Below the pieces are notes generated by a model that had not been told where the DNA came from, did no database searches, and worked only from the letters and a program-made list of their open reading frames with translations. A stretch of DNA of 64,000 nt from an uncultured virus (IMG/VR IMGVR_UViG_3300044643_000328) (lineage: Duplodnaviria; Heunggongvirae; Uroviricota; Caudoviricetes). Of the stretch, positions 1 through 64,000 are shown in pieces. How positions within the stretch are numbered: position 1 is the stretch's first letter; each line of letters opens with the position of its first letter. Made by a program: the position numbers and the translations under genes. The stretch covers positions 1 to 64,000 of the IMG/VR virus record IMGVR_UViG_3300044643_000328, one strand, 5' to 3'.

Positions 1-4
1 ACAA

Positions 5-379
5 GTGTCTGGTTTATTAGAGCTTGTTGTAAAGAGTAAAACTAACCCTTTAGATATGCTTACCTACCCTCAGGTGGGACCTCAATCAATAAAGATTAAC
101 TTCTCTAAAGAAGAGAACAAATATAGATTTAATCAGTTCTGGGATATAACTAAGAACCGTGGTGAGTTTACAGCTAACAACGTTCCAATGTTTGTTACAA
201 AACCTAACGGTTATCAGTTTGACATTAATGCTCAATATGTTGATTATCAGAAGCCAGCGTTACAGCATAAAAAGTTTAGACATCAATCTAATAAAGTATT
301 TTTACGTAAATTAAAGAGTAATGATGTTAAACTACTATTTAAAATATCTAACTTAAAACTTTTACAATCACCTAGGTAA
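5..379 (+). CDS. C-terminal part of a probable tail/stabilisation (tail hub) virion protein, truncated by the window edge
   Basis: The ORF is open from the window edge and lies directly upstream of the cargo-protein block, as in crAss-like gene order. Its stop overlaps the next ATG (TAATG). The function is inferred from position only. Confidence 0.4.
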   Translation: MSGLLELVVKSKTNPLDMLTYPQVGPQSIKINFSKEENKYRFNQFWDITKNRGEFTANNVPMFVTKPNGYQFDINAQYVDYQKPALQHKKFRHQSNKVFLRKLKSNDVKLLFKISNLKLLQSPR

Positions 380-3300
380 TGAATAAGTTACTAATTCATA
401 TGATGAATGCTGGTGACATAGATCACAAGATCCTTCCTGGTTTGCCTAAAGCACAGAAGGGTAAGCAAACTACGTCTAAAAAACGTGGGGAAACTGTTTT
501 GGTTGATGGTAAAAGAATGAATACTTATTCTGATGAATATGAAAAAGCATATAACAAAGGGATAGGTCAGTGGGTATCTTATGATAAAGCTAGTGGACAA
601 TGGAACCCTCTTCCGGGTAACTTACCTAACTCTGCATATAACAATGCAGAATTTGTAAGTGGGGTAGTTGATCTACCAGAAGTTACTGTTAGTTCTAAAC
701 TAAATCCAAATGTAGCATCTGCTAGAAAGAAAGCTCAACAACAATTAGGTTCATATGAGGATTATGTAAAAGGTCAACAATCTACTGTTCCAAAATGGGC
801 AGAACGTATGGGCTTCAATAATAAAGAAGCTGATAGAAAGATTTATGATCAAAACTATGGTAACTTATTAAATACAAGAACTTACCAGAATTTAGTTGAT
901 GCTATACCTCAAAAAGAAAATGAGAGTAGAGTTAACTACATCAATAGATTTAATAATCTTGCTGGTAAAAACGCTGTATCTCTTGCTAGACAAGCTAATG
1001 TTACAGAACCTTTTGATCCAAACAACTTATATAAATTAGGTCAATGGGGTTGGAAAGGTCTTAATCATATTGCTGCTCTTAATCAAGCTATGTCACCTTC
1101 AAATACTAGAGGTTTTATGCCTACTATACAAGAAGGTATAGACAGAGGTAATATGCCTATACCTGGTATGTTACCTGATGAGGCTAAAGAAATTGGTATA
1201 ACTCAACCATTTGAAACAGTTGATGATCTTGCGTATCGTTATGGTTTTAGACCAGCTTTAAAAGCAGGAGACAACTTAATGAATCCAGCTGGTAGTCAAT
1301 CTCGTAATTTTAATAGTAGGTATCTTGGTGCTTCAGATGAAGACAAGGTGTTTACAAGTTTAATGAATCCGTTAAACTATATAACAGGATCAGAACTACT
1401 TAGCGGTGGTAAAAATATAGCTAAAGCTACTAGATTAGGAGAAGGTTTAGAAACTGCAGGTAAGTTTTTAACTGAACGTACTCCTTTAAGAAATACTTAT
1501 AAGATTAATCCTTTTGCTTTTACACCAGAAGAAACATCTGCCTATAGAATGATAGGAGATGATGCTGGTGTACAAGATTTAATTACCTCAGGTAAAGTGA
1601 GACCAAGCGTTCAAGGAAGTGATCTTGGACGTACACATTCTCAAACGTTTTATTCACAAGGAGTTCCTTATGATGGTAGAACTTATCCAAAATATGGAAA
1701 GCAGTTTAGTAGAGGTTTTGAAGGTCCAAACATGGTTGAAGTTCCTAACTACGCTGATAACTCATCATTTGGTTATGGACCAGCAGGAAAACAAGTAGGA
1801 GCTCAAGCTTTGACTTATCCTGGTTCAGAAATTGGAATTAATAATGTAAATCTTTATAAACAAGATTGGTTACAAGGATATAAAAAAGTTAACAACTTAC
1901 TTAACTCATCATCTAGAAAAACTAATTTAGATGACTTAATGTATGCTAAGAAAGTATATGGACCATTAGGATATCAGATACCTGAGAACTTAGAAAGAAT
2001 ATCTCAATCAGATCTTTTAACAGATAGAACTATTCGTGGGTTAGTAAATAGAGATAACTCATTTTATAGAGGTGTTAACGTAGACTTAGAAGCTCTTAAA
2101 CAAAGATTGATAAATAAAAGTAATTCATTTAAACAGTTTAATAAAAACCCACAAGAAGATCCGTTATCTAAATTTGATAATCTTATTGCAGAATTAAGAA
2201 GTGCTAATATAGATCCTAATGATTCTGAGGAAGTAGCAAAGTATATGGCTACACATATCCCAGGTGAGACAGGAGCTGGTAGATTTGGTGTTGACATGGA
2301 TCAACTTGCTAAAAAAGGATTAGATGCTTTATATACGTCTAACTCTTTAGGTACTGCTGAAGGATATACCTATGGAAAAGGATATATAGTTAAAGCAAAA
2401 AAACCTACAGATTTTAGTTCTAGTAATAGAAGAGCGTGGATTAATAATAATGTTCCTGATATACAAACTGGAGATAATTATAAATTAAGAACATTTTCTT
2501 CTAAACCTATAAGTTGGAAAACTGAATATGAAAAACTTGATCAAGACGTAATAAATAACTACAGAGAAAAGTTAGGTTATGAAAGATTAGTAAAAGAGTT
2601 TCCAGAAATTTTATCTGATGAAAGACATACTTGGGAAAGTATTGTTCCTGAAATGCAGCAGATTAATGATAGAAGAAACCAGTTAAGACAAATTGCTGAT
2701 GAAGAACAAGAAATAGCTCGTGCACGTTATGAAGATGATGCATTTACTACTAAGGATAGACTAAATAGATTTGAAGGCAGATTTGATTTAAATAATACCC
2801 CAAGGTATCAAAGAATTATAAAAAGGTTAACAAGTCCTTCTTTTATAAAAGATGTTTTTATGGACGCTTATTATGATAAGAAGCTAGGAGATATTAATAA
2901 GATAAACTCAAAAGCTTGGAAAGAAGCGTCAGTTATTCCATGGCTTGAAAGATACCCTGATTTAGCAAACGCCATTCCAGAAGTTAACCCTTATGCTCAT
3001 TATATACATATTGGTAAACCTGGTCAAAAAGTATTAGAACCCATGTCAGTACAAAAGATATCCCCTGAAACTTGGATAAATAAAAGTAGAGGTCACCAAG
3101 GACAATATTCAAGACAAGCTACTAGAAGAGAGTTTGGTGGTGAATATGATGCTCCTCAATATATGATGGGTGGTCAACCATGTTATGAATGTGGAGGCAG
3201 TGTTAAAAGATATGATGTAGGTGGATTTTATGATTGTCCTGATCAAGAAAAAGATCCTGTAACAGGTAAATGTGCGGCTGATGTAGCTAGAGGTAGACAA

Positions 3301-5877
3301 GCAAATGCTGCTAATAAAGCTGCTACTAAAGATATGAACTCATGGGCTAAGCAAGTAGCTGCTATGGATAAAGAACTTGCTAAACAATATGCTGCACAAG
3401 ACGCAGGTCAGATAACTTTTGATTATGATTGGATGCAGAATCGTTTAGATAAAGCTGATAAGAAAGCAGCTGTTGCAGGATATAAACAATTCTTTCAACA
3501 GAACCCTAATGTGTTTGTAGCAGATGATACATCTGGATATAGTCCTGAGCAAAAGTATATTATTGCTAGTAAGTTAAAACAGAGAATGAGTACTCCTATG
3601 GGGTCTAAACTTGCTCAACAACAGTTTGGTGTAGATCCTAGATTTTATGATTTACAACGCATGCAGTCTGAGATGGCTCCTAAGATGGGTGGATGGAATG
3701 GTATGAGAAACTGGTTGTTTAATGTATATAAACAAGACGGTGGTCCTATTGTAGATCCTCGCGGTCAGTGGGCTCACCCTGGTCAAGTAACTCGTATACC
3801 TAGTTCTAATATAACTATGCAAGGTGTTCCTTATCCTGTATATGGTGTAGGATCTAATGGTCAAAAGCAGATGATGTATCCAGGACAAGAGTATAACTTT
3901 GGCGGTGCATCTTATGTAGACGAGTATCCTATGATGCAGTTTGGTGGAGGAACATTACTTGGCCCTTCTCCAATGATAATGTCACTAGCTTCTAAAGTTG
4001 CTAACTTTTTTTCTAAACCAAAGAGTTCAGGAATAACGGATGCTATGCGTAAATCAGCTAAAGATCTTTTTTATACGTCATATAATCAAATGAATAGTGC
4101 TTTCTATGATAAAAATGAAAAGTTTTATGATAAGCTAAGAGCTAATGATACAAAAAAATACGACAATTCATCTAATTCTATAAACTTATCTTCTGGTCGT
4201 TTTAGAGGAGCTAAGGTAGCACCAGCAATGATTAATGATATAGTTAACGCAGCTAAAGCTAATAATGTAGATCCATGGGTTATGTTATCTCTTGTAGGTA
4301 GAGAATCTACTTTTGGTTCTGACAAGGAGTATGTTAACCACAGAGAAGCTGGTAATAAGCAAGACTTAATTTCAGGTTGGAATGTAGCAGAAGATTATCA
4401 ACCCTATGAAGTAAATAGATACTTAGCTGATAAAAAAGTACCAGGTATTAAAGTACTTAAAGATAACAGTGGTTGGAATTATGAAGTAGAAGATGGACAA
4501 GCTATAGAAAATTATTTAAAAAGTAATCCTAATATTATAGATGGGTATTATAAAAAACTAGAATCTACACCTGATCTTGGTAACTTAGATAGTTTTTCTC
4601 TTGCTGCTCAAAGAATTAAGAAGAAAGGTATTCAGAATTACAACCCTGGTGATCCTAGGTATTCTTCTATGGTAAATCAAGATATGGGTCTTTTAAAACA
4701 AGATGCTGCGTTAAAAGCATATATGAAGACTCTAGGCTATAAAGAAGGTGGGGAATTTGGGGAAGGACTTCTTAGTAAGACTGTTAGTTGTTCTAATTGT
4801 GGTTGGTCTTGGGAAGCTGTAGATGGTGGATCTGATCCATTAACTTGTCATAAGTGTGGTGGTATTGCTAAAATGAAAAACGGTGGATACATTGTAACTA
4901 GAAGTAATGATCGTAAAGGTAAAACACATAAAGTGACAGGACCTGATGGAACTGTTAAATATTTTGGTGATTCTAAACTAGGTCAACATCCTAAAGATCC
5001 AGAACGTAAAGCAGCATTCTATGCTCGTCATAAAAAGAATTTAGATGGTAATCCATACTTTAGAGCATTTGCTAAAAAGACTTGGGAAGATGGTGGTACT
5101 ATAAAAATGCAAAGAGGTGGTATGAGTAGTGCAGACAGCGTAAGACATCAAGCTGGTAAGATATTAAAATATGAACAGTTAAGAGGTGGCCCTGGTGGTA
5201 CTCCTCTACCATACTATAGTGATCCTAGCTATATGAACATGTTAATGAATGATATTTACCCACAGGTAAAGAAATTATTTCCTAACGCTAGTGCTATGGA
5301 AGCTGGTGAAGCTATGGATTTTATATTCAACGCTGGTTGGGATAAAGCTAGTAAAAAAATAACAAAAGATCCTAGAGCTTATGCTTTACAGGAATACTAT
5401 AGACAATATGATCCTTCAAAGTTAGATGCACAAGGAAACTGGTCAGGTAGAAAAAACCCTGCTTATTCTTTTGATCAAGAGTATAATTCTACAATAGGAA
5501 AGCTTTCTGAAAATCAAAGAAGAGTGTTAATGAACAAAGGAAGAGATTGGTATTATAGAAACATAAACAATCCAGCTCCAGGAGTTCCTAACAGTAACTA
5601 TGATGATACTTGGTATGGACGTATATGGAATACTAATGACTTTTTACCTTTTAATCCAAACAACCCAAATTTTAAACCTAAGAAAGAAGATGGTGGAGAA
5701 CTTAGTTTATGGGATATGATTAAGATGGCTCAAGGTGGGGAGATGATTCGTAGAGCAGATGGCTCATATTCTAAACGTGGATTATGGGATAACATTAGAG
5801 CTAACAAAGGGTCAGGCAAAAAGCCTACTAAACAGATGCTAGAACAAGAACGTAAAATAAAATCTAAAAATAAATAA
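379..5877 (+). CDS. Large modular (polyvalent) virion cargo protein with two ART-like regions, an SLT-like and a GH108-like muramidase, a Zn finger and small basic modules
   Basis: 1832 aa. Motifs: AYRMIG (~1540); FYRG...LYTSNSLGTAEGY (2062-2367); AAKANNVDPWVMLSLVGRES (SLT-like, ~4250-4310); CSNC..CHKC (4789-4857); ILKYE..MDFIFNAG..RDWYY..WYGRI (GH108-like, ~5160-5630). Repeated xxxGG motifs lie between modules. Confidence 0.65.
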   Translation: MNKLLIHMMNAGDIDHKILPGLPKAQKGKQTTSKKRGETVLVDGKRMNTYSDEYEKAYNKGIGQWVSYDKASGQWNPLPGNLPNSAYNNAEFVSGVVDLPEVTVSSKLNPNVASARKKAQQQLGSYEDYVKGQQSTVPKWAERMGFNNKEADRKIYDQNYGNLLNTRTYQNLVDAIPQKENESRVNYINRFNNLAGKNAVSLARQANVTEPFDPNNLYKLGQWGWKGLNHIAALNQAMSPSNTRGFMPTIQEGIDRGNMPIPGMLPDEAKEIGITQPFETVDDLAYRYGFRPALKAGDNLMNPAGSQSRNFNSRYLGASDEDKVFTSLMNPLNYITGSELLSGGKNIAKATRLGEGLETAGKFLTERTPLRNTYKINPFAFTPEETSAYRMIGDDAGVQDLITSGKVRPSVQGSDLGRTHSQTFYSQGVPYDGRTYPKYGKQFSRGFEGPNMVEVPNYADNSSFGYGPAGKQVGAQALTYPGSEIGINNVNLYKQDWLQGYKKVNNLLNSSSRKTNLDDLMYAKKVYGPLGYQIPENLERISQSDLLTDRTIRGLVNRDNSFYRGVNVDLEALKQRLINKSNSFKQFNKNPQEDPLSKFDNLIAELRSANIDPNDSEEVAKYMATHIPGETGAGRFGVDMDQLAKKGLDALYTSNSLGTAEGYTYGKGYIVKAKKPTDFSSSNRRAWINNNVPDIQTGDNYKLRTFSSKPISWKTEYEKLDQDVINNYREKLGYERLVKEFPEILSDERHTWESIVPEMQQINDRRNQLRQIADEEQEIARARYEDDAFTTKDRLNRFEGRFDLNNTPRYQRIIKRLTSPSFIKDVFMDAYYDKKLGDINKINSKAWKEASVIPWLERYPDLANAIPEVNPYAHYIHIGKPGQKVLEPMSVQKISPETWINKSRGHQGQYSRQATRREFGGEYDAPQYMMGGQPCYECGGSVKRYDVGGFYDCPDQEKDPVTGKCAADVARGRQANAANKAATKDMNSWAKQVAAMDKELAKQYAAQDAGQITFDYDWMQNRLDKADKKAAVAGYKQFFQQNPNVFVADDTSGYSPEQKYIIASKLKQRMSTPMGSKLAQQQFGVDPRFYDLQRMQSEMAPKMGGWNGMRNWLFNVYKQDGGPIVDPRGQWAHPGQVTRIPSSNITMQGVPYPVYGVGSNGQKQMMYPGQEYNFGGASYVDEYPMMQFGGGTLLGPSPMIMSLASKVANFFSKPKSSGITDAMRKSAKDLFYTSYNQMNSAFYDKNEKFYDKLRANDTKKYDNSSNSINLSSGRFRGAKVAPAMINDIVNAAKANNVDPWVMLSLVGRESTFGSDKEYVNHREAGNKQDLISGWNVAEDYQPYEVNRYLADKKVPGIKVLKDNSGWNYEVEDGQAIENYLKSNPNIIDGYYKKLESTPDLGNLDSFSLAAQRIKKKGIQNYNPGDPRYSSMVNQDMGLLKQDAALKAYMKTLGYKEGGEFGEGLLSKTVSCSNCGWSWEAVDGGSDPLTCHKCGGIAKMKNGGYIVTRSNDRKGKTHKVTGPDGTVKYFGDSKLGQHPKDPERKAAFYARHKKNLDGNPYFRAFAKKTWEDGGTIKMQRGGMSSADSVRHQAGKILKYEQLRGGPGGTPLPYYSDPSYMNMLMNDIYPQVKKLFPNASAMEAGEAMDFIFNAGWDKASKKITKDPRAYALQEYYRQYDPSKLDAQGNWSGRKNPAYSFDQEYNSTIGKLSENQRRVLMNKGRDWYYRNINNPAPGVPNSNYDDTWYGRIWNTNDFLPFNPNNPNFKPKKEDGGELSLWDMIKMAQGGEMIRRADGSYSKRGLWDNIRANKGSGKKPTKQMLEQERKIKSKNK

Positions 5878-5879
5878 GT

Positions 5880-8800
5880 ATGTTTACCTACGACTTTATC
5901 CCTAACTTTGCTACAGGGAAAAACAGAATAGTAAGATTTAGATCTTCTAAAAGAAATAAACAAAACGGTGGTCAACTAAACCAAGCTCAGTTTGGTATGC
6001 AAAAAGGTGATACCTATGATCCATATGCTGCTAAAGCTGCTGAAGCTTCACAGAACGTCAATATGATGAATCAGTACCAAGCTAACATGCAGCAAAATAA
6101 ATCTAACATGGCTAATGGTTTAGAAAGTGCTTTAAGGCAAAACTTTATTATGGACAACCAAAATAAACTTAAATCTTTCTTTGATAATAATCTTAGGTCT
6201 TTTCTTAATAAAAAGCAGCTTGAAGACTTAAGCAGATTTACTCCTAAGTATACTATGGATAGTGCTACAGGAGCTGTAACTATTCAAGAACCTACTTTTA
6301 AAACAGACCCTGCTGAGTATGGTCAAGGGGGTGGATATATGAATGATCAATATATGTATTATGCTCAAGGTGGTATGGAAGTACCACGTCAAGAAGATTT
6401 TCCTGATTATAACAGCTTTGCTGCTGCTATGCAAGAATGGGAACAAATGGGTCAGTATAATAACTATATGAATTCTCCAGCTATGATGGCTGATAGTATT
6501 CCTATAGCACAACCTGTTGTAGGGGTTCCTCCTGCAGCAGTACCTGCTCAAGCTGCACAGGTTGCTCTCAATCCGTATCAAGGATCAAGTGTATATGACT
6601 TTTTATCTGCACAAAATAAAGCTGCAGATTATACTAGTAGAAAAGCATTAGCTAGTCAATTAGGTATTAAGAACTATCGTGGAACAGCTGCTCAGAATCT
6701 TCAGATGATAAGTATGTTGCAACAATCTCCTGATCTTCTTCAATCCTATACACCATCTACAGCGGGTAAAAGTTCTAAAACTGTAACAGTTATTGATCAA
6801 CAAGGTAACCCTGTACAAGTTCCTGCAGATAGTACATCTACCCCTAAAGATACAACAACTAGTAGAAAAACTCCTATTCTTCCTAAGAAGCAATCTAATG
6901 AAACTGAAAATGGTTATGTAGCTAAAGTTCTTGGTATTGTTGGTGCTACTGCAGCTGCAGGTGGATTAACTTATCTTGAATCTCAAGCTATGTTAAAATA
7001 TATTAATTCTGGTGCATTTAAGTTAAGTGATGCAGCTAAAGCTAAAATAACACAAGCTGTTGAAAACTTGACAGCTCAAACTGCAACTAATGCTACTAAA
7101 GGTATTAAGGATGTTGCTGATTGGTTTAAAGGATTACCATTAAGACAAAGAAATATTCTTAAGACTTTAGATGCTGCTGAAATTCCTGGGGTTGTTCACA
7201 CTTTAAAATCTGGTACAGCTGCTAATGATTTATCAGCTTGGAAGATGTTACAAGAAGCTAATGCAGAATCTAGTATTCTAAATAGAGCTGAAGCTGCAAA
7301 TGCAATTGATGAAGCTGCAGCAGAAAGTAAAGCTCTACGTAGTTTTAATGCAAAGAAGAGTGCGGCTGCTCGTCAGAGTAAATTAGTACAGAATATATCT
7401 GATAGAACAAGTGCTGCATTAGCTGCAGTAGAGGGAGAAGAAGCTTATATGAATGCACTTGAAAAAGCTAAAGGAGAAGCTAAAGCTTTGCGTAGTTTTA
7501 ATGCACAAAAAGCTGCAGCTATTCGTTGGGGTAAACCTGTACCTAAGTTTCCTACATTACCAGGAGCTGCTGCAAAAAGTGAGAATGCTTTTATGGGAGC
7601 TTTAAGAGAAGCTAGTGCTGCTGCAACAGAAACTCCTTGGCTTAGAAATACATTGAAGTTTATGAAACGTATGCCTAAGTTTCAAGAAGGTGGTGAGCCA
7701 GATTCACTAGGAGAAAACATCTTAGAGTGGGTTGATCCTACAGGTATTAGCTCATGGGATGATGTTCGTAGAAGTTATAACGATCCTAATGCTGCTTGGT
7801 GGGAGACCGGTTTAGAAATGGCAGGTGCTATACCAGTATTTGGTAAACTTGGTAAAGCCGGTAAAGCAGTAAAAGCTGCTGCTACAGCTGGCAAAGCTAC
7901 CAAAGCTAGCAAAGTTGCTAATGTTGCTAAAAAAGTTTGGACAGGTACAGGTAAAACTTTAGATTGGGTTGGTGGAGCCGCACCTCAAAGATTTATTGAT
8001 CAAAGTATTAATCCTTTGACAAGAGGTATGGGTGTACTCACTGCTAGAGGTTTACAAAATGCTCCATCATGGGTTGGCAAAACTGCTAGTTTTATACAAC
8101 CTTTACAACAAGGTCAAAGATTTTGGAAAGGTGTTGGTGATGTAACAGGTTCAGGTCTTGGTATGATGAGAGTTCCAGAACCAGTTAACGAACAGGTTAA
8201 CATTATGATGCCAGACGGATCAATTGTACCTATGTCTTCTACTGATCCTGAATTAAGTAATTTAGTTAATCAGAATATGATTGATACTGCTCAGGGTACT
8301 GGGTATGACGCAAATACAAATTCATGGAAAGCTAGAAAAGGTATTAAGTATAAAGGTAAAAAATATAAAAACGGTGGGTACTATAACCCAATGACTATGA
8401 TGGCAGAAGGTGGTGAACCTAATGGCGGTATGGCATTAGGACAAATATCTTCTGTAGCTGATAAAATGAATAAGCTACGTCAGTTTGTTTCACCAGAACA
8501 AAACTTAGATCCGTGGATTGCTTCTAAGCTAGCAGTTATGGATCATTCAGCTAATGCTATTTCTGACTATATGATGTATAATCCTGAATCTCAAGGTGAA
8601 GAGATGGAAATGGAAGAACAAGAAATGAGAAGAGGTGGTTCTACATTTAGTGGAAATGCTTGGTATAGAAACGGTGGAACAAACAATCCAGGATTTAGAG
8701 CTCTACCAGATTTTGTACAAAATCAAATACTTTCTAACATGGCTTATGGAGGAATCCAAATAGATCCAGCTAAGAGAGGAACATTCAAAGCTCAAGCTAC

Positions 8801-8996
8801 TCGCATGGGTATGGGAGTACAAGAAGCTGCATCTGCAATACTTAATGCACCAGAAGGAAAGTATAGTCCTGCTATGAGAAAAAAGGCTAACTTTGCTAAA
8901 AACTTTGCTAAGCAACAAGGTGGTCAAGTTTTAGATGTTACTCCAGAAGAATTAGAAATGCTTCGTCAACAAGGTTATCAGTTTGAAATAATGTAA
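5880..8996 (+). CDS. Modular virion cargo protein with a DUF3597-like peptidoglycan-binding module, hydrophobic segments and a PT-TG-like motif
   Basis: 1038 aa. SVYDFLSAQNKAADYTSRKALASQLGIKNYRGTAAQNLQMISML resembles DUF3597. LEMAGAIPVFGKLGKAGK resembles the pre-toxin TG motif. About ten xxxGG motifs are present. Confidence 0.55.
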   Translation: MFTYDFIPNFATGKNRIVRFRSSKRNKQNGGQLNQAQFGMQKGDTYDPYAAKAAEASQNVNMMNQYQANMQQNKSNMANGLESALRQNFIMDNQNKLKSFFDNNLRSFLNKKQLEDLSRFTPKYTMDSATGAVTIQEPTFKTDPAEYGQGGGYMNDQYMYYAQGGMEVPRQEDFPDYNSFAAAMQEWEQMGQYNNYMNSPAMMADSIPIAQPVVGVPPAAVPAQAAQVALNPYQGSSVYDFLSAQNKAADYTSRKALASQLGIKNYRGTAAQNLQMISMLQQSPDLLQSYTPSTAGKSSKTVTVIDQQGNPVQVPADSTSTPKDTTTSRKTPILPKKQSNETENGYVAKVLGIVGATAAAGGLTYLESQAMLKYINSGAFKLSDAAKAKITQAVENLTAQTATNATKGIKDVADWFKGLPLRQRNILKTLDAAEIPGVVHTLKSGTAANDLSAWKMLQEANAESSILNRAEAANAIDEAAAESKALRSFNAKKSAAARQSKLVQNISDRTSAALAAVEGEEAYMNALEKAKGEAKALRSFNAQKAAAIRWGKPVPKFPTLPGAAAKSENAFMGALREASAAATETPWLRNTLKFMKRMPKFQEGGEPDSLGENILEWVDPTGISSWDDVRRSYNDPNAAWWETGLEMAGAIPVFGKLGKAGKAVKAAATAGKATKASKVANVAKKVWTGTGKTLDWVGGAAPQRFIDQSINPLTRGMGVLTARGLQNAPSWVGKTASFIQPLQQGQRFWKGVGDVTGSGLGMMRVPEPVNEQVNIMMPDGSIVPMSSTDPELSNLVNQNMIDTAQGTGYDANTNSWKARKGIKYKGKKYKNGGYYNPMTMMAEGGEPNGGMALGQISSVADKMNKLRQFVSPEQNLDPWIASKLAVMDHSANAISDYMMYNPESQGEEMEMEEQEMRRGGSTFSGNAWYRNGGTNNPGFRALPDFVQNQILSNMAYGGIQIDPAKRGTFKAQATRMGMGVQEAASAILNAPEGKYSPAMRKKANFAKNFAKQQGGQVLDVTPEELEMLRQQGYQFEIM

Positions 8997-9000
8997 TCAT

Positions 9001-12000
9001 ATGAAAATACGTATCACCGGTAAGGGACTACCTAAAGCTCAATATCAAAATAGTCAGATTACACCTAAGAATGCACCAACACCTATGGGAAGCAATCCGT
9101 TTGCCACAGGTTATGATACAAGTAAAGTGTTTCCTGGAACTGCTTATAACAATAGTCTTTTCTCTTGGACTAATGTTCCAAATTTGACTACTGGTAATAA
9201 CCCATCATTTCCTGTACCTAACGTTACTACTGTTAACAATAATGGTACACAGACTAATAATGGTGGAGTTGGGAATCCTACAATACAGTACCAAACATTT
9301 AATCAGGGTACTCCTACTACAGGAAACCCTCCTATTGTAAATCCTAACCCTAGTAAAGGACCGCTTTGGCAAAGAGCTATAAGTGGTACTATTAACTTAG
9401 GAATGAAAGGTGTAAACAAGTTAGTTAATAATAAACTTGCAACTGGTCTTGGTAAAATAGGAAGTACTGTTCAACAAGTTGCTAATGTGGCTGATCCTAT
9501 TCTTAATTATTTAGATAGTCAAAAGAGAGATAAAGAAACGTTAGCTAATCTTCGTGAGATGAACGCAGTTGAAAATCTCTACTTTGATCCTACTAAGTAT
9601 CGTGGAGATTGGGATCAAGAAGGAATATTTAGACCTAATGAGCTAGGGTTTGATAGTAAAGGTGAATATACTAATGCAACATACGGACCTACCATGTTTG
9701 CAGAAGATGGTGGTACTATGTCAAATAATACAGATATGCAAAGAATTAAAATAAGGATTACTGGTGGGCCTAAACAAAATATGGCTTACGGTGGTCAATC
9801 TAACTACGGTCTTGATCTTGGTCAACGTAATGTATATGATACTATGGCTGATTTAAGATCAGACAGTATTTCAAATACTATGTCAGCAGTTCCACGTGAG
9901 GAAGCTAATATAGAAGCCGAAAAAGGTGAAACAGTATATGGTGACTTAGATGGTGATGGAGGATTAGAGCATATGAAGATTGGCGGTAAGCGTCACTCTG
10001 AAGGTGGTACTCCTCTTAATGTACCAGAAGGAAGTTTTATTTTCTCTGATACAAAAAAGATGAAGATTAAAGATTCTGAGGTTTTAAAATCTTTTGGTCT
10101 TAATGCTAAGTCTGGTGGGTACACTCCAGCTGAGATTGCTAAGCGTTATGATATTAATAAATACAAAGCTGTATTAGAAGATCCGTATGCAGATGACATG
10201 TCTAAAGCTACTGCTCAATTGATGATTAAAAACTATCAAAAGAAACTAGCTATGCTTTCTGTAGTACAAGAATCTATGAAAGGATTCCCTCAAGGTATTC
10301 CTGATGTAGCTGCTCCTGTTATGCAAGGTAACCCTGAAGAGATGCAAGGCGGTGAGGAACAAGAAGACATGGGTCAAGAAGAGATGGCGTATGGTGGTAG
10401 AATACCTAAATATCAAGGCGGTGGTTCTAATACATTTGGATTCTTAAGTCCATACACACAACAAATAGTTAGCCAGGTTAATGCTGAGCAAGAAGCAAAA
10501 CGTAGAAAAGAAGCTGCTGCAAAACCTCTACCTAATCTTGTAATGAATCCTGACGGTACTTATTATTATTCTAAGACTCCAGGTGAACCTGAAACTATAT
10601 ATAATACTGCTACAGGTCAAAGAGCTCCTATAACAGATCCTGAGTATTCTAAATACATGGAACTTATAAAGAAATATAATAGTAGAAACAAACCTGGACA
10701 AAGTTATATTAATAACATTTCACCTGCTGATGCTGGTGAGCTTTCTCGTTTGGCTACTAAATTTGGATTTAAAAGAGCCCCTGAAGGAACTGACCCAGGT
10801 TATAGAGTTATTCAAGGATCTACTCCTGGATTTACTTTCTCTACACCTTCAACTAAACAAGGTGTAGCTGGATTCTTTGGTGGGTACACTCCTGACTTAT
10901 ACGAGCGTAGAATTGTTGAAGATGTTTTAAGTCCAGAAGAAATTGCTAAGATGAGTCCTTTAGAGATTCGTAAAGCTGCTTTTAAAGAATTAGGTATAGA
11001 TACTACAGGATTAACTGATGCACAATTAGCAAACCCTAAAAAGCTTTATACTAATAAAACGTTTTTTGAAAAGAAGTTCTATCCTAAGTTTACAGAAAGA
11101 TTTGGTTTAACAACTTATCGTCCAGAAATGAAAGACGATATGTTTATTGGAGCTGAACACTATGATGCTTTTAAAGCAAAACCTAGAGAAGCTGGTGTTC
11201 CAATAATTGGTTATTTATGTCAAGAAGGTCCTAATGGTCGTCAAGTTGTAGCATCTAGTTATATGGATGAACAAGCTAGAACTTCAGCTGGAGCTTATTT
11301 ATCAAAAGCAGAAGCTGATGCTGTTTGTTCTGAAAAACCAAAAGAGAAAAAAGGATGGAGATGTCTTGGTCTTACTGAAGAAGGTAAACCTAATCTTGTA
11401 TATGATGAGTTAGGTACATTTACTTCTGAATCTGAAGCTGCTGCTACATGTACAAAAGAGACTGGTACATTTGGTTACATGACTCCTGATATAAATTCAT
11501 TCTGGGGTGCTGCTCAAATTCCTCCTAAGAAGTATCTTCCTTGGAGAAAGAACGTACCTTATGAACCAGGTAATGTAGTGTTTGAAGATTGGAGAGCTAA
11601 AGCTGCACAACGTTTTGCTAATCAGTATGCTGCACCATCAGAACAACTTGCTAATTATACAGCACCTCAAGGATTTGCTTCTAACGCATCATTCTTAGCT
11701 GGTCAATCTGCTGAAGGTGTTGGTCAAGATATTGGACAAGTAGATGCTCGTAACGTAGCTACAGCTAATATGTTTGGTAGTCAAGAAAGACAACGTAAAG
11801 ATCAATACAATCTTCTTAACGCTATGAACGCTCAAGACTATTGGAAAGATTATGTTGTTGCTAACCAACAGTTTGATAATGCTAACAGAGCATATATTAA
11901 CAATTTAGTTAAAGCTGGTAATAACGCATGGAATAACAGAATGAACTTAGGTATGTTAAACGCTGTTAATCCTGTTTACAATATTGATCCTAAAACTGGT

Positions 12001-12300
12001 AGATCATATTTCAAAAAAGGATATGGTACATCTAGACTTCCAGGATATGCATCTGCAGCTAGAAGTAAAGATATGCCAGCTTTAGTAGCACAATATATGC
12101 AAGATAAAGGTGCTAGTGATCTGACATTTAAACAATGGCATGACATGACACAAGGAGGCGGATCTTCTGCTCAAGCAAACCCATACGCAGCTGCTCAATC
12201 TTTATTACCTATGTATAGTGTTTTACAACAAGGTAATGCATACAATCCAGCTATGATGATGCAAGCTATTGCACAAGCACAACAAGATCAAACTGAGTAA
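9001..12300 (+). CDS. crAss-like virion cargo/ejection protein
   Basis: 1099 aa. The EAEKGE...GGKRHSEGG...FIFSD domain is typical of crAss-like cargo proteins. It has an Asn/Ala/Gln-rich helical C-terminus and lies before the RNAP block. Confidence 0.55.
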   Translation: MKIRITGKGLPKAQYQNSQITPKNAPTPMGSNPFATGYDTSKVFPGTAYNNSLFSWTNVPNLTTGNNPSFPVPNVTTVNNNGTQTNNGGVGNPTIQYQTFNQGTPTTGNPPIVNPNPSKGPLWQRAISGTINLGMKGVNKLVNNKLATGLGKIGSTVQQVANVADPILNYLDSQKRDKETLANLREMNAVENLYFDPTKYRGDWDQEGIFRPNELGFDSKGEYTNATYGPTMFAEDGGTMSNNTDMQRIKIRITGGPKQNMAYGGQSNYGLDLGQRNVYDTMADLRSDSISNTMSAVPREEANIEAEKGETVYGDLDGDGGLEHMKIGGKRHSEGGTPLNVPEGSFIFSDTKKMKIKDSEVLKSFGLNAKSGGYTPAEIAKRYDINKYKAVLEDPYADDMSKATAQLMIKNYQKKLAMLSVVQESMKGFPQGIPDVAAPVMQGNPEEMQGGEEQEDMGQEEMAYGGRIPKYQGGGSNTFGFLSPYTQQIVSQVNAEQEAKRRKEAAAKPLPNLVMNPDGTYYYSKTPGEPETIYNTATGQRAPITDPEYSKYMELIKKYNSRNKPGQSYINNISPADAGELSRLATKFGFKRAPEGTDPGYRVIQGSTPGFTFSTPSTKQGVAGFFGGYTPDLYERRIVEDVLSPEEIAKMSPLEIRKAAFKELGIDTTGLTDAQLANPKKLYTNKTFFEKKFYPKFTERFGLTTYRPEMKDDMFIGAEHYDAFKAKPREAGVPIIGYLCQEGPNGRQVVASSYMDEQARTSAGAYLSKAEADAVCSEKPKEKKGWRCLGLTEEGKPNLVYDELGTFTSESEAAATCTKETGTFGYMTPDINSFWGAAQIPPKKYLPWRKNVPYEPGNVVFEDWRAKAAQRFANQYAAPSEQLANYTAPQGFASNASFLAGQSAEGVGQDIGQVDARNVATANMFGSQERQRKDQYNLLNAMNAQDYWKDYVVANQQFDNANRAYINNLVKAGNNAWNNRMNLGMLNAVNPVYNIDPKTGRSYFKKGYGTSRLPGYASAARSKDMPALVAQYMQDKGASDLTFKQWHDMTQGGGSSAQANPYAAAQSLLPMYSVLQQGNAYNPAMMMQAIAQAQQDQTE

Positions 12301-12356
12301 ACTTTTGAAGTTTAGTTCTAAACTTTAAAGATTTTTTTGTATATTATTAATGTAGA
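12299..12356 (+). promoter_or_regulatory. Intergenic inverted repeats and a candidate phage promoter motif GTATATTATTAATGTAGA
   Basis: Overlapping hairpins aaactt-ttg-aagttt and aagtttag-tt-ctaaactt. The motif at 12339-12356 is nearly identical to 51425-51441. Confidence 0.45.
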
Positions 12357-12358
12357 CT

Positions 12359-14806
12359 ATGGCAACCTTTATACCAAACGTAACTGACGCTTTTCCAGAG
12401 CCGGCCTTATATAGACCGGACTTTGGATATATGGACAAAATGCTGAGCAGACGCCAGCAGATGTATGAGCGTGGGTTTTCAGAAGTGGCCGGTAAATATG
12501 GTGATCTCACTAGAGAGTTAACCAATCCTAAAAATGTTCAGCAGCGTGATGTCTTTTTAAAAGAAGCTATGAACAATCTTAAGAACTTATCTTCTATGGA
12601 TTTATCTCAGCAGCAAAATGTAGAAGCTGCTGGTAGCGTGTTTGCACCTTTTTGGAAGAACACTCATGTTCTTGGAGACATGATGCTTACTAAACATTAC
12701 AATCAGCAAGAAAGTATTGCTGAAGGTTTTCGTTTAAAAGACGGAGGTAAGGAGTATCATGATGATAATATTAACTTTGTAAGGATGCAACGTCAAGCTT
12801 TTGCTAAAGACGATCCTATGAACTATGGTAAGTACTACCAAGACAAAGCTTATTTTTCACCATACTATGACGTAGATAAAGAAATGCGTGATATCATGAA
12901 GGACTTTAAGCCTGATGATATTAGTATGACTACTATAAAAGGATTCTACTTTTACAAAGAGCAGGATGCTTCTGTTAGACCTGAGGCTGTTAGAAGATAC
13001 CTAGAAGGAACACTTTCTGATAAAGCTAAGCAACAATTACGCATTAGTGCTGCTGTAAGATATGGATCAAATCCACAAGCAGTAGTAGCCAACTATGCAA
13101 GTACAGCTTCTAGTAATGTTAAACAGATTGATGGAGAGTTAGAAAAAGTTAATAACTATCTTAAAGTAGAAAGAGACCCTACTAAAAAAGAAGAACTAAA
13201 AGCTTATAAAACACAACTTGAAGATTCTAAAAATGTATATTCAAATCATTTAGATCGTATTAAGTCTGGTGATGCTAGCTTTTTATCTGGTAAAATTAAT
13301 GATCTAGCTTACGAAATTTTATATAATGAAAAGATAAATGATTTTTCTAAAGCTCAAGCTCGTAAAGTATATAAGTTAGATATTACAGAAAATGGTGTAG
13401 CTCTTGGTATATGGAAAGAACAACAAGCTAATGCTAGAGCAGCAAGAAGAGAAAAGTTTGATTTAGAGTTAGAAAGATTAAAAGCAGCAGGAGAATTTGA
13501 ACCTGTTCTTGAAAGCGGTAGAGCAAAAGGTGGTAACATTGACTTATCTATTAATGATGTTAATGCTAAATATAAAGAAGCAGAAACTAAAAAACAACAG
13601 TTATCTGCAGATTTTAACAAGTTTATTCTTTCATATTGGAAAGGTGACGGTACTAAAAATAGTGATGACTTATTAACTGAAGCAAATTTAATTAAAGATC
13701 CTAGTTTAGTTGCTAAGTTTTTAAAAGAACATGGAAATTTAAAAGCAGTACAAGATTATAAAAGAGAGATTAATACAGCCAATATGGCTCAAGAGTCATT
13801 ACAACTTATATATAATGCTGCTAGAGATAAAGCTGGTTCTACTCTTACAGCTAATCAAAAGAAAGTATTAGAAAATGCTAAAACACAAGTTGGTAAGCTT
13901 GGACCTGTAGCTGTAGTAGAAAATGGTAGATTTGTAAACTTTCAAGCACAAGATATTTTTGATGGCTTAATGGATGGAAGTGTTAATATTAAATACACAG
14001 GTGGAGTTACGCAGTTAAATGTACAAGGTAGAACTTATACGTTAAATCCAAAAAGTAACGATCTTTTTGTAAAACAAGCTATTCAAAAAGTTCAAAGTAT
14101 TCAAGCTTTAGCTAATCAATATGAGGGTGTTGCAGATGCTTCTAAGACTTATAGTAATGCTATGACTGAGTATTTTAAAAAGACTGGTCAAGAAGAAATT
14201 AACTGGATTGCATTTGGTGATGAAAGCAAACGTGCTAAACTTAGAATAGGTGGTATTAATAGTTTATTAGCTACAAGTACAACTGAAGGTACTATTAAAG
14301 TACAAGACATTAGAGAATCTCTAGAAAAGAATCGTACTTACTTTACTATTAATAAAAGTCCTAAAGCTAAAATGACTATTGATGGTAAGCTAGTAGAACC
14401 TACAGAAGATGATTTTCTTAAGTTAATGAAAGCTCAAGGAAAAAATGTAGGTAAAGATGCATTTGGGTTTTATATAGATAACTCTGACAGGTCTAGAAAT
14501 CCTATGTTTAGAAACTTTACGGAAACGGAAGATATGATGTATAGTGTTGATAAGTATGCTGGTGATGGTTATAAATCAGGTTTTTGGTATCCTTTAGGTG
14601 AAGGTACTTATCAAGGTAGAACTTTACCACAATTTAGGTATGAAAAAATAGTTGGATCTGATGGTGCACCAAAGTATCATCTATATGATGGTACAGGCGG
14701 TGGTATGATTGGCGGTAAAGAATATAGAAGTTTGTCTGATTTAATTGAAGATGCTAAGTCATATTCTATACACCCAAATGAATTACAGATTCATAAAAAG
14801 AGATAA
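12359..14806 (+). CDS. Virion/ejection protein (helical, cysteine-free)
   Basis: 815-aa ORF inside the crAss-like ejected-protein block, with coiled-coil-like segments and no recognisable enzyme motif. Confidence 0.5.
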   Translation: MATFIPNVTDAFPEPALYRPDFGYMDKMLSRRQQMYERGFSEVAGKYGDLTRELTNPKNVQQRDVFLKEAMNNLKNLSSMDLSQQQNVEAAGSVFAPFWKNTHVLGDMMLTKHYNQQESIAEGFRLKDGGKEYHDDNINFVRMQRQAFAKDDPMNYGKYYQDKAYFSPYYDVDKEMRDIMKDFKPDDISMTTIKGFYFYKEQDASVRPEAVRRYLEGTLSDKAKQQLRISAAVRYGSNPQAVVANYASTASSNVKQIDGELEKVNNYLKVERDPTKKEELKAYKTQLEDSKNVYSNHLDRIKSGDASFLSGKINDLAYEILYNEKINDFSKAQARKVYKLDITENGVALGIWKEQQANARAARREKFDLELERLKAAGEFEPVLESGRAKGGNIDLSINDVNAKYKEAETKKQQLSADFNKFILSYWKGDGTKNSDDLLTEANLIKDPSLVAKFLKEHGNLKAVQDYKREINTANMAQESLQLIYNAARDKAGSTLTANQKKVLENAKTQVGKLGPVAVVENGRFVNFQAQDIFDGLMDGSVNIKYTGGVTQLNVQGRTYTLNPKSNDLFVKQAIQKVQSIQALANQYEGVADASKTYSNAMTEYFKKTGQEEINWIAFGDESKRAKLRIGGINSLLATSTTEGTIKVQDIRESLEKNRTYFTINKSPKAKMTIDGKLVEPTEDDFLKLMKAQGKNVGKDAFGFYIDNSDRSRNPMFRNFTETEDMMYSVDKYAGDGYKSGFWYPLGEGTYQGRTLPQFRYEKIVGSDGAPKYHLYDGTGGGMIGGKEYRSLSDLIEDAKSYSIHPNELQIHKKR

Positions 14807-14814
14807 TATACAAT

Positions 14815-17800
14815 ATGGCTGGTAAACTCCAATACGGTCCTAACGATTATAGATTTAATCAGAAACCTTTATCAGGGGCTCCTATATTAGGGGAAGCTCC
14901 TGGTGTTGAGTCTCTTCCTACACTAGATCCTATAGATAGTGGGGCAAGTGATGCTTGGTATCAAGCAGAACAAAGGATTAAAGGTACAAGTAAAAGAATT
15001 AATCCGTTCCATGGAACAGCTGCTACTAGAACTGATTTTATTCCTGAAGAACTTAGTCGTAAATATAAAGATCTACCTTATGGATATATTCCAGGGATAG
15101 ATAATGATGACTTCTATAGTGATACAGATGGATTTTGGAAAACACTAGGTAAAGGTGCTTTAAGAATTCCAACTTTAGTTACTACTAAGTTAGGTCAATC
15201 TTTAGGCTTCTTAGGATCTATTCCTTACGAGGGTATATCTGCTATATATAAAGATGGAGATCAAAACGTTATTGCCAATGCTGCAGATAATGCTTTTAGT
15301 AATTACTTTAAAGACTTAGAAGAAACTGTTAAAACAGACTGGCTTCCTACATATAACTCTGCTGCAGATAGAAATAAAGGATTCTTTGGTAGAATGTTTA
15401 CCGATATGGATTTTTGGGCAGATGATGTGGTAGATGGTGCTGCTTTTATGGCAGCAGCTTGGATTCCTGGTATTGCTCTTAATAAAATAGGAGCAGGTAA
15501 GGGAATAGTAGGAGCAACAAGTAAAGTTTTTGGTAAACCTTTAGCTAACCCAAGTACTATTGCAAACGTAGAAGCTGTTGGTGCCGGAGTGAATTATTTT
15601 CAGAACGCTCAAAAAATAGCTAGCGGTTTAGATAAGTTTACAGCATGGGGTATAGCTACAGCTTCTGAAGCTATGTTTGAAGCTAGTGGTATTAAAGATA
15701 ATGTTTATAAAAGTTTAACTACAAATCAGTTTGGCCAACCTGTAATCAATCCTTTAACAGGAGACCCTTATACAGAAGATGAAAAGAAACGTATAGCTGG
15801 AAATTCTGCATATAACGGATTCTTTCTGAATGCTGCTCTTTTAGGTGTTACTAACTTATTTGAGCTTCCTTATGTTACCAAACAGTTTGGTAAGGTGAGT
15901 GGAATGGCAACTGGTTTAAGAGGCGGTGCAGCTTTAGGTGAAGACTTAGCTGCTAAGACAGCTACTGGTAAATGGGGTAAGTTTTTAGAAAGCAACTATG
16001 GTGCTATGGCTAAAGGCTTAGGTGCTGGTATATTACGTGAAGGTTTAGTAGAAGAAAATGCTCAGCTTGCTATACAAAGACTTAATGAATTCTATGGAGC
16101 TAACGGTATGTCACTTGATGTACTAGATTATCGTAATTATGGTGAACTTGGAAAACAATTAGGTAGGCAAACTATAGATGCTTTTAAAGGTGATGATCAA
16201 GAAACTGCAATGAACATTGGTCTTGGTGGTCTCTTAGGTGGGGGTATGTCAACATTTGGTCCTGGGGGAAGTATTGCTCAAGCTAAACGTGATAAGATAA
16301 CTACAGATCAAGCTGTAGATATGTATAATCAAACGCAAGCAAACTGGCTTAAGTTTGGTAATATTTATAAAGAAGAGTTAGTTGAAACTCAAGATGAGAA
16401 TGGTAATCCTATAACAGAGAAAAGAATCATTCTTGATGAAGATAGCAAACCTTTAGTAGATGAGGATAAGCTAGCAGGTATATTAAGTTCTGTAAAAGCA
16501 TATGGAGCTAAATTAAATCTTGCTGATGAAGTAGAAGATGGTAATCCTTTCTTAAGAAACTATTTAAGAGACGATGCTTTTAGACAGTTTACACTTGCTC
16601 ATATTAATGCAGGCAATGAAGATACCCTTATGGGTAAACTTGATAGCTTAAGAAATGCTAAACCAGAAGATTTAGCTAAGCTGGGTTTTGTACAAGGTGA
16701 AAATTTTGAAGCTGACATCAATAGATATAAAGGTATTGCTGCAGCTATTATAGCTCAGAATAAAGCTATAAACTCTGATATCATATTTGATAACACTAAA
16801 GAAGATCAAGCTCGTAAAGCAAAACTTACTGAGCTTGCAAGTACTCAGGCAGTCCTAAGAGGTCTGGCTAGTGAAGAGCTTCGTAATTATGAAAATGTTA
16901 AAAGTCAGTTTGTTGACTCAACTAATTCATCTTTGAGTGATGGTCTAGTAGATCAACTTAATGATATTCAGTTTAGAATAGATTCTCAAGAAGAGTATAT
17001 TAAAAACTTAAAAGAAAGTGGTGTAGTAAAACCTGCACAGCTTGCTTTACACGAAGACATTTTAGATGAGTTAAAATCTACTCAAAAAGATCTTCTTAAG
17101 TATAATGAAACAAGTGCTCAAGAACTTAAAAAAGATGACGCTGGATATTACAGTTATGAAAAGAAAGCTCGTAACGAAGCTGCTTTTGTAAATCCAATGA
17201 ATAAAAGAATGAGGATTAAAGGGCAGCTTGAGAATACCATAGCTGCTTTAGGTAGAGAGTGGGGTCTATATGCTGACTTTAAAACTGGTAAAAAGAACTT
17301 TTTAGATTTTATCAATGAACAAGTTGTAGAGCCTGTTAATAAAACTATTGAAGAAAACAATGCTCTTATACCAGATGAGAATCTAGTAGATAATGTTGAC
17401 ATAGACGGAATGGATGCTGGTCCAGCTCAAAACATTGAGCTTGGTAAACCTTCTTTAGACTCATTTCTTAGAGATAGACATGCTGATATGCAGGCTAAAG
17501 GTACAGTGTCTGTAGATTTTAACACTTGGTTAAATAGTGCAGGTGCTAATAATTTGATTAAATACTATAATCAAAAATATGGTACTACAGAACCTTTAGT
17601 AGAAAAGCCTCAAGTAGAAGAAGAGATTGAGCCTGAATTAGTTACAGAAGATCAAGCTGATGAAGTTCCTCAAGATGTGATGAATGAAGCATTAGACATT
17701 GAAACAGAAGATGAACTACCAGAAGGTGAACTAGGTACTACAGCATTATCATCTGTAAAGCTTGGACCTTATGTTGTAAACCTTGGGGATGAGATTAACG

Positions 17801-20073
17801 GTGAAGAGGTTACATCTATTACAGATAAAATTATACAGCTTGGAAATAACATCTTATCTTATGATGAGGTGAGATCTAAACTTGATGCTTTTAAAGGTAG
17901 AAACATTAAGCGTAAAGGTGAGACTGCTCCTGTAGAATCTGATACATTAGAGAATGGTGAGATAAAAGACGTTGTTGATTCTAAAGCAGATACTATTACA
18001 CAGAACAAGAATGTACAAAATCTTTTAAATAAAGATTCAGAAGGTGTACTTTATGGAGGTAGTGACAAAGTTATAGATGGTGGTTCTAAAGTTAATAATA
18101 CAAGTGAACTTTACATAACAGACTACGGTACTGCAAACAAACGCGTTGACAGAAAGCGTGTTGGTGCTAACCCTAACTACCCAATGGTTTTAGGTACATC
18201 TACAATTGGTGTAGGTACTAACCTATCTTTAACTGTAGATCTTGAAATTGAAGACTTTAAAGACCCTAACCGTGAAGATAGTAAGACTAGAAAAGCTAGT
18301 GACTTCTTTGAAGGTAGTAAAATAAAAGAGTCTGCTATGGATGACTTCCCTATCCGTATAGAAGCAGAGATTAATGATCAACCTGTATTATTAGGGTACT
18401 ATCCCACTGTAAAATGGTTGGAAGAAAGATGGCCTGATGGTACAACTAAAAACGTTGTAGAGTTTATCACAACTCCTGATGGTCAGTCAATCAATAACTT
18501 AGCAGCTCAGGTAGAAATAGTTAAAAATTTGAGGAAGGAAATCTTTGAAGGTCATAATTTTAATAGTAACTTTGGAGTAACAGCTATTGTAAATGGTAAG
18601 TCTAACGGTAAACTTAGACTTAACGAAGACGGTAGTTTTAATAAATTATCAAAAGTGTTACATCCATCTACAAAGCTTGGTATCATACGTAACGGTATGG
18701 TTCATTTAGGTAATGACGTAGTAGCTGAGAATGTAATTACAGATCCTTCTATATATAACAATCGTGAAGGTAGACCTGTAGCTTTAATAACTACCCCTAC
18801 AGGTAAGTCAATTGTTAGTTTACTAACTGTTCCTAAATTAGCCCCGACACATCAAGAGCTTATTGTATCTGCTTGGAGTGCTTTTCATGCTGTAAAGAAT
18901 ACAGCAGATCCTGCTTCTCTTAAAGATCAAGTGGCTATTGTTAAAGCTATTTACGATACCTTTGATACACCTTTTGAACCTGGAACGATTGTAGACTTTA
19001 ACGTACTTAGAAACTACATTAATGACTATGTAACGTTTACAAGTTCAAAGCAGTACAATCCATTGTTAAAACCAGGAACTAGCCAGTTAAATATAACTGA
19101 AGCTGGTGAACTTATAGCATGGTCTGTAAAAGATAAATCAAAGGATAAAGATGTAGTTATAGCTAAGAATCCAGCTGAATTTGCTAAGAAACAAGATCAA
19201 ATGCGTGAGAAGCTATCTGATCTTTACTATAATGCAAAGACAACTACTGAGTTCTCACAAGGAATCAACTCTGAGTCTCCTATGACTTTCTTAAGTGTGG
19301 TGGGTGGCAAACTTGTTAAGAGCCCTCAACCAATTACTTATAACGAGTATATGATGAATATATTAGAAACAAATATAGAAAAAGGAAGACCTGTAGATTC
19401 TAAAGATCCTAACAGTCCTTTTGTGCATTTTTCTAATCCTGTGGTAACATTTGATGTTGTAGATAATAACTTACAATCCTTAGAGGCATTACAAGAAGAA
19501 CCTTCTATCCCAGCAGTTCCTGTAGAAGATAATAGACCTATTGAATATGGTGAGGTGTTTGTTACTGGAACCATATTAGGTCAAGGTGATGTATACGGAA
19601 ATGTTCCTAAGTATTATCCTGATAGAAGAGGTGATAACGAGTATAACGCTGGAACTAAAAAATACTTTAAAGAAGAAGTTATACAAGATAAGAAGATATT
19701 TACGTTAGTAGATGCATCAATAGTTGATACTGCTAATAGAAAGGGCTTTGTTGCTACTAGTATATTAGTAGATAAAAACTCTCCTACAACATTAAATGAC
19801 GTTAAAGCTGATTTAGAAGCTATACATGCAAGAACAATGTCTGGTGTAGAGAGTGATCGTAAAGTAAATAAAGCAAAAGTTACACAAGCATTAACTGGTG
19901 TAAGGTGGGCATCTCGTAAAGAAACTCCAGCTGTTAAAGCAGAAGAGCTTCTTGATCTCTCATTAGACTTTGGTGATGTAGCTGAAGACATTGGTAATAT
20001 AGATGATATGATTGAACCAGATATGAAATCTATAAAGACCTCATTAAAAGAACTGAAAAAATCTTGTGATTAA
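14815..20073 (+). CDS. Giant ejected protein preceding the virion RNAP, with N-terminal membrane-like segments
   Basis: 1752 aa. Gly/Ala-rich hydrophobic segments in the N-terminal ~480 aa, followed by acidic linkers. First of three giant genes, matching the crAss-like RNAP triplet. Its only Cys is the penultimate residue. Confidence 0.6.
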   Translation: MAGKLQYGPNDYRFNQKPLSGAPILGEAPGVESLPTLDPIDSGASDAWYQAEQRIKGTSKRINPFHGTAATRTDFIPEELSRKYKDLPYGYIPGIDNDDFYSDTDGFWKTLGKGALRIPTLVTTKLGQSLGFLGSIPYEGISAIYKDGDQNVIANAADNAFSNYFKDLEETVKTDWLPTYNSAADRNKGFFGRMFTDMDFWADDVVDGAAFMAAAWIPGIALNKIGAGKGIVGATSKVFGKPLANPSTIANVEAVGAGVNYFQNAQKIASGLDKFTAWGIATASEAMFEASGIKDNVYKSLTTNQFGQPVINPLTGDPYTEDEKKRIAGNSAYNGFFLNAALLGVTNLFELPYVTKQFGKVSGMATGLRGGAALGEDLAAKTATGKWGKFLESNYGAMAKGLGAGILREGLVEENAQLAIQRLNEFYGANGMSLDVLDYRNYGELGKQLGRQTIDAFKGDDQETAMNIGLGGLLGGGMSTFGPGGSIAQAKRDKITTDQAVDMYNQTQANWLKFGNIYKEELVETQDENGNPITEKRIILDEDSKPLVDEDKLAGILSSVKAYGAKLNLADEVEDGNPFLRNYLRDDAFRQFTLAHINAGNEDTLMGKLDSLRNAKPEDLAKLGFVQGENFEADINRYKGIAAAIIAQNKAINSDIIFDNTKEDQARKAKLTELASTQAVLRGLASEELRNYENVKSQFVDSTNSSLSDGLVDQLNDIQFRIDSQEEYIKNLKESGVVKPAQLALHEDILDELKSTQKDLLKYNETSAQELKKDDAGYYSYEKKARNEAAFVNPMNKRMRIKGQLENTIAALGREWGLYADFKTGKKNFLDFINEQVVEPVNKTIEENNALIPDENLVDNVDIDGMDAGPAQNIELGKPSLDSFLRDRHADMQAKGTVSVDFNTWLNSAGANNLIKYYNQKYGTTEPLVEKPQVEEEIEPELVTEDQADEVPQDVMNEALDIETEDELPEGELGTTALSSVKLGPYVVNLGDEINGEEVTSITDKIIQLGNNILSYDEVRSKLDAFKGRNIKRKGETAPVESDTLENGEIKDVVDSKADTITQNKNVQNLLNKDSEGVLYGGSDKVIDGGSKVNNTSELYITDYGTANKRVDRKRVGANPNYPMVLGTSTIGVGTNLSLTVDLEIEDFKDPNREDSKTRKASDFFEGSKIKESAMDDFPIRIEAEINDQPVLLGYYPTVKWLEERWPDGTTKNVVEFITTPDGQSINNLAAQVEIVKNLRKEIFEGHNFNSNFGVTAIVNGKSNGKLRLNEDGSFNKLSKVLHPSTKLGIIRNGMVHLGNDVVAENVITDPSIYNNREGRPVALITTPTGKSIVSLLTVPKLAPTHQELIVSAWSAFHAVKNTADPASLKDQVAIVKAIYDTFDTPFEPGTIVDFNVLRNYINDYVTFTSSKQYNPLLKPGTSQLNITEAGELIAWSVKDKSKDKDVVIAKNPAEFAKKQDQMREKLSDLYYNAKTTTEFSQGINSESPMTFLSVVGGKLVKSPQPITYNEYMMNILETNIEKGRPVDSKDPNSPFVHFSNPVVTFDVVDNNLQSLEALQEEPSIPAVPVEDNRPIEYGEVFVTGTILGQGDVYGNVPKYYPDRRGDNEYNAGTKKYFKEEVIQDKKIFTLVDASIVDTANRKGFVATSILVDKNSPTTLNDVKADLEAIHARTMSGVESDRKVNKAKVTQALTGVRWASRKETPAVKAEELLDLSLDFGDVAEDIGNIDDMIEPDMKSIKTSLKELKKSCD

Positions 20074-20074
20074 T

Positions 20075-23000
20075 ATGGCTTGTAAGTATATACTTAATGG
20101 TAGAGAGTACACTGAGAAAGAACTCTTAAATTTAGCTAGCTCTGCATCATCTTTGATGTCTGTACGTACACGTACTAATAACGAGATGATTGAGATAATG
20201 AAGAATCAAGCTAGTAATAGATTTGTAAATCTTGATTTGTTTACTCCATATCAAGAGAACAATTACATATCTGCTATTAGTGCTGATGTTATATCACAGA
20301 TCGGTACATTTAAGCCAGGAGAAAAAGTAAAGATTTCTCCGTCTGAAGCTTTTCTTAAAACTAAGGCTCGCTTTGAGAACTCTCTTAAAGTGTATACATA
20401 CTTAGCTGAGAAGCTAGATACACCTGCTAAATTATCACAGGCTAGAAAAACAAAGGAGTACATTAAAAAGTTTCCTCAGTTATTATTGACCCCTACTATA
20501 GATGATCTTCAGTCAATGAAGAGTACTTATGGAAACATCTTAGATAACTTTGAAGGATTTAAAACTAAGGTTAAAGTAAACCTTAAAAAGTTTGGTTTAA
20601 AAGTTGAAGAAGGTTCTAATAAGTTTCAAGAGTTAAAGCTTGATGAAGAATACTACAGAAACATTGTTAATGAGGATGCTAATGTAGAAGAGATAACTGA
20701 AGATGAAAGAGTTATCAACGAATCATATGAAGATGGTAGTGCGTTTAGAGTGAACCCACGTGATACTGCTAGTACCCGTGTTAAATTATTCTTTGCAACT
20801 GTACCTTCTGGTAGAACAGGTGCTTTAGGTTTAAAAGAGTTTGTTACATACGATGATGTAATAGAAAACTTTTTAGAGATTGGTTCTGAACTAGAGAATG
20901 TTAACTATGACAATTTACAAGCTGAGCTTCTTCAGAGGTCTAAGACTAGACCTTATTTGAAGAATGTAGCTTCAATGATTGCTGGTTTACAGAAGGATGG
21001 TAATACCCAACTTCTTAATGAGATATTAACTTTTGCTAACAAGTCTTTCCAAGAACAGATCTTAGTTAAATGGAATCCTGCAGGTAATGCTGGAGTTAAT
21101 GTTGAAATTATTAAGTCAAACCGTAATACGGTAATTCGTCAAATATATAATGATTGGTTAGAGCAACAGAAAGCTTCTGATATTATTACTAATAAAAATG
21201 GAGAGCTCGTTGTTAATACAGAAAAAGCAGCTGAGCTTAAGAAAACTTTAGATGAAGCTGTTGCAGGTAGTCCAGAAGTAAAGAAAGCCTGGGTTAAATC
21301 TTTTATGGCTAGCATCGGTGTAACTTACACTGATGAGATGTTAGACTATTTAGAAGAAGCTGCTAACAATGGAGAGTTCAAAAAGAACAATCTTAACTCT
21401 AACTTTGCACAGTTATTTCTTTCTAATAACTTGTTTAGTATTATTGTAAATAAGTATAACACCGCTCCTACTGGTAAAGCAGAGGTTGGTTATGATGATG
21501 CTAATAACGCATTAAAAGATGAGTTTACTTCTTTTAGCAAGTTAGCTGAAATATACTATCGTCATACTCCAGGTAGATACCACACTGGTTCTACGCGTAA
21601 TGGTGAGAATAAATCTATCTATTCTTATATCGCTCCTAGTTATTTAGAGCGTATGAAGAAGAAACTTAACTACAGTAAAACATTCTTAGAAACAGTTCTT
21701 AAAAGATCATTTGCTAAGAATTCTACAGTATTAAAAAACTATGAGGCTTCTAAGCGTACAGGTGCTAATAATGTAACGCTTGATATTTTCTATGCTGATA
21801 GTTTAAAAAGAGACAAAAAGAACCGTGATGGTGTAGTGCGTAAGAAGCAGTCTGTGAAAGAACAGATGTTTGAAGCTATTATTAAACACCAAAACTCAGG
21901 TCGTAAGACTGGTTACTATAACATTTTTACTCTTTCTGATAAGACTGTTACTCCTGTTTTACATATTGATAAGTATAAACTTAACGATAAAGAACAAAGA
22001 CGTTCTGGTAAAGACTTAATTTTTAAGCAAACTACCGGAGATGTTCGTGATAGTTTTGACTTTGGTGAGACTTTTAAAAATCAGCTTTACAATTTAGTAG
22101 AAGCTGAAGTTAACCGTATTGTAGATTATTCTAAACAACTACAAGCTGGTAATAAGCTTAAGCAAGCTAACTTTGATAAAGCGTTTGAGCTGTTTTATTT
22201 GTTCCCTATACTGAATCAAAGTTCTAAAGACCCTAAGGGTAAGAAGCTTGAAGAGATAAGAAACAGAATGTATGAAGGTAAAACACCTTCTAAAGAAGAC
22301 GTTGATTATATTAAAAACGCTGTAACAGAAAACTTTAAAGATAAGACTCTTAAGTTAATTAAGACCATGACTAAAAATGGTTTGATTAACTATTCTAAAA
22401 GTCCAACTACTGGTGAGTTATTGTTTAACTTTCCGTTCTTTGATTCTTCTTACATGACTCAATCAGAACTTAACGGTCTGAGTGATTTACAAAAAGCTAT
22501 ATATGCTGCAGCTGATTTTGAGTTTAACTATTTAAGAACTCAGGTTACTGCTTTACAGCTTTTAGGTGCTGATCCAGCATTATACTATAAGGAACCTTCT
22601 TCACTTAAAAATGCAAACTTAGCTGATTTAACTCTAGCTCAAAAGACTAGTGTAGTTAGATCTACTATGGATGAATTCTCTAAGCGTGCTGCTATGTTTA
22701 TTGCACCTGGTTCTCAAGGTGTATGGAAGTGGTATGATGCTAAAGGTAATCTTGTAGATAGAAGTTCTTATAAGGCTATTACTATTAATGATGTTAAAAA
22801 AGATACTGAATTATTTAAAGATGTAGAAACTACGGATGCTCAGGAGTTTATCACTCTACAAGAGCATATTGACCGTATGATGAGTGAGGGTAGAATACCT
22901 TTAGATGTATGGCAAAGTATTACAGACCGTCTTGGTAAAAAGAATCAAATTGAAAACTTTCAGCTTTCTGATAGAGAAAAGGCTATGGTGTTACAGCCAG

Positions 23001-26000
23001 CTAAGCCTGTTCATACTAACTCTGTAGAGAATGGTAACGGGTTTAACCGTATAGACTACGTTAAGTCTTCTACTTATCCTTTGATTCCTGACATTACAAG
23101 AGGTACTCAATTAGATGACCTACGTAAGTTTATGGAGTCTAACAATATTAGATCTGCAAACTTCAAGACTGCTAAGAAGACGGGTCAACCTGAAAAGGTT
23201 CTAACTGTGTTTGATGAGAATGAAAACTTTATAACACCTAGTAACGCTGATTTAGCAGCTGGTGTACAAACTCTAGGTAGAGAAGGCTTGCATACACAAC
23301 AAGAGATACCTTTACAAAAGGATGAGATATCTAACATTTCTCAAGCTAACCGTGTATTGTTTGATGGTTTACTTACCGTTCAAGACTTTATACTAGAGAA
23401 CACATCTTTTACTGGTCAACAGCTTAAAGACTTAAAAGAAAACATTCGTATTAACTTATTTGATAAAGCTAAGAACGATCTTGTAAGAAGATTTGGTATT
23501 GAAGAACGCGGTAGTGGCGTAGTGTTTAAAAACAAAAAAGCTTTAGAACAATTACTTAGAGAAGAAGCTTTAGAAAGAAACTTTTCTATCAACGATATTG
23601 CTGCTATTAAATTAGATAAAGATGGTGATCTTATCATCCCTCCGTATCTAATGGCTAGAGGTGAGAAGTTTGAAGGTCTTATTAACTCATTGGTTACTAA
23701 GATAGTACGTTTGAAAAACCCTGGTACTTCATTAGTTCAGGTGAGCGGTGTTGCTAGTAAGCTAAAGTTAAATGAACTAAATAAAGATACTAAGAACGAT
23801 ATTATCTGGTTACCTAACTACGATGCTACTAAAGGTTTGCAGTACATGCGTAAAACCAAAGAGGGTGTTAAACCTGCTCAGGTTTTAGTATCTCAGTTCA
23901 TTCGTGATGAAGAGGGTAACCTTATTGATCTTTCTAAGTTTGTGACAGAAGATAAGAAGACAGGTATTAAAACTCTTGATACTTCTAGTTTTTCTGAAGA
24001 GTTATTCCAATTAGTTGCTTCACGTATTCCTAACCAGGGTCACTCATCAATGCTTCCTATAGAAGTGGTAGGTTTCTTACCTAGCTATATGGAAAACACT
24101 ATTGTGGTGCCGGACGGTATTACAAAGCAGATGGGATCTGACTTTGACGTAGATAAATTATTTGCGTATACTAGCTCACTTAGATTAAGGTATTCTAAAG
24201 AGACTGAAAATAAGGTGATAGCTCTTGAAAAAGAAATGCTTAACATCAAGAACAAGAGTGAAGCTGAAAATACAGAGTTATATAAAAACTACTTAAGTAA
24301 GCAAGAGCTAGCTACTATAAAGCAACTTAAAGAAGATAAGAACGAGATTGTAAATAAGCTTAAGTGGAACATCTCTGATAAAGAGAAGGCTCGTAAGCAG
24401 AAGAGTATAGATAGCATCAACACTCTAATTGAGTCTGTATATGAGAACATTAGAGAAAAGTATGCTGATGAATACTTAAAGATTAGACAAGTGCAGGAGA
24501 AGAACAAACAAGCTACTCGTAAAGAGCTTGATGATCTTCGTAATCAAATAGTTGAAGCTAAGTCTAAAGGTATAGTTGGTGCTGATAAAGTTAAGTATGA
24601 CATATCTAAGTATGACGAAAAGCAAGGTTGGGAATCACTATCTAGTCTTAATGAAGATGAGTTACATCAAATGTACCGCGATCTTCACTGGTCAGTGTTA
24701 ACTCATAGATCTGCTTTTGATAAGATTACTAAGTCAATTGACTTTAATGATATTAAAGAAGAAGCTGACATGCTTGAAGCTATGGGACTTTTTAAGTCTG
24801 ACATAACTTATTCTCCTATGGGTTTTGAAGAGCAAGTACAGATCTTTAACGATAACAAAAGTGGTAAGTTAGGTACAGGTATCTTTGCATCATTAGGATC
24901 TTTCTTAGCTGATAACCAAGACAAATCTATTGTATTGGGTCACATTGATCCTAAAAGTCAGAAGATTGTTCTTGATCCTGTAGTGGTGTTAGATGAGAAT
25001 GGTGAAAAGTTAGAACTTTCTAATATTACTGCACCAGGTTCTACAGGTGATACAAAAGCTAACACAAGAACCAAAGGAGATAATAACTCTATGACTTTGA
25101 GTGAATCTTTGGATAACTCTAAGAATAAAAACTTATACAAGTTTAACTGGTCTGAAGAAACTATGGGAGCTTTATCTGCTCTTATAGCATTATCAGATCA
25201 GAACGGTAAAATCCTTAGGATCAACTTTGCTACAAGATTCTTTAAGCAACCAATTATTGAAGACTTTGTAAGTGAGATTCAATCAGCACGAGATACCTTG
25301 AGTGACTATACTCCAGATGTTAAAGATGCTGTAATGAACAAAGTGTCTAAGAGATACTTTGACATGATGAGTCAGCAAGCTCAGGATAAGATGATTGAAG
25401 ATACAAAGAATGGTGAGTATAAAGAAGAGGTATTTGGACCTGGTAACTTAAAAGAAATGCTACAAGACAGCTTGGGTGAACCTGCTGATATGGATAGCTA
25501 CGCTAAAAAACAGATAGATGCTCTTATGTTGTTTGATCGTTTAAGCACTATTGGTAGTGAGTTAAGCGGTGTGATTGGTGCGTCTTATGTATATACAAAA
25601 GGTGTAGGTAGTAGTGTGTTTGATGTTATAGATGGTATACGTAAGCTTGGACGTTTAAATAAATCAGCTGTATTTCTTGGTCTTAACAACTTAGCTGGTA
25701 AGGTAGATGTACAGGTTGACAATGGTAGATACTCTATAGAGGAGCCAATTGGTGAAATAGGTCATTCTATAGATCGTTCTTTATTGTTTGCAGAAAAGCT
25801 TTATAGAGAGTTATATCCTGTACACTTTAGTAGTTTCTACAACACCGTTTCTGAAAAGATATTTAATGGTTTAAATGTAGATAAGAATACAGTTGGTTCT
25901 TCTAGATTTATTAAACTTAATAAAGAAATTATCAAGGGGGTACGCTCGTACTTGTTTACTAACTCAACATTAAATATTTCAGATAACGCTGCACAAGAAA

Positions 26001-29000
26001 GAGAAAGATTACTGATAGACACTGCAGAAAATAAGTCTTTAGCTAAGCGTATTAATGAAGCTAAACTTGCTTACCCTGAACTTGAAGAAAACTACTTTAT
26101 TAAGAACTTAGGCTTAAAGCTTAGTACTAAAGATGGTTTACCTAGTCAGGTTTATTATAAAAGTCCATTTGGAGACATAGACGAGATAGAAAACAATAAA
26201 GGTTTCTTAAGTTTAATCTTCTCTGGTAATGATGAGCAGATTCAGATTGCTAAAGATTTAGCATTATATACATACTTGACTGGGGCTAATCAGACTAATA
26301 GTAGTTTTGGTAAGTTCATACCAATTGAGTATTTTATATCTGATGCTGATTTCTTAGCTGGTGTTAAAGGGTTCAAGAAGGATGTATTTAATACAGGACT
26401 TCCACAGTTCTATCGTCAGTTTGTTCAGAACAACCCTGACATGGCTACTCGTTTAACTAAAGAAACTGCTGCAGAGCTAACTAAATTAGGTAACGTAGAA
26501 AAGTTTTCTATTGACACTACTAACGATCTACATTATAGATTATTAGTTAAAACTGGTCCAGCTGACAATACATTAGCTAGAGAAAAGTTTGCTGACTTTA
26601 TTTCATACACAGATCCTCAAAGTAAGCAAGTATACTTATATGAGAGAACTAGTGCTATGAACATAGGTAAGTACGAAAGAATTAATACTTTAGGTACGCG
26701 TAAGGCTGGTTTCTCTGAATACATGATGAACGAGAAACAAGTTCCTTCTGTATTACCTATTAATATGACTGCTGCACAGCTTGCTGAGTATAAAGTAAAA
26801 TATCCTGACGCACCTGGTATTGAAGATAGTATAGATGTAGATAGCTTAGCTGACGGTATGTTAGAAGATGATATCAACTTGGATAATCTTTTAGATCAAG
26901 CTGATATGTTTGACAACATAGATTTAGATGTTATGGCAGCTCGAGAACCTATGGTTCAGCAGCCTAAGCAAGTTGGCAAACCTTCTGAGTATACTAACCA
27001 CTCTGGTGGTGCAATTGGTGCTGACAGTGCATGGGATACTATTGGTAGAGAATTTGGTGTGGTTAATCATAATCATTACTACTTTGGTGCTAAAACACCA
27101 AAGGGTAATGTAGAACTTACAAAAGAGCAGTTAGAAGAAGGTGTAGCTCAGATGCGTAAAGCAGCTGAAGTTCTTGGTAAAAATCCACAGAAAGCTAGCA
27201 CTGTTAACTTACTTGCACGTAACTGGTTCCAAGTTAAGAATTCAGATCAAGTGGTTGCTATAGCACCAATTGATGATAATAAAATGTTTGTAGAAGGTGG
27301 TACTGGTTGGGCTGTAGCTATGGCTCAAGCTAACAATAAAGAAACCCATGTATTCAACCTTAAAGATAATTCATGGTATACATGGAACGGTAAGGAGTTT
27401 GCTGCTTCTGGAGTTCCTGTTCTATCTAAAAACTTTGCTGGTATAGGTAGTAGACAAGATAATGGTAAAATGACTGAGGAGTCTTTACAAGCTATCTTTG
27501 ACGTATATGATAATACCTTTAACTCTGTAAGAACAGAAACTTCTATTGCTGATGTTAGTACACAAATAAACCCTACAGAAGAGATAGTTATCACAGATCC
27601 TACTGATACTCTTAACTTGGATGACATGTTAGGTATGGATATGGATGACACTACTGAGATTAATCTAGAAGAGCTTCAGAATCAACCTGTTGAGTTTGGT
27701 CAAGCACAGACAGACCCTGTAGTAAAAGAGCTTATCCCTAATATGGATGGTGATAATAGCGTTAAGACTGTTTTAAATAACATCTTTAAGACTACTACTA
27801 ATCCATTCTTTAAAGACTTAATTAAGATTTTAGGTCAGTCTGGTAGCATCAAAGACGCTAATGTTATTATAGATAACGAGATGGCCCACCCTGGAACTTA
27901 CGCTCCGGGTATAATTAGAATCAATGCTGAGCTAGCTAAGAAGGATAATCCTAAACAAACAGCTAAAGCTAACTTAGAGACAGTGATTATGCATGAAGTT
28001 ATGCATGCTGCCACTGCAGATATTCTTAAGCGTTTTAGAGAAAATAAAGCTAGTCTTAACAAAAGACAGATTATCTTTGCAACAGGGCTTACAAACATGT
28101 TTAAGGATCTACAAGAAAGAATGATAGATTCTGAAGAGCATGGTCCTAAGCTTACTGAGGTGATTGATAAGTTGTTTGGTAGTAATCAGGATGTAGATCT
28201 TTCTCCTAAAGAGAAGTCTATGTACTATGGTCTTACAAATGTTGATGAGTTTGTAAGTATGATCATGACTGATAGAACCTTCCAACAGTTCATGAACCAA
28301 ACTATGTATAATGAGAATACTAATACAAGTATCCTTGAGAGATTCAAAGAGATGTTAAGAAACTTGGTAGCTTCTCTTGCTGATATTATTGGAGTAAAAA
28401 TTGATAACAAATCAGCTTTATATAATGGTGTAGATACTATTGTAAAGCTTATAACTGAACCGGATATTCAAGATCATTCTGATGAAGAAACTATTAACGG
28501 AGATCCTAATGAAGGTCAGTTAAATATGGATGACATAAACAACCCACAAGATACAACAACACAAGATTTCTATATGTTAAAAACACCAAACGGTTCCTTT
28601 AAAGCAAACGAAGATCAGATAATAGCTATTGATACTGTATCTGAATTCTTAAACAAGCCTACTACTGAGAAGTTAGAAGACAACGTGTTCTTACTGTACG
28701 GACCAGGTGGTACCGGTAAGACTGCTTCTGTAGCAAGTGCTATTAATAAAGCTTTAAGTAATACAGCTGAAAAAGTTAAAGTGGGTTACACTGCTATATC
28801 TCACACTGCTAAAGGTGAGTTAGTTCGTGCAGGTAATGAAGAAGCTGTTACACTTGCTTCATTATTAGGGTCTAGACCTAAGATTAATTCTGCGGGTGAA
28901 GAAACCTTTGACTTAATACCTCTATCAGAATATACTGATGGTGATAAGCCAAAACCTTATCCTCCAATATTTACTGTAGACTGGTTAGTTATTGATGAAG

Positions 29001-30229
29001 CATCAATGATTGGTCAGCGTGAAATAGATGCTATTAAACAACGTCTTAGAGAAAGAAGTGGTGAGTTTGGAGATAGTAAGCTTAAGATTTTGTTTATGGG
29101 TGACTACTCACAGATTCCTCCTATTGGAGTGCGTCCTGATGAAGATGGATTTGCTATTAATCTAATGAAGAATCCATCTAAGAGTATTGGCCTATCTAAA
29201 GTAGAACGTACTAAGAATCAAGATATTACAGATCTTGGTTTTAGATTCCGTAGAGCTGTAGACTATTATAATCAGCAGTTAGAGAAAGGTATGCCTTCTG
29301 CGGCTACAGGCTTAAGAATTGAAAAGATGTTAGATAACACTGTAACTACATCTTCTGAGAATGTACTTTACACCTCAAACATTAAGAAGTTCTATACAGA
29401 CTATGTAAATATTTTTAAACAAGATCCGTTTAACTCTCAGAATGCTGTGATGATTGCTTACAATAATGAAAAGCATATTAACACTGTTACTATTAATAAC
29501 ATCTTAAGAACTAATTTATTTGGTGCTAAAGCTGAAGAGGGTTATTTTGTAGATGGAGAACCTATATTCTTAGGGTCTACAATCAACGCTAAAACAGAAA
29601 ACGGTAAAGCTATTGAGATGCCTAAGAATAGTAGAGTTGTTATCAAGTCTATTAAAAGTGTTGTTAAAACATATAACCTAGGTACTAATAGAAAAAGTGA
29701 TTTAATCAACGTACCTGTTTATGCTATAACTGCACATTACGGTAAACAGGTTGTTAGCTTTGATGCCTTTGATAAAAAGTTTGTTGAGCAGTTTATACCT
29801 TCTAGATATGATAGTCAAAGGAAAGGATATATTTTAGAAGATGGATCATTCTTACCTTACTTTAAATATATGAGATTGAAAGACAGTGGAATAACTGATG
29901 TTTTCCATGGATATATAATGTCAGCTCATAAAGTTCAAGGTCAGACTTATAATCATCCTTTTGTACATGATAAGAACATAGCACAACATGTGCGTCCGAG
30001 CATGCAATCAGGAGAAATGATTCTTACTCCTAAGTCTTATGCTCAGATACTTTATACTGCTGTATCACGTGCTAGAAATAAGGTGTACGTACTTACAAAT
30101 ACTGTAGCTAATGAAACAGGTGCTTTTGTACAGCCAACTTTTGAGAACCCAATGAAGTCAGTAGGTACACAAGTAACTGCTGCTGAGTTTCCTACTGAAC
30201 TAGAATTAGAAAATCAATGTAAATTATAA
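20075..30229 (+). CDS. Virion-packaged DNA-dependent RNA polymerase (crAss-like two-barrel RNAP) fused to SLOG-like, zincin and SF1B (Dda/RecD-like) helicase domains
   Basis: RIPNQGHSSM...GSDFDVDK (DFDVD at 24140-24154); HSGGAIGADSAW...GGTGWAV...FAGIGSR (~26990-27520); HEVMH (27992-28006); GPGGTGKT (28700-28723), DEASMI, GDYSQIPP, HKVQGQTY, YTAVSRAR. The ATG at 20075 (MACKY) is preferred over the GTG at 20066. Confidence 0.88.
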   Translation: MACKYILNGREYTEKELLNLASSASSLMSVRTRTNNEMIEIMKNQASNRFVNLDLFTPYQENNYISAISADVISQIGTFKPGEKVKISPSEAFLKTKARFENSLKVYTYLAEKLDTPAKLSQARKTKEYIKKFPQLLLTPTIDDLQSMKSTYGNILDNFEGFKTKVKVNLKKFGLKVEEGSNKFQELKLDEEYYRNIVNEDANVEEITEDERVINESYEDGSAFRVNPRDTASTRVKLFFATVPSGRTGALGLKEFVTYDDVIENFLEIGSELENVNYDNLQAELLQRSKTRPYLKNVASMIAGLQKDGNTQLLNEILTFANKSFQEQILVKWNPAGNAGVNVEIIKSNRNTVIRQIYNDWLEQQKASDIITNKNGELVVNTEKAAELKKTLDEAVAGSPEVKKAWVKSFMASIGVTYTDEMLDYLEEAANNGEFKKNNLNSNFAQLFLSNNLFSIIVNKYNTAPTGKAEVGYDDANNALKDEFTSFSKLAEIYYRHTPGRYHTGSTRNGENKSIYSYIAPSYLERMKKKLNYSKTFLETVLKRSFAKNSTVLKNYEASKRTGANNVTLDIFYADSLKRDKKNRDGVVRKKQSVKEQMFEAIIKHQNSGRKTGYYNIFTLSDKTVTPVLHIDKYKLNDKEQRRSGKDLIFKQTTGDVRDSFDFGETFKNQLYNLVEAEVNRIVDYSKQLQAGNKLKQANFDKAFELFYLFPILNQSSKDPKGKKLEEIRNRMYEGKTPSKEDVDYIKNAVTENFKDKTLKLIKTMTKNGLINYSKSPTTGELLFNFPFFDSSYMTQSELNGLSDLQKAIYAAADFEFNYLRTQVTALQLLGADPALYYKEPSSLKNANLADLTLAQKTSVVRSTMDEFSKRAAMFIAPGSQGVWKWYDAKGNLVDRSSYKAITINDVKKDTELFKDVETTDAQEFITLQEHIDRMMSEGRIPLDVWQSITDRLGKKNQIENFQLSDREKAMVLQPAKPVHTNSVENGNGFNRIDYVKSSTYPLIPDITRGTQLDDLRKFMESNNIRSANFKTAKKTGQPEKVLTVFDENENFITPSNADLAAGVQTLGREGLHTQQEIPLQKDEISNISQANRVLFDGLLTVQDFILENTSFTGQQLKDLKENIRINLFDKAKNDLVRRFGIEERGSGVVFKNKKALEQLLREEALERNFSINDIAAIKLDKDGDLIIPPYLMARGEKFEGLINSLVTKIVRLKNPGTSLVQVSGVASKLKLNELNKDTKNDIIWLPNYDATKGLQYMRKTKEGVKPAQVLVSQFIRDEEGNLIDLSKFVTEDKKTGIKTLDTSSFSEELFQLVASRIPNQGHSSMLPIEVVGFLPSYMENTIVVPDGITKQMGSDFDVDKLFAYTSSLRLRYSKETENKVIALEKEMLNIKNKSEAENTELYKNYLSKQELATIKQLKEDKNEIVNKLKWNISDKEKARKQKSIDSINTLIESVYENIREKYADEYLKIRQVQEKNKQATRKELDDLRNQIVEAKSKGIVGADKVKYDISKYDEKQGWESLSSLNEDELHQMYRDLHWSVLTHRSAFDKITKSIDFNDIKEEADMLEAMGLFKSDITYSPMGFEEQVQIFNDNKSGKLGTGIFASLGSFLADNQDKSIVLGHIDPKSQKIVLDPVVVLDENGEKLELSNITAPGSTGDTKANTRTKGDNNSMTLSESLDNSKNKNLYKFNWSEETMGALSALIALSDQNGKILRINFATRFFKQPIIEDFVSEIQSARDTLSDYTPDVKDAVMNKVSKRYFDMMSQQAQDKMIEDTKNGEYKEEVFGPGNLKEMLQDSLGEPADMDSYAKKQIDALMLFDRLSTIGSELSGVIGASYVYTKGVGSSVFDVIDGIRKLGRLNKSAVFLGLNNLAGKVDVQVDNGRYSIEEPIGEIGHSIDRSLLFAEKLYRELYPVHFSSFYNTVSEKIFNGLNVDKNTVGSSRFIKLNKEIIKGVRSYLFTNSTLNISDNAAQERERLLIDTAENKSLAKRINEAKLAYPELEENYFIKNLGLKLSTKDGLPSQVYYKSPFGDIDEIENNKGFLSLIFSGNDEQIQIAKDLALYTYLTGANQTNSSFGKFIPIEYFISDADFLAGVKGFKKDVFNTGLPQFYRQFVQNNPDMATRLTKETAAELTKLGNVEKFSIDTTNDLHYRLLVKTGPADNTLAREKFADFISYTDPQSKQVYLYERTSAMNIGKYERINTLGTRKAGFSEYMMNEKQVPSVLPINMTAAQLAEYKVKYPDAPGIEDSIDVDSLADGMLEDDINLDNLLDQADMFDNIDLDVMAAREPMVQQPKQVGKPSEYTNHSGGAIGADSAWDTIGREFGVVNHNHYYFGAKTPKGNVELTKEQLEEGVAQMRKAAEVLGKNPQKASTVNLLARNWFQVKNSDQVVAIAPIDDNKMFVEGGTGWAVAMAQANNKETHVFNLKDNSWYTWNGKEFAASGVPVLSKNFAGIGSRQDNGKMTEESLQAIFDVYDNTFNSVRTETSIADVSTQINPTEEIVITDPTDTLNLDDMLGMDMDDTTEINLEELQNQPVEFGQAQTDPVVKELIPNMDGDNSVKTVLNNIFKTTTNPFFKDLIKILGQSGSIKDANVIIDNEMAHPGTYAPGIIRINAELAKKDNPKQTAKANLETVIMHEVMHAATADILKRFRENKASLNKRQIIFATGLTNMFKDLQERMIDSEEHGPKLTEVIDKLFGSNQDVDLSPKEKSMYYGLTNVDEFVSMIMTDRTFQQFMNQTMYNENTNTSILERFKEMLRNLVASLADIIGVKIDNKSALYNGVDTIVKLITEPDIQDHSDEETINGDPNEGQLNMDDINNPQDTTTQDFYMLKTPNGSFKANEDQIIAIDTVSEFLNKPTTEKLEDNVFLLYGPGGTGKTASVASAINKALSNTAEKVKVGYTAISHTAKGELVRAGNEEAVTLASLLGSRPKINSAGEETFDLIPLSEYTDGDKPKPYPPIFTVDWLVIDEASMIGQREIDAIKQRLRERSGEFGDSKLKILFMGDYSQIPPIGVRPDEDGFAINLMKNPSKSIGLSKVERTKNQDITDLGFRFRRAVDYYNQQLEKGMPSAATGLRIEKMLDNTVTTSSENVLYTSNIKKFYTDYVNIFKQDPFNSQNAVMIAYNNEKHINTVTINNILRTNLFGAKAEEGYFVDGEPIFLGSTINAKTENGKAIEMPKNSRVVIKSIKSVVKTYNLGTNRKSDLINVPVYAITAHYGKQVVSFDAFDKKFVEQFIPSRYDSQRKGYILEDGSFLPYFKYMRLKDSGITDVFHGYIMSAHKVQGQTYNHPFVHDKNIAQHVRPSMQSGEMILTPKSYAQILYTAVSRARNKVYVLTNTVANETGAFVQPTFENPMKSVGTQVTAAEFPTELELENQCKL

Positions 30230-30231
30230 CT

Positions 30232-33200
30232 ATGGCTTGTCTTGTAAAAAGATCACAAAATGCAATTGATAGTGTATACTTACCAGGTGGTGAAGTAAAA
30301 TCTACAGCTTACTATAATATACTTAGTGAGGTAATGAAAGGCGTACCTAGTGATGTAATTCTAAATGTAAAACAATCTTTAGAGGGTTATGTAGGTAAGT
30401 TTATTAAAAACTCTACAGATCCTAGTGAGGTGGCCCTTGGTTTATATGCTAACTTGTATTCTAAAGATTTTAAATCTTGGTATGGTAATGACTGGACAAC
30501 CACTGGTGAAGAACCAAAGGTTGTAACAGTTGATGGTATGAAAGTATTTAAGAATGCTAAAGGAGAGATTAGAAGCATTTATAACACGGGTAGTCAGAAA
30601 CAAAGTAAAGCTGATTACTATAGATCAGTAGCCACTAGAAAAACTAGTGATCTTACTGACTATGTAAGAAAGACTATACAGGTTTTAAACTTACGTATTA
30701 AAGAAGCAAGACAGCTTAGAGATAAGGTTAACAATAACCCTAAGCTTTCCTTTGAAGAAAAGACTAAGCAAGCTAAGCGTTTTAATGACGTTATAGCTGA
30801 CTCTATAGAAAAGAAGACCCAGTTAAAAGAAAAGAATGAGCTTGAGTATTTATACTTGACAGCTGAAACTGATCTTGATATGGCTACAGATGTGCTACGT
30901 AATAGCAGCAGATCTACTATGGGTGATATCCGTATAGCTTACCGTGCGGTAGAAGCTTGGAAGAATATCATTATGATATTAGGAGTTAAAAACTTATCAG
31001 AGTTATCTAATGATGATGCTAAGCGTATCTCTGCTATAGAAGCAAGAAGTATTAATCTTAGTCGTGAGCTTACAGATATCTCTGTAAAACTTATTGCTAA
31101 GACTTTCTCTAGTGAAAACAAAGAGATCAAGCCTGATGACTTATACAATCATCTGAAAGGTCTAGAGGATGTAAACTGGATCAGCTCTCAAACTAGAGAC
31201 ATTAGTACAACAGGTATACCTATTGTTAGTCTATTGGCTAAAATAATTCAAGAAGCCAACCTTAAGATTGATAAAGAGCATAATAAAAACTATCAAAGGA
31301 TTGATGATGCTTATAACAAGATTAAAGGTAATACTGAAATTAAAGCTAACGGCTTTAATATTTTCTTTAAAGAACAGTCTAAAAAGATTGGTGATAATAT
31401 AATTAAGACTTTAGGTTTAGTTGGTCGTTACTCTCAGAGCTATTATGATACTATGAGAGCTAAGCGTAAAGTGTTAAACAACACTTTAGAAGCTGCCGGT
31501 AACGATAACGTTAAAAAGAAAGAGGCATACGATCAGTATAACACTTGGGTAGCTAAGAATACAATCTTATTTAATGCTGTACCTTTTTTACAGATGGATA
31601 AATATACTGATGATCAAAGAGTCAGTGTAGTTAATGATTTGTTAGCTCAAGGGTTTACTCGTGATGAGATTGCTGATATCGTTAAAGAATCAGAAAGATT
31701 ATATAATAAGTTCTTAGATCAGAAGAAGCGTTACGCTATTGATCTAGAAGTAGATTATGAAAATAATAAATTAGCTGTACCAGATGGTCAGACTAAAGAA
31801 CAATATATTAATAGTCTTGTAGAGAAGTGGGATAATGACCACAACCCTATTAAGTTTATTGATCAAATGATGCAGCCAAAGCTTATAGCAAACTATGCTT
31901 ATAAGGGTATGTATTATACTATTAAGATACCACGTAAAACGGTAGATAATAAGGATAGCGGATACTACGATCAGAACTTTACTCGTATTGCTGCTAATAA
32001 AGACTTGTATGAATTCTATACATTCTTTAGAGATTTTATAAAAGAAAACTTATCTTATCTTCCTGAAGAGGAGATTGATGACTTACAGTCTAACTTCTTA
32101 CCTGTTATTACAGAAAAGATTGCTCAAGAGTATGGGCTTACTAATTTAAAAGAAGCCACTAAAGGTCTTGGTGATTGGTTTATGAATACGTTTACGTCTA
32201 TAGACTACCAGCGTAGAGAAACAGTAGATCCAGTTACTGGTAAAAAAGTTTACAACTTACAGCCTAAGTTCATTAATGAAGAGGTTGCTGTAGAAGATCG
32301 TTCTAAGGACATGGTTGTGATGATGAAAATGTTTGGTGATATGGGTCTTGTATACAAGCATAAGCTGCAGGTGCAAGATTACGTTGATGCTATGAATGAA
32401 ATCATTCAGAACACTGGTAAGACAATGAGTGTAAACAACTTTGGTGAAGTTAAAGTTGAAACTGTAGCTCCTAAGAATACTCAGGCTATGGTTGAGTCTG
32501 AAATTAAAAGAAGTTTTTACGGGGCTCCTGTAGAAGAGTCTATGGTGTACCAAGGTAGAAAGTTCTATAATGCTAAAGAGCTTATAACGTTAGGTACTCA
32601 CAAGTCTGAAAAGTATAGAAAAGCTCAAGAGCTTGAAAATAAGATTAAAGATTTAAATAAGGAATTAGAAAAAGATTCTTTAACTGATATAGAAAGGGTT
32701 AATATTGAGAAAGAAATTAACAAGCTTAAGTCAGAGCATTCTAACTTAGGTGGTAGATTGTTTAGTCTTACCAAAACTCTTGACAGTAATATCAAGTATT
32801 CAAGACTTGTTGCGTTAGCTTTCCAACCCTTTTCTGCTCTACGTAACCTTTTGATTGGTGGTGTTAATAATGTTATTCATGCTACCGGTGCTAGAGATTT
32901 TAACTCTGCTGAGTTAAGAACAGCTACTGCAATGATTAAAGGTTCTATAACTAAGTTCTGGACTAAAGGTAATGTGGTTTCTGAAGATGCTGCTAAGCTC
33001 CTTAAGTTTATGTTAGATACAGGAACTGTAGAAGGTGAAGACGGTTTATACAGGGCTAATATAATTAATAAAAAGACTACTGCTGATAAGATACTAGAGA
33101 AGCTACCTAATGCATTCACTTTAATGAAAGGTACTGACTTTTTATTTAAATCTCAGACTGCTTTAGCCATGGCTTTAAATACTAAGATTGTCACTGAAAA

Positions 33201-34044
33201 AGGTGAGGTGTCTTTGTATAAAGCTTTAACTGATAACTTAGAATTTAACGAAGAGTTATATGGTAAGTATAATCCTGAATTAAATGGTGGGTTAGAGTTT
33301 GAAGACCTTTATGATAAGTTTATGTTAAAGACAGGTCAAGTAGCTAAAAGACTACACGGCTTGGCTACTAACAGAACAGGTATAATGGGTAAGGATAACG
33401 TTATGGGTAGACTACTGTTCTTATTTAAGACTTGGCTTCCTGAAACTGTAGCTAACCGTTATGAGTCTAGAAAGTATGATGAGTTTCTAGAAAGAGATGT
33501 AGAAGGTTATTTTAGAACTTTAGGTAGATTGGCTTTTGTAGAAGAAGGTGTTCCTTATGCTTTTAAAGCAATGCTTAGAGCTACGTTCTCAGATAACACT
33601 GATGATCTTGATGATTTAGAAAAAGAAAACTTACGTAAAGCTTTTAGTGAGTTAGTAGCTATTATAAGTATTACAAGCATATACCTTGCAATCAAAGGTT
33701 TAGCTCCAGATGAAGATGATGAGGAAAGAAAGAAATGGAATATGGTTATAAACCAGATGGAGTTATTAAAAAGAGACTTAACGTTTTATATTGACACTGA
33801 CTCTTTAGGTGATCTTACAACTCAGATGGTTCCTTCTATTACATCTTTAAATAACTTAAAGACTGCACTGTGGGCTGCGTTGTATCATTACCCTGCCGGT
33901 ATTACTGGCTTAGAAACTAATGATGATGGGGAACCTCTATATGATGGTGAACGTACTATTTTAAAAGTAACTAAAGCAATACCTGGATTGAATAACATTA
34001 ACAGAATGATATACTATCAGAAGAAGTTATCAGATGCTAGATAG
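30232..34044 (+). CDS. Giant ejected protein following the RNAP (third of the triplet)
   Basis: 1270 aa, helical, with a C-terminal GRLLFLFKTWLP...EGYFRT segment and a hydrophobic helix, as in crAss-like post-RNAP proteins. Starts MAC, which holds its only Cys. Confidence 0.6.
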   Translation: MACLVKRSQNAIDSVYLPGGEVKSTAYYNILSEVMKGVPSDVILNVKQSLEGYVGKFIKNSTDPSEVALGLYANLYSKDFKSWYGNDWTTTGEEPKVVTVDGMKVFKNAKGEIRSIYNTGSQKQSKADYYRSVATRKTSDLTDYVRKTIQVLNLRIKEARQLRDKVNNNPKLSFEEKTKQAKRFNDVIADSIEKKTQLKEKNELEYLYLTAETDLDMATDVLRNSSRSTMGDIRIAYRAVEAWKNIIMILGVKNLSELSNDDAKRISAIEARSINLSRELTDISVKLIAKTFSSENKEIKPDDLYNHLKGLEDVNWISSQTRDISTTGIPIVSLLAKIIQEANLKIDKEHNKNYQRIDDAYNKIKGNTEIKANGFNIFFKEQSKKIGDNIIKTLGLVGRYSQSYYDTMRAKRKVLNNTLEAAGNDNVKKKEAYDQYNTWVAKNTILFNAVPFLQMDKYTDDQRVSVVNDLLAQGFTRDEIADIVKESERLYNKFLDQKKRYAIDLEVDYENNKLAVPDGQTKEQYINSLVEKWDNDHNPIKFIDQMMQPKLIANYAYKGMYYTIKIPRKTVDNKDSGYYDQNFTRIAANKDLYEFYTFFRDFIKENLSYLPEEEIDDLQSNFLPVITEKIAQEYGLTNLKEATKGLGDWFMNTFTSIDYQRRETVDPVTGKKVYNLQPKFINEEVAVEDRSKDMVVMMKMFGDMGLVYKHKLQVQDYVDAMNEIIQNTGKTMSVNNFGEVKVETVAPKNTQAMVESEIKRSFYGAPVEESMVYQGRKFYNAKELITLGTHKSEKYRKAQELENKIKDLNKELEKDSLTDIERVNIEKEINKLKSEHSNLGGRLFSLTKTLDSNIKYSRLVALAFQPFSALRNLLIGGVNNVIHATGARDFNSAELRTATAMIKGSITKFWTKGNVVSEDAAKLLKFMLDTGTVEGEDGLYRANIINKKTTADKILEKLPNAFTLMKGTDFLFKSQTALAMALNTKIVTEKGEVSLYKALTDNLEFNEELYGKYNPELNGGLEFEDLYDKFMLKTGQVAKRLHGLATNRTGIMGKDNVMGRLLFLFKTWLPETVANRYESRKYDEFLERDVEGYFRTLGRLAFVEEGVPYAFKAMLRATFSDNTDDLDDLEKENLRKAFSELVAIISITSIYLAIKGLAPDEDDEERKKWNMVINQMELLKRDLTFYIDTDSLGDLTTQMVPSITSLNNLKTALWAALYHYPAGITGLETNDDGEPLYDGERTILKVTKAIPGLNNINRMIYYQKKLSDAR

Positions 34045-34047
34045 AAT

Positions 34048-34080
34048 AAAAAAAAGAGAGGAACTAATCCTCTCTTTTTT
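34048..34080. terminator. Bidirectional intrinsic terminator between convergent gene blocks
   Basis: aaaaaagagagga-actaa-tcctctctttttt is a perfect inverted repeat with A/T tails on both sides. Confidence 0.8.
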
Positions 34081-34246
34081 CTTTATCTCTTATGATACTA
34101 AACCTGACTGAGAATAATAAGAATCCAAAGTCAAGTTCTTTTCTTACCCATTGGTGAGTCTCATCGTACTCTTCGTATCTATGTAAAGATAGACCAATGC
34201 TAAAGATGAAATAGTGTGGGTCAAATACTACAATTTTTATATCCAT
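34064..34246 (-). CDS. Hypothetical protein
   Basis: 60-aa ORF with an A-rich leader; last gene of the minus-strand block. Confidence 0.5.
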   Translation of the reverse strand: MDIKIVVFDPHYFIFSIGLSLHRYEEYDETHQWVRKELDFGFLLFSVRFSIIRDKEKRED

Positions 34247-34263
34247 TTATTTATTATTTTCTA

Positions 34264-34686
34264 CTATGAATGGGGGTGCTTGCCTATGTAGCAATCTTCT
34301 GGCCAACCCATGTGTTTTTTAAATCCATTTATCAAGCTATGGATATTGCTAGCACCTACAGGGTTGTGACTGTGAACAGAACAGCCCTTTAAAGGTACGT
34401 TTTTTTCTTGACAATATTCTACTAACCATTTAGCACAATCTAAACCAGTCTTCTCAGTGTATTCATGATAGTTTGGATGCTGGTACCCCAACGCTAGTTT
34501 CTGTTTAAAATAATCGTCTATATGCTCTTCGGCTAAGTCATGATCAAATGATATAAGATCAGGAATACCGTGAGTGTTAATCCACTCTGTAAACTGTGCG
34601 TAGTTTCTAACTACAAACCAAGGCTCGTACCCTGGAATAGTTTCTGTAGGAGTACGCAGGTCATCTAAGTATAGTGCTTTTTTCAT
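34264..34686 (-). CDS. Cyclic-phosphate-processing receiver-like domain protein
   Basis: Motif pattern LYLDDLR...ISFDHDL...TGLDCAKWL...VHSHNPVG. Confidence 0.75.
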   Translation of the reverse strand: MKKALYLDDLRTPTETIPGYEPWFVVRNYAQFTEWINTHGIPDLISFDHDLAEEHIDDYFKQKLALGYQHPNYHEYTEKTGLDCAKWLVEYCQEKNVPLKGCSVHSHNPVGASNIHSLINGFKKHMGWPEDCYIGKHPHS

Positions 34687-34841
34687 AATTCTATGTTAAG
34701 TAATGTTTCTTTAGAATTTCTAAATACCAACCTAATACCATTACATCTGTATCTTCTAACAGCTCTTCTAAGAATTCTTTTTATATAACTGTCTTCTATA
34801 CCTGTAGAAGAAAGTCTATTGATTATCTGTTGGTTTTTCAT
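34683..34841 (-). CDS. Small basic hypothetical protein (not in the ORF track)
   Basis: MKNQQIINRLSSTGIEDSYIKRILRRAVRRYRCNGIRLVFRNSKETLLNIEL*, 52 aa. Fills the gap and overlaps the next gene as ATGA. Confidence 0.45.
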   Translation of the reverse strand: MKNQQIINRLSSTGIEDSYIKRILRRAVRRYRCNGIRLVFRNSKETLLNIEL

Positions 34842-35001
34842 ACTTCTTTTCTAGTTTAGTATTATTTTTCTTGTGGGGCTTTGTATAAGGACAGTGCCTA
34901 CACCCATTACCACAACAGCTCCCACGTTTGATGTGAAAGCTGGCAGTAAATATTACCCTATCGTTCTCTGTGTAATAATCTTGATCCTCAATTAATGGCA
35001 T
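34816..35001 (-). CDS. DUF5522-like Cys-rich small protein
   Basis: DYY.EN.RVIFT..FHIKRGSCCGNGCRHCPY. Confidence 0.8.
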   Translation of the reverse strand: MPLIEDQDYYTENDRVIFTASFHIKRGSCCGNGCRHCPYTKPHKKNNTKLEKKYEKPTDNQ

Positions 35002-35377
35002 CTCTTAACAGTTTTTCACATTTATTTTGCCAGCCGTTCATATGTACATCTACCATAGGTACGTTACACTGAGTCTTTCTAGCATAATCAAATTCTGTTT
35101 CATTGTCGTCAAGGTGCCATACAAAGTTGGTACCGTTTAGATACTTGTGCTTCCACTCCATACAAGTAAATCTTACATGATGTCTAGGAATACCTAGTTT
35201 ATCTACTACTTCCCATAGATCATCTAGTGTAGCGTTCTGAGGATATTTATGTTTGTGGTTTTCATCCCATCTGGTAGTAACTACCCATACTTCTATGCCA
35301 TCTTCTATTAATTCTTTAGCATAGTGTTGAACATCTTTATTTTCTAATGTTCCGTCAAAGTCAAAGCTTACTTTCAT
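34988..35377 (-). CDS. HAD-superfamily phosphatase
   Basis: VSFDFDGTL (motif I), VVTTR (motif II), HLDD (motif IV). Confidence 0.75.
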   Translation of the reverse strand: MKVSFDFDGTLENKDVQHYAKELIEDGIEVWVVTTRWDENHKHKYPQNATLDDLWEVVDKLGIPRHHVRFTCMEWKHKYLNGTNFVWHLDDNETEFDYARKTQCNVPMVDVHMNGWQNKCEKLLRDAIN

Positions 35378-35378
35378 A

Positions 35379-35483
35379 TTATTTTGTTATCCATTTTATA
35401 ATGTTGTACCACAATGTAAAGCTAGTAGCAGCTGCAACTATACTTACTAATATAAAGTCCCAGTTCCATTTACTCCGTTTCAT
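35379..35483 (-). CDS. Small membrane peptide (not in the ORF track)
   Basis: MKRSKWNWDFILVSIVAAATSFTLWYNIIKWITK*, 34 aa. Fills the gap between its neighbours. Confidence 0.4.
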   Translation of the reverse strand: MKRSKWNWDFILVSIVAAATSFTLWYNIIKWITK

Positions 35484-35739
35484 GATCCATAAAGTTTATA
35501 AATTCATAAGCTGCCATGGAATCTACTGACTTTAAATGGTCTAGAGATAATTCATATCTGCCGTTCTGTACTTGAGCTTCAAAGTTTACTTCATATAAGC
35601 TGTCTTTTATAATCATAACACTATCTAGCTCGTGCTGTAGCACTTGAACTTGTTTTACTTGTTCTTTTAAATCAAACATAGTATAAAACAATAGTGTTAT
35701 TGTACCTAAGCTTAATGCTGTAGTTATATATTTTTTCAT
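35470..35739 (-). CDS. Hypothetical protein with an N-terminal TM/signal segment and coiled coil
   Basis: 89 aa; hydrophobic N-terminus. Confidence 0.55.
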   Translation of the reverse strand: MKKYITTALSLGTITLLFYTMFDLKEQVKQVQVLQHELDSVMIIKDSLYEVNFEAQVQNGRYELSLDHLKSVDSMAAYEFINFMDHETE

Positions 35740-36011
35740 GTTAAAAAACGTTTTAAAGATTTTTCAATAAGCTCGTTATCTTCTTGTTTTATAGAAGATA
35801 GTCTACAAGCTACTTCTTTGTTTAATAATGGTGATAGTACTCTTTTCTTACTAGAGCAATGCTTCTGTACAGAGGTTGCTCTTATCCCTAATTTCTGACC
35901 AGCTTTACTAAAAGACTTGTATACTCCTATAAGTTTTTGATGTTCAGGATCATAAACTTTTATACAAGCATTGTTATGTAAAGTGTTTAACTCATTGTTT
36001 AACTGAATCAT
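35736..36011 (-). CDS. NUMOD1-like DNA-binding domain protein
   Basis: IKVYD...LIGVYKSFSKAGQKLGI...VQKHC pattern. Start placed at MIQLNNE. Confidence 0.5.
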   Translation of the reverse strand: MIQLNNELNTLHNNACIKVYDPEHQKLIGVYKSFSKAGQKLGIRATSVQKHCSSKKRVLSPLLNKEVACRLSSIKQEDNELIEKSLKRFLT

Positions 36012-36016
36012 TAATA

Positions 36017-36271
36017 TCAAACTGTTTTTAGTCCACAATAAAGATCTATAAAAGCCATTTCTCTTTCAGCTATTTTTTTATAGTATCTTTTCTTTTTTAA
36101 ATACTTAACTCCCCACGCTATCCACTCTTGTCTTTGAGCTTCAGTCATAGTCCATTGGAGATACCATTGATCTTTTCTACCAACAACGTCATCATAGCCG
36201 ACTTCTGGATAGCCGGCTATGATAAACATCTGGTCAATAATAGCTTTAGCTACATCAATCTTTCGAGCCAT
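36017..36271 (-). CDS. Hypothetical protein
   Basis: 84-aa ORF in a tightly packed operon. Confidence 0.55.
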   Translation of the reverse strand: MARKIDVAKAIIDQMFIIAGYPEVGYDDVVGRKDQWYLQWTMTEAQRQEWIAWGVKYLKKKRYYKKIAEREMAFIDLYCGLKTV

Positions 36272-36485
36272 AATAAATCTTTCTTACTTTACTACCTAAC
36301 TCGTTATCATTAGGAGTGTTTATAATAGTAGATTCTGGTACTAAAATCTGAGTACGATTAGTACCGCTAGTGTAACATTTACTGCATAGCTGACCTAAAC
36401 CTTCCACGTAACCATTTCTCATGTCTACGTGTGTTGATTCGTCATATGCGGTTTCTACACCACAGGATACGCAACAATCTTTCAT
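36255..36485 (-). CDS. Small Zn-finger protein
   Basis: CVSC...YVEGLGQLCSKC. Confidence 0.6.
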   Translation of the reverse strand: MKDCCVSCGVETAYDESTHVDMRNGYVEGLGQLCSKCYTSGTNRTQILVPESTIINTPNDNELGSKVRKIYYGSKD

Positions 36486-36513
36486 AGCTGGTTTGTTTAT
36501 AAAATTAAAGTTA

Positions 36514-37206
36514 TTAAACTTCTATTACATTACCAAAAGATGTAAGTCCAAGATCAAAACGGCCATCATATACACAAGCTGCGTTAGAAAACTTAGTCTT
36601 AGTGTGTGAGTAGGTAGATACTCCTTGGTTGGTATCTACACCGTCCATATTGTGGATGTGACCAAAGCACATTAGCTTTAATGTATCACGTAGCTTCCAG
36701 CATCTTTTAGTAAGAGCTTGATCTCCACAGAATTCAAGCTGTCCATGCCTATCAAATGATAAGTCACGTACTCCCTTAGGTGGGCCGTGTACTATAAGTA
36801 CATCAGTGTCATCTGGGATTTTAGCCCAAACGTCATGTGTTTTATCACGAGCTTTCATAAAAGCCCACTGACCAAACGTAGGAGTAATGGGCGATCCGTA
36901 GAACTTGACACCGTCTATAATAGTAGCTGAATTCTCTAAATAGATAATACCACGTTGTGCAAAGTCAGCTGGTGTGACTTTCTTTCTTTCTATAGAAGTA
37001 TCATGATTACCGGCTACATATATCTTATGCTTTACTGGTATCATCTCGTACCAGTTTAAGAAGTTAACAACTTCTGGCTCATTCATATGTACAGCAAACC
37101 AATTAGAGCAGTCACCGCTGTGAACTACTACATCTATACCTTCCCAAGTGCTATCAGGAAACTGATTGTGGTATCCGTGAGTATCACTAATGTGTAGTAT
37201 CTTCAT
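36514..37206 (-). CDS. Calcineurin-like metallophosphoesterase
   Basis: HISDTHG, HSGD, AGNHD, VHGPP, FGHIH motifs. Confidence 0.9.
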   Translation of the reverse strand: MKILHISDTHGYHNQFPDSTWEGIDVVVHSGDCSNWFAVHMNEPEVVNFLNWYEMIPVKHKIYVAGNHDTSIERKKVTPADFAQRGIIYLENSATIIDGVKFYGSPITPTFGQWAFMKARDKTHDVWAKIPDDTDVLIVHGPPKGVRDLSFDRHGQLEFCGDQALTKRCWKLRDTLKLMCFGHIHNMDGVDTNQGVSTYSHTKTKFSNAACVYDGRFDLGLTSFGNVIEV

Positions 37207-37414
37207 CGTTTAAATAGTTTTGTTCGTTTATATAATTATTAGCATCATTAACATGATTGCATAGACCGTCAGCATGTCCAGCATTATAGTCTTCTACACG
37301 CTGTAGCATTTCTCTGTGTAACAGATTGGTTACCAGGTTGTTAAATACTTCAGTAGTGTCATACCTTGATCGTACATAGTCTGCTAGTCTTTCTACAGGA
37401 GTTTGTCTTTTCAT
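37187..37414 (-). CDS. Hypothetical protein
   Basis: 75 aa; KRQTPVE N-terminal pattern is common in small proteins of Bacteroidota phages. Confidence 0.5.
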   Translation of the reverse strand: MKRQTPVERLADYVRSRYDTTEVFNNLVTNLLHREMLQRVEDYNAGHADGLCNHVNDANNYINEQNYLNDEDTTH

Positions 37415-37416
37415 AA

Positions 37417-38271
37417 TTAAAATATGTATCTAATGTTAGCGGGATCAAAGAACTCTGCATAGAGTTTAGTAAACTGGTTAATCATTTCTTTCTTTAGCTG
37501 CCACTGGTAACGGATATTATCAGCAGCATACTGAGAATCTTTAGACTCTTGTATATCAGGACGCCATAAAATGTCTCTTACTATATCAGAGTTACGCTCA
37601 TGCTGATGTACGTTGTGTGTAAGGAATATGCATTCACACTTAACATCTATACCGGCAGCTTTAAGTTGCTCAAATAGTTTACGGTATTCTTGTAACCAAC
37701 CATCTGTATAAATGATAGGGCTAAAGTTAATGTGTACTTCCATGTACTGCTGTAGCCTAGGTATACTTTTTATACGCTCTTCTATAGTGTCTGTACCTGG
37801 TTCTAATACATCAGAGTATATCTGAGGCATCAGGCTTACCCGGACCCGGTGTTTATCAGGATGAATTATAAACCTTTCATTAGGACGAAACATAGTTGGA
37901 TACTTAGTAGCAAAGGTGCTCTTAGCCATTTTGTGATTCTCAAACCAGCCAAAAACATGTTCCCAGTTATAGTGTTTACTCATTAGTGCTACATCCGTGC
38001 TACAACCAATATCTATAGTGTAATACTTCTTGTCACATTGGTTTGGAGCTTTGGGCCATGGTTTATCTACTAACCAGTCCCAAACTGATTGTAAAATATC
38101 ATTAGTGTTTTCGTTTATATATACTTTGTCATGGTTGTATCTACCTACATAGCAGTAGGAATTCATACAACCACCCAAGCACCCGTAAATAAAGTTAGGA
38201 CTAACAGCATCTGAGCTGCGTCCATTATCACGGGTGATTAGGGTTTTGGTTTTTTGATGGATAATTTTCAT
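37417..38271 (-). CDS. Spore photoproduct lyase (SplB)-like radical SAM protein
   Basis: PNFIYGCLGGCMNSYCYV, DIGCSTD, FATKYP, RVRVSLMP, HINFSPII, CIFLTH match the SPL family pattern. Confidence 0.8.
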   Translation of the reverse strand: MKIIHQKTKTLITRDNGRSSDAVSPNFIYGCLGGCMNSYCYVGRYNHDKVYINENTNDILQSVWDWLVDKPWPKAPNQCDKKYYTIDIGCSTDVALMSKHYNWEHVFGWFENHKMAKSTFATKYPTMFRPNERFIIHPDKHRVRVSLMPQIYSDVLEPGTDTIEERIKSIPRLQQYMEVHINFSPIIYTDGWLQEYRKLFEQLKAAGIDVKCECIFLTHNVHQHERNSDIVRDILWRPDIQESKDSQYAADNIRYQWQLKKEMINQFTKLYAEFFDPANIRYIF

Positions 38272-38272
38272 A

Positions 38273-38674
38273 CTAATAAGTTGGTATATCCATAGTCTCT
38301 AAACCGTAAGACTTTAGGAAGATGTTAAGCTGCGTGGTTAATCCTTGCTTCTTAATGTCATCCATGTCTTCTATTTGTAGACTAAGTTTAAAATAATGTT
38401 CCATTGCTATAGTAGCAATCTGGAATAATTCAGTCATATCCTGACCTTCATACACTGCTCCTTCATAACCATCTTTTTTAAGCTTGACTAAAAAGTCATC
38501 TACTGGTTTTTGAAGTTCGTCATATAATTGCTTGGTTAACAATTTAATACGTTGTTTAACCAAACTTTTATCTGGAAGTACAGCTTCTTCTAAAAAGTTA
38601 GTCATCATACCACATAGAGCGTGGTATACGATTAAATTATACTTCTTGTGATTTCTTGGTAGGACCTTTCCCAT
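38273..38674 (-). CDS. Hypothetical protein
   Basis: 133-aa ORF, translationally coupled to its neighbours. Confidence 0.55.
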   Translation of the reverse strand: MGKVLPRNHKKYNLIVYHALCGMMTNFLEEAVLPDKSLVKQRIKLLTKQLYDELQKPVDDFLVKLKKDGYEGAVYEGQDMTELFQIATIAMEHYFKLSLQIEDMDDIKKQGLTTQLNIFLKSYGLETMDIPTY

Positions 38675-39336
38675 TACATGATTTGATGTTTATATAAAAC
38701 TACCCTGATCTTTTGTATAAGATCGTCTATTTGACTGTCATTATTAATTACAGCATCAAAGCTCCAATTGTCTAAACTAGTCTCAGATGGATGTGGATTG
38801 ATGGGCTGTACACCTGGTCTGTTTATACGTATAACAATACCACCAGCTTTCTTAATAGCTTCTGCTTCATTAGGAAAACGTGTATCTGTAATAATCCAAT
38901 TAGGATAATCAACACAGTTAACTGTTGTTCCCATTTTACTTGTACCGCATTCTGATGACTGTTTTTTATAGTCAGCCATAACAGCGTTGACCCATGCATT
39001 AGTATGTAAACCATCTCTAATTGCATCAGTACCTAGTTTTTGTAATAAGTCTCTTACAGTCATTGGTACTAATTGCATATCCTGCTTCTTTGGAAAGATA
39101 CCGTCTTGTCTTTTACCAGGTCTCATTTTTAATGAAGACCACTCTGGACCTAATTCTGTTTTCTTAAACTCTTGGTCTTCAAACTTTTCTACAGGGATGC
39201 CTGTTAGTATAGAAGCCATGGTCTTTAATTTACCAGCCCATTTCTTAACCTCCCATTTGTTTAGGCTAATCTCTTGTATAATAGTACCCGCTAAATCTTT
39301 TCCAGATCCGGAGTATCCGCTAATTCCTATAATCAT
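38674..39336 (-). CDS. Deoxynucleoside monophosphate kinase
   Basis: IIGISGYSGSGKD P-loop, RDLLQKLGTD, ITDTRFPNE, HPSE. Confidence 0.88.
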   Translation of the reverse strand: MIIGISGYSGSGKDLAGTIIQEISLNKWEVKKWAGKLKTMASILTGIPVEKFEDQEFKKTELGPEWSSLKMRPGKRQDGIFPKKQDMQLVPMTVRDLLQKLGTDAIRDGLHTNAWVNAVMADYKKQSSECGTSKMGTTVNCVDYPNWIITDTRFPNEAEAIKKAGGIVIRINRPGVQPINPHPSETSLDNWSFDAVINNDSQIDDLIQKIRVVLYKHQIM

Positions 39337-39617
39337 AAGTTTACATCTTCATGTTTAAGTATATCATACACGTTATCATAATCTATATCTACTAGTGTCC
39401 CTACAGGAAGATCGTAGATAACAAGATTATTAGCTACAGATGCTGTAATGTTTCGTTTGTCTCTATCTATTGATACAACGTTACACCAGAATCTTTCTTC
39501 ACCTGGACATATTTTTACATAATCACCTTCTTGAATGTCATTAAGACAATCTTCACAAGGAGCGTTAAAAGTAGAGGGATATTTGATTGCCAGTTCTCTG
39601 GCGTTAATTAGTTCCAT
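39333..39617 (-). CDS. Hypothetical protein (DUF2314-like SH3-type fold possible)
   Basis: GDYVKI...ERFWCNV pattern. Start placed at MELINAR. Confidence 0.45.
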   Translation of the reverse strand: MELINARELAIKYPSTFNAPCEDCLNDIQEGDYVKICPGEERFWCNVVSIDRDKRNITASVANNLVIYDLPVGTLVDIDYDNVYDILKHEDVNL

Positions 39618-39627
39618 TATTGTATTT

Positions 39628-39969
39628 TTAATCATTAAAGTAAAAGTCAGGATGTCTTTCTTCTTCTAAAGCTTTTACTAAGTTGTTGTGTCCTTGTAAA
39701 GCTTCATCATAAGTATTGTATCTACGCTGATATTCATTATGCGGGCCTTCAAATATCATAGACTCAAATAATACTGGGTCAGATGATTCTTCAGTTGTAC
39801 CAAAGTTTAAGCTGTGGTCAAAGTGTAAGAATACTGTAGATATTCTTTGGTTACCTATAAGTGTATTGCCAACATGTTTTGTAGGCCCACTAAAGTCACC
39901 TAGCATAGGATACTTACCTTCTGGTAGCATTTCTACTGTATGATCTTCATTTAATTTATACCATCTCAT
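39628..39969 (-). CDS. Conserved phage hypothetical protein
   Basis: ISTVFL..DH...PVLFESMIF...RRY.TYDEA..GH motif is typical of a widespread phage family. Confidence 0.6.
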   Translation of the reverse strand: MRWYKLNEDHTVEMLPEGKYPMLGDFSGPTKHVGNTLIGNQRISTVFLHFDHSLNFGTTEESSDPVLFESMIFEGPHNEYQRRYNTYDEALQGHNNLVKALEEERHPDFYFND

Positions 39970-39971
39970 AA

Positions 39972-40313
39972 TTATTGTTTGTATTTTTTATTAATATGGG
40001 CTTCTATTAATTCTATAACTTCTTCCATATCTTCTTGTGGAAGAGCTATAAGTTGTTCTGTAATAAGCATTACATAAACTAAATCTGCTTTATCTAATTC
40101 TTTTTTTACTATAAGGGCTGATTCAGAATCGGGTAGTAAATCACATACGTGATTAATAGCTGCTTTAACTTTTTGTAAAGCGTTGTTCAAAACATACTTT
40201 TGTTTCTGTGATGTAGCAGCTTTTGCATAGTCAATTCTTACTTCTATACATTTCATATGCTGCAAAACAGATGAAAATAGTTCTCCTATAGACGTTTCGT
40301 TTAAGGTGTCCAT
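39972..40313 (-). CDS. Hypothetical helical protein
   Basis: 113-aa ORF. Confidence 0.55.
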   Translation of the reverse strand: MDTLNETSIGELFSSVLQHMKCIEVRIDYAKAATSQKQKYVLNNALQKVKAAINHVCDLLPDSESALIVKKELDKADLVYVMLITEQLIALPQEDMEEVIELIEAHINKKYKQ

Positions 40314-40323
40314 ACTAAATATT

Positions 40324-40349
40324 AAAAGCAGGAGGTTTCCCCCCTGCTT
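40324..40349 (-). terminator. Intrinsic terminator
   Basis: Minus strand AAGCAGGGGG-GAAA-CCTCCTGCTT followed by TT; GNRA loop. Confidence 0.7.
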
Positions 40350-40358
40350 GTTTTTAAA

Positions 40359-41186
40359 TTACATGAATGTTACTCCAAAGCTATCTTGGTCTACCAACTC
40401 AAAAGATGGTTCTTCTTGTTCTGAAGATACAATATCATCTGGAGTTATCTCTGGTATAGAAAGTGTTTGTAGTTGACCAAATTCGTTAACAAAGAAGTTA
40501 TGTACTTCTTGATGGTCGTTTAAGAAAGTTAGCGGATGAGATTCTTTTAAAGCAAGAGTTATATGATTGTATAAGCTCCATGCTGAATTAGGATCTGCAT
40601 TGTAACTATGAGAAGGAGTAGTCATCTCTCTTTTAACTTGAGCAAGCTGAGTTAAAGTTAAGATTTCTTTATCAGCGTAAAGCTGTCCAATAATACTACT
40701 TTGGTCTCTTTTAGATAAACGTGTTTGCTTAAGCATCTCTTTATCTGCAATAAGATTGTTATAGTATTGTGTAGCATTAGCTATCTGAAATTGAATAGAT
40801 GATGTAACATCTGCTAAAGCTGTACCTGTATGTTTACGCTTGTAGTTACCTAGATCTCCAGATACTACACCGTTCATGCATACAAATACTTGTGCTCCTA
40901 TAGCACATTTAAACTTCATCATCTTGTTGTATGAGTTGCTCCACGCAAACATCATACCCATATCTTTATCTGTAGTAGAGTTAAGATGATAGATACCTTG
41001 TGCTATCTGACCATCTAAGCTACATTTATATAGTGATTTTGTTACCTCTAAGCCAGCAGATGCTAGCTCTTGTTTGGCTTGATCAATTACATAGCCGTGA
41101 GGAATTACAGTGTAAGTCTTCCCGTGTGTAGGAAGAGCTGTGTTTCTAATGTGTTGTTCTGTTACAAACGTTGTTTTAATTGGCAT
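40359..41186 (-). CDS. DUF932-like protein
   Basis: NSYNK...G.QVFVCMNG...KRKHT...W.LYNHIT pattern. Confidence 0.7.
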   Translation of the reverse strand: MPIKTTFVTEQHIRNTALPTHGKTYTVIPHGYVIDQAKQELASAGLEVTKSLYKCSLDGQIAQGIYHLNSTTDKDMGMMFAWSNSYNKMMKFKCAIGAQVFVCMNGVVSGDLGNYKRKHTGTALADVTSSIQFQIANATQYYNNLIADKEMLKQTRLSKRDQSSIIGQLYADKEILTLTQLAQVKREMTTPSHSYNADPNSAWSLYNHITLALKESHPLTFLNDHQEVHNFFVNEFGQLQTLSIPEITPDDIVSSEQEEPSFELVDQDSFGVTFM

Positions 41187-41196
41187 AATTGTGGGG

Positions 41197-43137
41197 TTAA
41201 AAGAGTGAGAGTTGTGTTGAAGATCTTGGTTTGACCTTTTCTATTTGTTCAATTTGTTTATAGATTTCTTCTAAATAGTATGACTTGTTTATATCATACT
41301 CACTGAACGGTTTATTTGGATCTATCTTATTTATTACAGTTTGTAACCATTGTCCAGCTTCAGCCTGTATTTCTCTACCATCCTTGTTGCATTTAACAAG
41401 TTTAGATCCTCTGTTAGAGATAAAATATCTTATAATTTTTTGTAGCTTGTTTACATGTAGAGCACCGTCTTTTACACTACGCTCTTCAAAGTACCAACCA
41501 CCTTTAGATTTAACTCCTGCACAGTAGTCAAATATGTTTTGATCTTGTGCAAGAAAGTCTTCAGGCATTATACCTTTAGTAAAATATGCATACACTGCTT
41601 TAGGTACAACAAGGCAGCTTTTGTTCTTATGGAAGATAGATACTTTTTTCTTTTCAAGATCTTCCCACTCAAACTTACCTTTACATTTAGTTTTACCGTT
41701 TTTATAAATTGCTATATAGTTGTTAACGTCAGCTAAGATAAGTTTACTATACTCATCATGCTCTAGACTTAACTGAGTCATTAGCTCCCACTTACGACAT
41801 ATCTCGTGGTATTTCTCGATTTTGTCATTAGGTAGTAAAGTCTCAAGACCATCAGTGTTTTGCATAAGAGGCACAGCTTCTGGTATTTGCTCACAGATCA
41901 TTTCATAGAGCATGCTTAAGCTAAGCTGACCGTTGATGGTAATCTGCATAGTCATCTTTGGATCGTACAGGAAACTATTTTCATCACCTGTTAAACCGTA
42001 TGTGCTGTTAAGAATAATCTTATACACGTAGTTTTTAGGGTCAGACTTAGGAATCTTCTTACGCTCTTCAAAGAACCACTCATATAGATTGCAAAACTCT
42101 TGTGCTGGTAGATGCTCTGGATGAAATCCATTTCTAATAGCTAGATTAGGATAGAAGCTAGTTACATCGGATGTCATAATAGTCCATCCTGGTTTAGCTT
42201 CATATACTCCTGCATCTGCTGCACCGTGAATACCGCCTAGACCGTAATCAGTTTTAACACCTTTATAGTTCATACTAAACTTAAATCCATCTTTAGTAGA
42301 TGTAATTACTTTAGTACGTAGATAGTCTAATACTTTCTGAAACTCTGGTGTTTGAAATTTAATGTAAGGTAGTATACACTCTGCAAGGATTATATAATCT
42401 CTTGGCGTTCTCATCTGTTTGATTTCAGATTTTGGTATACCTAGCTTCTGGTGCAAGAAGTGTACGAATAACTCTTTAGATATGCGGGGCTCTGACGCAG
42501 AATACAAGTCAATGTTATATTCTTTAGTAAGAGTCTGTCTAAGTTGTATTTGTTCTTTAGAATGTTCTAGTATCATTTTAGTACTAAGAACATCATTGTG
42601 ACAATACTTTATGATCATCTGTAACTGCTCTGGAGTTTCAACAGGCATGTAATGCGGGTGAGGCATCTCTTCTACATTCTGCCAATCCATAGAATACTGT
42701 ATCCATTTAAGAGAGCTCATCTTGGCACGGTTGTCCCAGTGGTTCATCTTAAATAAATCTATCTGGCGGATCTTAAGTTTATATAGAGGGTATTCTGCAA
42801 ACTCTCCTTTGTCAGATTTGTTTATAGTCTTCTGTGCATAGTCATAGATATATTTGATAACAGCTTCTGTATCAAGCTTTAAAAGCTTAGCTTGGTTATC
42901 TAATATACTTTGGCTTATCTGAGCATCAAACGCTATACCGTTATAAGAAATATGGTATTGCTTCTGAGCTACACAGTTATTTAAGAAAGCTATAAACTTA
43001 GGGAGATCGTTTCTGTCTTTGTGTATTACAAAAAGATGTTTGACAGATTCATCTTTGTAGTGTTGGAATACTGCTACAAAACAATTAGAAAGAGTTTCGT
43101 AGTCCATTACCCAATGTGTCATTGGCCTATCGCTCAT
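41197..43137 (-). CDS. polB: Family B DNA polymerase with 3'-5' exonuclease
   Basis: Exonuclease motifs MDYET, YNGIAFD, YCHNDV; polymerase motifs SDVTSFYPN, KIILNSTYG, NTDG. Confidence 0.92.
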   Translation of the reverse strand: MSDRPMTHWVMDYETLSNCFVAVFQHYKDESVKHLFVIHKDRNDLPKFIAFLNNCVAQKQYHISYNGIAFDAQISQSILDNQAKLLKLDTEAVIKYIYDYAQKTINKSDKGEFAEYPLYKLKIRQIDLFKMNHWDNRAKMSSLKWIQYSMDWQNVEEMPHPHYMPVETPEQLQMIIKYCHNDVLSTKMILEHSKEQIQLRQTLTKEYNIDLYSASEPRISKELFVHFLHQKLGIPKSEIKQMRTPRDYIILAECILPYIKFQTPEFQKVLDYLRTKVITSTKDGFKFSMNYKGVKTDYGLGGIHGAADAGVYEAKPGWTIMTSDVTSFYPNLAIRNGFHPEHLPAQEFCNLYEWFFEERKKIPKSDPKNYVYKIILNSTYGLTGDENSFLYDPKMTMQITINGQLSLSMLYEMICEQIPEAVPLMQNTDGLETLLPNDKIEKYHEICRKWELMTQLSLEHDEYSKLILADVNNYIAIYKNGKTKCKGKFEWEDLEKKKVSIFHKNKSCLVVPKAVYAYFTKGIMPEDFLAQDQNIFDYCAGVKSKGGWYFEERSVKDGALHVNKLQKIIRYFISNRGSKLVKCNKDGREIQAEAGQWLQTVINKIDPNKPFSEYDINKSYYLEEIYKQIEQIEKVKPRSSTQLSLF

Positions 43138-43180
43138 ATGTGTGGTGTTCAGTTAAGCTGTCCCCCCAATATAAGAAGCC

Positions 43181-43206
43181 AAAAAAAGGCAGATGGGTAA
43201 CTGCCT
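43181..43206 (-). terminator. Intrinsic terminator upstream of polB
   Basis: Minus strand AGGCAG-TTACCCAT-CTGCCT followed by a T-run. Confidence 0.65.
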
Positions 43207-43246
43207 CTTAATGGTCATCTTAAACTCTAAAAAAATAGCTACGGAA

Positions 43247-43651
43247 TTACACCGTAACAATACTGCTTTGTTTCACAGGAGCTTTAACAGCATCTACGTA
43301 TTGATTGTAATCAAAGGTGTCTGCATTTAAAGCTAGTAAATTGATTATATCTTTAATCTCTTCTGGTGATTCTACGTAGTACTCATAGTAAGTCTCAATA
43401 GTCTTACGCTCTTCTGCGTACTCTTTACCATTAGATCTTTTTCCTATCTTCATTGTTTGTGGGTCTCCAAACTCATTAAGCTTAGCTAGCATGTGTAAAG
43501 ATTGTTTCTTCTCTTTACCAATAAGAGCTAACACTTTAGCTTCAGGATCAAAAATAGCCTCATTATAAGGACTGTCTGGAGTAGCTGGGATCATCTTAAA
43601 TGTTTTACCATTAGCCCAGGTCCCAGTAATAAGAATCATTGATTTGTTCAT
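43247..43651 (-). CDS. Hypothetical protein in the replication module
   Basis: 134-aa ORF. Confidence 0.6.
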   Translation of the reverse strand: MNKSMILITGTWANGKTFKMIPATPDSPYNEAIFDPEAKVLALIGKEKKQSLHMLAKLNEFGDPQTMKIGKRSNGKEYAEERKTIETYYEYYVESPEEIKDIINLLALNADTFDYNQYVDAVKAPVKQSSIVTV

Positions 43652-43674
43652 TGTTTGTTTTTTATACTGTAAAA

Positions 43675-44235
43675 TTACACTGTTTTCTTTAACATATCCA
43701 AATCTTTTACTGGAATTTTTAAAGTTTCTTTTTCTAAGTCACAAGGATCACAAAGTTCACCTAATTCTTTAAGGGTGGTGGCGGGTACATCCAATAGCTT
43801 TGCATAGGTGTCAAAATACTTATCTGGATATAAATAGGTTTCTATATACTTGTACTCACTAGAAGTGTCTCCATAGTATGATTTGATGGCCCTTTTAAGT
43901 ACAGGTGAGAGCTTGGAATACTTACCTAATAAAAAACTATACCAGTCTGTTTGATATATCTCAAAATCAAACACATACAGATTATAATCTTCTATATCTA
44001 GAACATGACTAAACAGTGGGTTACCAATCAACATCTGTGACTCAAACTTTTTGAATCCTTCAGATGTATCTTTTTTATAACTGCATATAAGTTTAGTATC
44101 TTCAGGTTGTATAACTTCATCAATTGATAAGTATACACCTGTAGGTGTAAAGTTACTAGTCCTCTTTATTCCCAGGGCAGGGAATAAAAAGGATCTAGAC
44201 TTTTGGAAGTATTTGGTGTATAAGCTCTCTATCAT
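43675..44235 (-). CDS. Hypothetical protein in the replication module
   Basis: 186 aa; FLFPALG...F..GKYSK pattern, seen next to the nuclease in crAss-like phages. Confidence 0.6.
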   Translation of the reverse strand: MIESLYTKYFQKSRSFLFPALGIKRTSNFTPTGVYLSIDEVIQPEDTKLICSYKKDTSEGFKKFESQMLIGNPLFSHVLDIEDYNLYVFDFEIYQTDWYSFLLGKYSKLSPVLKRAIKSYYGDTSSEYKYIETYLYPDKYFDTYAKLLDVPATTLKELGELCDPCDLEKETLKIPVKDLDMLKKTV

Positions 44236-44248
44236 TTATACAATTTGT

Positions 44249-45280
44249 TTACAAAGTTACTGATCCTGTAGCAAAATCATACGGAAGATCGTAACTTTTA
44301 TTTACATAATGCCACTCAGCTTTGTTTAAAGACTCGTTTAGTCTATTTAGCCAAAGCTTAAGAGTGTTATCAGACACCGGGAATGAATATGTTTGAAACA
44401 TTCTATCTATAACTACAAAGTGGAACTTAAGACTATAACCTCCTAGCTCAAGTTCGTTCTTATACTTGTTAGCTACTAAGCTGCAATAGATAACAGCTTG
44501 TAACCAATAAGAATAAAACTCAACTGTTTCAGGGAAGTCTTTTAAATCTTTACTAGTAGTTTTAACGTCATTGATGTATATAGTTTTTTCATCATGATTG
44601 ACTACTAAGTTATCAATAATTCCTTTAATACCAAAAGGTTTGTCTGTAGCTTCTGCTTGTAATAAAATCTCGTTGTAAACTTCAATGTTATCAAATTCTG
44701 ATACGTTACATCCTATAAGTTTACATAAGTGTTTATCTTTTTTAACAAGCTCTACAGCTGACTTACAGAAATCAAGAGTGTCTTGATCTATAAGTGTTTT
44801 GTTTCCTTTTGCTTTTAAGAATGCCCAATAGTTAGTAGCTTCTGCGGTGATAATTTTATCTAGACGTTGTTGATCTGTCTTTAAGCTCTGATGGTAGTTC
44901 ATGTCTATCATTACATCAAGGATAGCTTGATCAAACTCTTCTAAGTTTGTGCGTTGGTCACCGCTTTGTGATAGTTCTAAGTGGTGTGCATATATTCTAT
45001 CTACTACTTGTTTAATACTGTCACCAGGAAGTTTACTTGGGCTTACAATAAACTGGTCGTTAAACTTATCTTCTTCTAATAAAAGAGTATGGATAATCTT
45101 ACCTTGAACAAGATGCTGATCTACTCTTTCTTCCTTAATCCCCATTACATATAGCTGATGAAACACTATAGGGTTCCATAATAGTTTACTTAAACTACTA
45201 TATGAGAAGTAAAACTTCTTACTATAAAAGTCATCTTGCATAACTTTTATAGACTCTTCCATTAAATTTTCTAGTTCCAT
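44249..45280 (-). CDS. PD-(D/E)xK exonuclease (RecE/DUF3799-like)
   Basis: FSYSSL, G.IIH, KGIIDNL...DVKTT, Y.YWLQAVIY. Confidence 0.8.
   Translation of the reverse strand: MELENLMEESIKVMQDDFYSKKFYFSYSSLSKLLWNPIVFHQLYVMGIKEERVDQHLVQGKIIHTLLLEEDKFNDQFIVSPSKLPGDSIKQVVDRIYAHHLELSQSGDQRTNLEEFDQAILDVMIDMNYHQSLKTDQQRLDKIITAEATNYWAFLKAKGNKTLIDQDTLDFCKSAVELVKKDKHLCKLIGCNVSEFDNIEVYNEILLQAEATDKPFGIKGIIDNLVVNHDEKTIYINDVKTTSKDLKDFPETVEFYSYWLQAVIYCSLVANKYKNELELGGYSLKFHFVVIDRMFQTYSFPVSDNTLKLWLNRLNESLNKAEWHYVNKSYDLPYDFATGSVTL
44252..44259 (-). promoter_or_regulatory. Candidate Bacteroidota sigma70 -7 element (TAACTTTG)
   Basis: Matches TAnnTTTG, 16 nt upstream of the ATG at 44235. Confidence 0.4.
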
Positions 45281-45303
45281 GTTATTGTGTTGGTTGTTTT
45301 AGT

Positions 45304-45510
45304 TTATCTGCTAGGCCATAGTCCTAGCTCTATTAATTTTTCACTCATACGTTGTTGAGATTTTGTATCTACGGTCATAGCTTCCTCATATTCAAGAAAG
45401 TGTACTAACTCTTTTATAAGAGTGTTGCAGTTGTTAAGCTTAGCTGTAGCTTCCGCTAATTCTGCTCTGCAGTCTTCTGCTCTAAAAGTATCTTTATGTA
45501 TATCTTCCAT
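45304..45510 (-). CDS. Small coiled-coil hypothetical protein
   Basis: Start placed at MEDIHKD, right after the HNH stop. Confidence 0.5.
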   Translation of the reverse strand: MEDIHKDTFRAEDCRAELAEATAKLNNCNTLIKELVHFLEYEEAMTVDTKSQQRMSEKLIELGLWPSR

Positions 45511-45511
45511 A

Positions 45512-45892
45512 CTACTTTTGTTTTTCTGATTGTGTTTTAATGTCGTGACATTTTTCACACAAGACTTGTAAGTTATCTTGCTCACAGAACAATCTTTCTA
45601 CAAACCCTGGTAGGTCATCTGCACAGTTTAGACTTCCTGCTCCTATTATATGGTCTACGTTTATTTTCTTTTCAGGAAACCATTTGTGACATGCGTTGCA
45701 TTCATACTCAAACTTCTGACGCTTGTTAGAACCTTTATAAGCTCTACGAGCATCTATTTTGCATTGAGTTATTGGTTTCCACCATCTAGACTTTTGTCTT
45801 AGAGCACTCCTAATAAAACTCCAGAATGCTGATTCTGTCATAGTACCAGCGTTGCGTGTTTTAGGAGTCTTTGGTTTAGTTTGTTTAGCCAT
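45512..45892 (-). CDS. HNH endonuclease
   Basis: CNAC...VDHI...NLQVLCEKCHDIKT. Confidence 0.85.
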   Translation of the reverse strand: MAKQTKPKTPKTRNAGTMTESAFWSFIRSALRQKSRWWKPITQCKIDARRAYKGSNKRQKFEYECNACHKWFPEKKINVDHIIGAGSLNCADDLPGFVERLFCEQDNLQVLCEKCHDIKTQSEKQK

Positions 45893-45908
45893 ATAATATG
45901 TTATACTA

Positions 45909-45916
45909 CAAAGATA
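45909..45916 (-). promoter_or_regulatory. Candidate Bacteroidota sigma70 -7 element (TATCTTTG)
   Basis: Intergenic TAnnTTTG 16 nt upstream of the HNH ATG. Confidence 0.5.
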
Positions 45917-45923
45917 TGCTATG

Positions 45924-46895
45924 TTAGCAATCTTCTAGTTTTTTGTTAAGCAGTAGAACCAGTCTGTAATAAACTTCTTTAGCTCCATAGTCTTTTATAG
46001 AGTCTGATGGGTCTTTACTCATAGGTAAAGCCGTGTATTCAATCTCTGGATAAAGTTCTTTATATTTTTCCATAGCTTTAATACCTGGGTCATCAAAGTC
46101 AAAGACTAAAATTACTTTTTTATACTTTTTAATATACTGTTCCATGAGTTCTTTACGAATCATAGAGTTTTCAGAGTCAGGTGCTATTATATCTACAGGA
46201 ATCTTAAGACTCTTCAAAGCCATCACATCCTTTAAAGAAGATGTAATAATCAAATACTTATTGTTTTTAAGTTGTTCTGAACCTTGAACGTAGTCTGCCA
46301 CTTTAATAAATTTCTTATCTAAAGTTTTGGGTTGATAGATCTTGTACAGAGTTCCGTCTGCTTTAAAGTAACCGTATAGATAGTTGCCTCTAATGCATAG
46401 TTCTTTGTCATCCTTAAGCATACAATAAGAATCTAAAGGTCTTATGTTATGTTCTGTAAGAAGTTTAGTTCCAATGTTAAACTGGGTCCAGAAGTACTGG
46501 TCTTGAGTTGACCATGATCTGAAAATAAATTTAGATACTTTATATCTAGAAGACTGTTTAAATTCTTTTACGTCATAACCACCATTATTGTGTAGTACAA
46601 AATCATTGTAGCTTTCTACAATAAGCTGACACACTTTATGGTAAGAAAGAGATGTTAACTCTTTTACAAGATCTATAGCAGATCCGCCTTTACCGGTTGA
46701 AAAGTCTTTAAACTTATAAACTTGTTTAGTATCTAGATAAATACACATGCTGGGTGTACGCTCTTTATCATTAAACAAGCTTTTAATTTTTATATCTTGA
46801 CCACTTAGTTTTTCTTTTAGTTTACAGAAGTGTTCAAATATCCAGGGTACAGGAACATCTTTGATATCATGTACTAAATTTTTAGTCTTAAACAT
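45924..46895 (-). CDS. DNA primase (DnaG-like TOPRIM, crAss-type)
   Basis: ERTPSM...FKDFSTGKGG (degenerate Zn-binding region), KIYQP, ITSSLKD, FDFDDPG, KDPSD. Confidence 0.85.
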   Translation of the reverse strand: MFKTKNLVHDIKDVPVPWIFEHFCKLKEKLSGQDIKIKSLFNDKERTPSMCIYLDTKQVYKFKDFSTGKGGSAIDLVKELTSLSYHKVCQLIVESYNDFVLHNNGGYDVKEFKQSSRYKVSKFIFRSWSTQDQYFWTQFNIGTKLLTEHNIRPLDSYCMLKDDKELCIRGNYLYGYFKADGTLYKIYQPKTLDKKFIKVADYVQGSEQLKNNKYLIITSSLKDVMALKSLKIPVDIIAPDSENSMIRKELMEQYIKKYKKVILVFDFDDPGIKAMEKYKELYPEIEYTALPMSKDPSDSIKDYGAKEVYYRLVLLLNKKLEDC

Positions 46896-46913
46896 AAGTT
46901 ACGTTAAGTATTT

Positions 46914-46947
46914 AAGAAAAAAATTGGGGGGAGTAGAAACTCCCCCC
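46914..46947 (-). terminator. Intrinsic terminator
   Basis: Minus strand GGGGGGAGT-TTCT-ACTCCCCCC followed by AATTTTTTTCTT. Confidence 0.75.
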
Positions 46948-46974
46948 TCTTGTTTGTATATTTACTGAACCATA

Positions 46975-47598
46975 TTACATTTCAAAGTCATCAGTAGCTG
47001 GTTCAAAGCTGCTAACTGGTTTGTTAGGTAAAGCTTTAAAGTGATACTGATTGTTCTTATCAAACTTATCTAACTTAGACTCTTCTTTAGAAGCAAACTT
47101 GTATTTAGGTAAAGATAACTTGGTAATAGTTTTACCGTTGTATTCTTCTTCTGTACCTTTTAAGAACCAATAGATGTTGTGTCCTTTTAATACGTCAGTA
47201 GCTGCTGCTACCCATTGCTCAATAGACGTGATGTTTTCTTTAGAAGAAATAGCATCAAGTTCTGTTCTAAGTCCAAGCTCTGTTGCTACAACAATAAGCT
47301 TGTTTAAAATATCGTTTTTATTAATATCATCAGAGTTAAATTGGTCTGTCCAAATAGTAGCTGAAACACGAGAAGATGGTCCAGAATACTTTGCTCCTTC
47401 TGGGTTGTCTTTGTCAATAGGCCAGCCTTCAAAACCTTCTGAGCCTTGACCTACTAGTGTTAATTCTAAAACTTTTTTGTCTCCTTTGTTAGATGTTCTA
47501 ACCTGTGAACTGTGGATGTGTGCATAAGCAACTCCTGGCTGTAATGACTTTAAAGTACCGCCACCTTGTTTTACTTCTTGTCCTGTTGTACTAAACAT
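46975..47598 (-). CDS. Probable single-stranded DNA-binding protein (DUF669-like OB fold)
   Basis: Lies next to the AAA_24 ATPase; LQPG..A.I N-terminal pattern; acidic C-terminal tail ...ATDDFEM. Confidence 0.55.
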   Translation of the reverse strand: MFSTTGQEVKQGGGTLKSLQPGVAYAHIHSSQVRTSNKGDKKVLELTLVGQGSEGFEGWPIDKDNPEGAKYSGPSSRVSATIWTDQFNSDDINKNDILNKLIVVATELGLRTELDAISSKENITSIEQWVAAATDVLKGHNIYWFLKGTEEEYNGKTITKLSLPKYKFASKEESKLDKFDKNNQYHFKALPNKPVSSFEPATDDFEM

Positions 47599-47631
47599 AC
47601 TTGTTTGAGTTTAATTGTGAAAAATGAGAAA

Positions 47632-48315
47632 TTAATTTTCGTATTCTGTTATAGACTTTTTTACAAAGTCTAGATCATTAGGTATCTCAACAGTAGAGAA
47701 CATACCCTTAGGGCTTTTACATGTATTCTCACCATTGTTTTGTGTTTCAAACACATAACGGATATTCCCGTCTTTGTCTTTCTTTACTTTACCAAAGAGT
47801 ACAATACTAAATAAGCCTTCTAAGCTAAGCTTTTCATCAACCATCTTACCGATAGTCTTTGCTTTAAACTTACGTTTGCCTTCTAGATCTGTAGATTCTT
47901 CAGCATGCGTCATAAAGAATATTGTAAGGTCTTCTCTAAGATCTTTAGGCATTCTTGCTATACGAGCTAAGTTTGCACCGATCTGAGTGAACTTTTCATA
48001 ACCTTTTTCATCACTTCTATCAAAGAACTCAAATGAGCTCATATACTGAAAGTCATCCACTACAATATTCTTGATGTCTGGACGCTTTTCACTTACATAC
48101 TTTAAGCATGCTTCTATCTGAGCTGATGATGAACCGGCATAAAGATTACCTGTAGGATTATCTTTACTCCAAGTTACATATTTGCTTTTCCAACCTTTGA
48201 AAGGTAGGGGTTTGTTTGCAACGTTTATAATAAACGTTTCTTTTGGATCAAGTTGTTCTATAGATGTAGACTTACCTGACCCACTTTCTGCAATAATAAG
48301 GATTCCTTGTGCCAT
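47632..48315 (-). CDS. AAA_24 / Sak4-like ATPase
   Basis: AESGSGKSTS, KPLPF, VVDDFQY, KAKTIGKM, KSPKGMF. Confidence 0.85.
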   Translation of the reverse strand: MAQGILIIAESGSGKSTSIEQLDPKETFIINVANKPLPFKGWKSKYVTWSKDNPTGNLYAGSSSAQIEACLKYVSEKRPDIKNIVVDDFQYMSSFEFFDRSDEKGYEKFTQIGANLARIARMPKDLREDLTIFFMTHAEESTDLEGKRKFKAKTIGKMVDEKLSLEGLFSIVLFGKVKKDKDGNIRYVFETQNNGENTCKSPKGMFSTVEIPNDLDFVKKSITEYEN

Positions 48316-48325
48316 ATGGGTTGTG

Positions 48326-48868
48326 TTATTTGTTACTCTTTATTAGATCATTTAACCAAGTCTTAGAGCTTACAGGCTTTCCTGTTTGAATGGCATAATA
48401 ATCTCTTATAGTCATATCACTATAAGGAGCGTCTTCCATTGGTGCAGGAGCTTTGTATGCAGCTACTGGTGGTTTAAATGAAGGTTTATCTGCTACTGCT
48501 GATCTGCCGCTGATTGCTACAGATGTTGCATTAACTACTCTTAGCTCTTCTAAGGGTACAAGATACGAACCTTTTTCATTAAGTTCATATTCTTCTTCAA
48601 AAGATGAGTTAGATGGGATTTTATAAACTGTGCGTTCTGCATCTAGAGGTTCTAAGTCTCTAGTGATAAGTTCAAAATAGAAACCTTTTTCTTTCTTAAA
48701 CTCTGATGCAAAGATTCCAACTACGTTACGGCCTTGTTTATCATAGAAAGCCATCTTCATATTGAAATCTGTTCTAGGAATCTCAAGATTATCTATCAAG
48801 TTTTGATGATAATCTCTGATACTTTCAAGCTTATTCTTTTTAAGCTCTTTGATTTCTTCTTGTGTCAT
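48326..48868 (-). CDS. Hypothetical protein
   Basis: C-terminal MTIRDYYAI motif is common in phage proteins. Start placed at MTQEEIK. Confidence 0.55.
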   Translation of the reverse strand: MTQEEIKELKKNKLESIRDYHQNLIDNLEIPRTDFNMKMAFYDKQGRNVVGIFASEFKKEKGFYFELITRDLEPLDAERTVYKIPSNSSFEEEYELNEKGSYLVPLEELRVVNATSVAISGRSAVADKPSFKPPVAAYKAPAPMEDAPYSDMTIRDYYAIQTGKPVSSKTWLNDLIKSNK

Positions 48869-48896
48869 TTTGCGTTTTTTTGTGTTTTGTAATATA

Positions 48897-49967
48897 TTAA
48901 AGTTCTTGTCCAACTTCTGCTGTTACAGTTCTTCTACCGCCCCCACCGCCACTTCTTTCACTATATCTTTGGTAAGCTGATGTAGCACCTTCTGGTCTTA
49001 AAGCTTTAAACTCTGGTACTTCTACCATCTGTTGACGTTGACCGTCCATCTTTAAGAACACAAGATTATTATTATCATTACCGTTTCTAATCTTTAATAG
49101 ATGCATGAATACATCTTCGTCTTCTACTTGATAAGCATAAGGTCCGTATACTTTTACATCTGCTTTAGCAGGTCTACTTAGTGCAATTACTAAATCTGAT
49201 CCTTGCATAAGAGCGTCACCGCCAAATATGTCACCAGATGTTGGGTAGTTTGCAATAGTACCAGCTGTTTTTCTAGATGCTTCATCTATAGAACGGTTAA
49301 GCTGAGTGATCATGATAACAATGATGGGAATCTTATTCTTAAGCTTCATAAGCATTTCTGTAGTGTTGTACAGAGTAGCTATCTTTTCTTTCTCATCTAA
49401 TCTTTTCTTAATCAACCAACTATGATCTATAGTAACAATCATAGGTTTACTTCCACCTTCTACATAAGCTTCTTGTATAGCTTCTTCCATGTCTGTATGA
49501 GTTAGTGATTCTGATATCACTTCTCTTATAAGACCGTGGGTTTCCATATCTCTACAATCTTCTATATACTTGTTGATGTTCTTTAGAGTGAAGTCATCAA
49601 GTTGTTTTTTAGTACTTAGTATAACACCGTAGTCTTGGGCCATTTCACCAGCAAACTGACGTGCAGCATACTGCTCATCACCCATCTCAAACTGAAACTC
49701 TAGGATGTTAAACTTCTGATCTGGATTTAGTCTACGTGCCTCTCTTAATATTTGAGAGACAATCATAGTCTTACCTGCACCAGGTCTAGCACCAATAGTG
49801 AGCATAGATCCCCATTCTAAACCATTGATACCAGCTTCATTTAAGCTGGGCCATGGAGTGAGTAAGGACTTTATCTCACCGTTTCTTCTTTTTGTTATAT
49901 ACTTGAAACCTTTTTCTAAAACGTTAACGTAGCTTTTACGCCCGTATTTCTTTTTTGGCTTATCCAT
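48897..49967 (-). CDS. dnaB: DnaB-like replicative helicase (RecA-fold domain only)
   Basis: GARPGAGKT, FEM, IDH, TQLNR, KIRNG. Confidence 0.88.
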   Translation of the reverse strand: MDKPKKKYGRKSYVNVLEKGFKYITKRRNGEIKSLLTPWPSLNEAGINGLEWGSMLTIGARPGAGKTMIVSQILREARRLNPDQKFNILEFQFEMGDEQYAARQFAGEMAQDYGVILSTKKQLDDFTLKNINKYIEDCRDMETHGLIREVISESLTHTDMEEAIQEAYVEGGSKPMIVTIDHSWLIKKRLDEKEKIATLYNTTEMLMKLKNKIPIIVIMITQLNRSIDEASRKTAGTIANYPTSGDIFGGDALMQGSDLVIALSRPAKADVKVYGPYAYQVEDEDVFMHLLKIRNGNDNNNLVFLKMDGQRQQMVEVPEFKALRPEGATSAYQRYSERSGGGGGRRTVTAEVGQEL

Positions 49968-49975
49968 ATGTAGAG

Positions 49976-50179
49976 TTAATTAAATGTTTCTTCTACAATA
50001 TTTCTAAACTCGTCTAATGATTCCATTTTAGCATCATAAACTGCTGTAGTTATCATATGATCAACTACTGAAATCAAAACTTCTTTACTTATGTATTTAT
50101 AATCTTGTGCTATAGGACCTATAACATCAGGGAGGGAGTTGTAGATTTCTTCTACTTTTTCTTGTTGTTCTTGTGTCAT
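49976..50179 (-). CDS. Hypothetical protein
   Basis: 67-aa ORF. Confidence 0.5.
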   Translation of the reverse strand: MTQEQQEKVEEIYNSLPDVIGPIAQDYKYISKEVLISVVDHMITTAVYDAKMESLDEFRNIVEETFN

Positions 50180-50361
50180 TGTAGTTTGAATTTTTGGGTT
50201 GTAAATATAAACAGTTTCATTGAAACAATCAAAAATATTTCTATGATAAAATACTTGTAAAACGGTATGTCTATAAGAAAGATATTTATCAGCTTCCAGT
50301 TTAAAATACTGAAAAGAATTGATAATATGGTTCTGTTTATGGCTTTTTCATATTTTCCCAT
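50176..50361 (-). CDS. Small two-TM membrane protein
   Basis: 61 aa with two hydrophobic segments. Confidence 0.5.
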   Translation of the reverse strand: MGKYEKAINRTILSILFSILNWKLINIFLIDIPFYKYFIIEIFLIVSMKLFIFTTQKFKLQ

Positions 50362-50364
50362 ATG

Positions 50365-50943
50365 TTATATGCTTTTTAAAATGTCTGGATTATCTAATAT
50401 CATCTGACAATAGTCAGCTAATATTGATCTACTAAGTTTGGTTTTTAAGTCAGTCTTCTGTATAAAATAACTGCTTGTAACCATGAAAGAATAGTTCTCT
50501 TTATGCTTGTTAAATATATAAAAGTCTGTAGCATCTAATACAAGGTTCCAGTCATATTCTGGATAGGTTTTAAAAAACCATACAAACTTGTCTTTAAGCT
50601 CTTGTACAGACTGTCTAGCTAATTCACCTGATGGTAGTTTAATAGCTGGAAATAATTCTCTATATTCTTTAATTCTGTCTAAGAAGTTATCACCTAATAC
50701 TTCGGTGGCTACTTTTTTCTTAGTCTTTACTAAGTAAGTTTCAAACTCATTAAGTATGTTTTGAGCAACATGACTTAGCTTACCATCTGCGTCAATTAAC
50801 CCTTTGCTCTGACATATTAGAGCTTCTGCTTCTACATTTATAATGCCTGTAGGCTTAATCTTCTGTCTGCAGCAATCCAAAAAGTATACTTGATTCGGAC
50901 TCAAATTGTTCTTGATCAAGGTCATCCATAGCTGATGTGTCAT
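50365..50943 (-). CDS. Hypothetical protein, possibly replication initiator/helicase-loader-like
   Basis: N-terminal winged-helix-like segment and YRELFP...YFI.K pattern; lies between the DnaA-like gene and dnaB. Confidence 0.45.
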   Translation of the reverse strand: MTHQLWMTLIKNNLSPNQVYFLDCCRQKIKPTGIINVEAEALICQSKGLIDADGKLSHVAQNILNEFETYLVKTKKKVATEVLGDNFLDRIKEYRELFPAIKLPSGELARQSVQELKDKFVWFFKTYPEYDWNLVLDATDFYIFNKHKENYSFMVTSSYFIQKTDLKTKLSRSILADYCQMILDNPDILKSI

Positions 50944-51376
50944 TGTATTTTTGTTTTATGTGTTTGATAATTTTTAAGTACTTTTCTTTAAAAGGGTCAC
51001 TAGTTTCAATAAGGTTAGAGAATGTAGTGGTGTTGTGTAACACTGTAGTGTGATCTCGGTCACCAAGGTATTCTCCAACATGCGTGCAGGTATACCTCAT
51101 CATTCTAGCTATAGCACAGAATATGTTTCTAAGCTCTACTATTTCACGGTATCTGCGGACAGACCCTAAAGGTACTTTCTTGCCAAACTTCTCTGGTAAA
51201 AAAGGTTCAAACACTTCTTCTAGGTTCTCAAGGCTGATTATGGGTAAATAATCATCTTTCTCTGTATTAATTTTAGTAATAACTAAAGGGTAATACCCCA
51301 TCTTCTTAAAGAAGGTTTCTTTAAACTCATCAATAAGCTTTCTCTCAAGCTTTTTGGCATAGATTACTGTATCCAT
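50855..51376 (-). CDS. DnaA domain IV (Bac_DnaA_C)-like DNA-binding protein
   Basis: RRYREIVELRNIFC...THVGEYLGDRDHTTVLH matches the DnaA signature RDHTTV. No AAA+ domain. Confidence 0.75.
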   Translation of the reverse strand: MDTVIYAKKLERKLIDEFKETFFKKMGYYPLVITKINTEKDDYLPIISLENLEEVFEPFLPEKFGKKVPLGSVRRYREIVELRNIFCAIARMMRYTCTHVGEYLGDRDHTTVLHNTTTFSNLIETSDPFKEKYLKIIKHIKQKYNDTSAMDDLDQEQFESESSILFGLLQTED

Positions 51377-51491
51377 AAATTTCTAATGTTTATTCACAAA
51401 TGTAGATTATTTCCTTAATATTTCGTATATTATAATGTAGAGTTTATAGAAAATCTACACTTTTTACGTTTATATATAAACTATTTATACC
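51377..51491. promoter_or_regulatory. Divergent control region between the replication and lysis/late operons
   Basis: Leftward TACATTTG (-7 element, 51397-51404); DnaA box TTATTCACA (51390-51398); rightward GTATATTATAATGTAGA (51425-51441); inverted repeat tgtagatt (51401-51408) / aatctaca (51452-51459). Confidence 0.6.
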
Positions 51492-52238
51492 ATGGCTAAA
51501 AAATTTTATGCCCAAAAAGACGCTCTAGGGTTCCCAATCCCGGGTATTATGATGAGTGCATCAGAAGTTCCTGCAGTAGCTAACGTATTGGAAATCACTA
51601 AAGTAATGAATTTACCAGCTCATCCTGCTGGGCTTTACTACTACATTCGTGTAGATAGAAAAGGAGATATTCTACCTAATAGTTTGTTCATTCATTATGG
51701 ACCTTCAAGTGAAACTGATATAGTAAGTCTTCAACAACCTCTTTCAGTAAACTACACTATAGCTCAATCAGCTTTAGGTGGTACAATTGCTTACATTTTA
51801 CAAGCTGGTGATCCTGGTTATGATGCTAATGTTCAACATGGAATTGTTGTTAGTAGTAGCAATATTGATACTTCAGCTATATGGGGATGTAGTGGAACTA
51901 CTATTACCGGTGCAGATGGTACAGCTATTGGTACAGGTAGACAAAATACACTAGATGTTGTGGCAGGTTGTAACTTCCCTGTTAGTGCTGCAGCAATATG
52001 TAACGATTTAGATTTAGGTGGTTATACTGACTGGTTCTTACCTAGTAAAGATGAATTAAGTAAAATATATGCAAATAGAGTAGCTCTTGGTTCAGGTCTT
52101 GGTGCTTTTGGTGCTTTTTACATAAGTTCTACTGAAGCTAGTGATACTACAGCATGGGGTCAAAACTTCACGAATGGTGTACAGTTTGGTTACCCTAAAG
52201 ATCAAGGAATGTATGTAAGAGCTATTAGAACCTACTAA
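51492..52238 (+). CDS. DUF1566 (Lcl C-terminal, C-type-lectin-like) domain protein
   Basis: DWFLPSKDEL...YISSTE...AWGQNF..G.Q...K...VRAIR. Confidence 0.75.
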   Translation: MAKKFYAQKDALGFPIPGIMMSASEVPAVANVLEITKVMNLPAHPAGLYYYIRVDRKGDILPNSLFIHYGPSSETDIVSLQQPLSVNYTIAQSALGGTIAYILQAGDPGYDANVQHGIVVSSSNIDTSAIWGCSGTTITGADGTAIGTGRQNTLDVVAGCNFPVSAAAICNDLDLGGYTDWFLPSKDELSKIYANRVALGSGLGAFGAFYISSTEASDTTAWGQNFTNGVQFGYPKDQGMYVRAIRTY

Positions 52239-52253
52239 ATCATTTGTTAAGTC

Positions 52254-52550
52254 ATGACTAAAGAGAATCCATCTATAGCAGCTTTTAAGGTGTGGATATT
52301 TCCATCCTTAGTGTCTCTTGTAAGTTTACTCATTTGGAATGATGTAAACGAAATAAAAGCTGACGTTAAGTTGTTAATGGCTCAGTCTAATATAGACAAG
52401 ACCAGGATTGATAACTTGGAACGTCAGATATTTAAAGCAGCATCAGCACCAGTAGCTCCTGCACCACAAGTTCCTGAACATCAAGAAGTTGTAGCAGTTT
52501 TACCTGATGATAAAGCTTTTAAACTAAAAACAATTAAGTATGACTTTTAA
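52254..52550 (+). CDS. Single-TM coiled-coil protein (lysis-associated, holin-like)
   Basis: N-terminal TM segment followed by a coiled coil; located in the lysis cluster. Confidence 0.45.
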   Translation: MTKENPSIAAFKVWIFPSLVSLVSLLIWNDVNEIKADVKLLMAQSNIDKTRIDNLERQIFKAASAPVAPAPQVPEHQEVVAVLPDDKAFKLKTIKYDF

Positions 52551-52782
52551 ACAATGGGCTTTAGATCTTTTTAAAGATGAGCGTGGATCTACCTCTATTA
52601 AACCAGTGGTAGGTTTTATGTGTGCATTGTTTCTGTGTGTAACATTAACTGCTAATAGCTTCTCTCATGGTGATATTAAACCATCAGATGCTTTAGTAGA
52701 ATCTGTTATGTATATCTGTATAGCAGCCTTGATTGGTGATACAGGTGATAAGTTCTCATTTAAAAAGAAAACCGATGAATAA
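52540..52782 (+). CDS. Probable holin
   Basis: 80 aa with two TM segments, G..SIK motif and basic C-terminus; upstream of the endolysin. Confidence 0.6.
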   Translation: MTFKQWALDLFKDERGSTSIKPVVGFMCALFLCVTLTANSFSHGDIKPSDALVESVMYICIAALIGDTGDKFSFKKKTDE

Positions 52783-53401
52783 GATATACATCTTTATTAT
52801 AGGCTTGTTAGTAGTCTTTGTTCTTTTACAGAATAAAGGGTGTGTTGGAGGAGGGGACCGTCCAAAATCTGATACGCTTGTAGTGCATGACACTACTTGG
52901 TCTGTACACGATAGCTTGATTTATTCTAAGCCTTTGCCGGCTAAGATTATTCATGATAGCTTGTTTATAGAAGGTAAGACAGAATACTTAGCTGATACTA
53001 ATTATGCTGCTCTAAAGATACAGTTTGACAATCTTGTTAAGATGTATACTGCGTTAGCTATTTATGTAGACAGTGTAAAATTAGATACACTAGGCTATGT
53101 TATGGTTACTGATACTATTAGAGAGAATAAACTTACAGGGAGATCTTGGAAGTATAACTACAAGATCCCATTTGTCACTAAAACTGTGACAATTACTAAC
53201 CAAGCTCCTGCTAAAACACAATTGTATGTAGGTGGTGGCATTGGTACAACTCAAACCTTAGGAATTAACTCTGCAGAAGCAGGGCTTATTCTAAAAACTA
53301 AATCAGATAAGATTTACGGACTTAAAGCCGGATCTGATATAAACGGTAACATTTCTTATGGATTCCAGACGTACTGGAAGATTGGTAAAAAAAATAAATA
53401 G
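52775..53401 (+). CDS. Spanin-like envelope protein
   Basis: MNKIYIFIIGLLVVFVLLQNKGC signal/lipobox-like N-terminus, DT-rich stalk, amphipathic beta-strands ending YWKI. Confidence 0.55.
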   Translation: MNKIYIFIIGLLVVFVLLQNKGCVGGGDRPKSDTLVVHDTTWSVHDSLIYSKPLPAKIIHDSLFIEGKTEYLADTNYAALKIQFDNLVKMYTALAIYVDSVKLDTLGYVMVTDTIRENKLTGRSWKYNYKIPFVTKTVTITNQAPAKTQLYVGGGIGTTQTLGINSAEAGLILKTKSDKIYGLKAGSDINGNISYGFQTYWKIGKKNK

Positions 53402-53402
53402 T

Positions 53403-53534
53403 ATGAAAAAGATTATTGAATTAGTAAAGAAGTTCTTATTTGGTAGCAAGATACAGAAGGCTGTAGTTGCTGCTGAAGTAGTAAAAGAAGTTAAGAAAGT
53501 AGCTCCTAAAGCTACAGGTAAGAAGAAGAAGTAA
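53403..53534 (+). CDS. Small Lys-rich protein (not in the ORF track)
   Basis: MKKIIELVKKFLFGSKIQKAVVAAEVVKEVKKVAPKATGKKKK*, 43 aa. Fills the gap before the endolysin. Confidence 0.55.
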   Translation: MKKIIELVKKFLFGSKIQKAVVAAEVVKEVKKVAPKATGKKKK

Positions 53535-53548
53535 TAAACACTATACAT

Positions 53549-54148
53549 ATGAATTTAGAAAAGCTTAGGGGGCACGTTCCGGATACTGTAATTGCACAGA
53601 TCCCAGGTGTCATGGATGCATTTGGTGTTAATACACCACTGCGTCTTGCACATTTTTTAGCACAGTGTGGTCATGAATCAGGTGGATTCAGACTTACTCA
53701 AGAAAACCTTAACTACTCAGCTAAAGGTTTGATGGGTATTTTTAAGAAATACTTTCCTACACAAGCGTTAGCTGATGCTTATGCTCGTAAACCGGAAAAG
53801 ATTGCTAACCGTGTATACGGTAATAGAATGGGTAATGGTCCTGAAGCATCAGGAGAGGGGTTCAAGTTCCGTGGAAGAGGCTATATCCAATTGACGGGTA
53901 AGCAAAACTATACTGCTTTTGACTTAGCTGTACCTGATGATATCCTTGCTAATCCTGATTTAGTATCTACTAAACATGCGTTAGCGTCTGCAGCTTGGTT
54001 CTGGAAAAAGAACGGTTTAAATCTTATTGCTGATACTGGCTCTTCTACAGAAGTAGTAACCAAAATTACCAAGCGTGTAAACGGTGGTACTATTGGTTTA
54101 GCTGATCGTATCAAACACTTTAAAGAATATCACGCATTACTTGCATAA
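53549..54148 (+). CDS. GH19 (chitinase-like) endolysin
   Basis: AHFLAQCGHESGG, ENLNYS, FRGRGYIQLTGK, AAWFW, RVNGG. Confidence 0.92.
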   Translation: MNLEKLRGHVPDTVIAQIPGVMDAFGVNTPLRLAHFLAQCGHESGGFRLTQENLNYSAKGLMGIFKKYFPTQALADAYARKPEKIANRVYGNRMGNGPEASGEGFKFRGRGYIQLTGKQNYTAFDLAVPDDILANPDLVSTKHALASAAWFWKKNGLNLIADTGSSTEVVTKITKRVNGGTIGLADRIKHFKEYHALLA

Positions 54149-54160
54149 AAACCAATAGTT

Positions 54161-54286
54161 ATGGCTAAACCTAAAGCTGGTGAATCTAGAAAGGTCACCT
54201 TTGGTAAAAGAAAGGGAGGAAGATCACGTAAAAGTGATGGTCCTAAAGATAAGCATGTTAAAAAATACAGAGGGCAGGGGAAGTAG
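54161..54286 (+). CDS. Small basic protein ending KKYRGQGK (not in the ORF track)
   Basis: MAKPKAGESRKVTFGKRKGGRSRKSDGPKDKHVKKYRGQGK*, 41 aa. Confidence 0.6.
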   Translation: MAKPKAGESRKVTFGKRKGGRSRKSDGPKDKHVKKYRGQGK

Positions 54287-54319
54287 AAATACTTAGCTCT
54301 CTAAAAAATATATAGAGTT

Positions 54320-54976
54320 ATGAGAGCACTCGTTATTAGTTACAGTCAAAAGTTTTTTCAGAAACTTTCAGAACTGTTAGTTAAAATATTCATAGTCTTT
54401 GTTGGACTATGGATGATATTTGCATTAACCATTCAAGGTTATATGCTCTACTTGCACTTTTCTGGGCAAGAAGATAAGACTTTAGCAATTTCTAACTGGT
54501 TCAGTTGGAAGTTTGATGGTACTTTTAAGAATAATCCAGATAATATCTGGTATGAAGAACCTAAGAAGATAGATATATCTTCTGTAAGTAATAAAGTTGT
54601 TGTAGGGTCTTTAGCCGGTAACCGCAATTTAGAGTTTGGGCTAAAGAATATTTTAGAAGAGGTAGTTCAAGAGAAAGATTATGAACTAGATAAGACTTCT
54701 AATCTTAAAATTACTGCAGAAATTGTATATCTAGATGTATTAAAAACACAGTCTAGTTTTTCAGTGTTACACAACAATAAAGAGTCCGTTGTTATTAGAC
54801 TTAAAGGCTATTTATACAAAGATGGTAAGGTTGAGAAGAAAGCAATGGTAGAAGAATCAGCTGACGAGGTGAGCATGTCTGCTCTTCTTGTAGATGAAGG
54901 AGGTAAGTTTAACCAACAAAATTTAAGTTCTGCTTTAAAGAAGGCTTCTGTTTCATTGGTAAATAAACTATTATAA
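54320..54976 (+). CDS. Membrane-anchored envelope protein, possibly CsgG/LptE-like alpha/beta fold
   Basis: N-terminal TM; ISSVSNK..FGLKNILEE..ITAEIVYLD..VIRLKG..C-terminal helix SALKKAS, paralleling the CsgG-like gene downstream. Confidence 0.5.
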   Translation: MRALVISYSQKFFQKLSELLVKIFIVFVGLWMIFALTIQGYMLYLHFSGQEDKTLAISNWFSWKFDGTFKNNPDNIWYEEPKKIDISSVSNKVVVGSLAGNRNLEFGLKNILEEVVQEKDYELDKTSNLKITAEIVYLDVLKTQSSFSVLHNNKESVVIRLKGYLYKDGKVEKKAMVEESADEVSMSALLVDEGGKFNQQNLSSALKKASVSLVNKLL

Positions 54977-57108
54977 TGAAGAATATTATTACGACACTTT
55001 TTGTGACACTTTTTACTTTTATTGTGACACTTTCTTATGGTCAGCAAAAGTTTAAAGCTGCTACATTTGTAGGAGGGTCTTCTCTTAACAGAGGAGATGT
55101 TTTTGATTATATCATTTATGGTAATGGTATGAACAATAACACTACACGTCAGTTGTTATTTGATGTACAGTATGATAGAGATAACTTTGAAATAGTATCT
55201 GTAGATCACACTGGTACTGGAGGTAACGGTGGTATTTTGCCACAACAGTCTACTATTAGTTTATCTTGGTATAATTACCCAGGATATAATTTTGTACCTG
55301 TAACATCTGGATCTAGTAGTAATACTACTACTAACGGTACTACTAATTATCAGTATGCTCAGTATAACTATGCTGCTAATAATCCGTATGCTATTTTAAG
55401 AACTACATTATCTTGGGCTACTAACTCAGCTATGCCTTATAGCGGGTACAGTGATTTTATTAGAATAAGATTTAGACTTAAAGCTGCATCTACTGCATAT
55501 ACATTTAATCCTATTAAACTAAACTTTGTAGCTGGTTGGAACGATGCTGGCCAATATGATAATACTGTAATGGAAACTCCATTATCTACAGCAGTAGTTA
55601 TGAACCAGAACTTTGGTAAGTATGTAACAGCTAAAGTGGATGTAAATTCTAACTTGTATAGCTTATCAAATTTAAAAGTATCTTTTAGAGACACTCTTAC
55701 TAATACAGGAGTGCTATTTCCTATTACATCTACAGGAGAAGTTGATATTAATCAAAACTCTTTAGCTGCTAATAAGGTGTATGAAGTTAGTGTAATGCAT
55801 GAGATGGACAAGTTGTATACTATCTATGGTAATGCAATCACTATATCTGATTTTACTACAGCTCAAGGTGAATTCTCATCTATGGGTCTGGACGGTTCAA
55901 GAGGTCAAAGTATTAAAACTGGCCAATCATTATATGCTGCAGATATTAATCGTAATAAGACGATTGATGGTGGTGATCTACCACAATTGCTAGCACAAGT
56001 AGCTGGTATAGATACTTTATTTATGCTTCCTACTGGTTATACTGTTGGAAGTGGTGGTCATATGAGTCTTCCAACATGGAAAGCATCAGATGTTATGACT
56101 ATTGCTGGTCAAGTAGAATGGGGTTATGTAACACCTGGTTCTTCATCTAGTAGTTTACGTATTGATATGAGAGAATTTCCTGCTGGTGTAGCTCCAAACA
56201 CTATTAAAAGTGTTCAATTGTTTGACATATACACTGGACCAGTTGAATATGTATCTGAAGATGCTACATGGGCGTTATATACTGTACCATCTAGTTTAAT
56301 TAAAGCTAAAGACGGTAGTTCATTATATGTAAGCTCTATACGTAATATTAATAATCAGAATGTTGATTACGGTTTAAGAGCTGAGTTTTCATTTGATGCA
56401 GATGTTAACCGTTCTTGGGGAACAATTACTGCAGCTAACTGGAAAAACATTACATACCCTAAGACTTACTTTACAACAGGTACGCTTGGTACTAATGCTA
56501 TTTTAGATCTTAAGTATCTTTTATGGGGTGATGTAAATAGATCTCATTCTTCTCAAGTTGTTACAAGTTCTGCCGGTACAGCTACTGTGCAAACTAATGC
56601 TGTTAATAGTTTAGCTACTAATTCTGCATTCCAAACACAATCTATGCAGACTCAGGCTACAGGAACTTCTTTAAATTCTACAGCTGATATTAGCTCAATT
56701 GATGTAAATCTTAATAACCTCACTGTAACTTCTAATACTATTGAAATTCCAGTAAGCGTAGATACTAAATCATCTAGTGTTTCTGGTCTTCAGTTTGAGT
56801 TTACCTTTGATCCTGCTAAGATTAAGTTTGAAGAGCTATTAGCTACTGTACCAAATACTTGGTATGTGTTTGCTAGTTCTAAAGATGGACGTGTTAAGTT
56901 TGGTGCTCTAGATAAGAATAACTCTGAAGTTATTACTGGAGTTAAAGTTCCTTTTAAACTTAAGTTTAGTACAATTGGTCAAGGTGTTGATATTGTTACA
57001 TCTGTAAAAGTTAGTCCGCTTATGGATGCTGCAGATGCAAAAGGAAATCAGTTAGGAATTAATCTTAACTCTACACAAATTAAGTTAACCGGTTATAATA
57101 ATTTCTAA
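54976..57108 (+). CDS. Secreted protein with cohesin-like and dockerin/EF-hand-like domains
   Basis: Signal peptide; FDVQYDRDNF (cohesin-like); AADINRNKTIDGGDL and GDVNRSHS (dockerin-like); IEIPVSV...GLQFEFTFDPAKIKFE (cohesin). Confidence 0.7.
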   Translation: MKNIITTLFVTLFTFIVTLSYGQQKFKAATFVGGSSLNRGDVFDYIIYGNGMNNNTTRQLLFDVQYDRDNFEIVSVDHTGTGGNGGILPQQSTISLSWYNYPGYNFVPVTSGSSSNTTTNGTTNYQYAQYNYAANNPYAILRTTLSWATNSAMPYSGYSDFIRIRFRLKAASTAYTFNPIKLNFVAGWNDAGQYDNTVMETPLSTAVVMNQNFGKYVTAKVDVNSNLYSLSNLKVSFRDTLTNTGVLFPITSTGEVDINQNSLAANKVYEVSVMHEMDKLYTIYGNAITISDFTTAQGEFSSMGLDGSRGQSIKTGQSLYAADINRNKTIDGGDLPQLLAQVAGIDTLFMLPTGYTVGSGGHMSLPTWKASDVMTIAGQVEWGYVTPGSSSSSLRIDMREFPAGVAPNTIKSVQLFDIYTGPVEYVSEDATWALYTVPSSLIKAKDGSSLYVSSIRNINNQNVDYGLRAEFSFDADVNRSWGTITAANWKNITYPKTYFTTGTLGTNAILDLKYLLWGDVNRSHSSQVVTSSAGTATVQTNAVNSLATNSAFQTQSMQTQATGTSLNSTADISSIDVNLNNLTVTSNTIEIPVSVDTKSSSVSGLQFEFTFDPAKIKFEELLATVPNTWYVFASSKDGRVKFGALDKNNSEVITGVKVPFKLKFSTIGQGVDIVTSVKVSPLMDAADAKGNQLGINLNSTQIKLTGYNNF

Positions 57109-57109
57109 G

Positions 57110-57487
57110 ATGAAAGAAACAAATAAACTATTAGCTATCTATCTTATTCTTGTAGCAACTCTTATAGTGTATGCTTGTACTAAGATAGACATTCCAGCTC
57201 CAGAGCCTATTAATATGGGGGTAAAGTCAGAAGCTACTGCTATTAAGTCAATCACTCAAGTAGGTAACGTAGTTACAGCTGAGTTTGCAACTACAGTGGG
57301 AGCTAAATATTCTGTACAGGTAGTACCTTTTGGTAAAGAAGATCCTGTAAAGAAAGAAGGCTTCACTGCTACAGAAGAAGTAACTAAAAAAGTATATGAT
57401 CTATCTAGTTTGAATAAACAAGATTATGATTTTATCTTTATAGATATAAACGGTAAAGAAGTAAAACATCCAATAATTATAAAATAG
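57110..57487 (+). CDS. Lipoprotein with a T9SS C-terminal-domain-like Ig fold
   Basis: Lipobox IVYAC; C-terminus YDLSSLNKQDYDFIFIDINGKEVKHPIIIK. Confidence 0.6.
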   Translation: MKETNKLLAIYLILVATLIVYACTKIDIPAPEPINMGVKSEATAIKSITQVGNVVTAEFATTVGAKYSVQVVPFGKEDPVKKEGFTATEEVTKKVYDLSSLNKQDYDFIFIDINGKEVKHPIIIK

Positions 57488-57493
57488 AATATC

Positions 57494-57811
57494 ATGTCAG
57501 AAGAAACACAAGAAGGAACCTGGTCAAGTCTTAAAAAGACTGTAGTAGGTGTATTAGGTACTGTTGTTACAGCCGGTGGTGTATGGTTAAGTACACTATT
57601 AGGTGGTGGAGATAAAGAAGCAGCTCCTGCTCCAGCTCCAGCCCCTGTAATTAATATTACTAACTCTAACCAACAAGCTCAACAAGCTGGTGGAGGTACT
57701 AAAGTAATTGAAAGAGTAATTGAAAAACCTGCAGCTCAGCCAGCTCAACCTGCTGCTAAAGTTAAAAAGAAAGAAGGTGATGAGTTTAAGGAAGAAGCTC
57801 CAAAGTGGTAA
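57494..57811 (+). CDS. Single-TM protein with a Pro/Ala/Gln-rich tail
   Basis: VVGVLGTVVTAGGVWLSTLL TM segment, APAPAP linker. Confidence 0.6.
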   Translation: MSEETQEGTWSSLKKTVVGVLGTVVTAGGVWLSTLLGGGDKEAAPAPAPAPVINITNSNQQAQQAGGGTKVIERVIEKPAAQPAQPAAKVKKKEGDEFKEEAPKW

Positions 57812-57830
57812 TTAATTAATAAACATTTAT

Positions 57831-58460
57831 ATGGAAAACAACACACAACCTAGTGGTTTTAAAGAACTACTTAGCTCTATGATGATGAGACGCTGGTTTA
57901 TTACAGCGTTAGTACTTGGATCTTTTATGCTTATTATAGCTGGTATCTTTACCGCTATTACTTATGGTACAGCAATCCAAGGTGAATGGAAAGAATTATT
58001 ATTATTATTGTTGGGAGCTTTCATTGGCTCTTATGGTAAGATTATTGATTACTGGTTCTCTGATACAGACAAGGATAAGATGCTTGTACAGAAGATGGAT
58101 GAAGAAGACGGAGTTTCAATGTCTAATACTAATGACATGAAAGATTCTCCTAAAAACTATACACCATTAGTAGATCCTGCTTTCTTAGCTGCTGCTGATA
58201 GAGCTAATGCTCAATCACAAGCTTCTAAAGAAGAGGTTAAAGAAGAAGTAAAGTCTGAAGCTCCAGTTGCTGCACCAGCTAAAAAAGGTGTAGAAATTGA
58301 TGAGGATGGAGACGGTGTAATGGATGGTCTAGACTTTGATGGTGATGGTAAGATTGATGAATACTTTGCACATCGTCAGTGTGAGCACGTTTGGGGTGAC
58401 GTTGATGGAGACGGAGATGAAGAATGTCTTAAGTGTGGCAAGATAAAAGATATTGTTTAA
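57831..58460 (+). CDS. Two-TM protein with DxDGDG Ca-binding repeats and a Cys/His motif
   Basis: Two TM helices ending IIDYWFS; DEDGDG, DFDGDG, DVDGDG; CEH...CLKC. Confidence 0.7.
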   Translation: MENNTQPSGFKELLSSMMMRRWFITALVLGSFMLIIAGIFTAITYGTAIQGEWKELLLLLLGAFIGSYGKIIDYWFSDTDKDKMLVQKMDEEDGVSMSNTNDMKDSPKNYTPLVDPAFLAAADRANAQSQASKEEVKEEVKSEAPVAAPAKKGVEIDEDGDGVMDGLDFDGDGKIDEYFAHRQCEHVWGDVDGDGDEECLKCGKIKDIV

Positions 58461-58484
58461 CTTAATTAACTCCCATGGATCCTG

Positions 58485-58706
58485 ATGAACAAAAGAAACA
58501 GACTAAGGAGAGTAAACTCTCTCAAAGATATCAGTTTAATGCTGGCCATGTTCTTCCTGCCTTTGGGATACGATCTTTTATTCAAGACGCTCTTAAACGC
58601 TACTGGGAGCTTTTGGGCTACCGATATCATATTCTATTGCTTGTCCGGGGTGTTCTGGCTGTTGTATTGGCTACTTTCCAGATACTCCAATAAACTTAAA
58701 GTATGA
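58485..58706 (+). CDS. Small two-TM membrane protein
   Basis: 73 aa, hydrophobic, overlapping the next gene as ATGA. Confidence 0.55.
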   Translation: MNKRNRLRRVNSLKDISLMLAMFFLPLGYDLLFKTLLNATGSFWATDIIFYCLSGVFWLLYWLLSRYSNKLKV

Positions 58707-59434
58707 GAAAGAAAATAATATTTGTTGTTATGTTTTTAGCTAGCATGTTCCTTTTGGTTCATGCTGGCTTTTCACAAATAGCTAAGACTACTACTGAAAA
58801 CTATAAAGCTTCTTTTGAGAAAGCTATAGACATCAGTCAGTTCTTAGATTATGAAGGGCCTCAGGTTCCTATACAAATCCTGAAGTGTGGTATATCAGAT
58901 GATATGTACGAACAATACCCTGAGCTTAAAGAGAAGCGTGTGGGTCTTGGCGTAGCTAATATCTCTATGGAATACCTTGAAAACTTAAATAGATTTAAAT
59001 TTACAGAGGATAAAACAGAGATCAAAAACCGTATGGTGAAGCAGTTTCAGGCTTCCCAAGCTGGTATCTCTGAGAATAAACTAGATGGTCGTGGTAAGAT
59101 TAATTTAGCTAAGTACTTTGTTACTATAGAATGCTATGATTACTCTATATCAGAAGACGAATCTGTATATATAAAGGGGGACACGAAACAGTTAATGGTT
59201 ACTCGTATCGGTTTGCAAGTAAGATTTACTGATGCCGAGACGGGGACCATTATATCTGGTTCTGGATTAGGGGAAGCTAAGAGTACAAAAGAAACTTCAG
59301 GTTTATCAGATGCTTCTTTAGACCCTGTTAAGTTTAATCAATCAACCATATCTATTGCTACTAAAAAAGCTTTAGATATAGCTTGTGCTAGGATCTTAGA
59401 TAGAATGGTGAAGAAAGGAATCTTCACTAAATAA
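58703..59434 (+). CDS. CsgG/HfaB-family protein
   Basis: Signal peptide; GLGVANI..EYL..LNRF...Q...G..GKINLAKYFVT...IGLQVRFTDAETG.I..G.G.GEA, matching the CsgG-like pattern. Confidence 0.75.
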   Translation: MRKKIIFVVMFLASMFLLVHAGFSQIAKTTTENYKASFEKAIDISQFLDYEGPQVPIQILKCGISDDMYEQYPELKEKRVGLGVANISMEYLENLNRFKFTEDKTEIKNRMVKQFQASQAGISENKLDGRGKINLAKYFVTIECYDYSISEDESVYIKGDTKQLMVTRIGLQVRFTDAETGTIISGSGLGEAKSTKETSGLSDASLDPVKFNQSTISIATKKALDIACARILDRMVKKGIFTK

Positions 59435-60792
59435 TGAAAAAGTTTATATTTTTATTCATTGTAGTATTAATACTACCGTTCTATGCGTTGTCTCAAACTC
59501 TTGTTCAAACATTCATTGATCCTTGTACTAAAGTTGTTTCTACGTTTATTATCCCTATCACTGGTAGTACTACTATTGTTTTTTATAATAAGTCTCGTGT
59601 TTTCACTGCAGCTGATGTCCGCAGTGGTGCATTTAATTCATGGCTTAATCAAGTATATGAAGATTATAGAAAGTTATCTCCATGTTCTGTGGCTCAAGCT
59701 TCAGTTACTAGCACTCAGATTACAGCCGGTGCTGTATCTGCTGCAGTAAGTGCTGCCGCTTCAGCAGCTGCTTCTACAGCCGCATCTTCAGCTGCCGCTA
59801 GTGCAGCGTCATCAGCCGCTAGTTCTGCGGCTTCTTCTGCTTCTAGTAGTGCAGCATCATCTGCAAGTTCTTCTGCAGCAAGTTCAGCTTCATCTTCTGC
59901 TAGCAGCTCTGCTAGTAGTTCAAGCAATTCTCAAGGATCGAGCTCGGAATCTAGCAGCAGCAGCTCATCTAGCAGCGGGGAGAGTTCATCTAGTTCTGAA
60001 TCTAGTAGTTCTGAATCATCTAGTAGCTCAGAATCTAGTTCTGAGTCTAAATCAGAATCTAAATCAGAATCAAAATCTAGTGGTGGATCTAAATCTAAGA
60101 GTGCCGCCAAGGGCCCTGCTAAAGTAAATCCTATATTATTTAACTCTGACTTTACTGGTGGGCAAAGTCTAGATAATAGTTTCAGTGTTATTATGACCGG
60201 TGGGATATCTCAGTCTTCTATGACTGGACAATCTTCCTGGGGACTAACCGGTATGGTGTGGAGCAACCTTCAACAGTTTGCTCTTAGTGGTAGATATACA
60301 GCTATGCATTTTGATGAAGGTAAACTTCAAGGTATATCTAACTTTGGTGCTACAGTAGCATACGCATTTGGTACTAAGTTTGGTTTTGCAACTTATGCGT
60401 ATATTAAACCTCTTGGTAAATGGGGTGTAACTGGTGTCAATTACACTTTAAGCTTTGCTGAGGCGGCTTATCAACCTGATCCTGCAGCAGAAGCAGCTAG
60501 TCAATTTAGTTTGACTAGTTCTATTCTATTGTTTTATACTAAACCGTTTACTTTAACTAAACGATTGTCTATATCTCCTGATATATACTTATCAGGTAGT
60601 CCTTTAGTTTATCTTACTAAAGAAGGTACATTCACTGAATCTAATGATGTAGGTATACTGACAGGCTTTGGTGTTGACTATTCTATTACTAAAAGATTTA
60701 AATTCAACATGGGTCTCAAGACTAGTATTTCTACTAATCCTGAGATACCTATGCTGTTTTTTGGGGTAGTTGGTTCAAAAATCAACTTATAA
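59434..60792 (+). CDS. Probable outer-membrane beta-barrel protein with a Ser/Ala-rich linker
   Basis: Signal peptide; small N-domain with two Cys; ~130-aa S/A/E low-complexity linker; C-terminal amphipathic strands ending FFGVVGSKINL. Confidence 0.65.
   Translation: MKKFIFLFIVVLILPFYALSQTLVQTFIDPCTKVVSTFIIPITGSTTIVFYNKSRVFTAADVRSGAFNSWLNQVYEDYRKLSPCSVAQASVTSTQITAGAVSAAVSAAASAAASTAASSAAASAASSAASSAASSASSSAASSASSSAASSASSSASSSASSSSNSQGSSSESSSSSSSSSGESSSSSESSSSESSSSSESSSESKSESKSESKSSGGSKSKSAAKGPAKVNPILFNSDFTGGQSLDNSFSVIMTGGISQSSMTGQSSWGLTGMVWSNLQQFALSGRYTAMHFDEGKLQGISNFGATVAYAFGTKFGFATYAYIKPLGKWGVTGVNYTLSFAEAAYQPDPAAEAASQFSLTSSILLFYTKPFTLTKRLSISPDIYLSGSPLVYLTKEGTFTESNDVGILTGFGVDYSITKRFKFNMGLKTSISTNPEIPMLFFGVVGSKINL
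59720..60105 (+). repeat. Low-complexity coding repeat (SAAAS/SSSE/SESK)
   Basis: Degenerate gct/tca/agt/tct codon repeats within the CDS. Confidence 0.8.
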
Positions 60793-62308
60793 CATAACCG
60801 TCTTTATTTACTTTACTAATCTTAGTGCCATTAAATACGACAACTTGATTACGTTGTGAGTACTTTTCTATAATCTCACTATCAAAGTGTCTGAAGTTAG
60901 ATCCTTCTACACCTATAAAGAAAGCTTTATCTGAATACACACGACATCTGTCTTCTGCATCAGTGATAACTAACGCGTTCATATCATTCTTTTCTATAGA
61001 ATTAATAGCCACATCAATAGTTGTACCACCGTTACAATCAATCATAGAAATACTTATTAAGTCTGTCTTTGATTTTTTAAGACGGGTGTCAAATAGATAT
61101 ATGTTGTTGAGCATATCCATTTCTTTTAGCTTAGCTATTAAAGCTTTAGAAAAGTCTATCTTGCTAATAGTATCATCGTTCACATCTCTTACACCACAGC
61201 TTGAGCTCATAGATCCTGATACGTCTACATACACATCTACTTTACCTACAGACTTTGTTTCTTTAACCATAAGGTCTTCAGCAAAAATCTTGCGTAACCT
61301 TGGGTGTAAGAATACATAGTCTTCAAGTCCTGATACGTCATCTGCGTTAAATAAATCATCATACTTTACAATCTTTTTAGAAGAGAAATAAGAAGATGAT
61401 TTATCAAGAAGCTTTTTGATCTTTTCTTTTAATGACCCTGTTGATAGTTTGATTCTAGCTAAACGAGACTCTATTTGTCTCATGTAATTAGGACTAAGTT
61501 TACCAGCTTCTTCACCGCCAGAGTTTGTATTAGCTTCTTGGAACATACGATCTTGTACATCTTGGTCAAGATTGTCATCCATCATTTTACATGTTTCTTG
61601 TGCATCTTTCATCATTCTATCTAACATGTTCTTTGATGTTTGACTATTAAACAGTTTGTCTAAAGCTTTATCTACACCATCGTTGTCAAAATCAGAAGAG
61701 CCGTTCAATCCGTTTTGTACACTCTGATGAGCATCTGGGTCTACATACTCCATTTGAGTCATTTGTAGTAGATAGTACATCATCATGTTACGGGTAAATA
61801 CACTAGACTTTAAATTTGCATTCTCGGTCATAATCTTACCCACAGGATTATTAGCTTTCTCTAAAAATTTATACTTAGTATAGTTTTTTTCATCACGTTC
61901 TTCAAACTCTAACTTTTCCATCTTGTTATAGTACATCTTAAATACATCATACTTAAGATGTGATGGAAACTTGTTATAGTTTTCATTAACTTTTTGTGCA
62001 AAACTGTTGAAGTCTGGTTTTTTATCGTCTGGTATTTTAGCAAAAGCAGCAGTCTTAGAAAAATTATTATATTCATCTTGTATTTTTCTAATATTGGTAC
62101 CGTAAACTTTTAATTGAGACTCTATGATATTCTGTATCTTACGTTCATCAATATAGTGAATGTAAGGTTTAATCATATCAGATTTTTTATAGAAGTTTAG
62201 CTTGCTAAATAGACCTCCGTCTTCATTATTATAATGAGATTGTATCTCACCTTTCTTTACTTTTTCAAGAATGGTATATACATTCTTATATTGTTTTCCT
62301 GTTGACAT
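60782..62308 (-). CDS. vWA (ViaA/CoxE-like) domain protein
   Basis: YVDVSGSMS (MIDAS), GGTT, VITDAED; adjacent to a MoxR ATPase. Confidence 0.85.
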   Translation of the reverse strand: MSTGKQYKNVYTILEKVKKGEIQSHYNNEDGGLFSKLNFYKKSDMIKPYIHYIDERKIQNIIESQLKVYGTNIRKIQDEYNNFSKTAAFAKIPDDKKPDFNSFAQKVNENYNKFPSHLKYDVFKMYYNKMEKLEFEERDEKNYTKYKFLEKANNPVGKIMTENANLKSSVFTRNMMMYYLLQMTQMEYVDPDAHQSVQNGLNGSSDFDNDGVDKALDKLFNSQTSKNMLDRMMKDAQETCKMMDDNLDQDVQDRMFQEANTNSGGEEAGKLSPNYMRQIESRLARIKLSTGSLKEKIKKLLDKSSSYFSSKKIVKYDDLFNADDVSGLEDYVFLHPRLRKIFAEDLMVKETKSVGKVDVYVDVSGSMSSSCGVRDVNDDTISKIDFSKALIAKLKEMDMLNNIYLFDTRLKKSKTDLISISMIDCNGGTTIDVAINSIEKNDMNALVITDAEDRCRVYSDKAFFIGVEGSNFRHFDSEIIEKYSQRNQVVVFNGTKISKVNKDGYVIS

Positions 62309-62348
62309 TATTACCTTCTTTTATTTTATTTATGAGATCCTTAAGAGA

Positions 62349-62376
62349 TACAGATGACCATAAAAGGCCATCTGTA
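62349..62376. other. Intergenic hairpin between the MoxR and vWA genes
   Basis: tacagatgacc-ataaaa-ggccatctgta inverted repeat. Confidence 0.5.
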
Positions 62377-62412
62377 ATTCTCCGAAGGTTACATTATTTT
62401 GTGGACCTCTAC

Positions 62413-63543
62413 TTAGTAAGGAGCTGAAGCTTCAACCACAGCCTCTGCCATCATATTGTCAAACTCTTCTGAAGTTTGATAGTCTTTACGAGCAGGGTGG
62501 TTTTGAATGATATATTGCATTGATAGCTCAATCTCTTCTACTTGTGTTTCGTCCATAATACCTCTTGAAGTATAAGTATTAACCAAGCTCTCAATTTCAG
62601 CTACAGCTAACTCAAGTTGTTCGTTGCTGTTATAGCTGTGAAGCATTTCTACTTTAGACATCACTGCTTTTACTTCAGGGCTCATTAGCTTGTTCTGTAA
62701 TTCAGAACCTGCAGATTGACCAATCATAATTTGTGCTGTCTTTACAAGAGCTTTGTCTAGACTAATATCCCAGATGTAAGATACAGCTTTAGTTAGTTTC
62801 GGTACAAAAGTTAATGTACGATCTGAACTGTGCTGGTAACCCACTTCTAGATACTTTTCTAGTTTGTTAACTGGTACTTCTAAAGAGTTAATCTCTTGAT
62901 TAGTAGGAATACCGATGTTAAACTTCTCACGGTAGTCTCTTGCTCCTTTAGTATAATACTTAACTAACTCACCTGCAGATACACGGTTAACCGTCATCTT
63001 TAACATGAAACGATCCCAGAATGGAGAGTCTGCCTCTTCTTTAGGAATTTCGTTACAGGTAGCAATGAATAGCTTCCACTTACATGGAATCTTGTGCTTA
63101 CCGTTAAATAAGAACTTCTCGTTCATTACACCTAACATAGCGTTACGTATAGCTGAAGAAGCTTTATCTACCTCGTTAATGATAACAATCTCTGCATCTG
63201 CAATTGGTGTATTAAGATCATACACGTTGTCAGTAAATAATTTACCTAAGTCAGGCATACCCTTAATTTCTGATGCTTTAGTACCCTCATCTGTTTCTAA
63301 GATGTAAATCTTATTAGCAAAATCTTGAGCTGTCATTTTACCGTCTTTGTTAAGCCATGCTTTGGCATAGTCTAATACGGTTTTTGTTTTAGCAACACCT
63401 GGTTCACCTACTAGAAGACATGGTAGTCCTGTAGATTCTGCTAACGCTAGCATTTTAAATACCTCTTCTTTGTTTATAAGAGAAGTTTCAATAGTACGAA
63501 TTTCCTGTGTTGTTCTTTTTGTTATAGATTTTACTTTTGACAT
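62413..63543 (-). CDS. MoxR/RavA-like AAA+ ATPase
   Basis: GEPGVAKT, INEVDKA, LGVMNEK, ATCNEIP, FWDRF. Start placed at MSKVKS (63543) rather than 63753. Confidence 0.88.
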   Translation of the reverse strand: MSKVKSITKRTTQEIRTIETSLINKEEVFKMLALAESTGLPCLLVGEPGVAKTKTVLDYAKAWLNKDGKMTAQDFANKIYILETDEGTKASEIKGMPDLGKLFTDNVYDLNTPIADAEIVIINEVDKASSAIRNAMLGVMNEKFLFNGKHKIPCKWKLFIATCNEIPKEEADSPFWDRFMLKMTVNRVSAGELVKYYTKGARDYREKFNIGIPTNQEINSLEVPVNKLEKYLEVGYQHSSDRTLTFVPKLTKAVSYIWDISLDKALVKTAQIMIGQSAGSELQNKLMSPEVKAVMSKVEMLHSYNSNEQLELAVAEIESLVNTYTSRGIMDETQVEEIELSMQYIIQNHPARKDYQTSEEFDNMMAEAVVEASAPY

Positions 63544-63568
63544 GTTATGTTGTTTTGTAGGTTGATTA

Positions 63569-63973
63569 CTATAAGTTTGCAAATGCTGAGAGTTCTTCTG
63601 AGTTTTCTGGTACGTTTGTGAAACTATCTCCATCATTTGCAGGTACTGCCTCGCTGATATTGGATCTATTATCAGTTCTTCCTGATACTTGTTCCAAAGT
63701 CTCAGTAAAAGATGGTTTTCCAACGGTACTGGTGGTTTCTCTAAGGGTAGCATTTGATTTGTTATTAGTTATTACAAAAACTCTTGCAATTGTATCTACG
63801 TTCTGTAATTCAGGATGTTTCTGAATAACTTTAATATGCATATCTAATGCATTATATTTCTCTTGGATGGAGCCGTAGCCCAAGTCATCCTTTTTATACC
63901 AAGTGTAACCACTGTGTAATAAATCTATAATGTCTTGTACATCAATAGATACTTCTTCTTTTTGAATAGCCAT
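63569..63973 (-). CDS. Hypothetical protein
   Basis: Start placed at MAIQKEE; shares an identical leader with the MoxR gene. Confidence 0.55.
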   Translation of the reverse strand: MAIQKEEVSIDVQDIIDLLHSGYTWYKKDDLGYGSIQEKYNALDMHIKVIQKHPELQNVDTIARVFVITNNKSNATLRETTSTVGKPSFTETLEQVSGRTDNRSNISEAVPANDGDSFTNVPENSEELSAFANL

Positions 63974-64000
63974 GTTATGTTGTTTTTGAATGTTTACCAA

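Follow-up and report, generated by a model that had tools for sequence, protein, structure and literature searches.

Paired terminal cysteines at the gene junctions of the crAss-like phage cargo module

Cysteines in three adjacent giant proteins

Among viruses of the human gut, crAss-like phages are the most abundant. The window studied here, the whole 64,000-nucleotide stretch of IMG/VR record IMGVR_UViG_3300044643_000328, contains three adjacent plus-strand open reading frames (ORFs) in the ORF listing, which encode the giant proteins A, B and C. According to the initial annotation, these proteins contain only four cysteines, all at facing termini, and the 815-residue protein encoded upstream contains none. 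What relation among three separate gene products would place cysteines in this manner?

The recount gave exactly A 1751, B 3 and 3382, and C 3, and no cysteine in the upstream protein, as had been claimed. Thus, 6,406 residues contain four cysteines, one for each inner terminus (A -2, B 3 and -3, C 3). In the following list, coordinates are those of the whole stretch; negative cysteine positions here and below are counted from the C-terminus.

12359..14806, plus strand: upstream 815-residue protein; no cysteine; outside the proposed chain; forms a control junction with A
14815..20073, plus strand: protein A, 1752 residues, first module member; sole cysteine at 1751 (...LKKSCD-stop)
19942..20070, plus strand: C-terminal tail of A, approximately residues 1710-1752, ...PDLKSIKTSLKELKKSCD; cysteine codon TGT at 20065-20067
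20075..30229, plus strand: protein B, 3384 residues, virion RNA polymerase with further domains; cysteines 3 and 3382 only
20075..20176, plus strand: N-terminal module of B, family F1, MACKYILNGREYTEKELL...; cysteine codon at 20081-20083
24140..24157, plus strand: DFDVDK catalytic motif of the two-barrel RNA polymerase, B1356-1361; six residues invariant in alignment A1
30143..30226, plus strand: C-terminal tail of B, ...ELELENQCKL; cysteine codon at 30218-30220
30232..34044, plus strand: protein C, 1270 residues, last module member; cysteine 3 only, C-terminus without cysteine
30232..30333, plus strand: N-terminal module of C, family F3, MACLVKRSQ...; cysteine codon at 30238-30240

The ORF of B (20066-30229) opens with GTG; the ATG at 20075 was taken as the start, which yields 3384 residues beginning MACKY and ending ENQCKL-stop. 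Protein C opens with MACLV. The 1099-residue ORF that precedes the 815-residue ORF has four cysteines, all internal. Cysteine frequency is 0.06% in A, B and C together, versus 0.56% window-wide (113 of 20,125 residues in 46 non-overlapping ORFs). If cysteines were placed randomly, the chance of finding one within six residues of each inner terminus would be ~4! x (6/6406)^4, or ~2e-11. This arithmetic is post hoc; conservation rather than probability is the real test of the pattern, and the pattern is conserved.

Identity of the module

Residues 568-1377 of B match 623-1396 of 6vr4_A (phi14:2 gp66, PDB 6VR4) with an E value of 1.1e-21, and B also matches phrog_16227 (E 6e-49). The DFDxD catalytic motif is present as DFDVDK at 1356-1361, is shared with the phi14:2/crAss001 module and is invariant in 24 sequences (alignment A1). 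The C-terminal part of C resembles crAss001 gp49; neither A nor C matched a Pfam family, and C had no PDB match either. A crAss-like phage cargo ("transcription") module is made up of A, B and C, with the two-barrel virion RNA polymerase in B. The terminal cysteine pattern is common to the window, phi14:2 and crAss001, but B of the window has additional DprA-like, HExxH and Dda/RecD-like helicase parts, of which HExxH is invariant in the alignment of 24 B sequences. The number of module genes also varies among lineages, with one, two or four genes found.

Packaging in the virion and ejection are known for phi14:2 and crAss001 only, whereas the window proteins are known here from their genes. 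Mass spectrometry detected the crAss001 module proteins in virions, and these data were published both reduced and non-reduced (PMC10172136, available sections). For phi14:2, detection of the module proteins by virion mass spectrometry is recorded in the annotation notes of NC_021806.

Conservation of the terminal cysteines

Each of 28 A homologues has a single cysteine, located within its last 15 residues. In alignment A2, cysteine 1751 of A is invariant; the consensus is not resolved from approximately residue 1547 to 1710, after which a conserved tail follows. Cysteines 3 and 3382 of B are invariant across 24 sequences, down to 32% identity. Cysteine 3 of C is present in all 19 homologues (40-100% identity), only one of which has an extra cysteine.

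The same pattern is found in model phages. In crAss001, the A-like gp47 has a single cysteine at -3, gp50 has cysteines at 5, 1334 and -9, and gp49 has one at 5. In phi14:2, the cysteines are at -1 in g067, 3 and -2 in g066, and 3 in g065. FpV4 has a cysteine at -2 in gp32 and cysteines at 3 and 1461 in gp33, and in p-crAssphage the last cysteine of gp45 is at -2 and the first of gp44 is at 3. Thus, crAss001, phi14:2, FpV4 and p-crAssphage all obey the terminal cysteine rule.

Cysteine pairs at split junctions

Module genes that are split in one lineage can be fused in another. We surveyed 78 related IMG/VR loci, which provided 86 junctions between split module genes and 108 control junctions. 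Cysteine is present on both sides at 80 of the 86 split-module junctions, and 104 of the 108 control junctions are without cysteine. Junctions of proteins resembling the 815-residue protein with A have no cysteine in relatives. None of 66 outer C-termini carries a cysteine; 5 of 67 outer N-termini do, each in a locus with a truncated or unlabelled A. When redundancy was reduced by grouping polymerase cores at 60% identity into 59 clusters, the representative junctions comprised 53 with cysteine on both sides, three with cysteine on one side and two with none. The terminal enrichment, and the N/C pairing that follows gene order, that the initial annotation had proposed seeking in relatives were therefore strongly borne out by the homologues, the 78 loci and the model phages.

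Pairs also occur at additional split sites. In 12 loci, the polymerase itself is split at approximately B1150, and this split bears its own pair (...FKKC[DE] upstream, MAC[EQ]YFVNG downstream). Further split sites with their own pairs are present in loci L018 and L061. Conversely, complete single-gene fusions in four loci (L016, L020, L034 and L076; 5,005-7,315 residues) have 1, 0, 0 and 0 cysteines, respectively. In the protein set, the C-terminal cysteine is the only one in 14 of 14 A+B fusions, as is the N-terminal cysteine in 9 of 13 B+C fusions. Cysteine pairs thus track split sites, not domains.

Because an HMM of A found no match on the fused proteins, a protein was scored as an A+B fusion from how long its N-terminal extension was, together with BLAST. 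This length-based rule is crude, and seven domain-rearranged B+C proteins were mislabelled as A+B+C. One of these, P0134 (5,053 residues), equals the protein of locus L021 in length, termini and cysteine positions, and the A-like product upstream of the L021 protein ends with ...NPFRKC.

The rule is broken at 6 of the 86 junctions. In L026, a single in-frame TAG lies within an otherwise continuous gene. In L018, L025, L074 and L079, a gene intervenes between the partners, leaving the downstream N-terminal cysteine without a terminal partner; in L074 and L079, a CxC is found instead approximately 25 residues before the upstream C-terminus. The use of L018 and L025 as a clean split-versus-fused pair was dropped, because the junction region was replaced and not simply cut.

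Might the terminal cysteines be a by-product, either of a nucleotide signal for translational coupling or of neutral cysteines at floppy ends of otherwise cysteine-free proteins that cross the periplasm? The window junctions are indeed tight (TAA-T-ATG and TAA-CT-ATG), both downstream genes open with ATGGCTTGT, and cysteine depletion of ejection proteins is already known. However, gaps between split genes vary from -8 nt to 505 nt and more, and crAss001 gp47 is not adjacent to gp50 but is encoded on the strand opposite to the gp50-gp49 pair. Moreover, terminal cysteines are encoded by both codons (TGT 125, TGC 25); together with the position of gp47, this indicates that selection acts on the cysteine residue. 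Neutral cysteines are excluded by invariance down to ~25% identity and by absence from outer termini, and N4-like proteins lack any terminal cysteine (PMC11445570, available text). A by-product is thus extremely improbable; the translational-coupling or nucleotide-motif reading, as well as chance, was rejected on the basis of the gp47 strand, gap range, codon use and junction statistics.

Portable N-terminal modules and matching tails

At splits, a short tail with cysteine at -1 to -15 closes the upstream product, and a conserved module of approximately 30 residues, with cysteine at positions 3-6, opens the downstream one. Families of these modules are shared by different protein bodies, and family HMMs match N-termini only. 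For example, the F1 module occurs on 13 B bodies and 7 C bodies, and a 34-residue F1 HMM produced 26 matches, all at N-termini and none significant internally. The N-modules are therefore portable.

Tail types correspond to the downstream module, although shared descent confounds these counts: basic-Cys tails precede F1 modules at 18 of 20 unique junctions, xQC tails precede F3 modules at 5 of 5 unique junctions, and NPFxxC tails lie upstream of F4 modules in 4 of 4 cases. A complex prediction for A[1683-1752] with B[1-120], run without alignments, gave a score of 0.03 and a mark of 0.34, values that speak neither for nor against an interaction.

Conservation of the N-modules over ~30 residues, beyond the cysteine, would also be expected if docking were non-covalent and the cysteines served a third partner, such as the portal, the capsid interior or a DNA end, or a cysteine-switch keeping a zincin domain inactive, for which B offers its invariant HExxH. 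We regard this alternative as quite unlikely, because a third partner explains neither the cysteine-free outer C-termini (0 of 66) nor the gain of cysteine on both sides of every new split, and a cysteine-switch would involve four cysteines and one zincin motif.

Known systems

Short C- and N-terminal elements that order consecutive giant proteins, and that can be moved between bodies, are familiar as the docking domains of polyketide and non-ribosomal peptide synthases, which act non-covalently. These domains are a working analogy only, and are unrelated to the crAss module in sequence and biology.

A closer likeness is found in cyanopodophage A4 (Anabaena phage A-4L), in which the C-terminal helix of the ejection protein gp27 lies in a cleft of the ejection protein gp26 and is "further stabilized" by a Cys1715-Cys5 disulfide (cryo-EM, PNAS 2025; PMC12002296, available sections). 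In the A-4L record, gp27 (1717 residues) has its sole cysteine at 1715, and gp26 (1114 residues) has its sole cysteine at 5. As in the window, the genes are adjacent, an extreme C-terminal cysteine is followed by an extreme N-terminal one, and there are few or no others. A4 differs in having a single link and not two or more, in having no RNA polymerase in the chain and in its family (Saffermanviridae). Comparison of A-4L gp27 and gp26 with A, B and C revealed no detectable homology (best BLAST E 0.13; best HMM E 0.01, with a score near zero). The disulfide was seen in the A4 particle, whereas the window pair is known here from genes, and the available text on A4 describes no rule tied to gene fission or fusion (PMC12002296).

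Schitoviridae also eject a giant virion RNA polymerase with partners into the host, and cysteine is strongly suppressed in these proteins. In the ejection operon (N4 gp50-52, DEV gp71-73), cysteine amounts to 0.00075%, versus 0.865% for the proteome (PMC11445570, available text). Depletion of internal cysteines is thus already known for N4-like ejection proteins and is shared by the window proteins, but the latter are not cysteine-free, having four conserved terminal cysteines. In the text available, Schitoviridae have no conserved terminal cysteines, and annotation sets their polymerase apart from the phi14:2 gp66 type.

The lack of internal cysteines in A, B and C had been attributed to selection against mis-pairing. 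The lack itself was confirmed, but mis-pairing is not required to explain it. N4-like proteins are cysteine-free without having terminal cysteines to protect, and passage through the periplasm is the published explanation (PMC11445570, available text). Nor is avoidance universal, since B+C proteins of gut Intestiviridae keep the junction pair yet have 7-15 cysteines in all, nearly all internal.

We found no crAss-like phage paper that describes the cysteine rule within the reach of our search, which left out most subscription papers and bioRxiv supplements. Neither "cysteine" nor "disulfide" occurs in the Drobysheva preprint or in a 2023 review, and Yutin 2021 does not use the word "cysteine".

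A proposed covalent chain

From the positions, conservation and junction restriction of the cysteines, we infer that the pattern probably reflects cognate docking tails locked by inter-protein disulfides, giving A-S-S-B-S-S-C. Docking would bring the C-terminal tail of one protein onto the N-terminal module of its successor, where their two thiols would form a disulfide. The split products would thereby become one head-to-tail covalent chain in the virion, equivalent to what other lineages make as a fused polyprotein. Likely uses would be equal stoichiometry at packaging, a stable assembly before ejection and ordered exit, and the host cytoplasm would reduce the links. The range of C-terminal cysteine positions among relatives (-1 to -15) counts against such a chain.

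With a reducing host cytoplasm and many anaerobic hosts, the time and place of oxidation are a difficulty for the disulfide reading. No member of the thioredoxin, Erv or Dsb families was found among the 7 large plus-strand ORFs and 38 other proteins of the window, which covers 64 kb of a ~130-kb genome. Nevertheless, crAss001 virions do have subunits joined by disulfides, both in the gp57 dimer and among the proteins of the tail hub and rings (PMC10172136, available sections).

The oxidation problem would be avoided if the cysteine pair linked the termini by a shared metal ion, or by a thioester or Lys-Cys bridge. The pairing rule is silent on the chemistry used, and the residue after the C-terminal cysteine is often acidic or an amide (KKC[DEN]). 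However, each side offers only one cysteine, with no conserved surrounding set of His, Cys, Asp or Glu across families, and the only solved analogue, A4, uses a disulfide according to the available text. A non-disulfide link is accordingly unlikely.

Disulfides might instead be homotypic, joining A to A through C-termini and C to C through N-termini, with B in chains or rings; a precedent is the 47-47 disulfide of the crAss001 gp57 homodimer (PMC10172136, available sections). Such bonds would leave unexplained the asymmetry of inner and outer termini, the cysteines on both ends of new splits and the match of tail types with the downstream module. Furthermore, the A4 link is heterotypic (PMC12002296, available sections). 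Homotypic bonding is therefore very unlikely.

If the heterotypic disulfide chain exists, early transcription machinery is delivered as one covalent chain of ~0.7 MDa made from separate gene products, and the reducing cytoplasm cuts this chain loose, adding a redox step to infection. The chain would also explain how stoichiometry and exit order of the giant cargo are set, and why the module splits and fuses freely in evolution. The initial annotation held that the proteins are ejected unfolded, which is too firm: Bayfield et al. infer partial unfolding (PMC10172136, available sections), and the linked A4 proteins are folded in the pre-ejectosome (PMC12002296, available sections).

More tentatively, the terminal elements might constitute a portable "coupling code", in which a cognate N-module and C-tail, each with a cysteine, hitch any protein covalently into the ejected train. 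The cargo polyprotein could then be cut at arbitrary sites, and cargo, enzymes included, could be shuffled or added while still forming one ordered thread. Uncoupling and activation of the polymerase would be triggered by the redox drop on cell entry.

A minor observation concerns gene annotation. The M-x-C start is useful for placing start codons; crAss002 gp33 and cr110_1 gp40 seem to begin downstream of their annotated starts.

Cysteines of three giant proteins

Adjacent genes in the window encode the giant proteins A, B and C; B is a virion RNA polymerase fused to further domains.

14815-20073, + strand: A, 1752 aa, adjoining B
20075-30229, + strand: B, 3384 aa counted from its ATG, between A and C
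30232-34044, + strand: C, 1270 aa, adjoining B

ORF calling started B at a GTG three codons upstream; the ATG at 20075 is used instead. Counted on the translations, A has one cysteine, at residue 1751 (...LKKSCD), B has two, at residues 3 and 3382 (MACKY... and ...ENQCKL), and C has one, at residue 3 (MACLV...). The 815-aa protein upstream of A has none. This recount agrees with the numbers and positions claimed for all four proteins in the initial annotation. Cysteine makes up 0.56% of residues in the window (113 of 20,125, in 46 non-overlapping ORFs) and mostly 1-3% in its replication-side genes.

Residues 568-1377 of B match the crystal structure of the phi14:2 virion RNA polymerase gp66 (6VR4; E 1.1e-21), and the DFDVDK motif at B1356-1361 is invariant among 24 relatives. 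Other parts of B are as follows.

B2305-2438, + strand: DprA-like stretch, within window 26987-30112 (B2305-3346)
B2640-2644 (window 27992-28006), + strand: HExxH motif, invariant in the alignment
About B2839-3346, + strand: Dda/RecD-like helicase, in the C-terminal third of B

These parts occur in a different order in relatives, or are placed before the polymerase. The C-terminal part of C is similar to crAss001 gp49, and searches of A and C gave no Pfam or PHROG family match. An identical module was found on a 129.8-kb contig; the window's own IMG/VR record is 74 kb. Because of the B and C matches, the window's virus record and this contig, we identify A-B-C as a crAss-like phage's cargo (or "transcription") module; the phage is only a distant relative of named ones.

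Conservation in homologues and gene fusions

The earlier claim had been made to depend on whether homologues keep the terminal cysteines, and they do. Cys3 is present in 19 of 19 C homologues (40-100% identity), within M[AP]C[LQ][VI]KR, and only one of the 19 has an extra cysteine. All 28 A homologues contain exactly one cysteine, always among the last 15 residues and in 24 cases at -1 or -2 (negative positions are counted from the C-terminus). The search found 222 B homologues, and the counts cover the 120 listed. The B-only architecture is seen in 68 of the 120, with cysteine at both ends in 60 of the 68. Four of the eight deviating proteins (P0062, P0066, P0094 and P0096) are far shorter than their close relatives and may be fragments.

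More distant B homologues are gene fusions. Among the same 120 of 222, A+B fusions have only the C-terminal cysteine (14/14), and B+C fusions have only the N-terminal one (9/13) or neither (the other four). Proteins classed by a crude rule as A+B+C lack terminal cysteines in 14 of 21 cases and have an N-terminal one in 7 of 21. The latter seven are probably rearranged B+C proteins, because other B domains precede their polymerase. One of them, P0134, equals the protein of locus L021 in length, termini and cysteine positions, and the A-like partner upstream of the L021 protein ends ...NPFRKC.

Junctions between module genes

A profile built from 24 B sequences detected 412 relatives, of which the best 80 gave 79 IMG/VR loci with 10-kb flanks. 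We set aside L001-L004, which represent this same phage, the genome record of the window and crAss001, and analysed 78 loci. ORFs were called anew with table 11, and membership of a chain required + strand location and a length of 450 aa or more. If the ORF immediately upstream of B was unlabelled and had 1200 aa or more, it was called A-like. A junction cysteine had to lie within the last 15 residues upstream or the first 8 downstream.

Terminal cysteines in 78 loci from the best 80 of 412 relatives
Module-gene junctions, cysteine on both sides: 80/86
Module-gene junctions, downstream cysteine only: 4/86
Module-gene junctions without cysteine: 2/86
Other junctions without cysteine: 104/108
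Outer C-termini with cysteine: 0/66
Outer N-termini with cysteine: 5/67
Background ORFs, N-terminal cysteine: 15/191
Background ORFs, C-terminal cysteine: 32/191

Thus, the terminal enrichment and N/C pairing proposed for computational checking in relatives are observed, and the cysteines are confined to junctions where the module is split. Of the four other junctions that bear cysteine, three (L042, L061, L063) in fact join module genes, A having gone unlabelled, and A is truncated or unlabelled at all five cysteine-bearing outer N-termini. Module proteins of these 78 loci (best 80 of 412) contain 265 cysteines in 433,833 residues (0.061%; background 0.67%), of which 170 are terminal. When the polymerase core was clustered at 60% identity, the representative junctions of the 59 clusters had both cysteines in 53 cases, one in 3 and none in 2.

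The module is found as A|B|C, A|B+C, A+B|C, A+B_N|B_C|C or single genes (| marks a split, + a fusion). In A+B_N|B_C|C, seen at 12 loci, the polymerase itself is split at about B1150. This split bears its own pair, ...[EN]FKKC[DE] followed by MAC[EQ]YFVNG; therefore, the cysteines track the break and not any particular domain. Single-gene modules are 5,005-7,315 aa, and the complete ones in L016, L020, L034 and L076 hold 1, 0, 0 and 0 cysteines.

A ferritin-like gene of 124-163 aa lies exactly inside the B1150 split, where the gap is 480-505 nt (for example, L058 13120-13593). It occurs in L043, L054, L056, L057, L058, L062, L064, L070, L077, L078 and L026. The two copies tested match PF00210 (E 2.8e-12 and 2.3e-10), and the gene has no consistent terminal cysteine.

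Among the exceptions, the cysteine-less "split" of L026 comes down to one in-frame TAG (9809-9811), where the gene of its relatives is uninterrupted; a nonsense mutation, an error in sequencing and stop-codon recoding are all possible origins. In L018, L025, L074 and L079, the downstream protein has its N-terminal cysteine and the upstream protein lacks a terminal one to pair with it; in L074 and L079, a CxC lies about 25 residues before the upstream C-terminus. A conserved gene, present at most loci that break the junction rule, is located just upstream of the N-terminal-cysteine protein in these four loci and also in L042 and L061. Its product measures 345-406 aa (584 aa in L025), and the N-terminus reads ...E(G)ELIL.N..GD.AI.P; Pfam searches of two copies gave no match.

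Conserved upstream gene
L018: 21171-22259
L042: 8046-9230
L061: 7632-8852
L074: 15746-16783
L079: 16493-17686
L025: 584-aa ORF

Cysteine positions in named phages
crAss001: gp47 (-3), gp50 (5, 1334, -9), gp49 (single cysteine, 5)
phi14:2: g067 (-1), g066 (3, -2), g065 (3)
FpV4: gp32 (-2), gp33 (3, 1461)
p-crAssphage: gp45 (1396, 1425, -2), gp44 (3 and seven internal)
crAss002: gp32 (-2)
cr8_1: 19918 (further cysteines, -2), 19917 (5, further cysteines)
cr110_1: gp39 (further cysteines, -2)

An internal MSC that fits the N-terminal rule lies 32 codons past the annotated start of crAss002 gp33 (L086 14869) and 14 codons past that of cr110_1 gp40 (L088 14770). These are probably the true starts, and the annotated ones mis-set. 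The rule thus holds across Flavobacterium phages, Steigviridae and Intestiviridae as well as many uncultured lineages.

A DNA-level effect as the cause of the terminal cysteines is ruled out because both codons are used (TGT 125, TGC 25), spacing between partner genes varies from overlap to 505 nt and beyond, and crAss001 gp47, which is A-like with a single cysteine, is on the strand opposite to gp50 and gp49.

Terminal modules

Downstream N-termini group into four families with about 30 conserved residues.

F1: MxC.Y..NG..[YW][ST]E..[LF]K
F2: M..CPN..S.EWK.LV...GE
F3: MAC[LQY][IV]K[RK]
F4: M.C[YS].SWNG..S.LA

The modules are portable: F1 heads B bodies 13 times and C bodies 7 times, and F2 heads B bodies 5 times, B+C bodies twice and C bodies 16 times. 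HMMs of the first 34 residues gave 26, 29, 5 and 10 matches (F1-F4), all N-terminal. The search covered module proteins, among them the fused ones, and gave no internal copy (best internal match E 0.27). Upstream tails are basic-Cys with F1 (18/20), xQC with F3 (5/5), NPFxxC with F4 (4/4) and mixed with F2. This pairing of tail type with module family is suggestive, because shared descent confounds the association. In A, about 160 residues without consensus precede the C-terminal tail.

A possible disulfide-linked chain

The explanation we favor, with somewhat better than even confidence, is that cognate docking tails are locked by inter-protein disulfides. The tail of each upstream protein would dock the cognate N-module of the next, a disulfide would lock the docked termini, and the split products would form a head-to-tail chain A-B-C that substitutes for a fused polyprotein. 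The thiols would be oxidized at some stage, and the bonds may have roles in stoichiometry, exit order and reductive release. Several observations are difficult for this reading. The cytoplasm is a reducing environment, our scans of window proteins gave no oxidase, gut Intestiviridae module proteins bear internal cysteines, and the rule is broken at a few junctions.

A precedent is provided by the ejection proteins gp27 and gp26 of cyanophage A4. In the Anabaena phage A-4L record, these are encoded by adjacent genes, and their sole cysteines are at 1715 (gp27, 1717 aa) and 5 (gp26, 1114 aa). This is the same signature as in A-B-C, and in A4 the bond was actually seen, as passages of PMC12002296 describe. 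No sequence similarity between gp27 or gp26 and A, B or C was detectable.

Cysteine scarcity of ejected proteins was already known. Passages of PMC11445570 give 0.00075% for N4-like gp71/gp50 homologues versus 0.865% for the proteome, and attribute this to passage through the periplasm. Passages of PMC10172136 on crAss001 virions report inter-subunit disulfides, and mass spectrometry of reduced and non-reduced samples with gp45, gp46, gp47, gp49 and gp50 as cargo; they make no mention of cargo disulfides. The Drobysheva preprint states that some phages encode the three module proteins as one fused polyprotein, "likely cleaved". The words cysteine and disulfide are absent from its text and from the 2023 review, and cysteine is absent from Yutin 2021. 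Our literature search found no crAss paper describing the terminal-cysteine rule.

Other features of the window

The 815-aa protein (12359-14806) has a weak, sub-cut-off match at residues 586-709 to the coronavirus NSP15 EndoU endoribonuclease domain (E 7.9e-4; 19.8 bits versus a cut-off of 23.9). An 1832-aa protein without a family match (379-5877, + strand) is cysteine-free except for eight residues in two clusters (935, 938, 953, 965 and 1471, 1474, 1490, 1493), which look like two metal-binding knuckles. Two replication-side proteins were also identified.

34264-34686, - strand: cREC_REC "cyclic-phosphate processing receiver" domain protein (E 2.6e-21)
62413-63753, - strand: MoxR-type AAA ATPase (bpMoxR; E 3.9e-24)

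Directly past the stop of C, at the strand switch, 34045-34080 contains an A-run, a G+C-rich inverted repeat (GAGAGGA...TCCTCTC) and a T-run; spotted by eye, this element looks like a bidirectional terminator.
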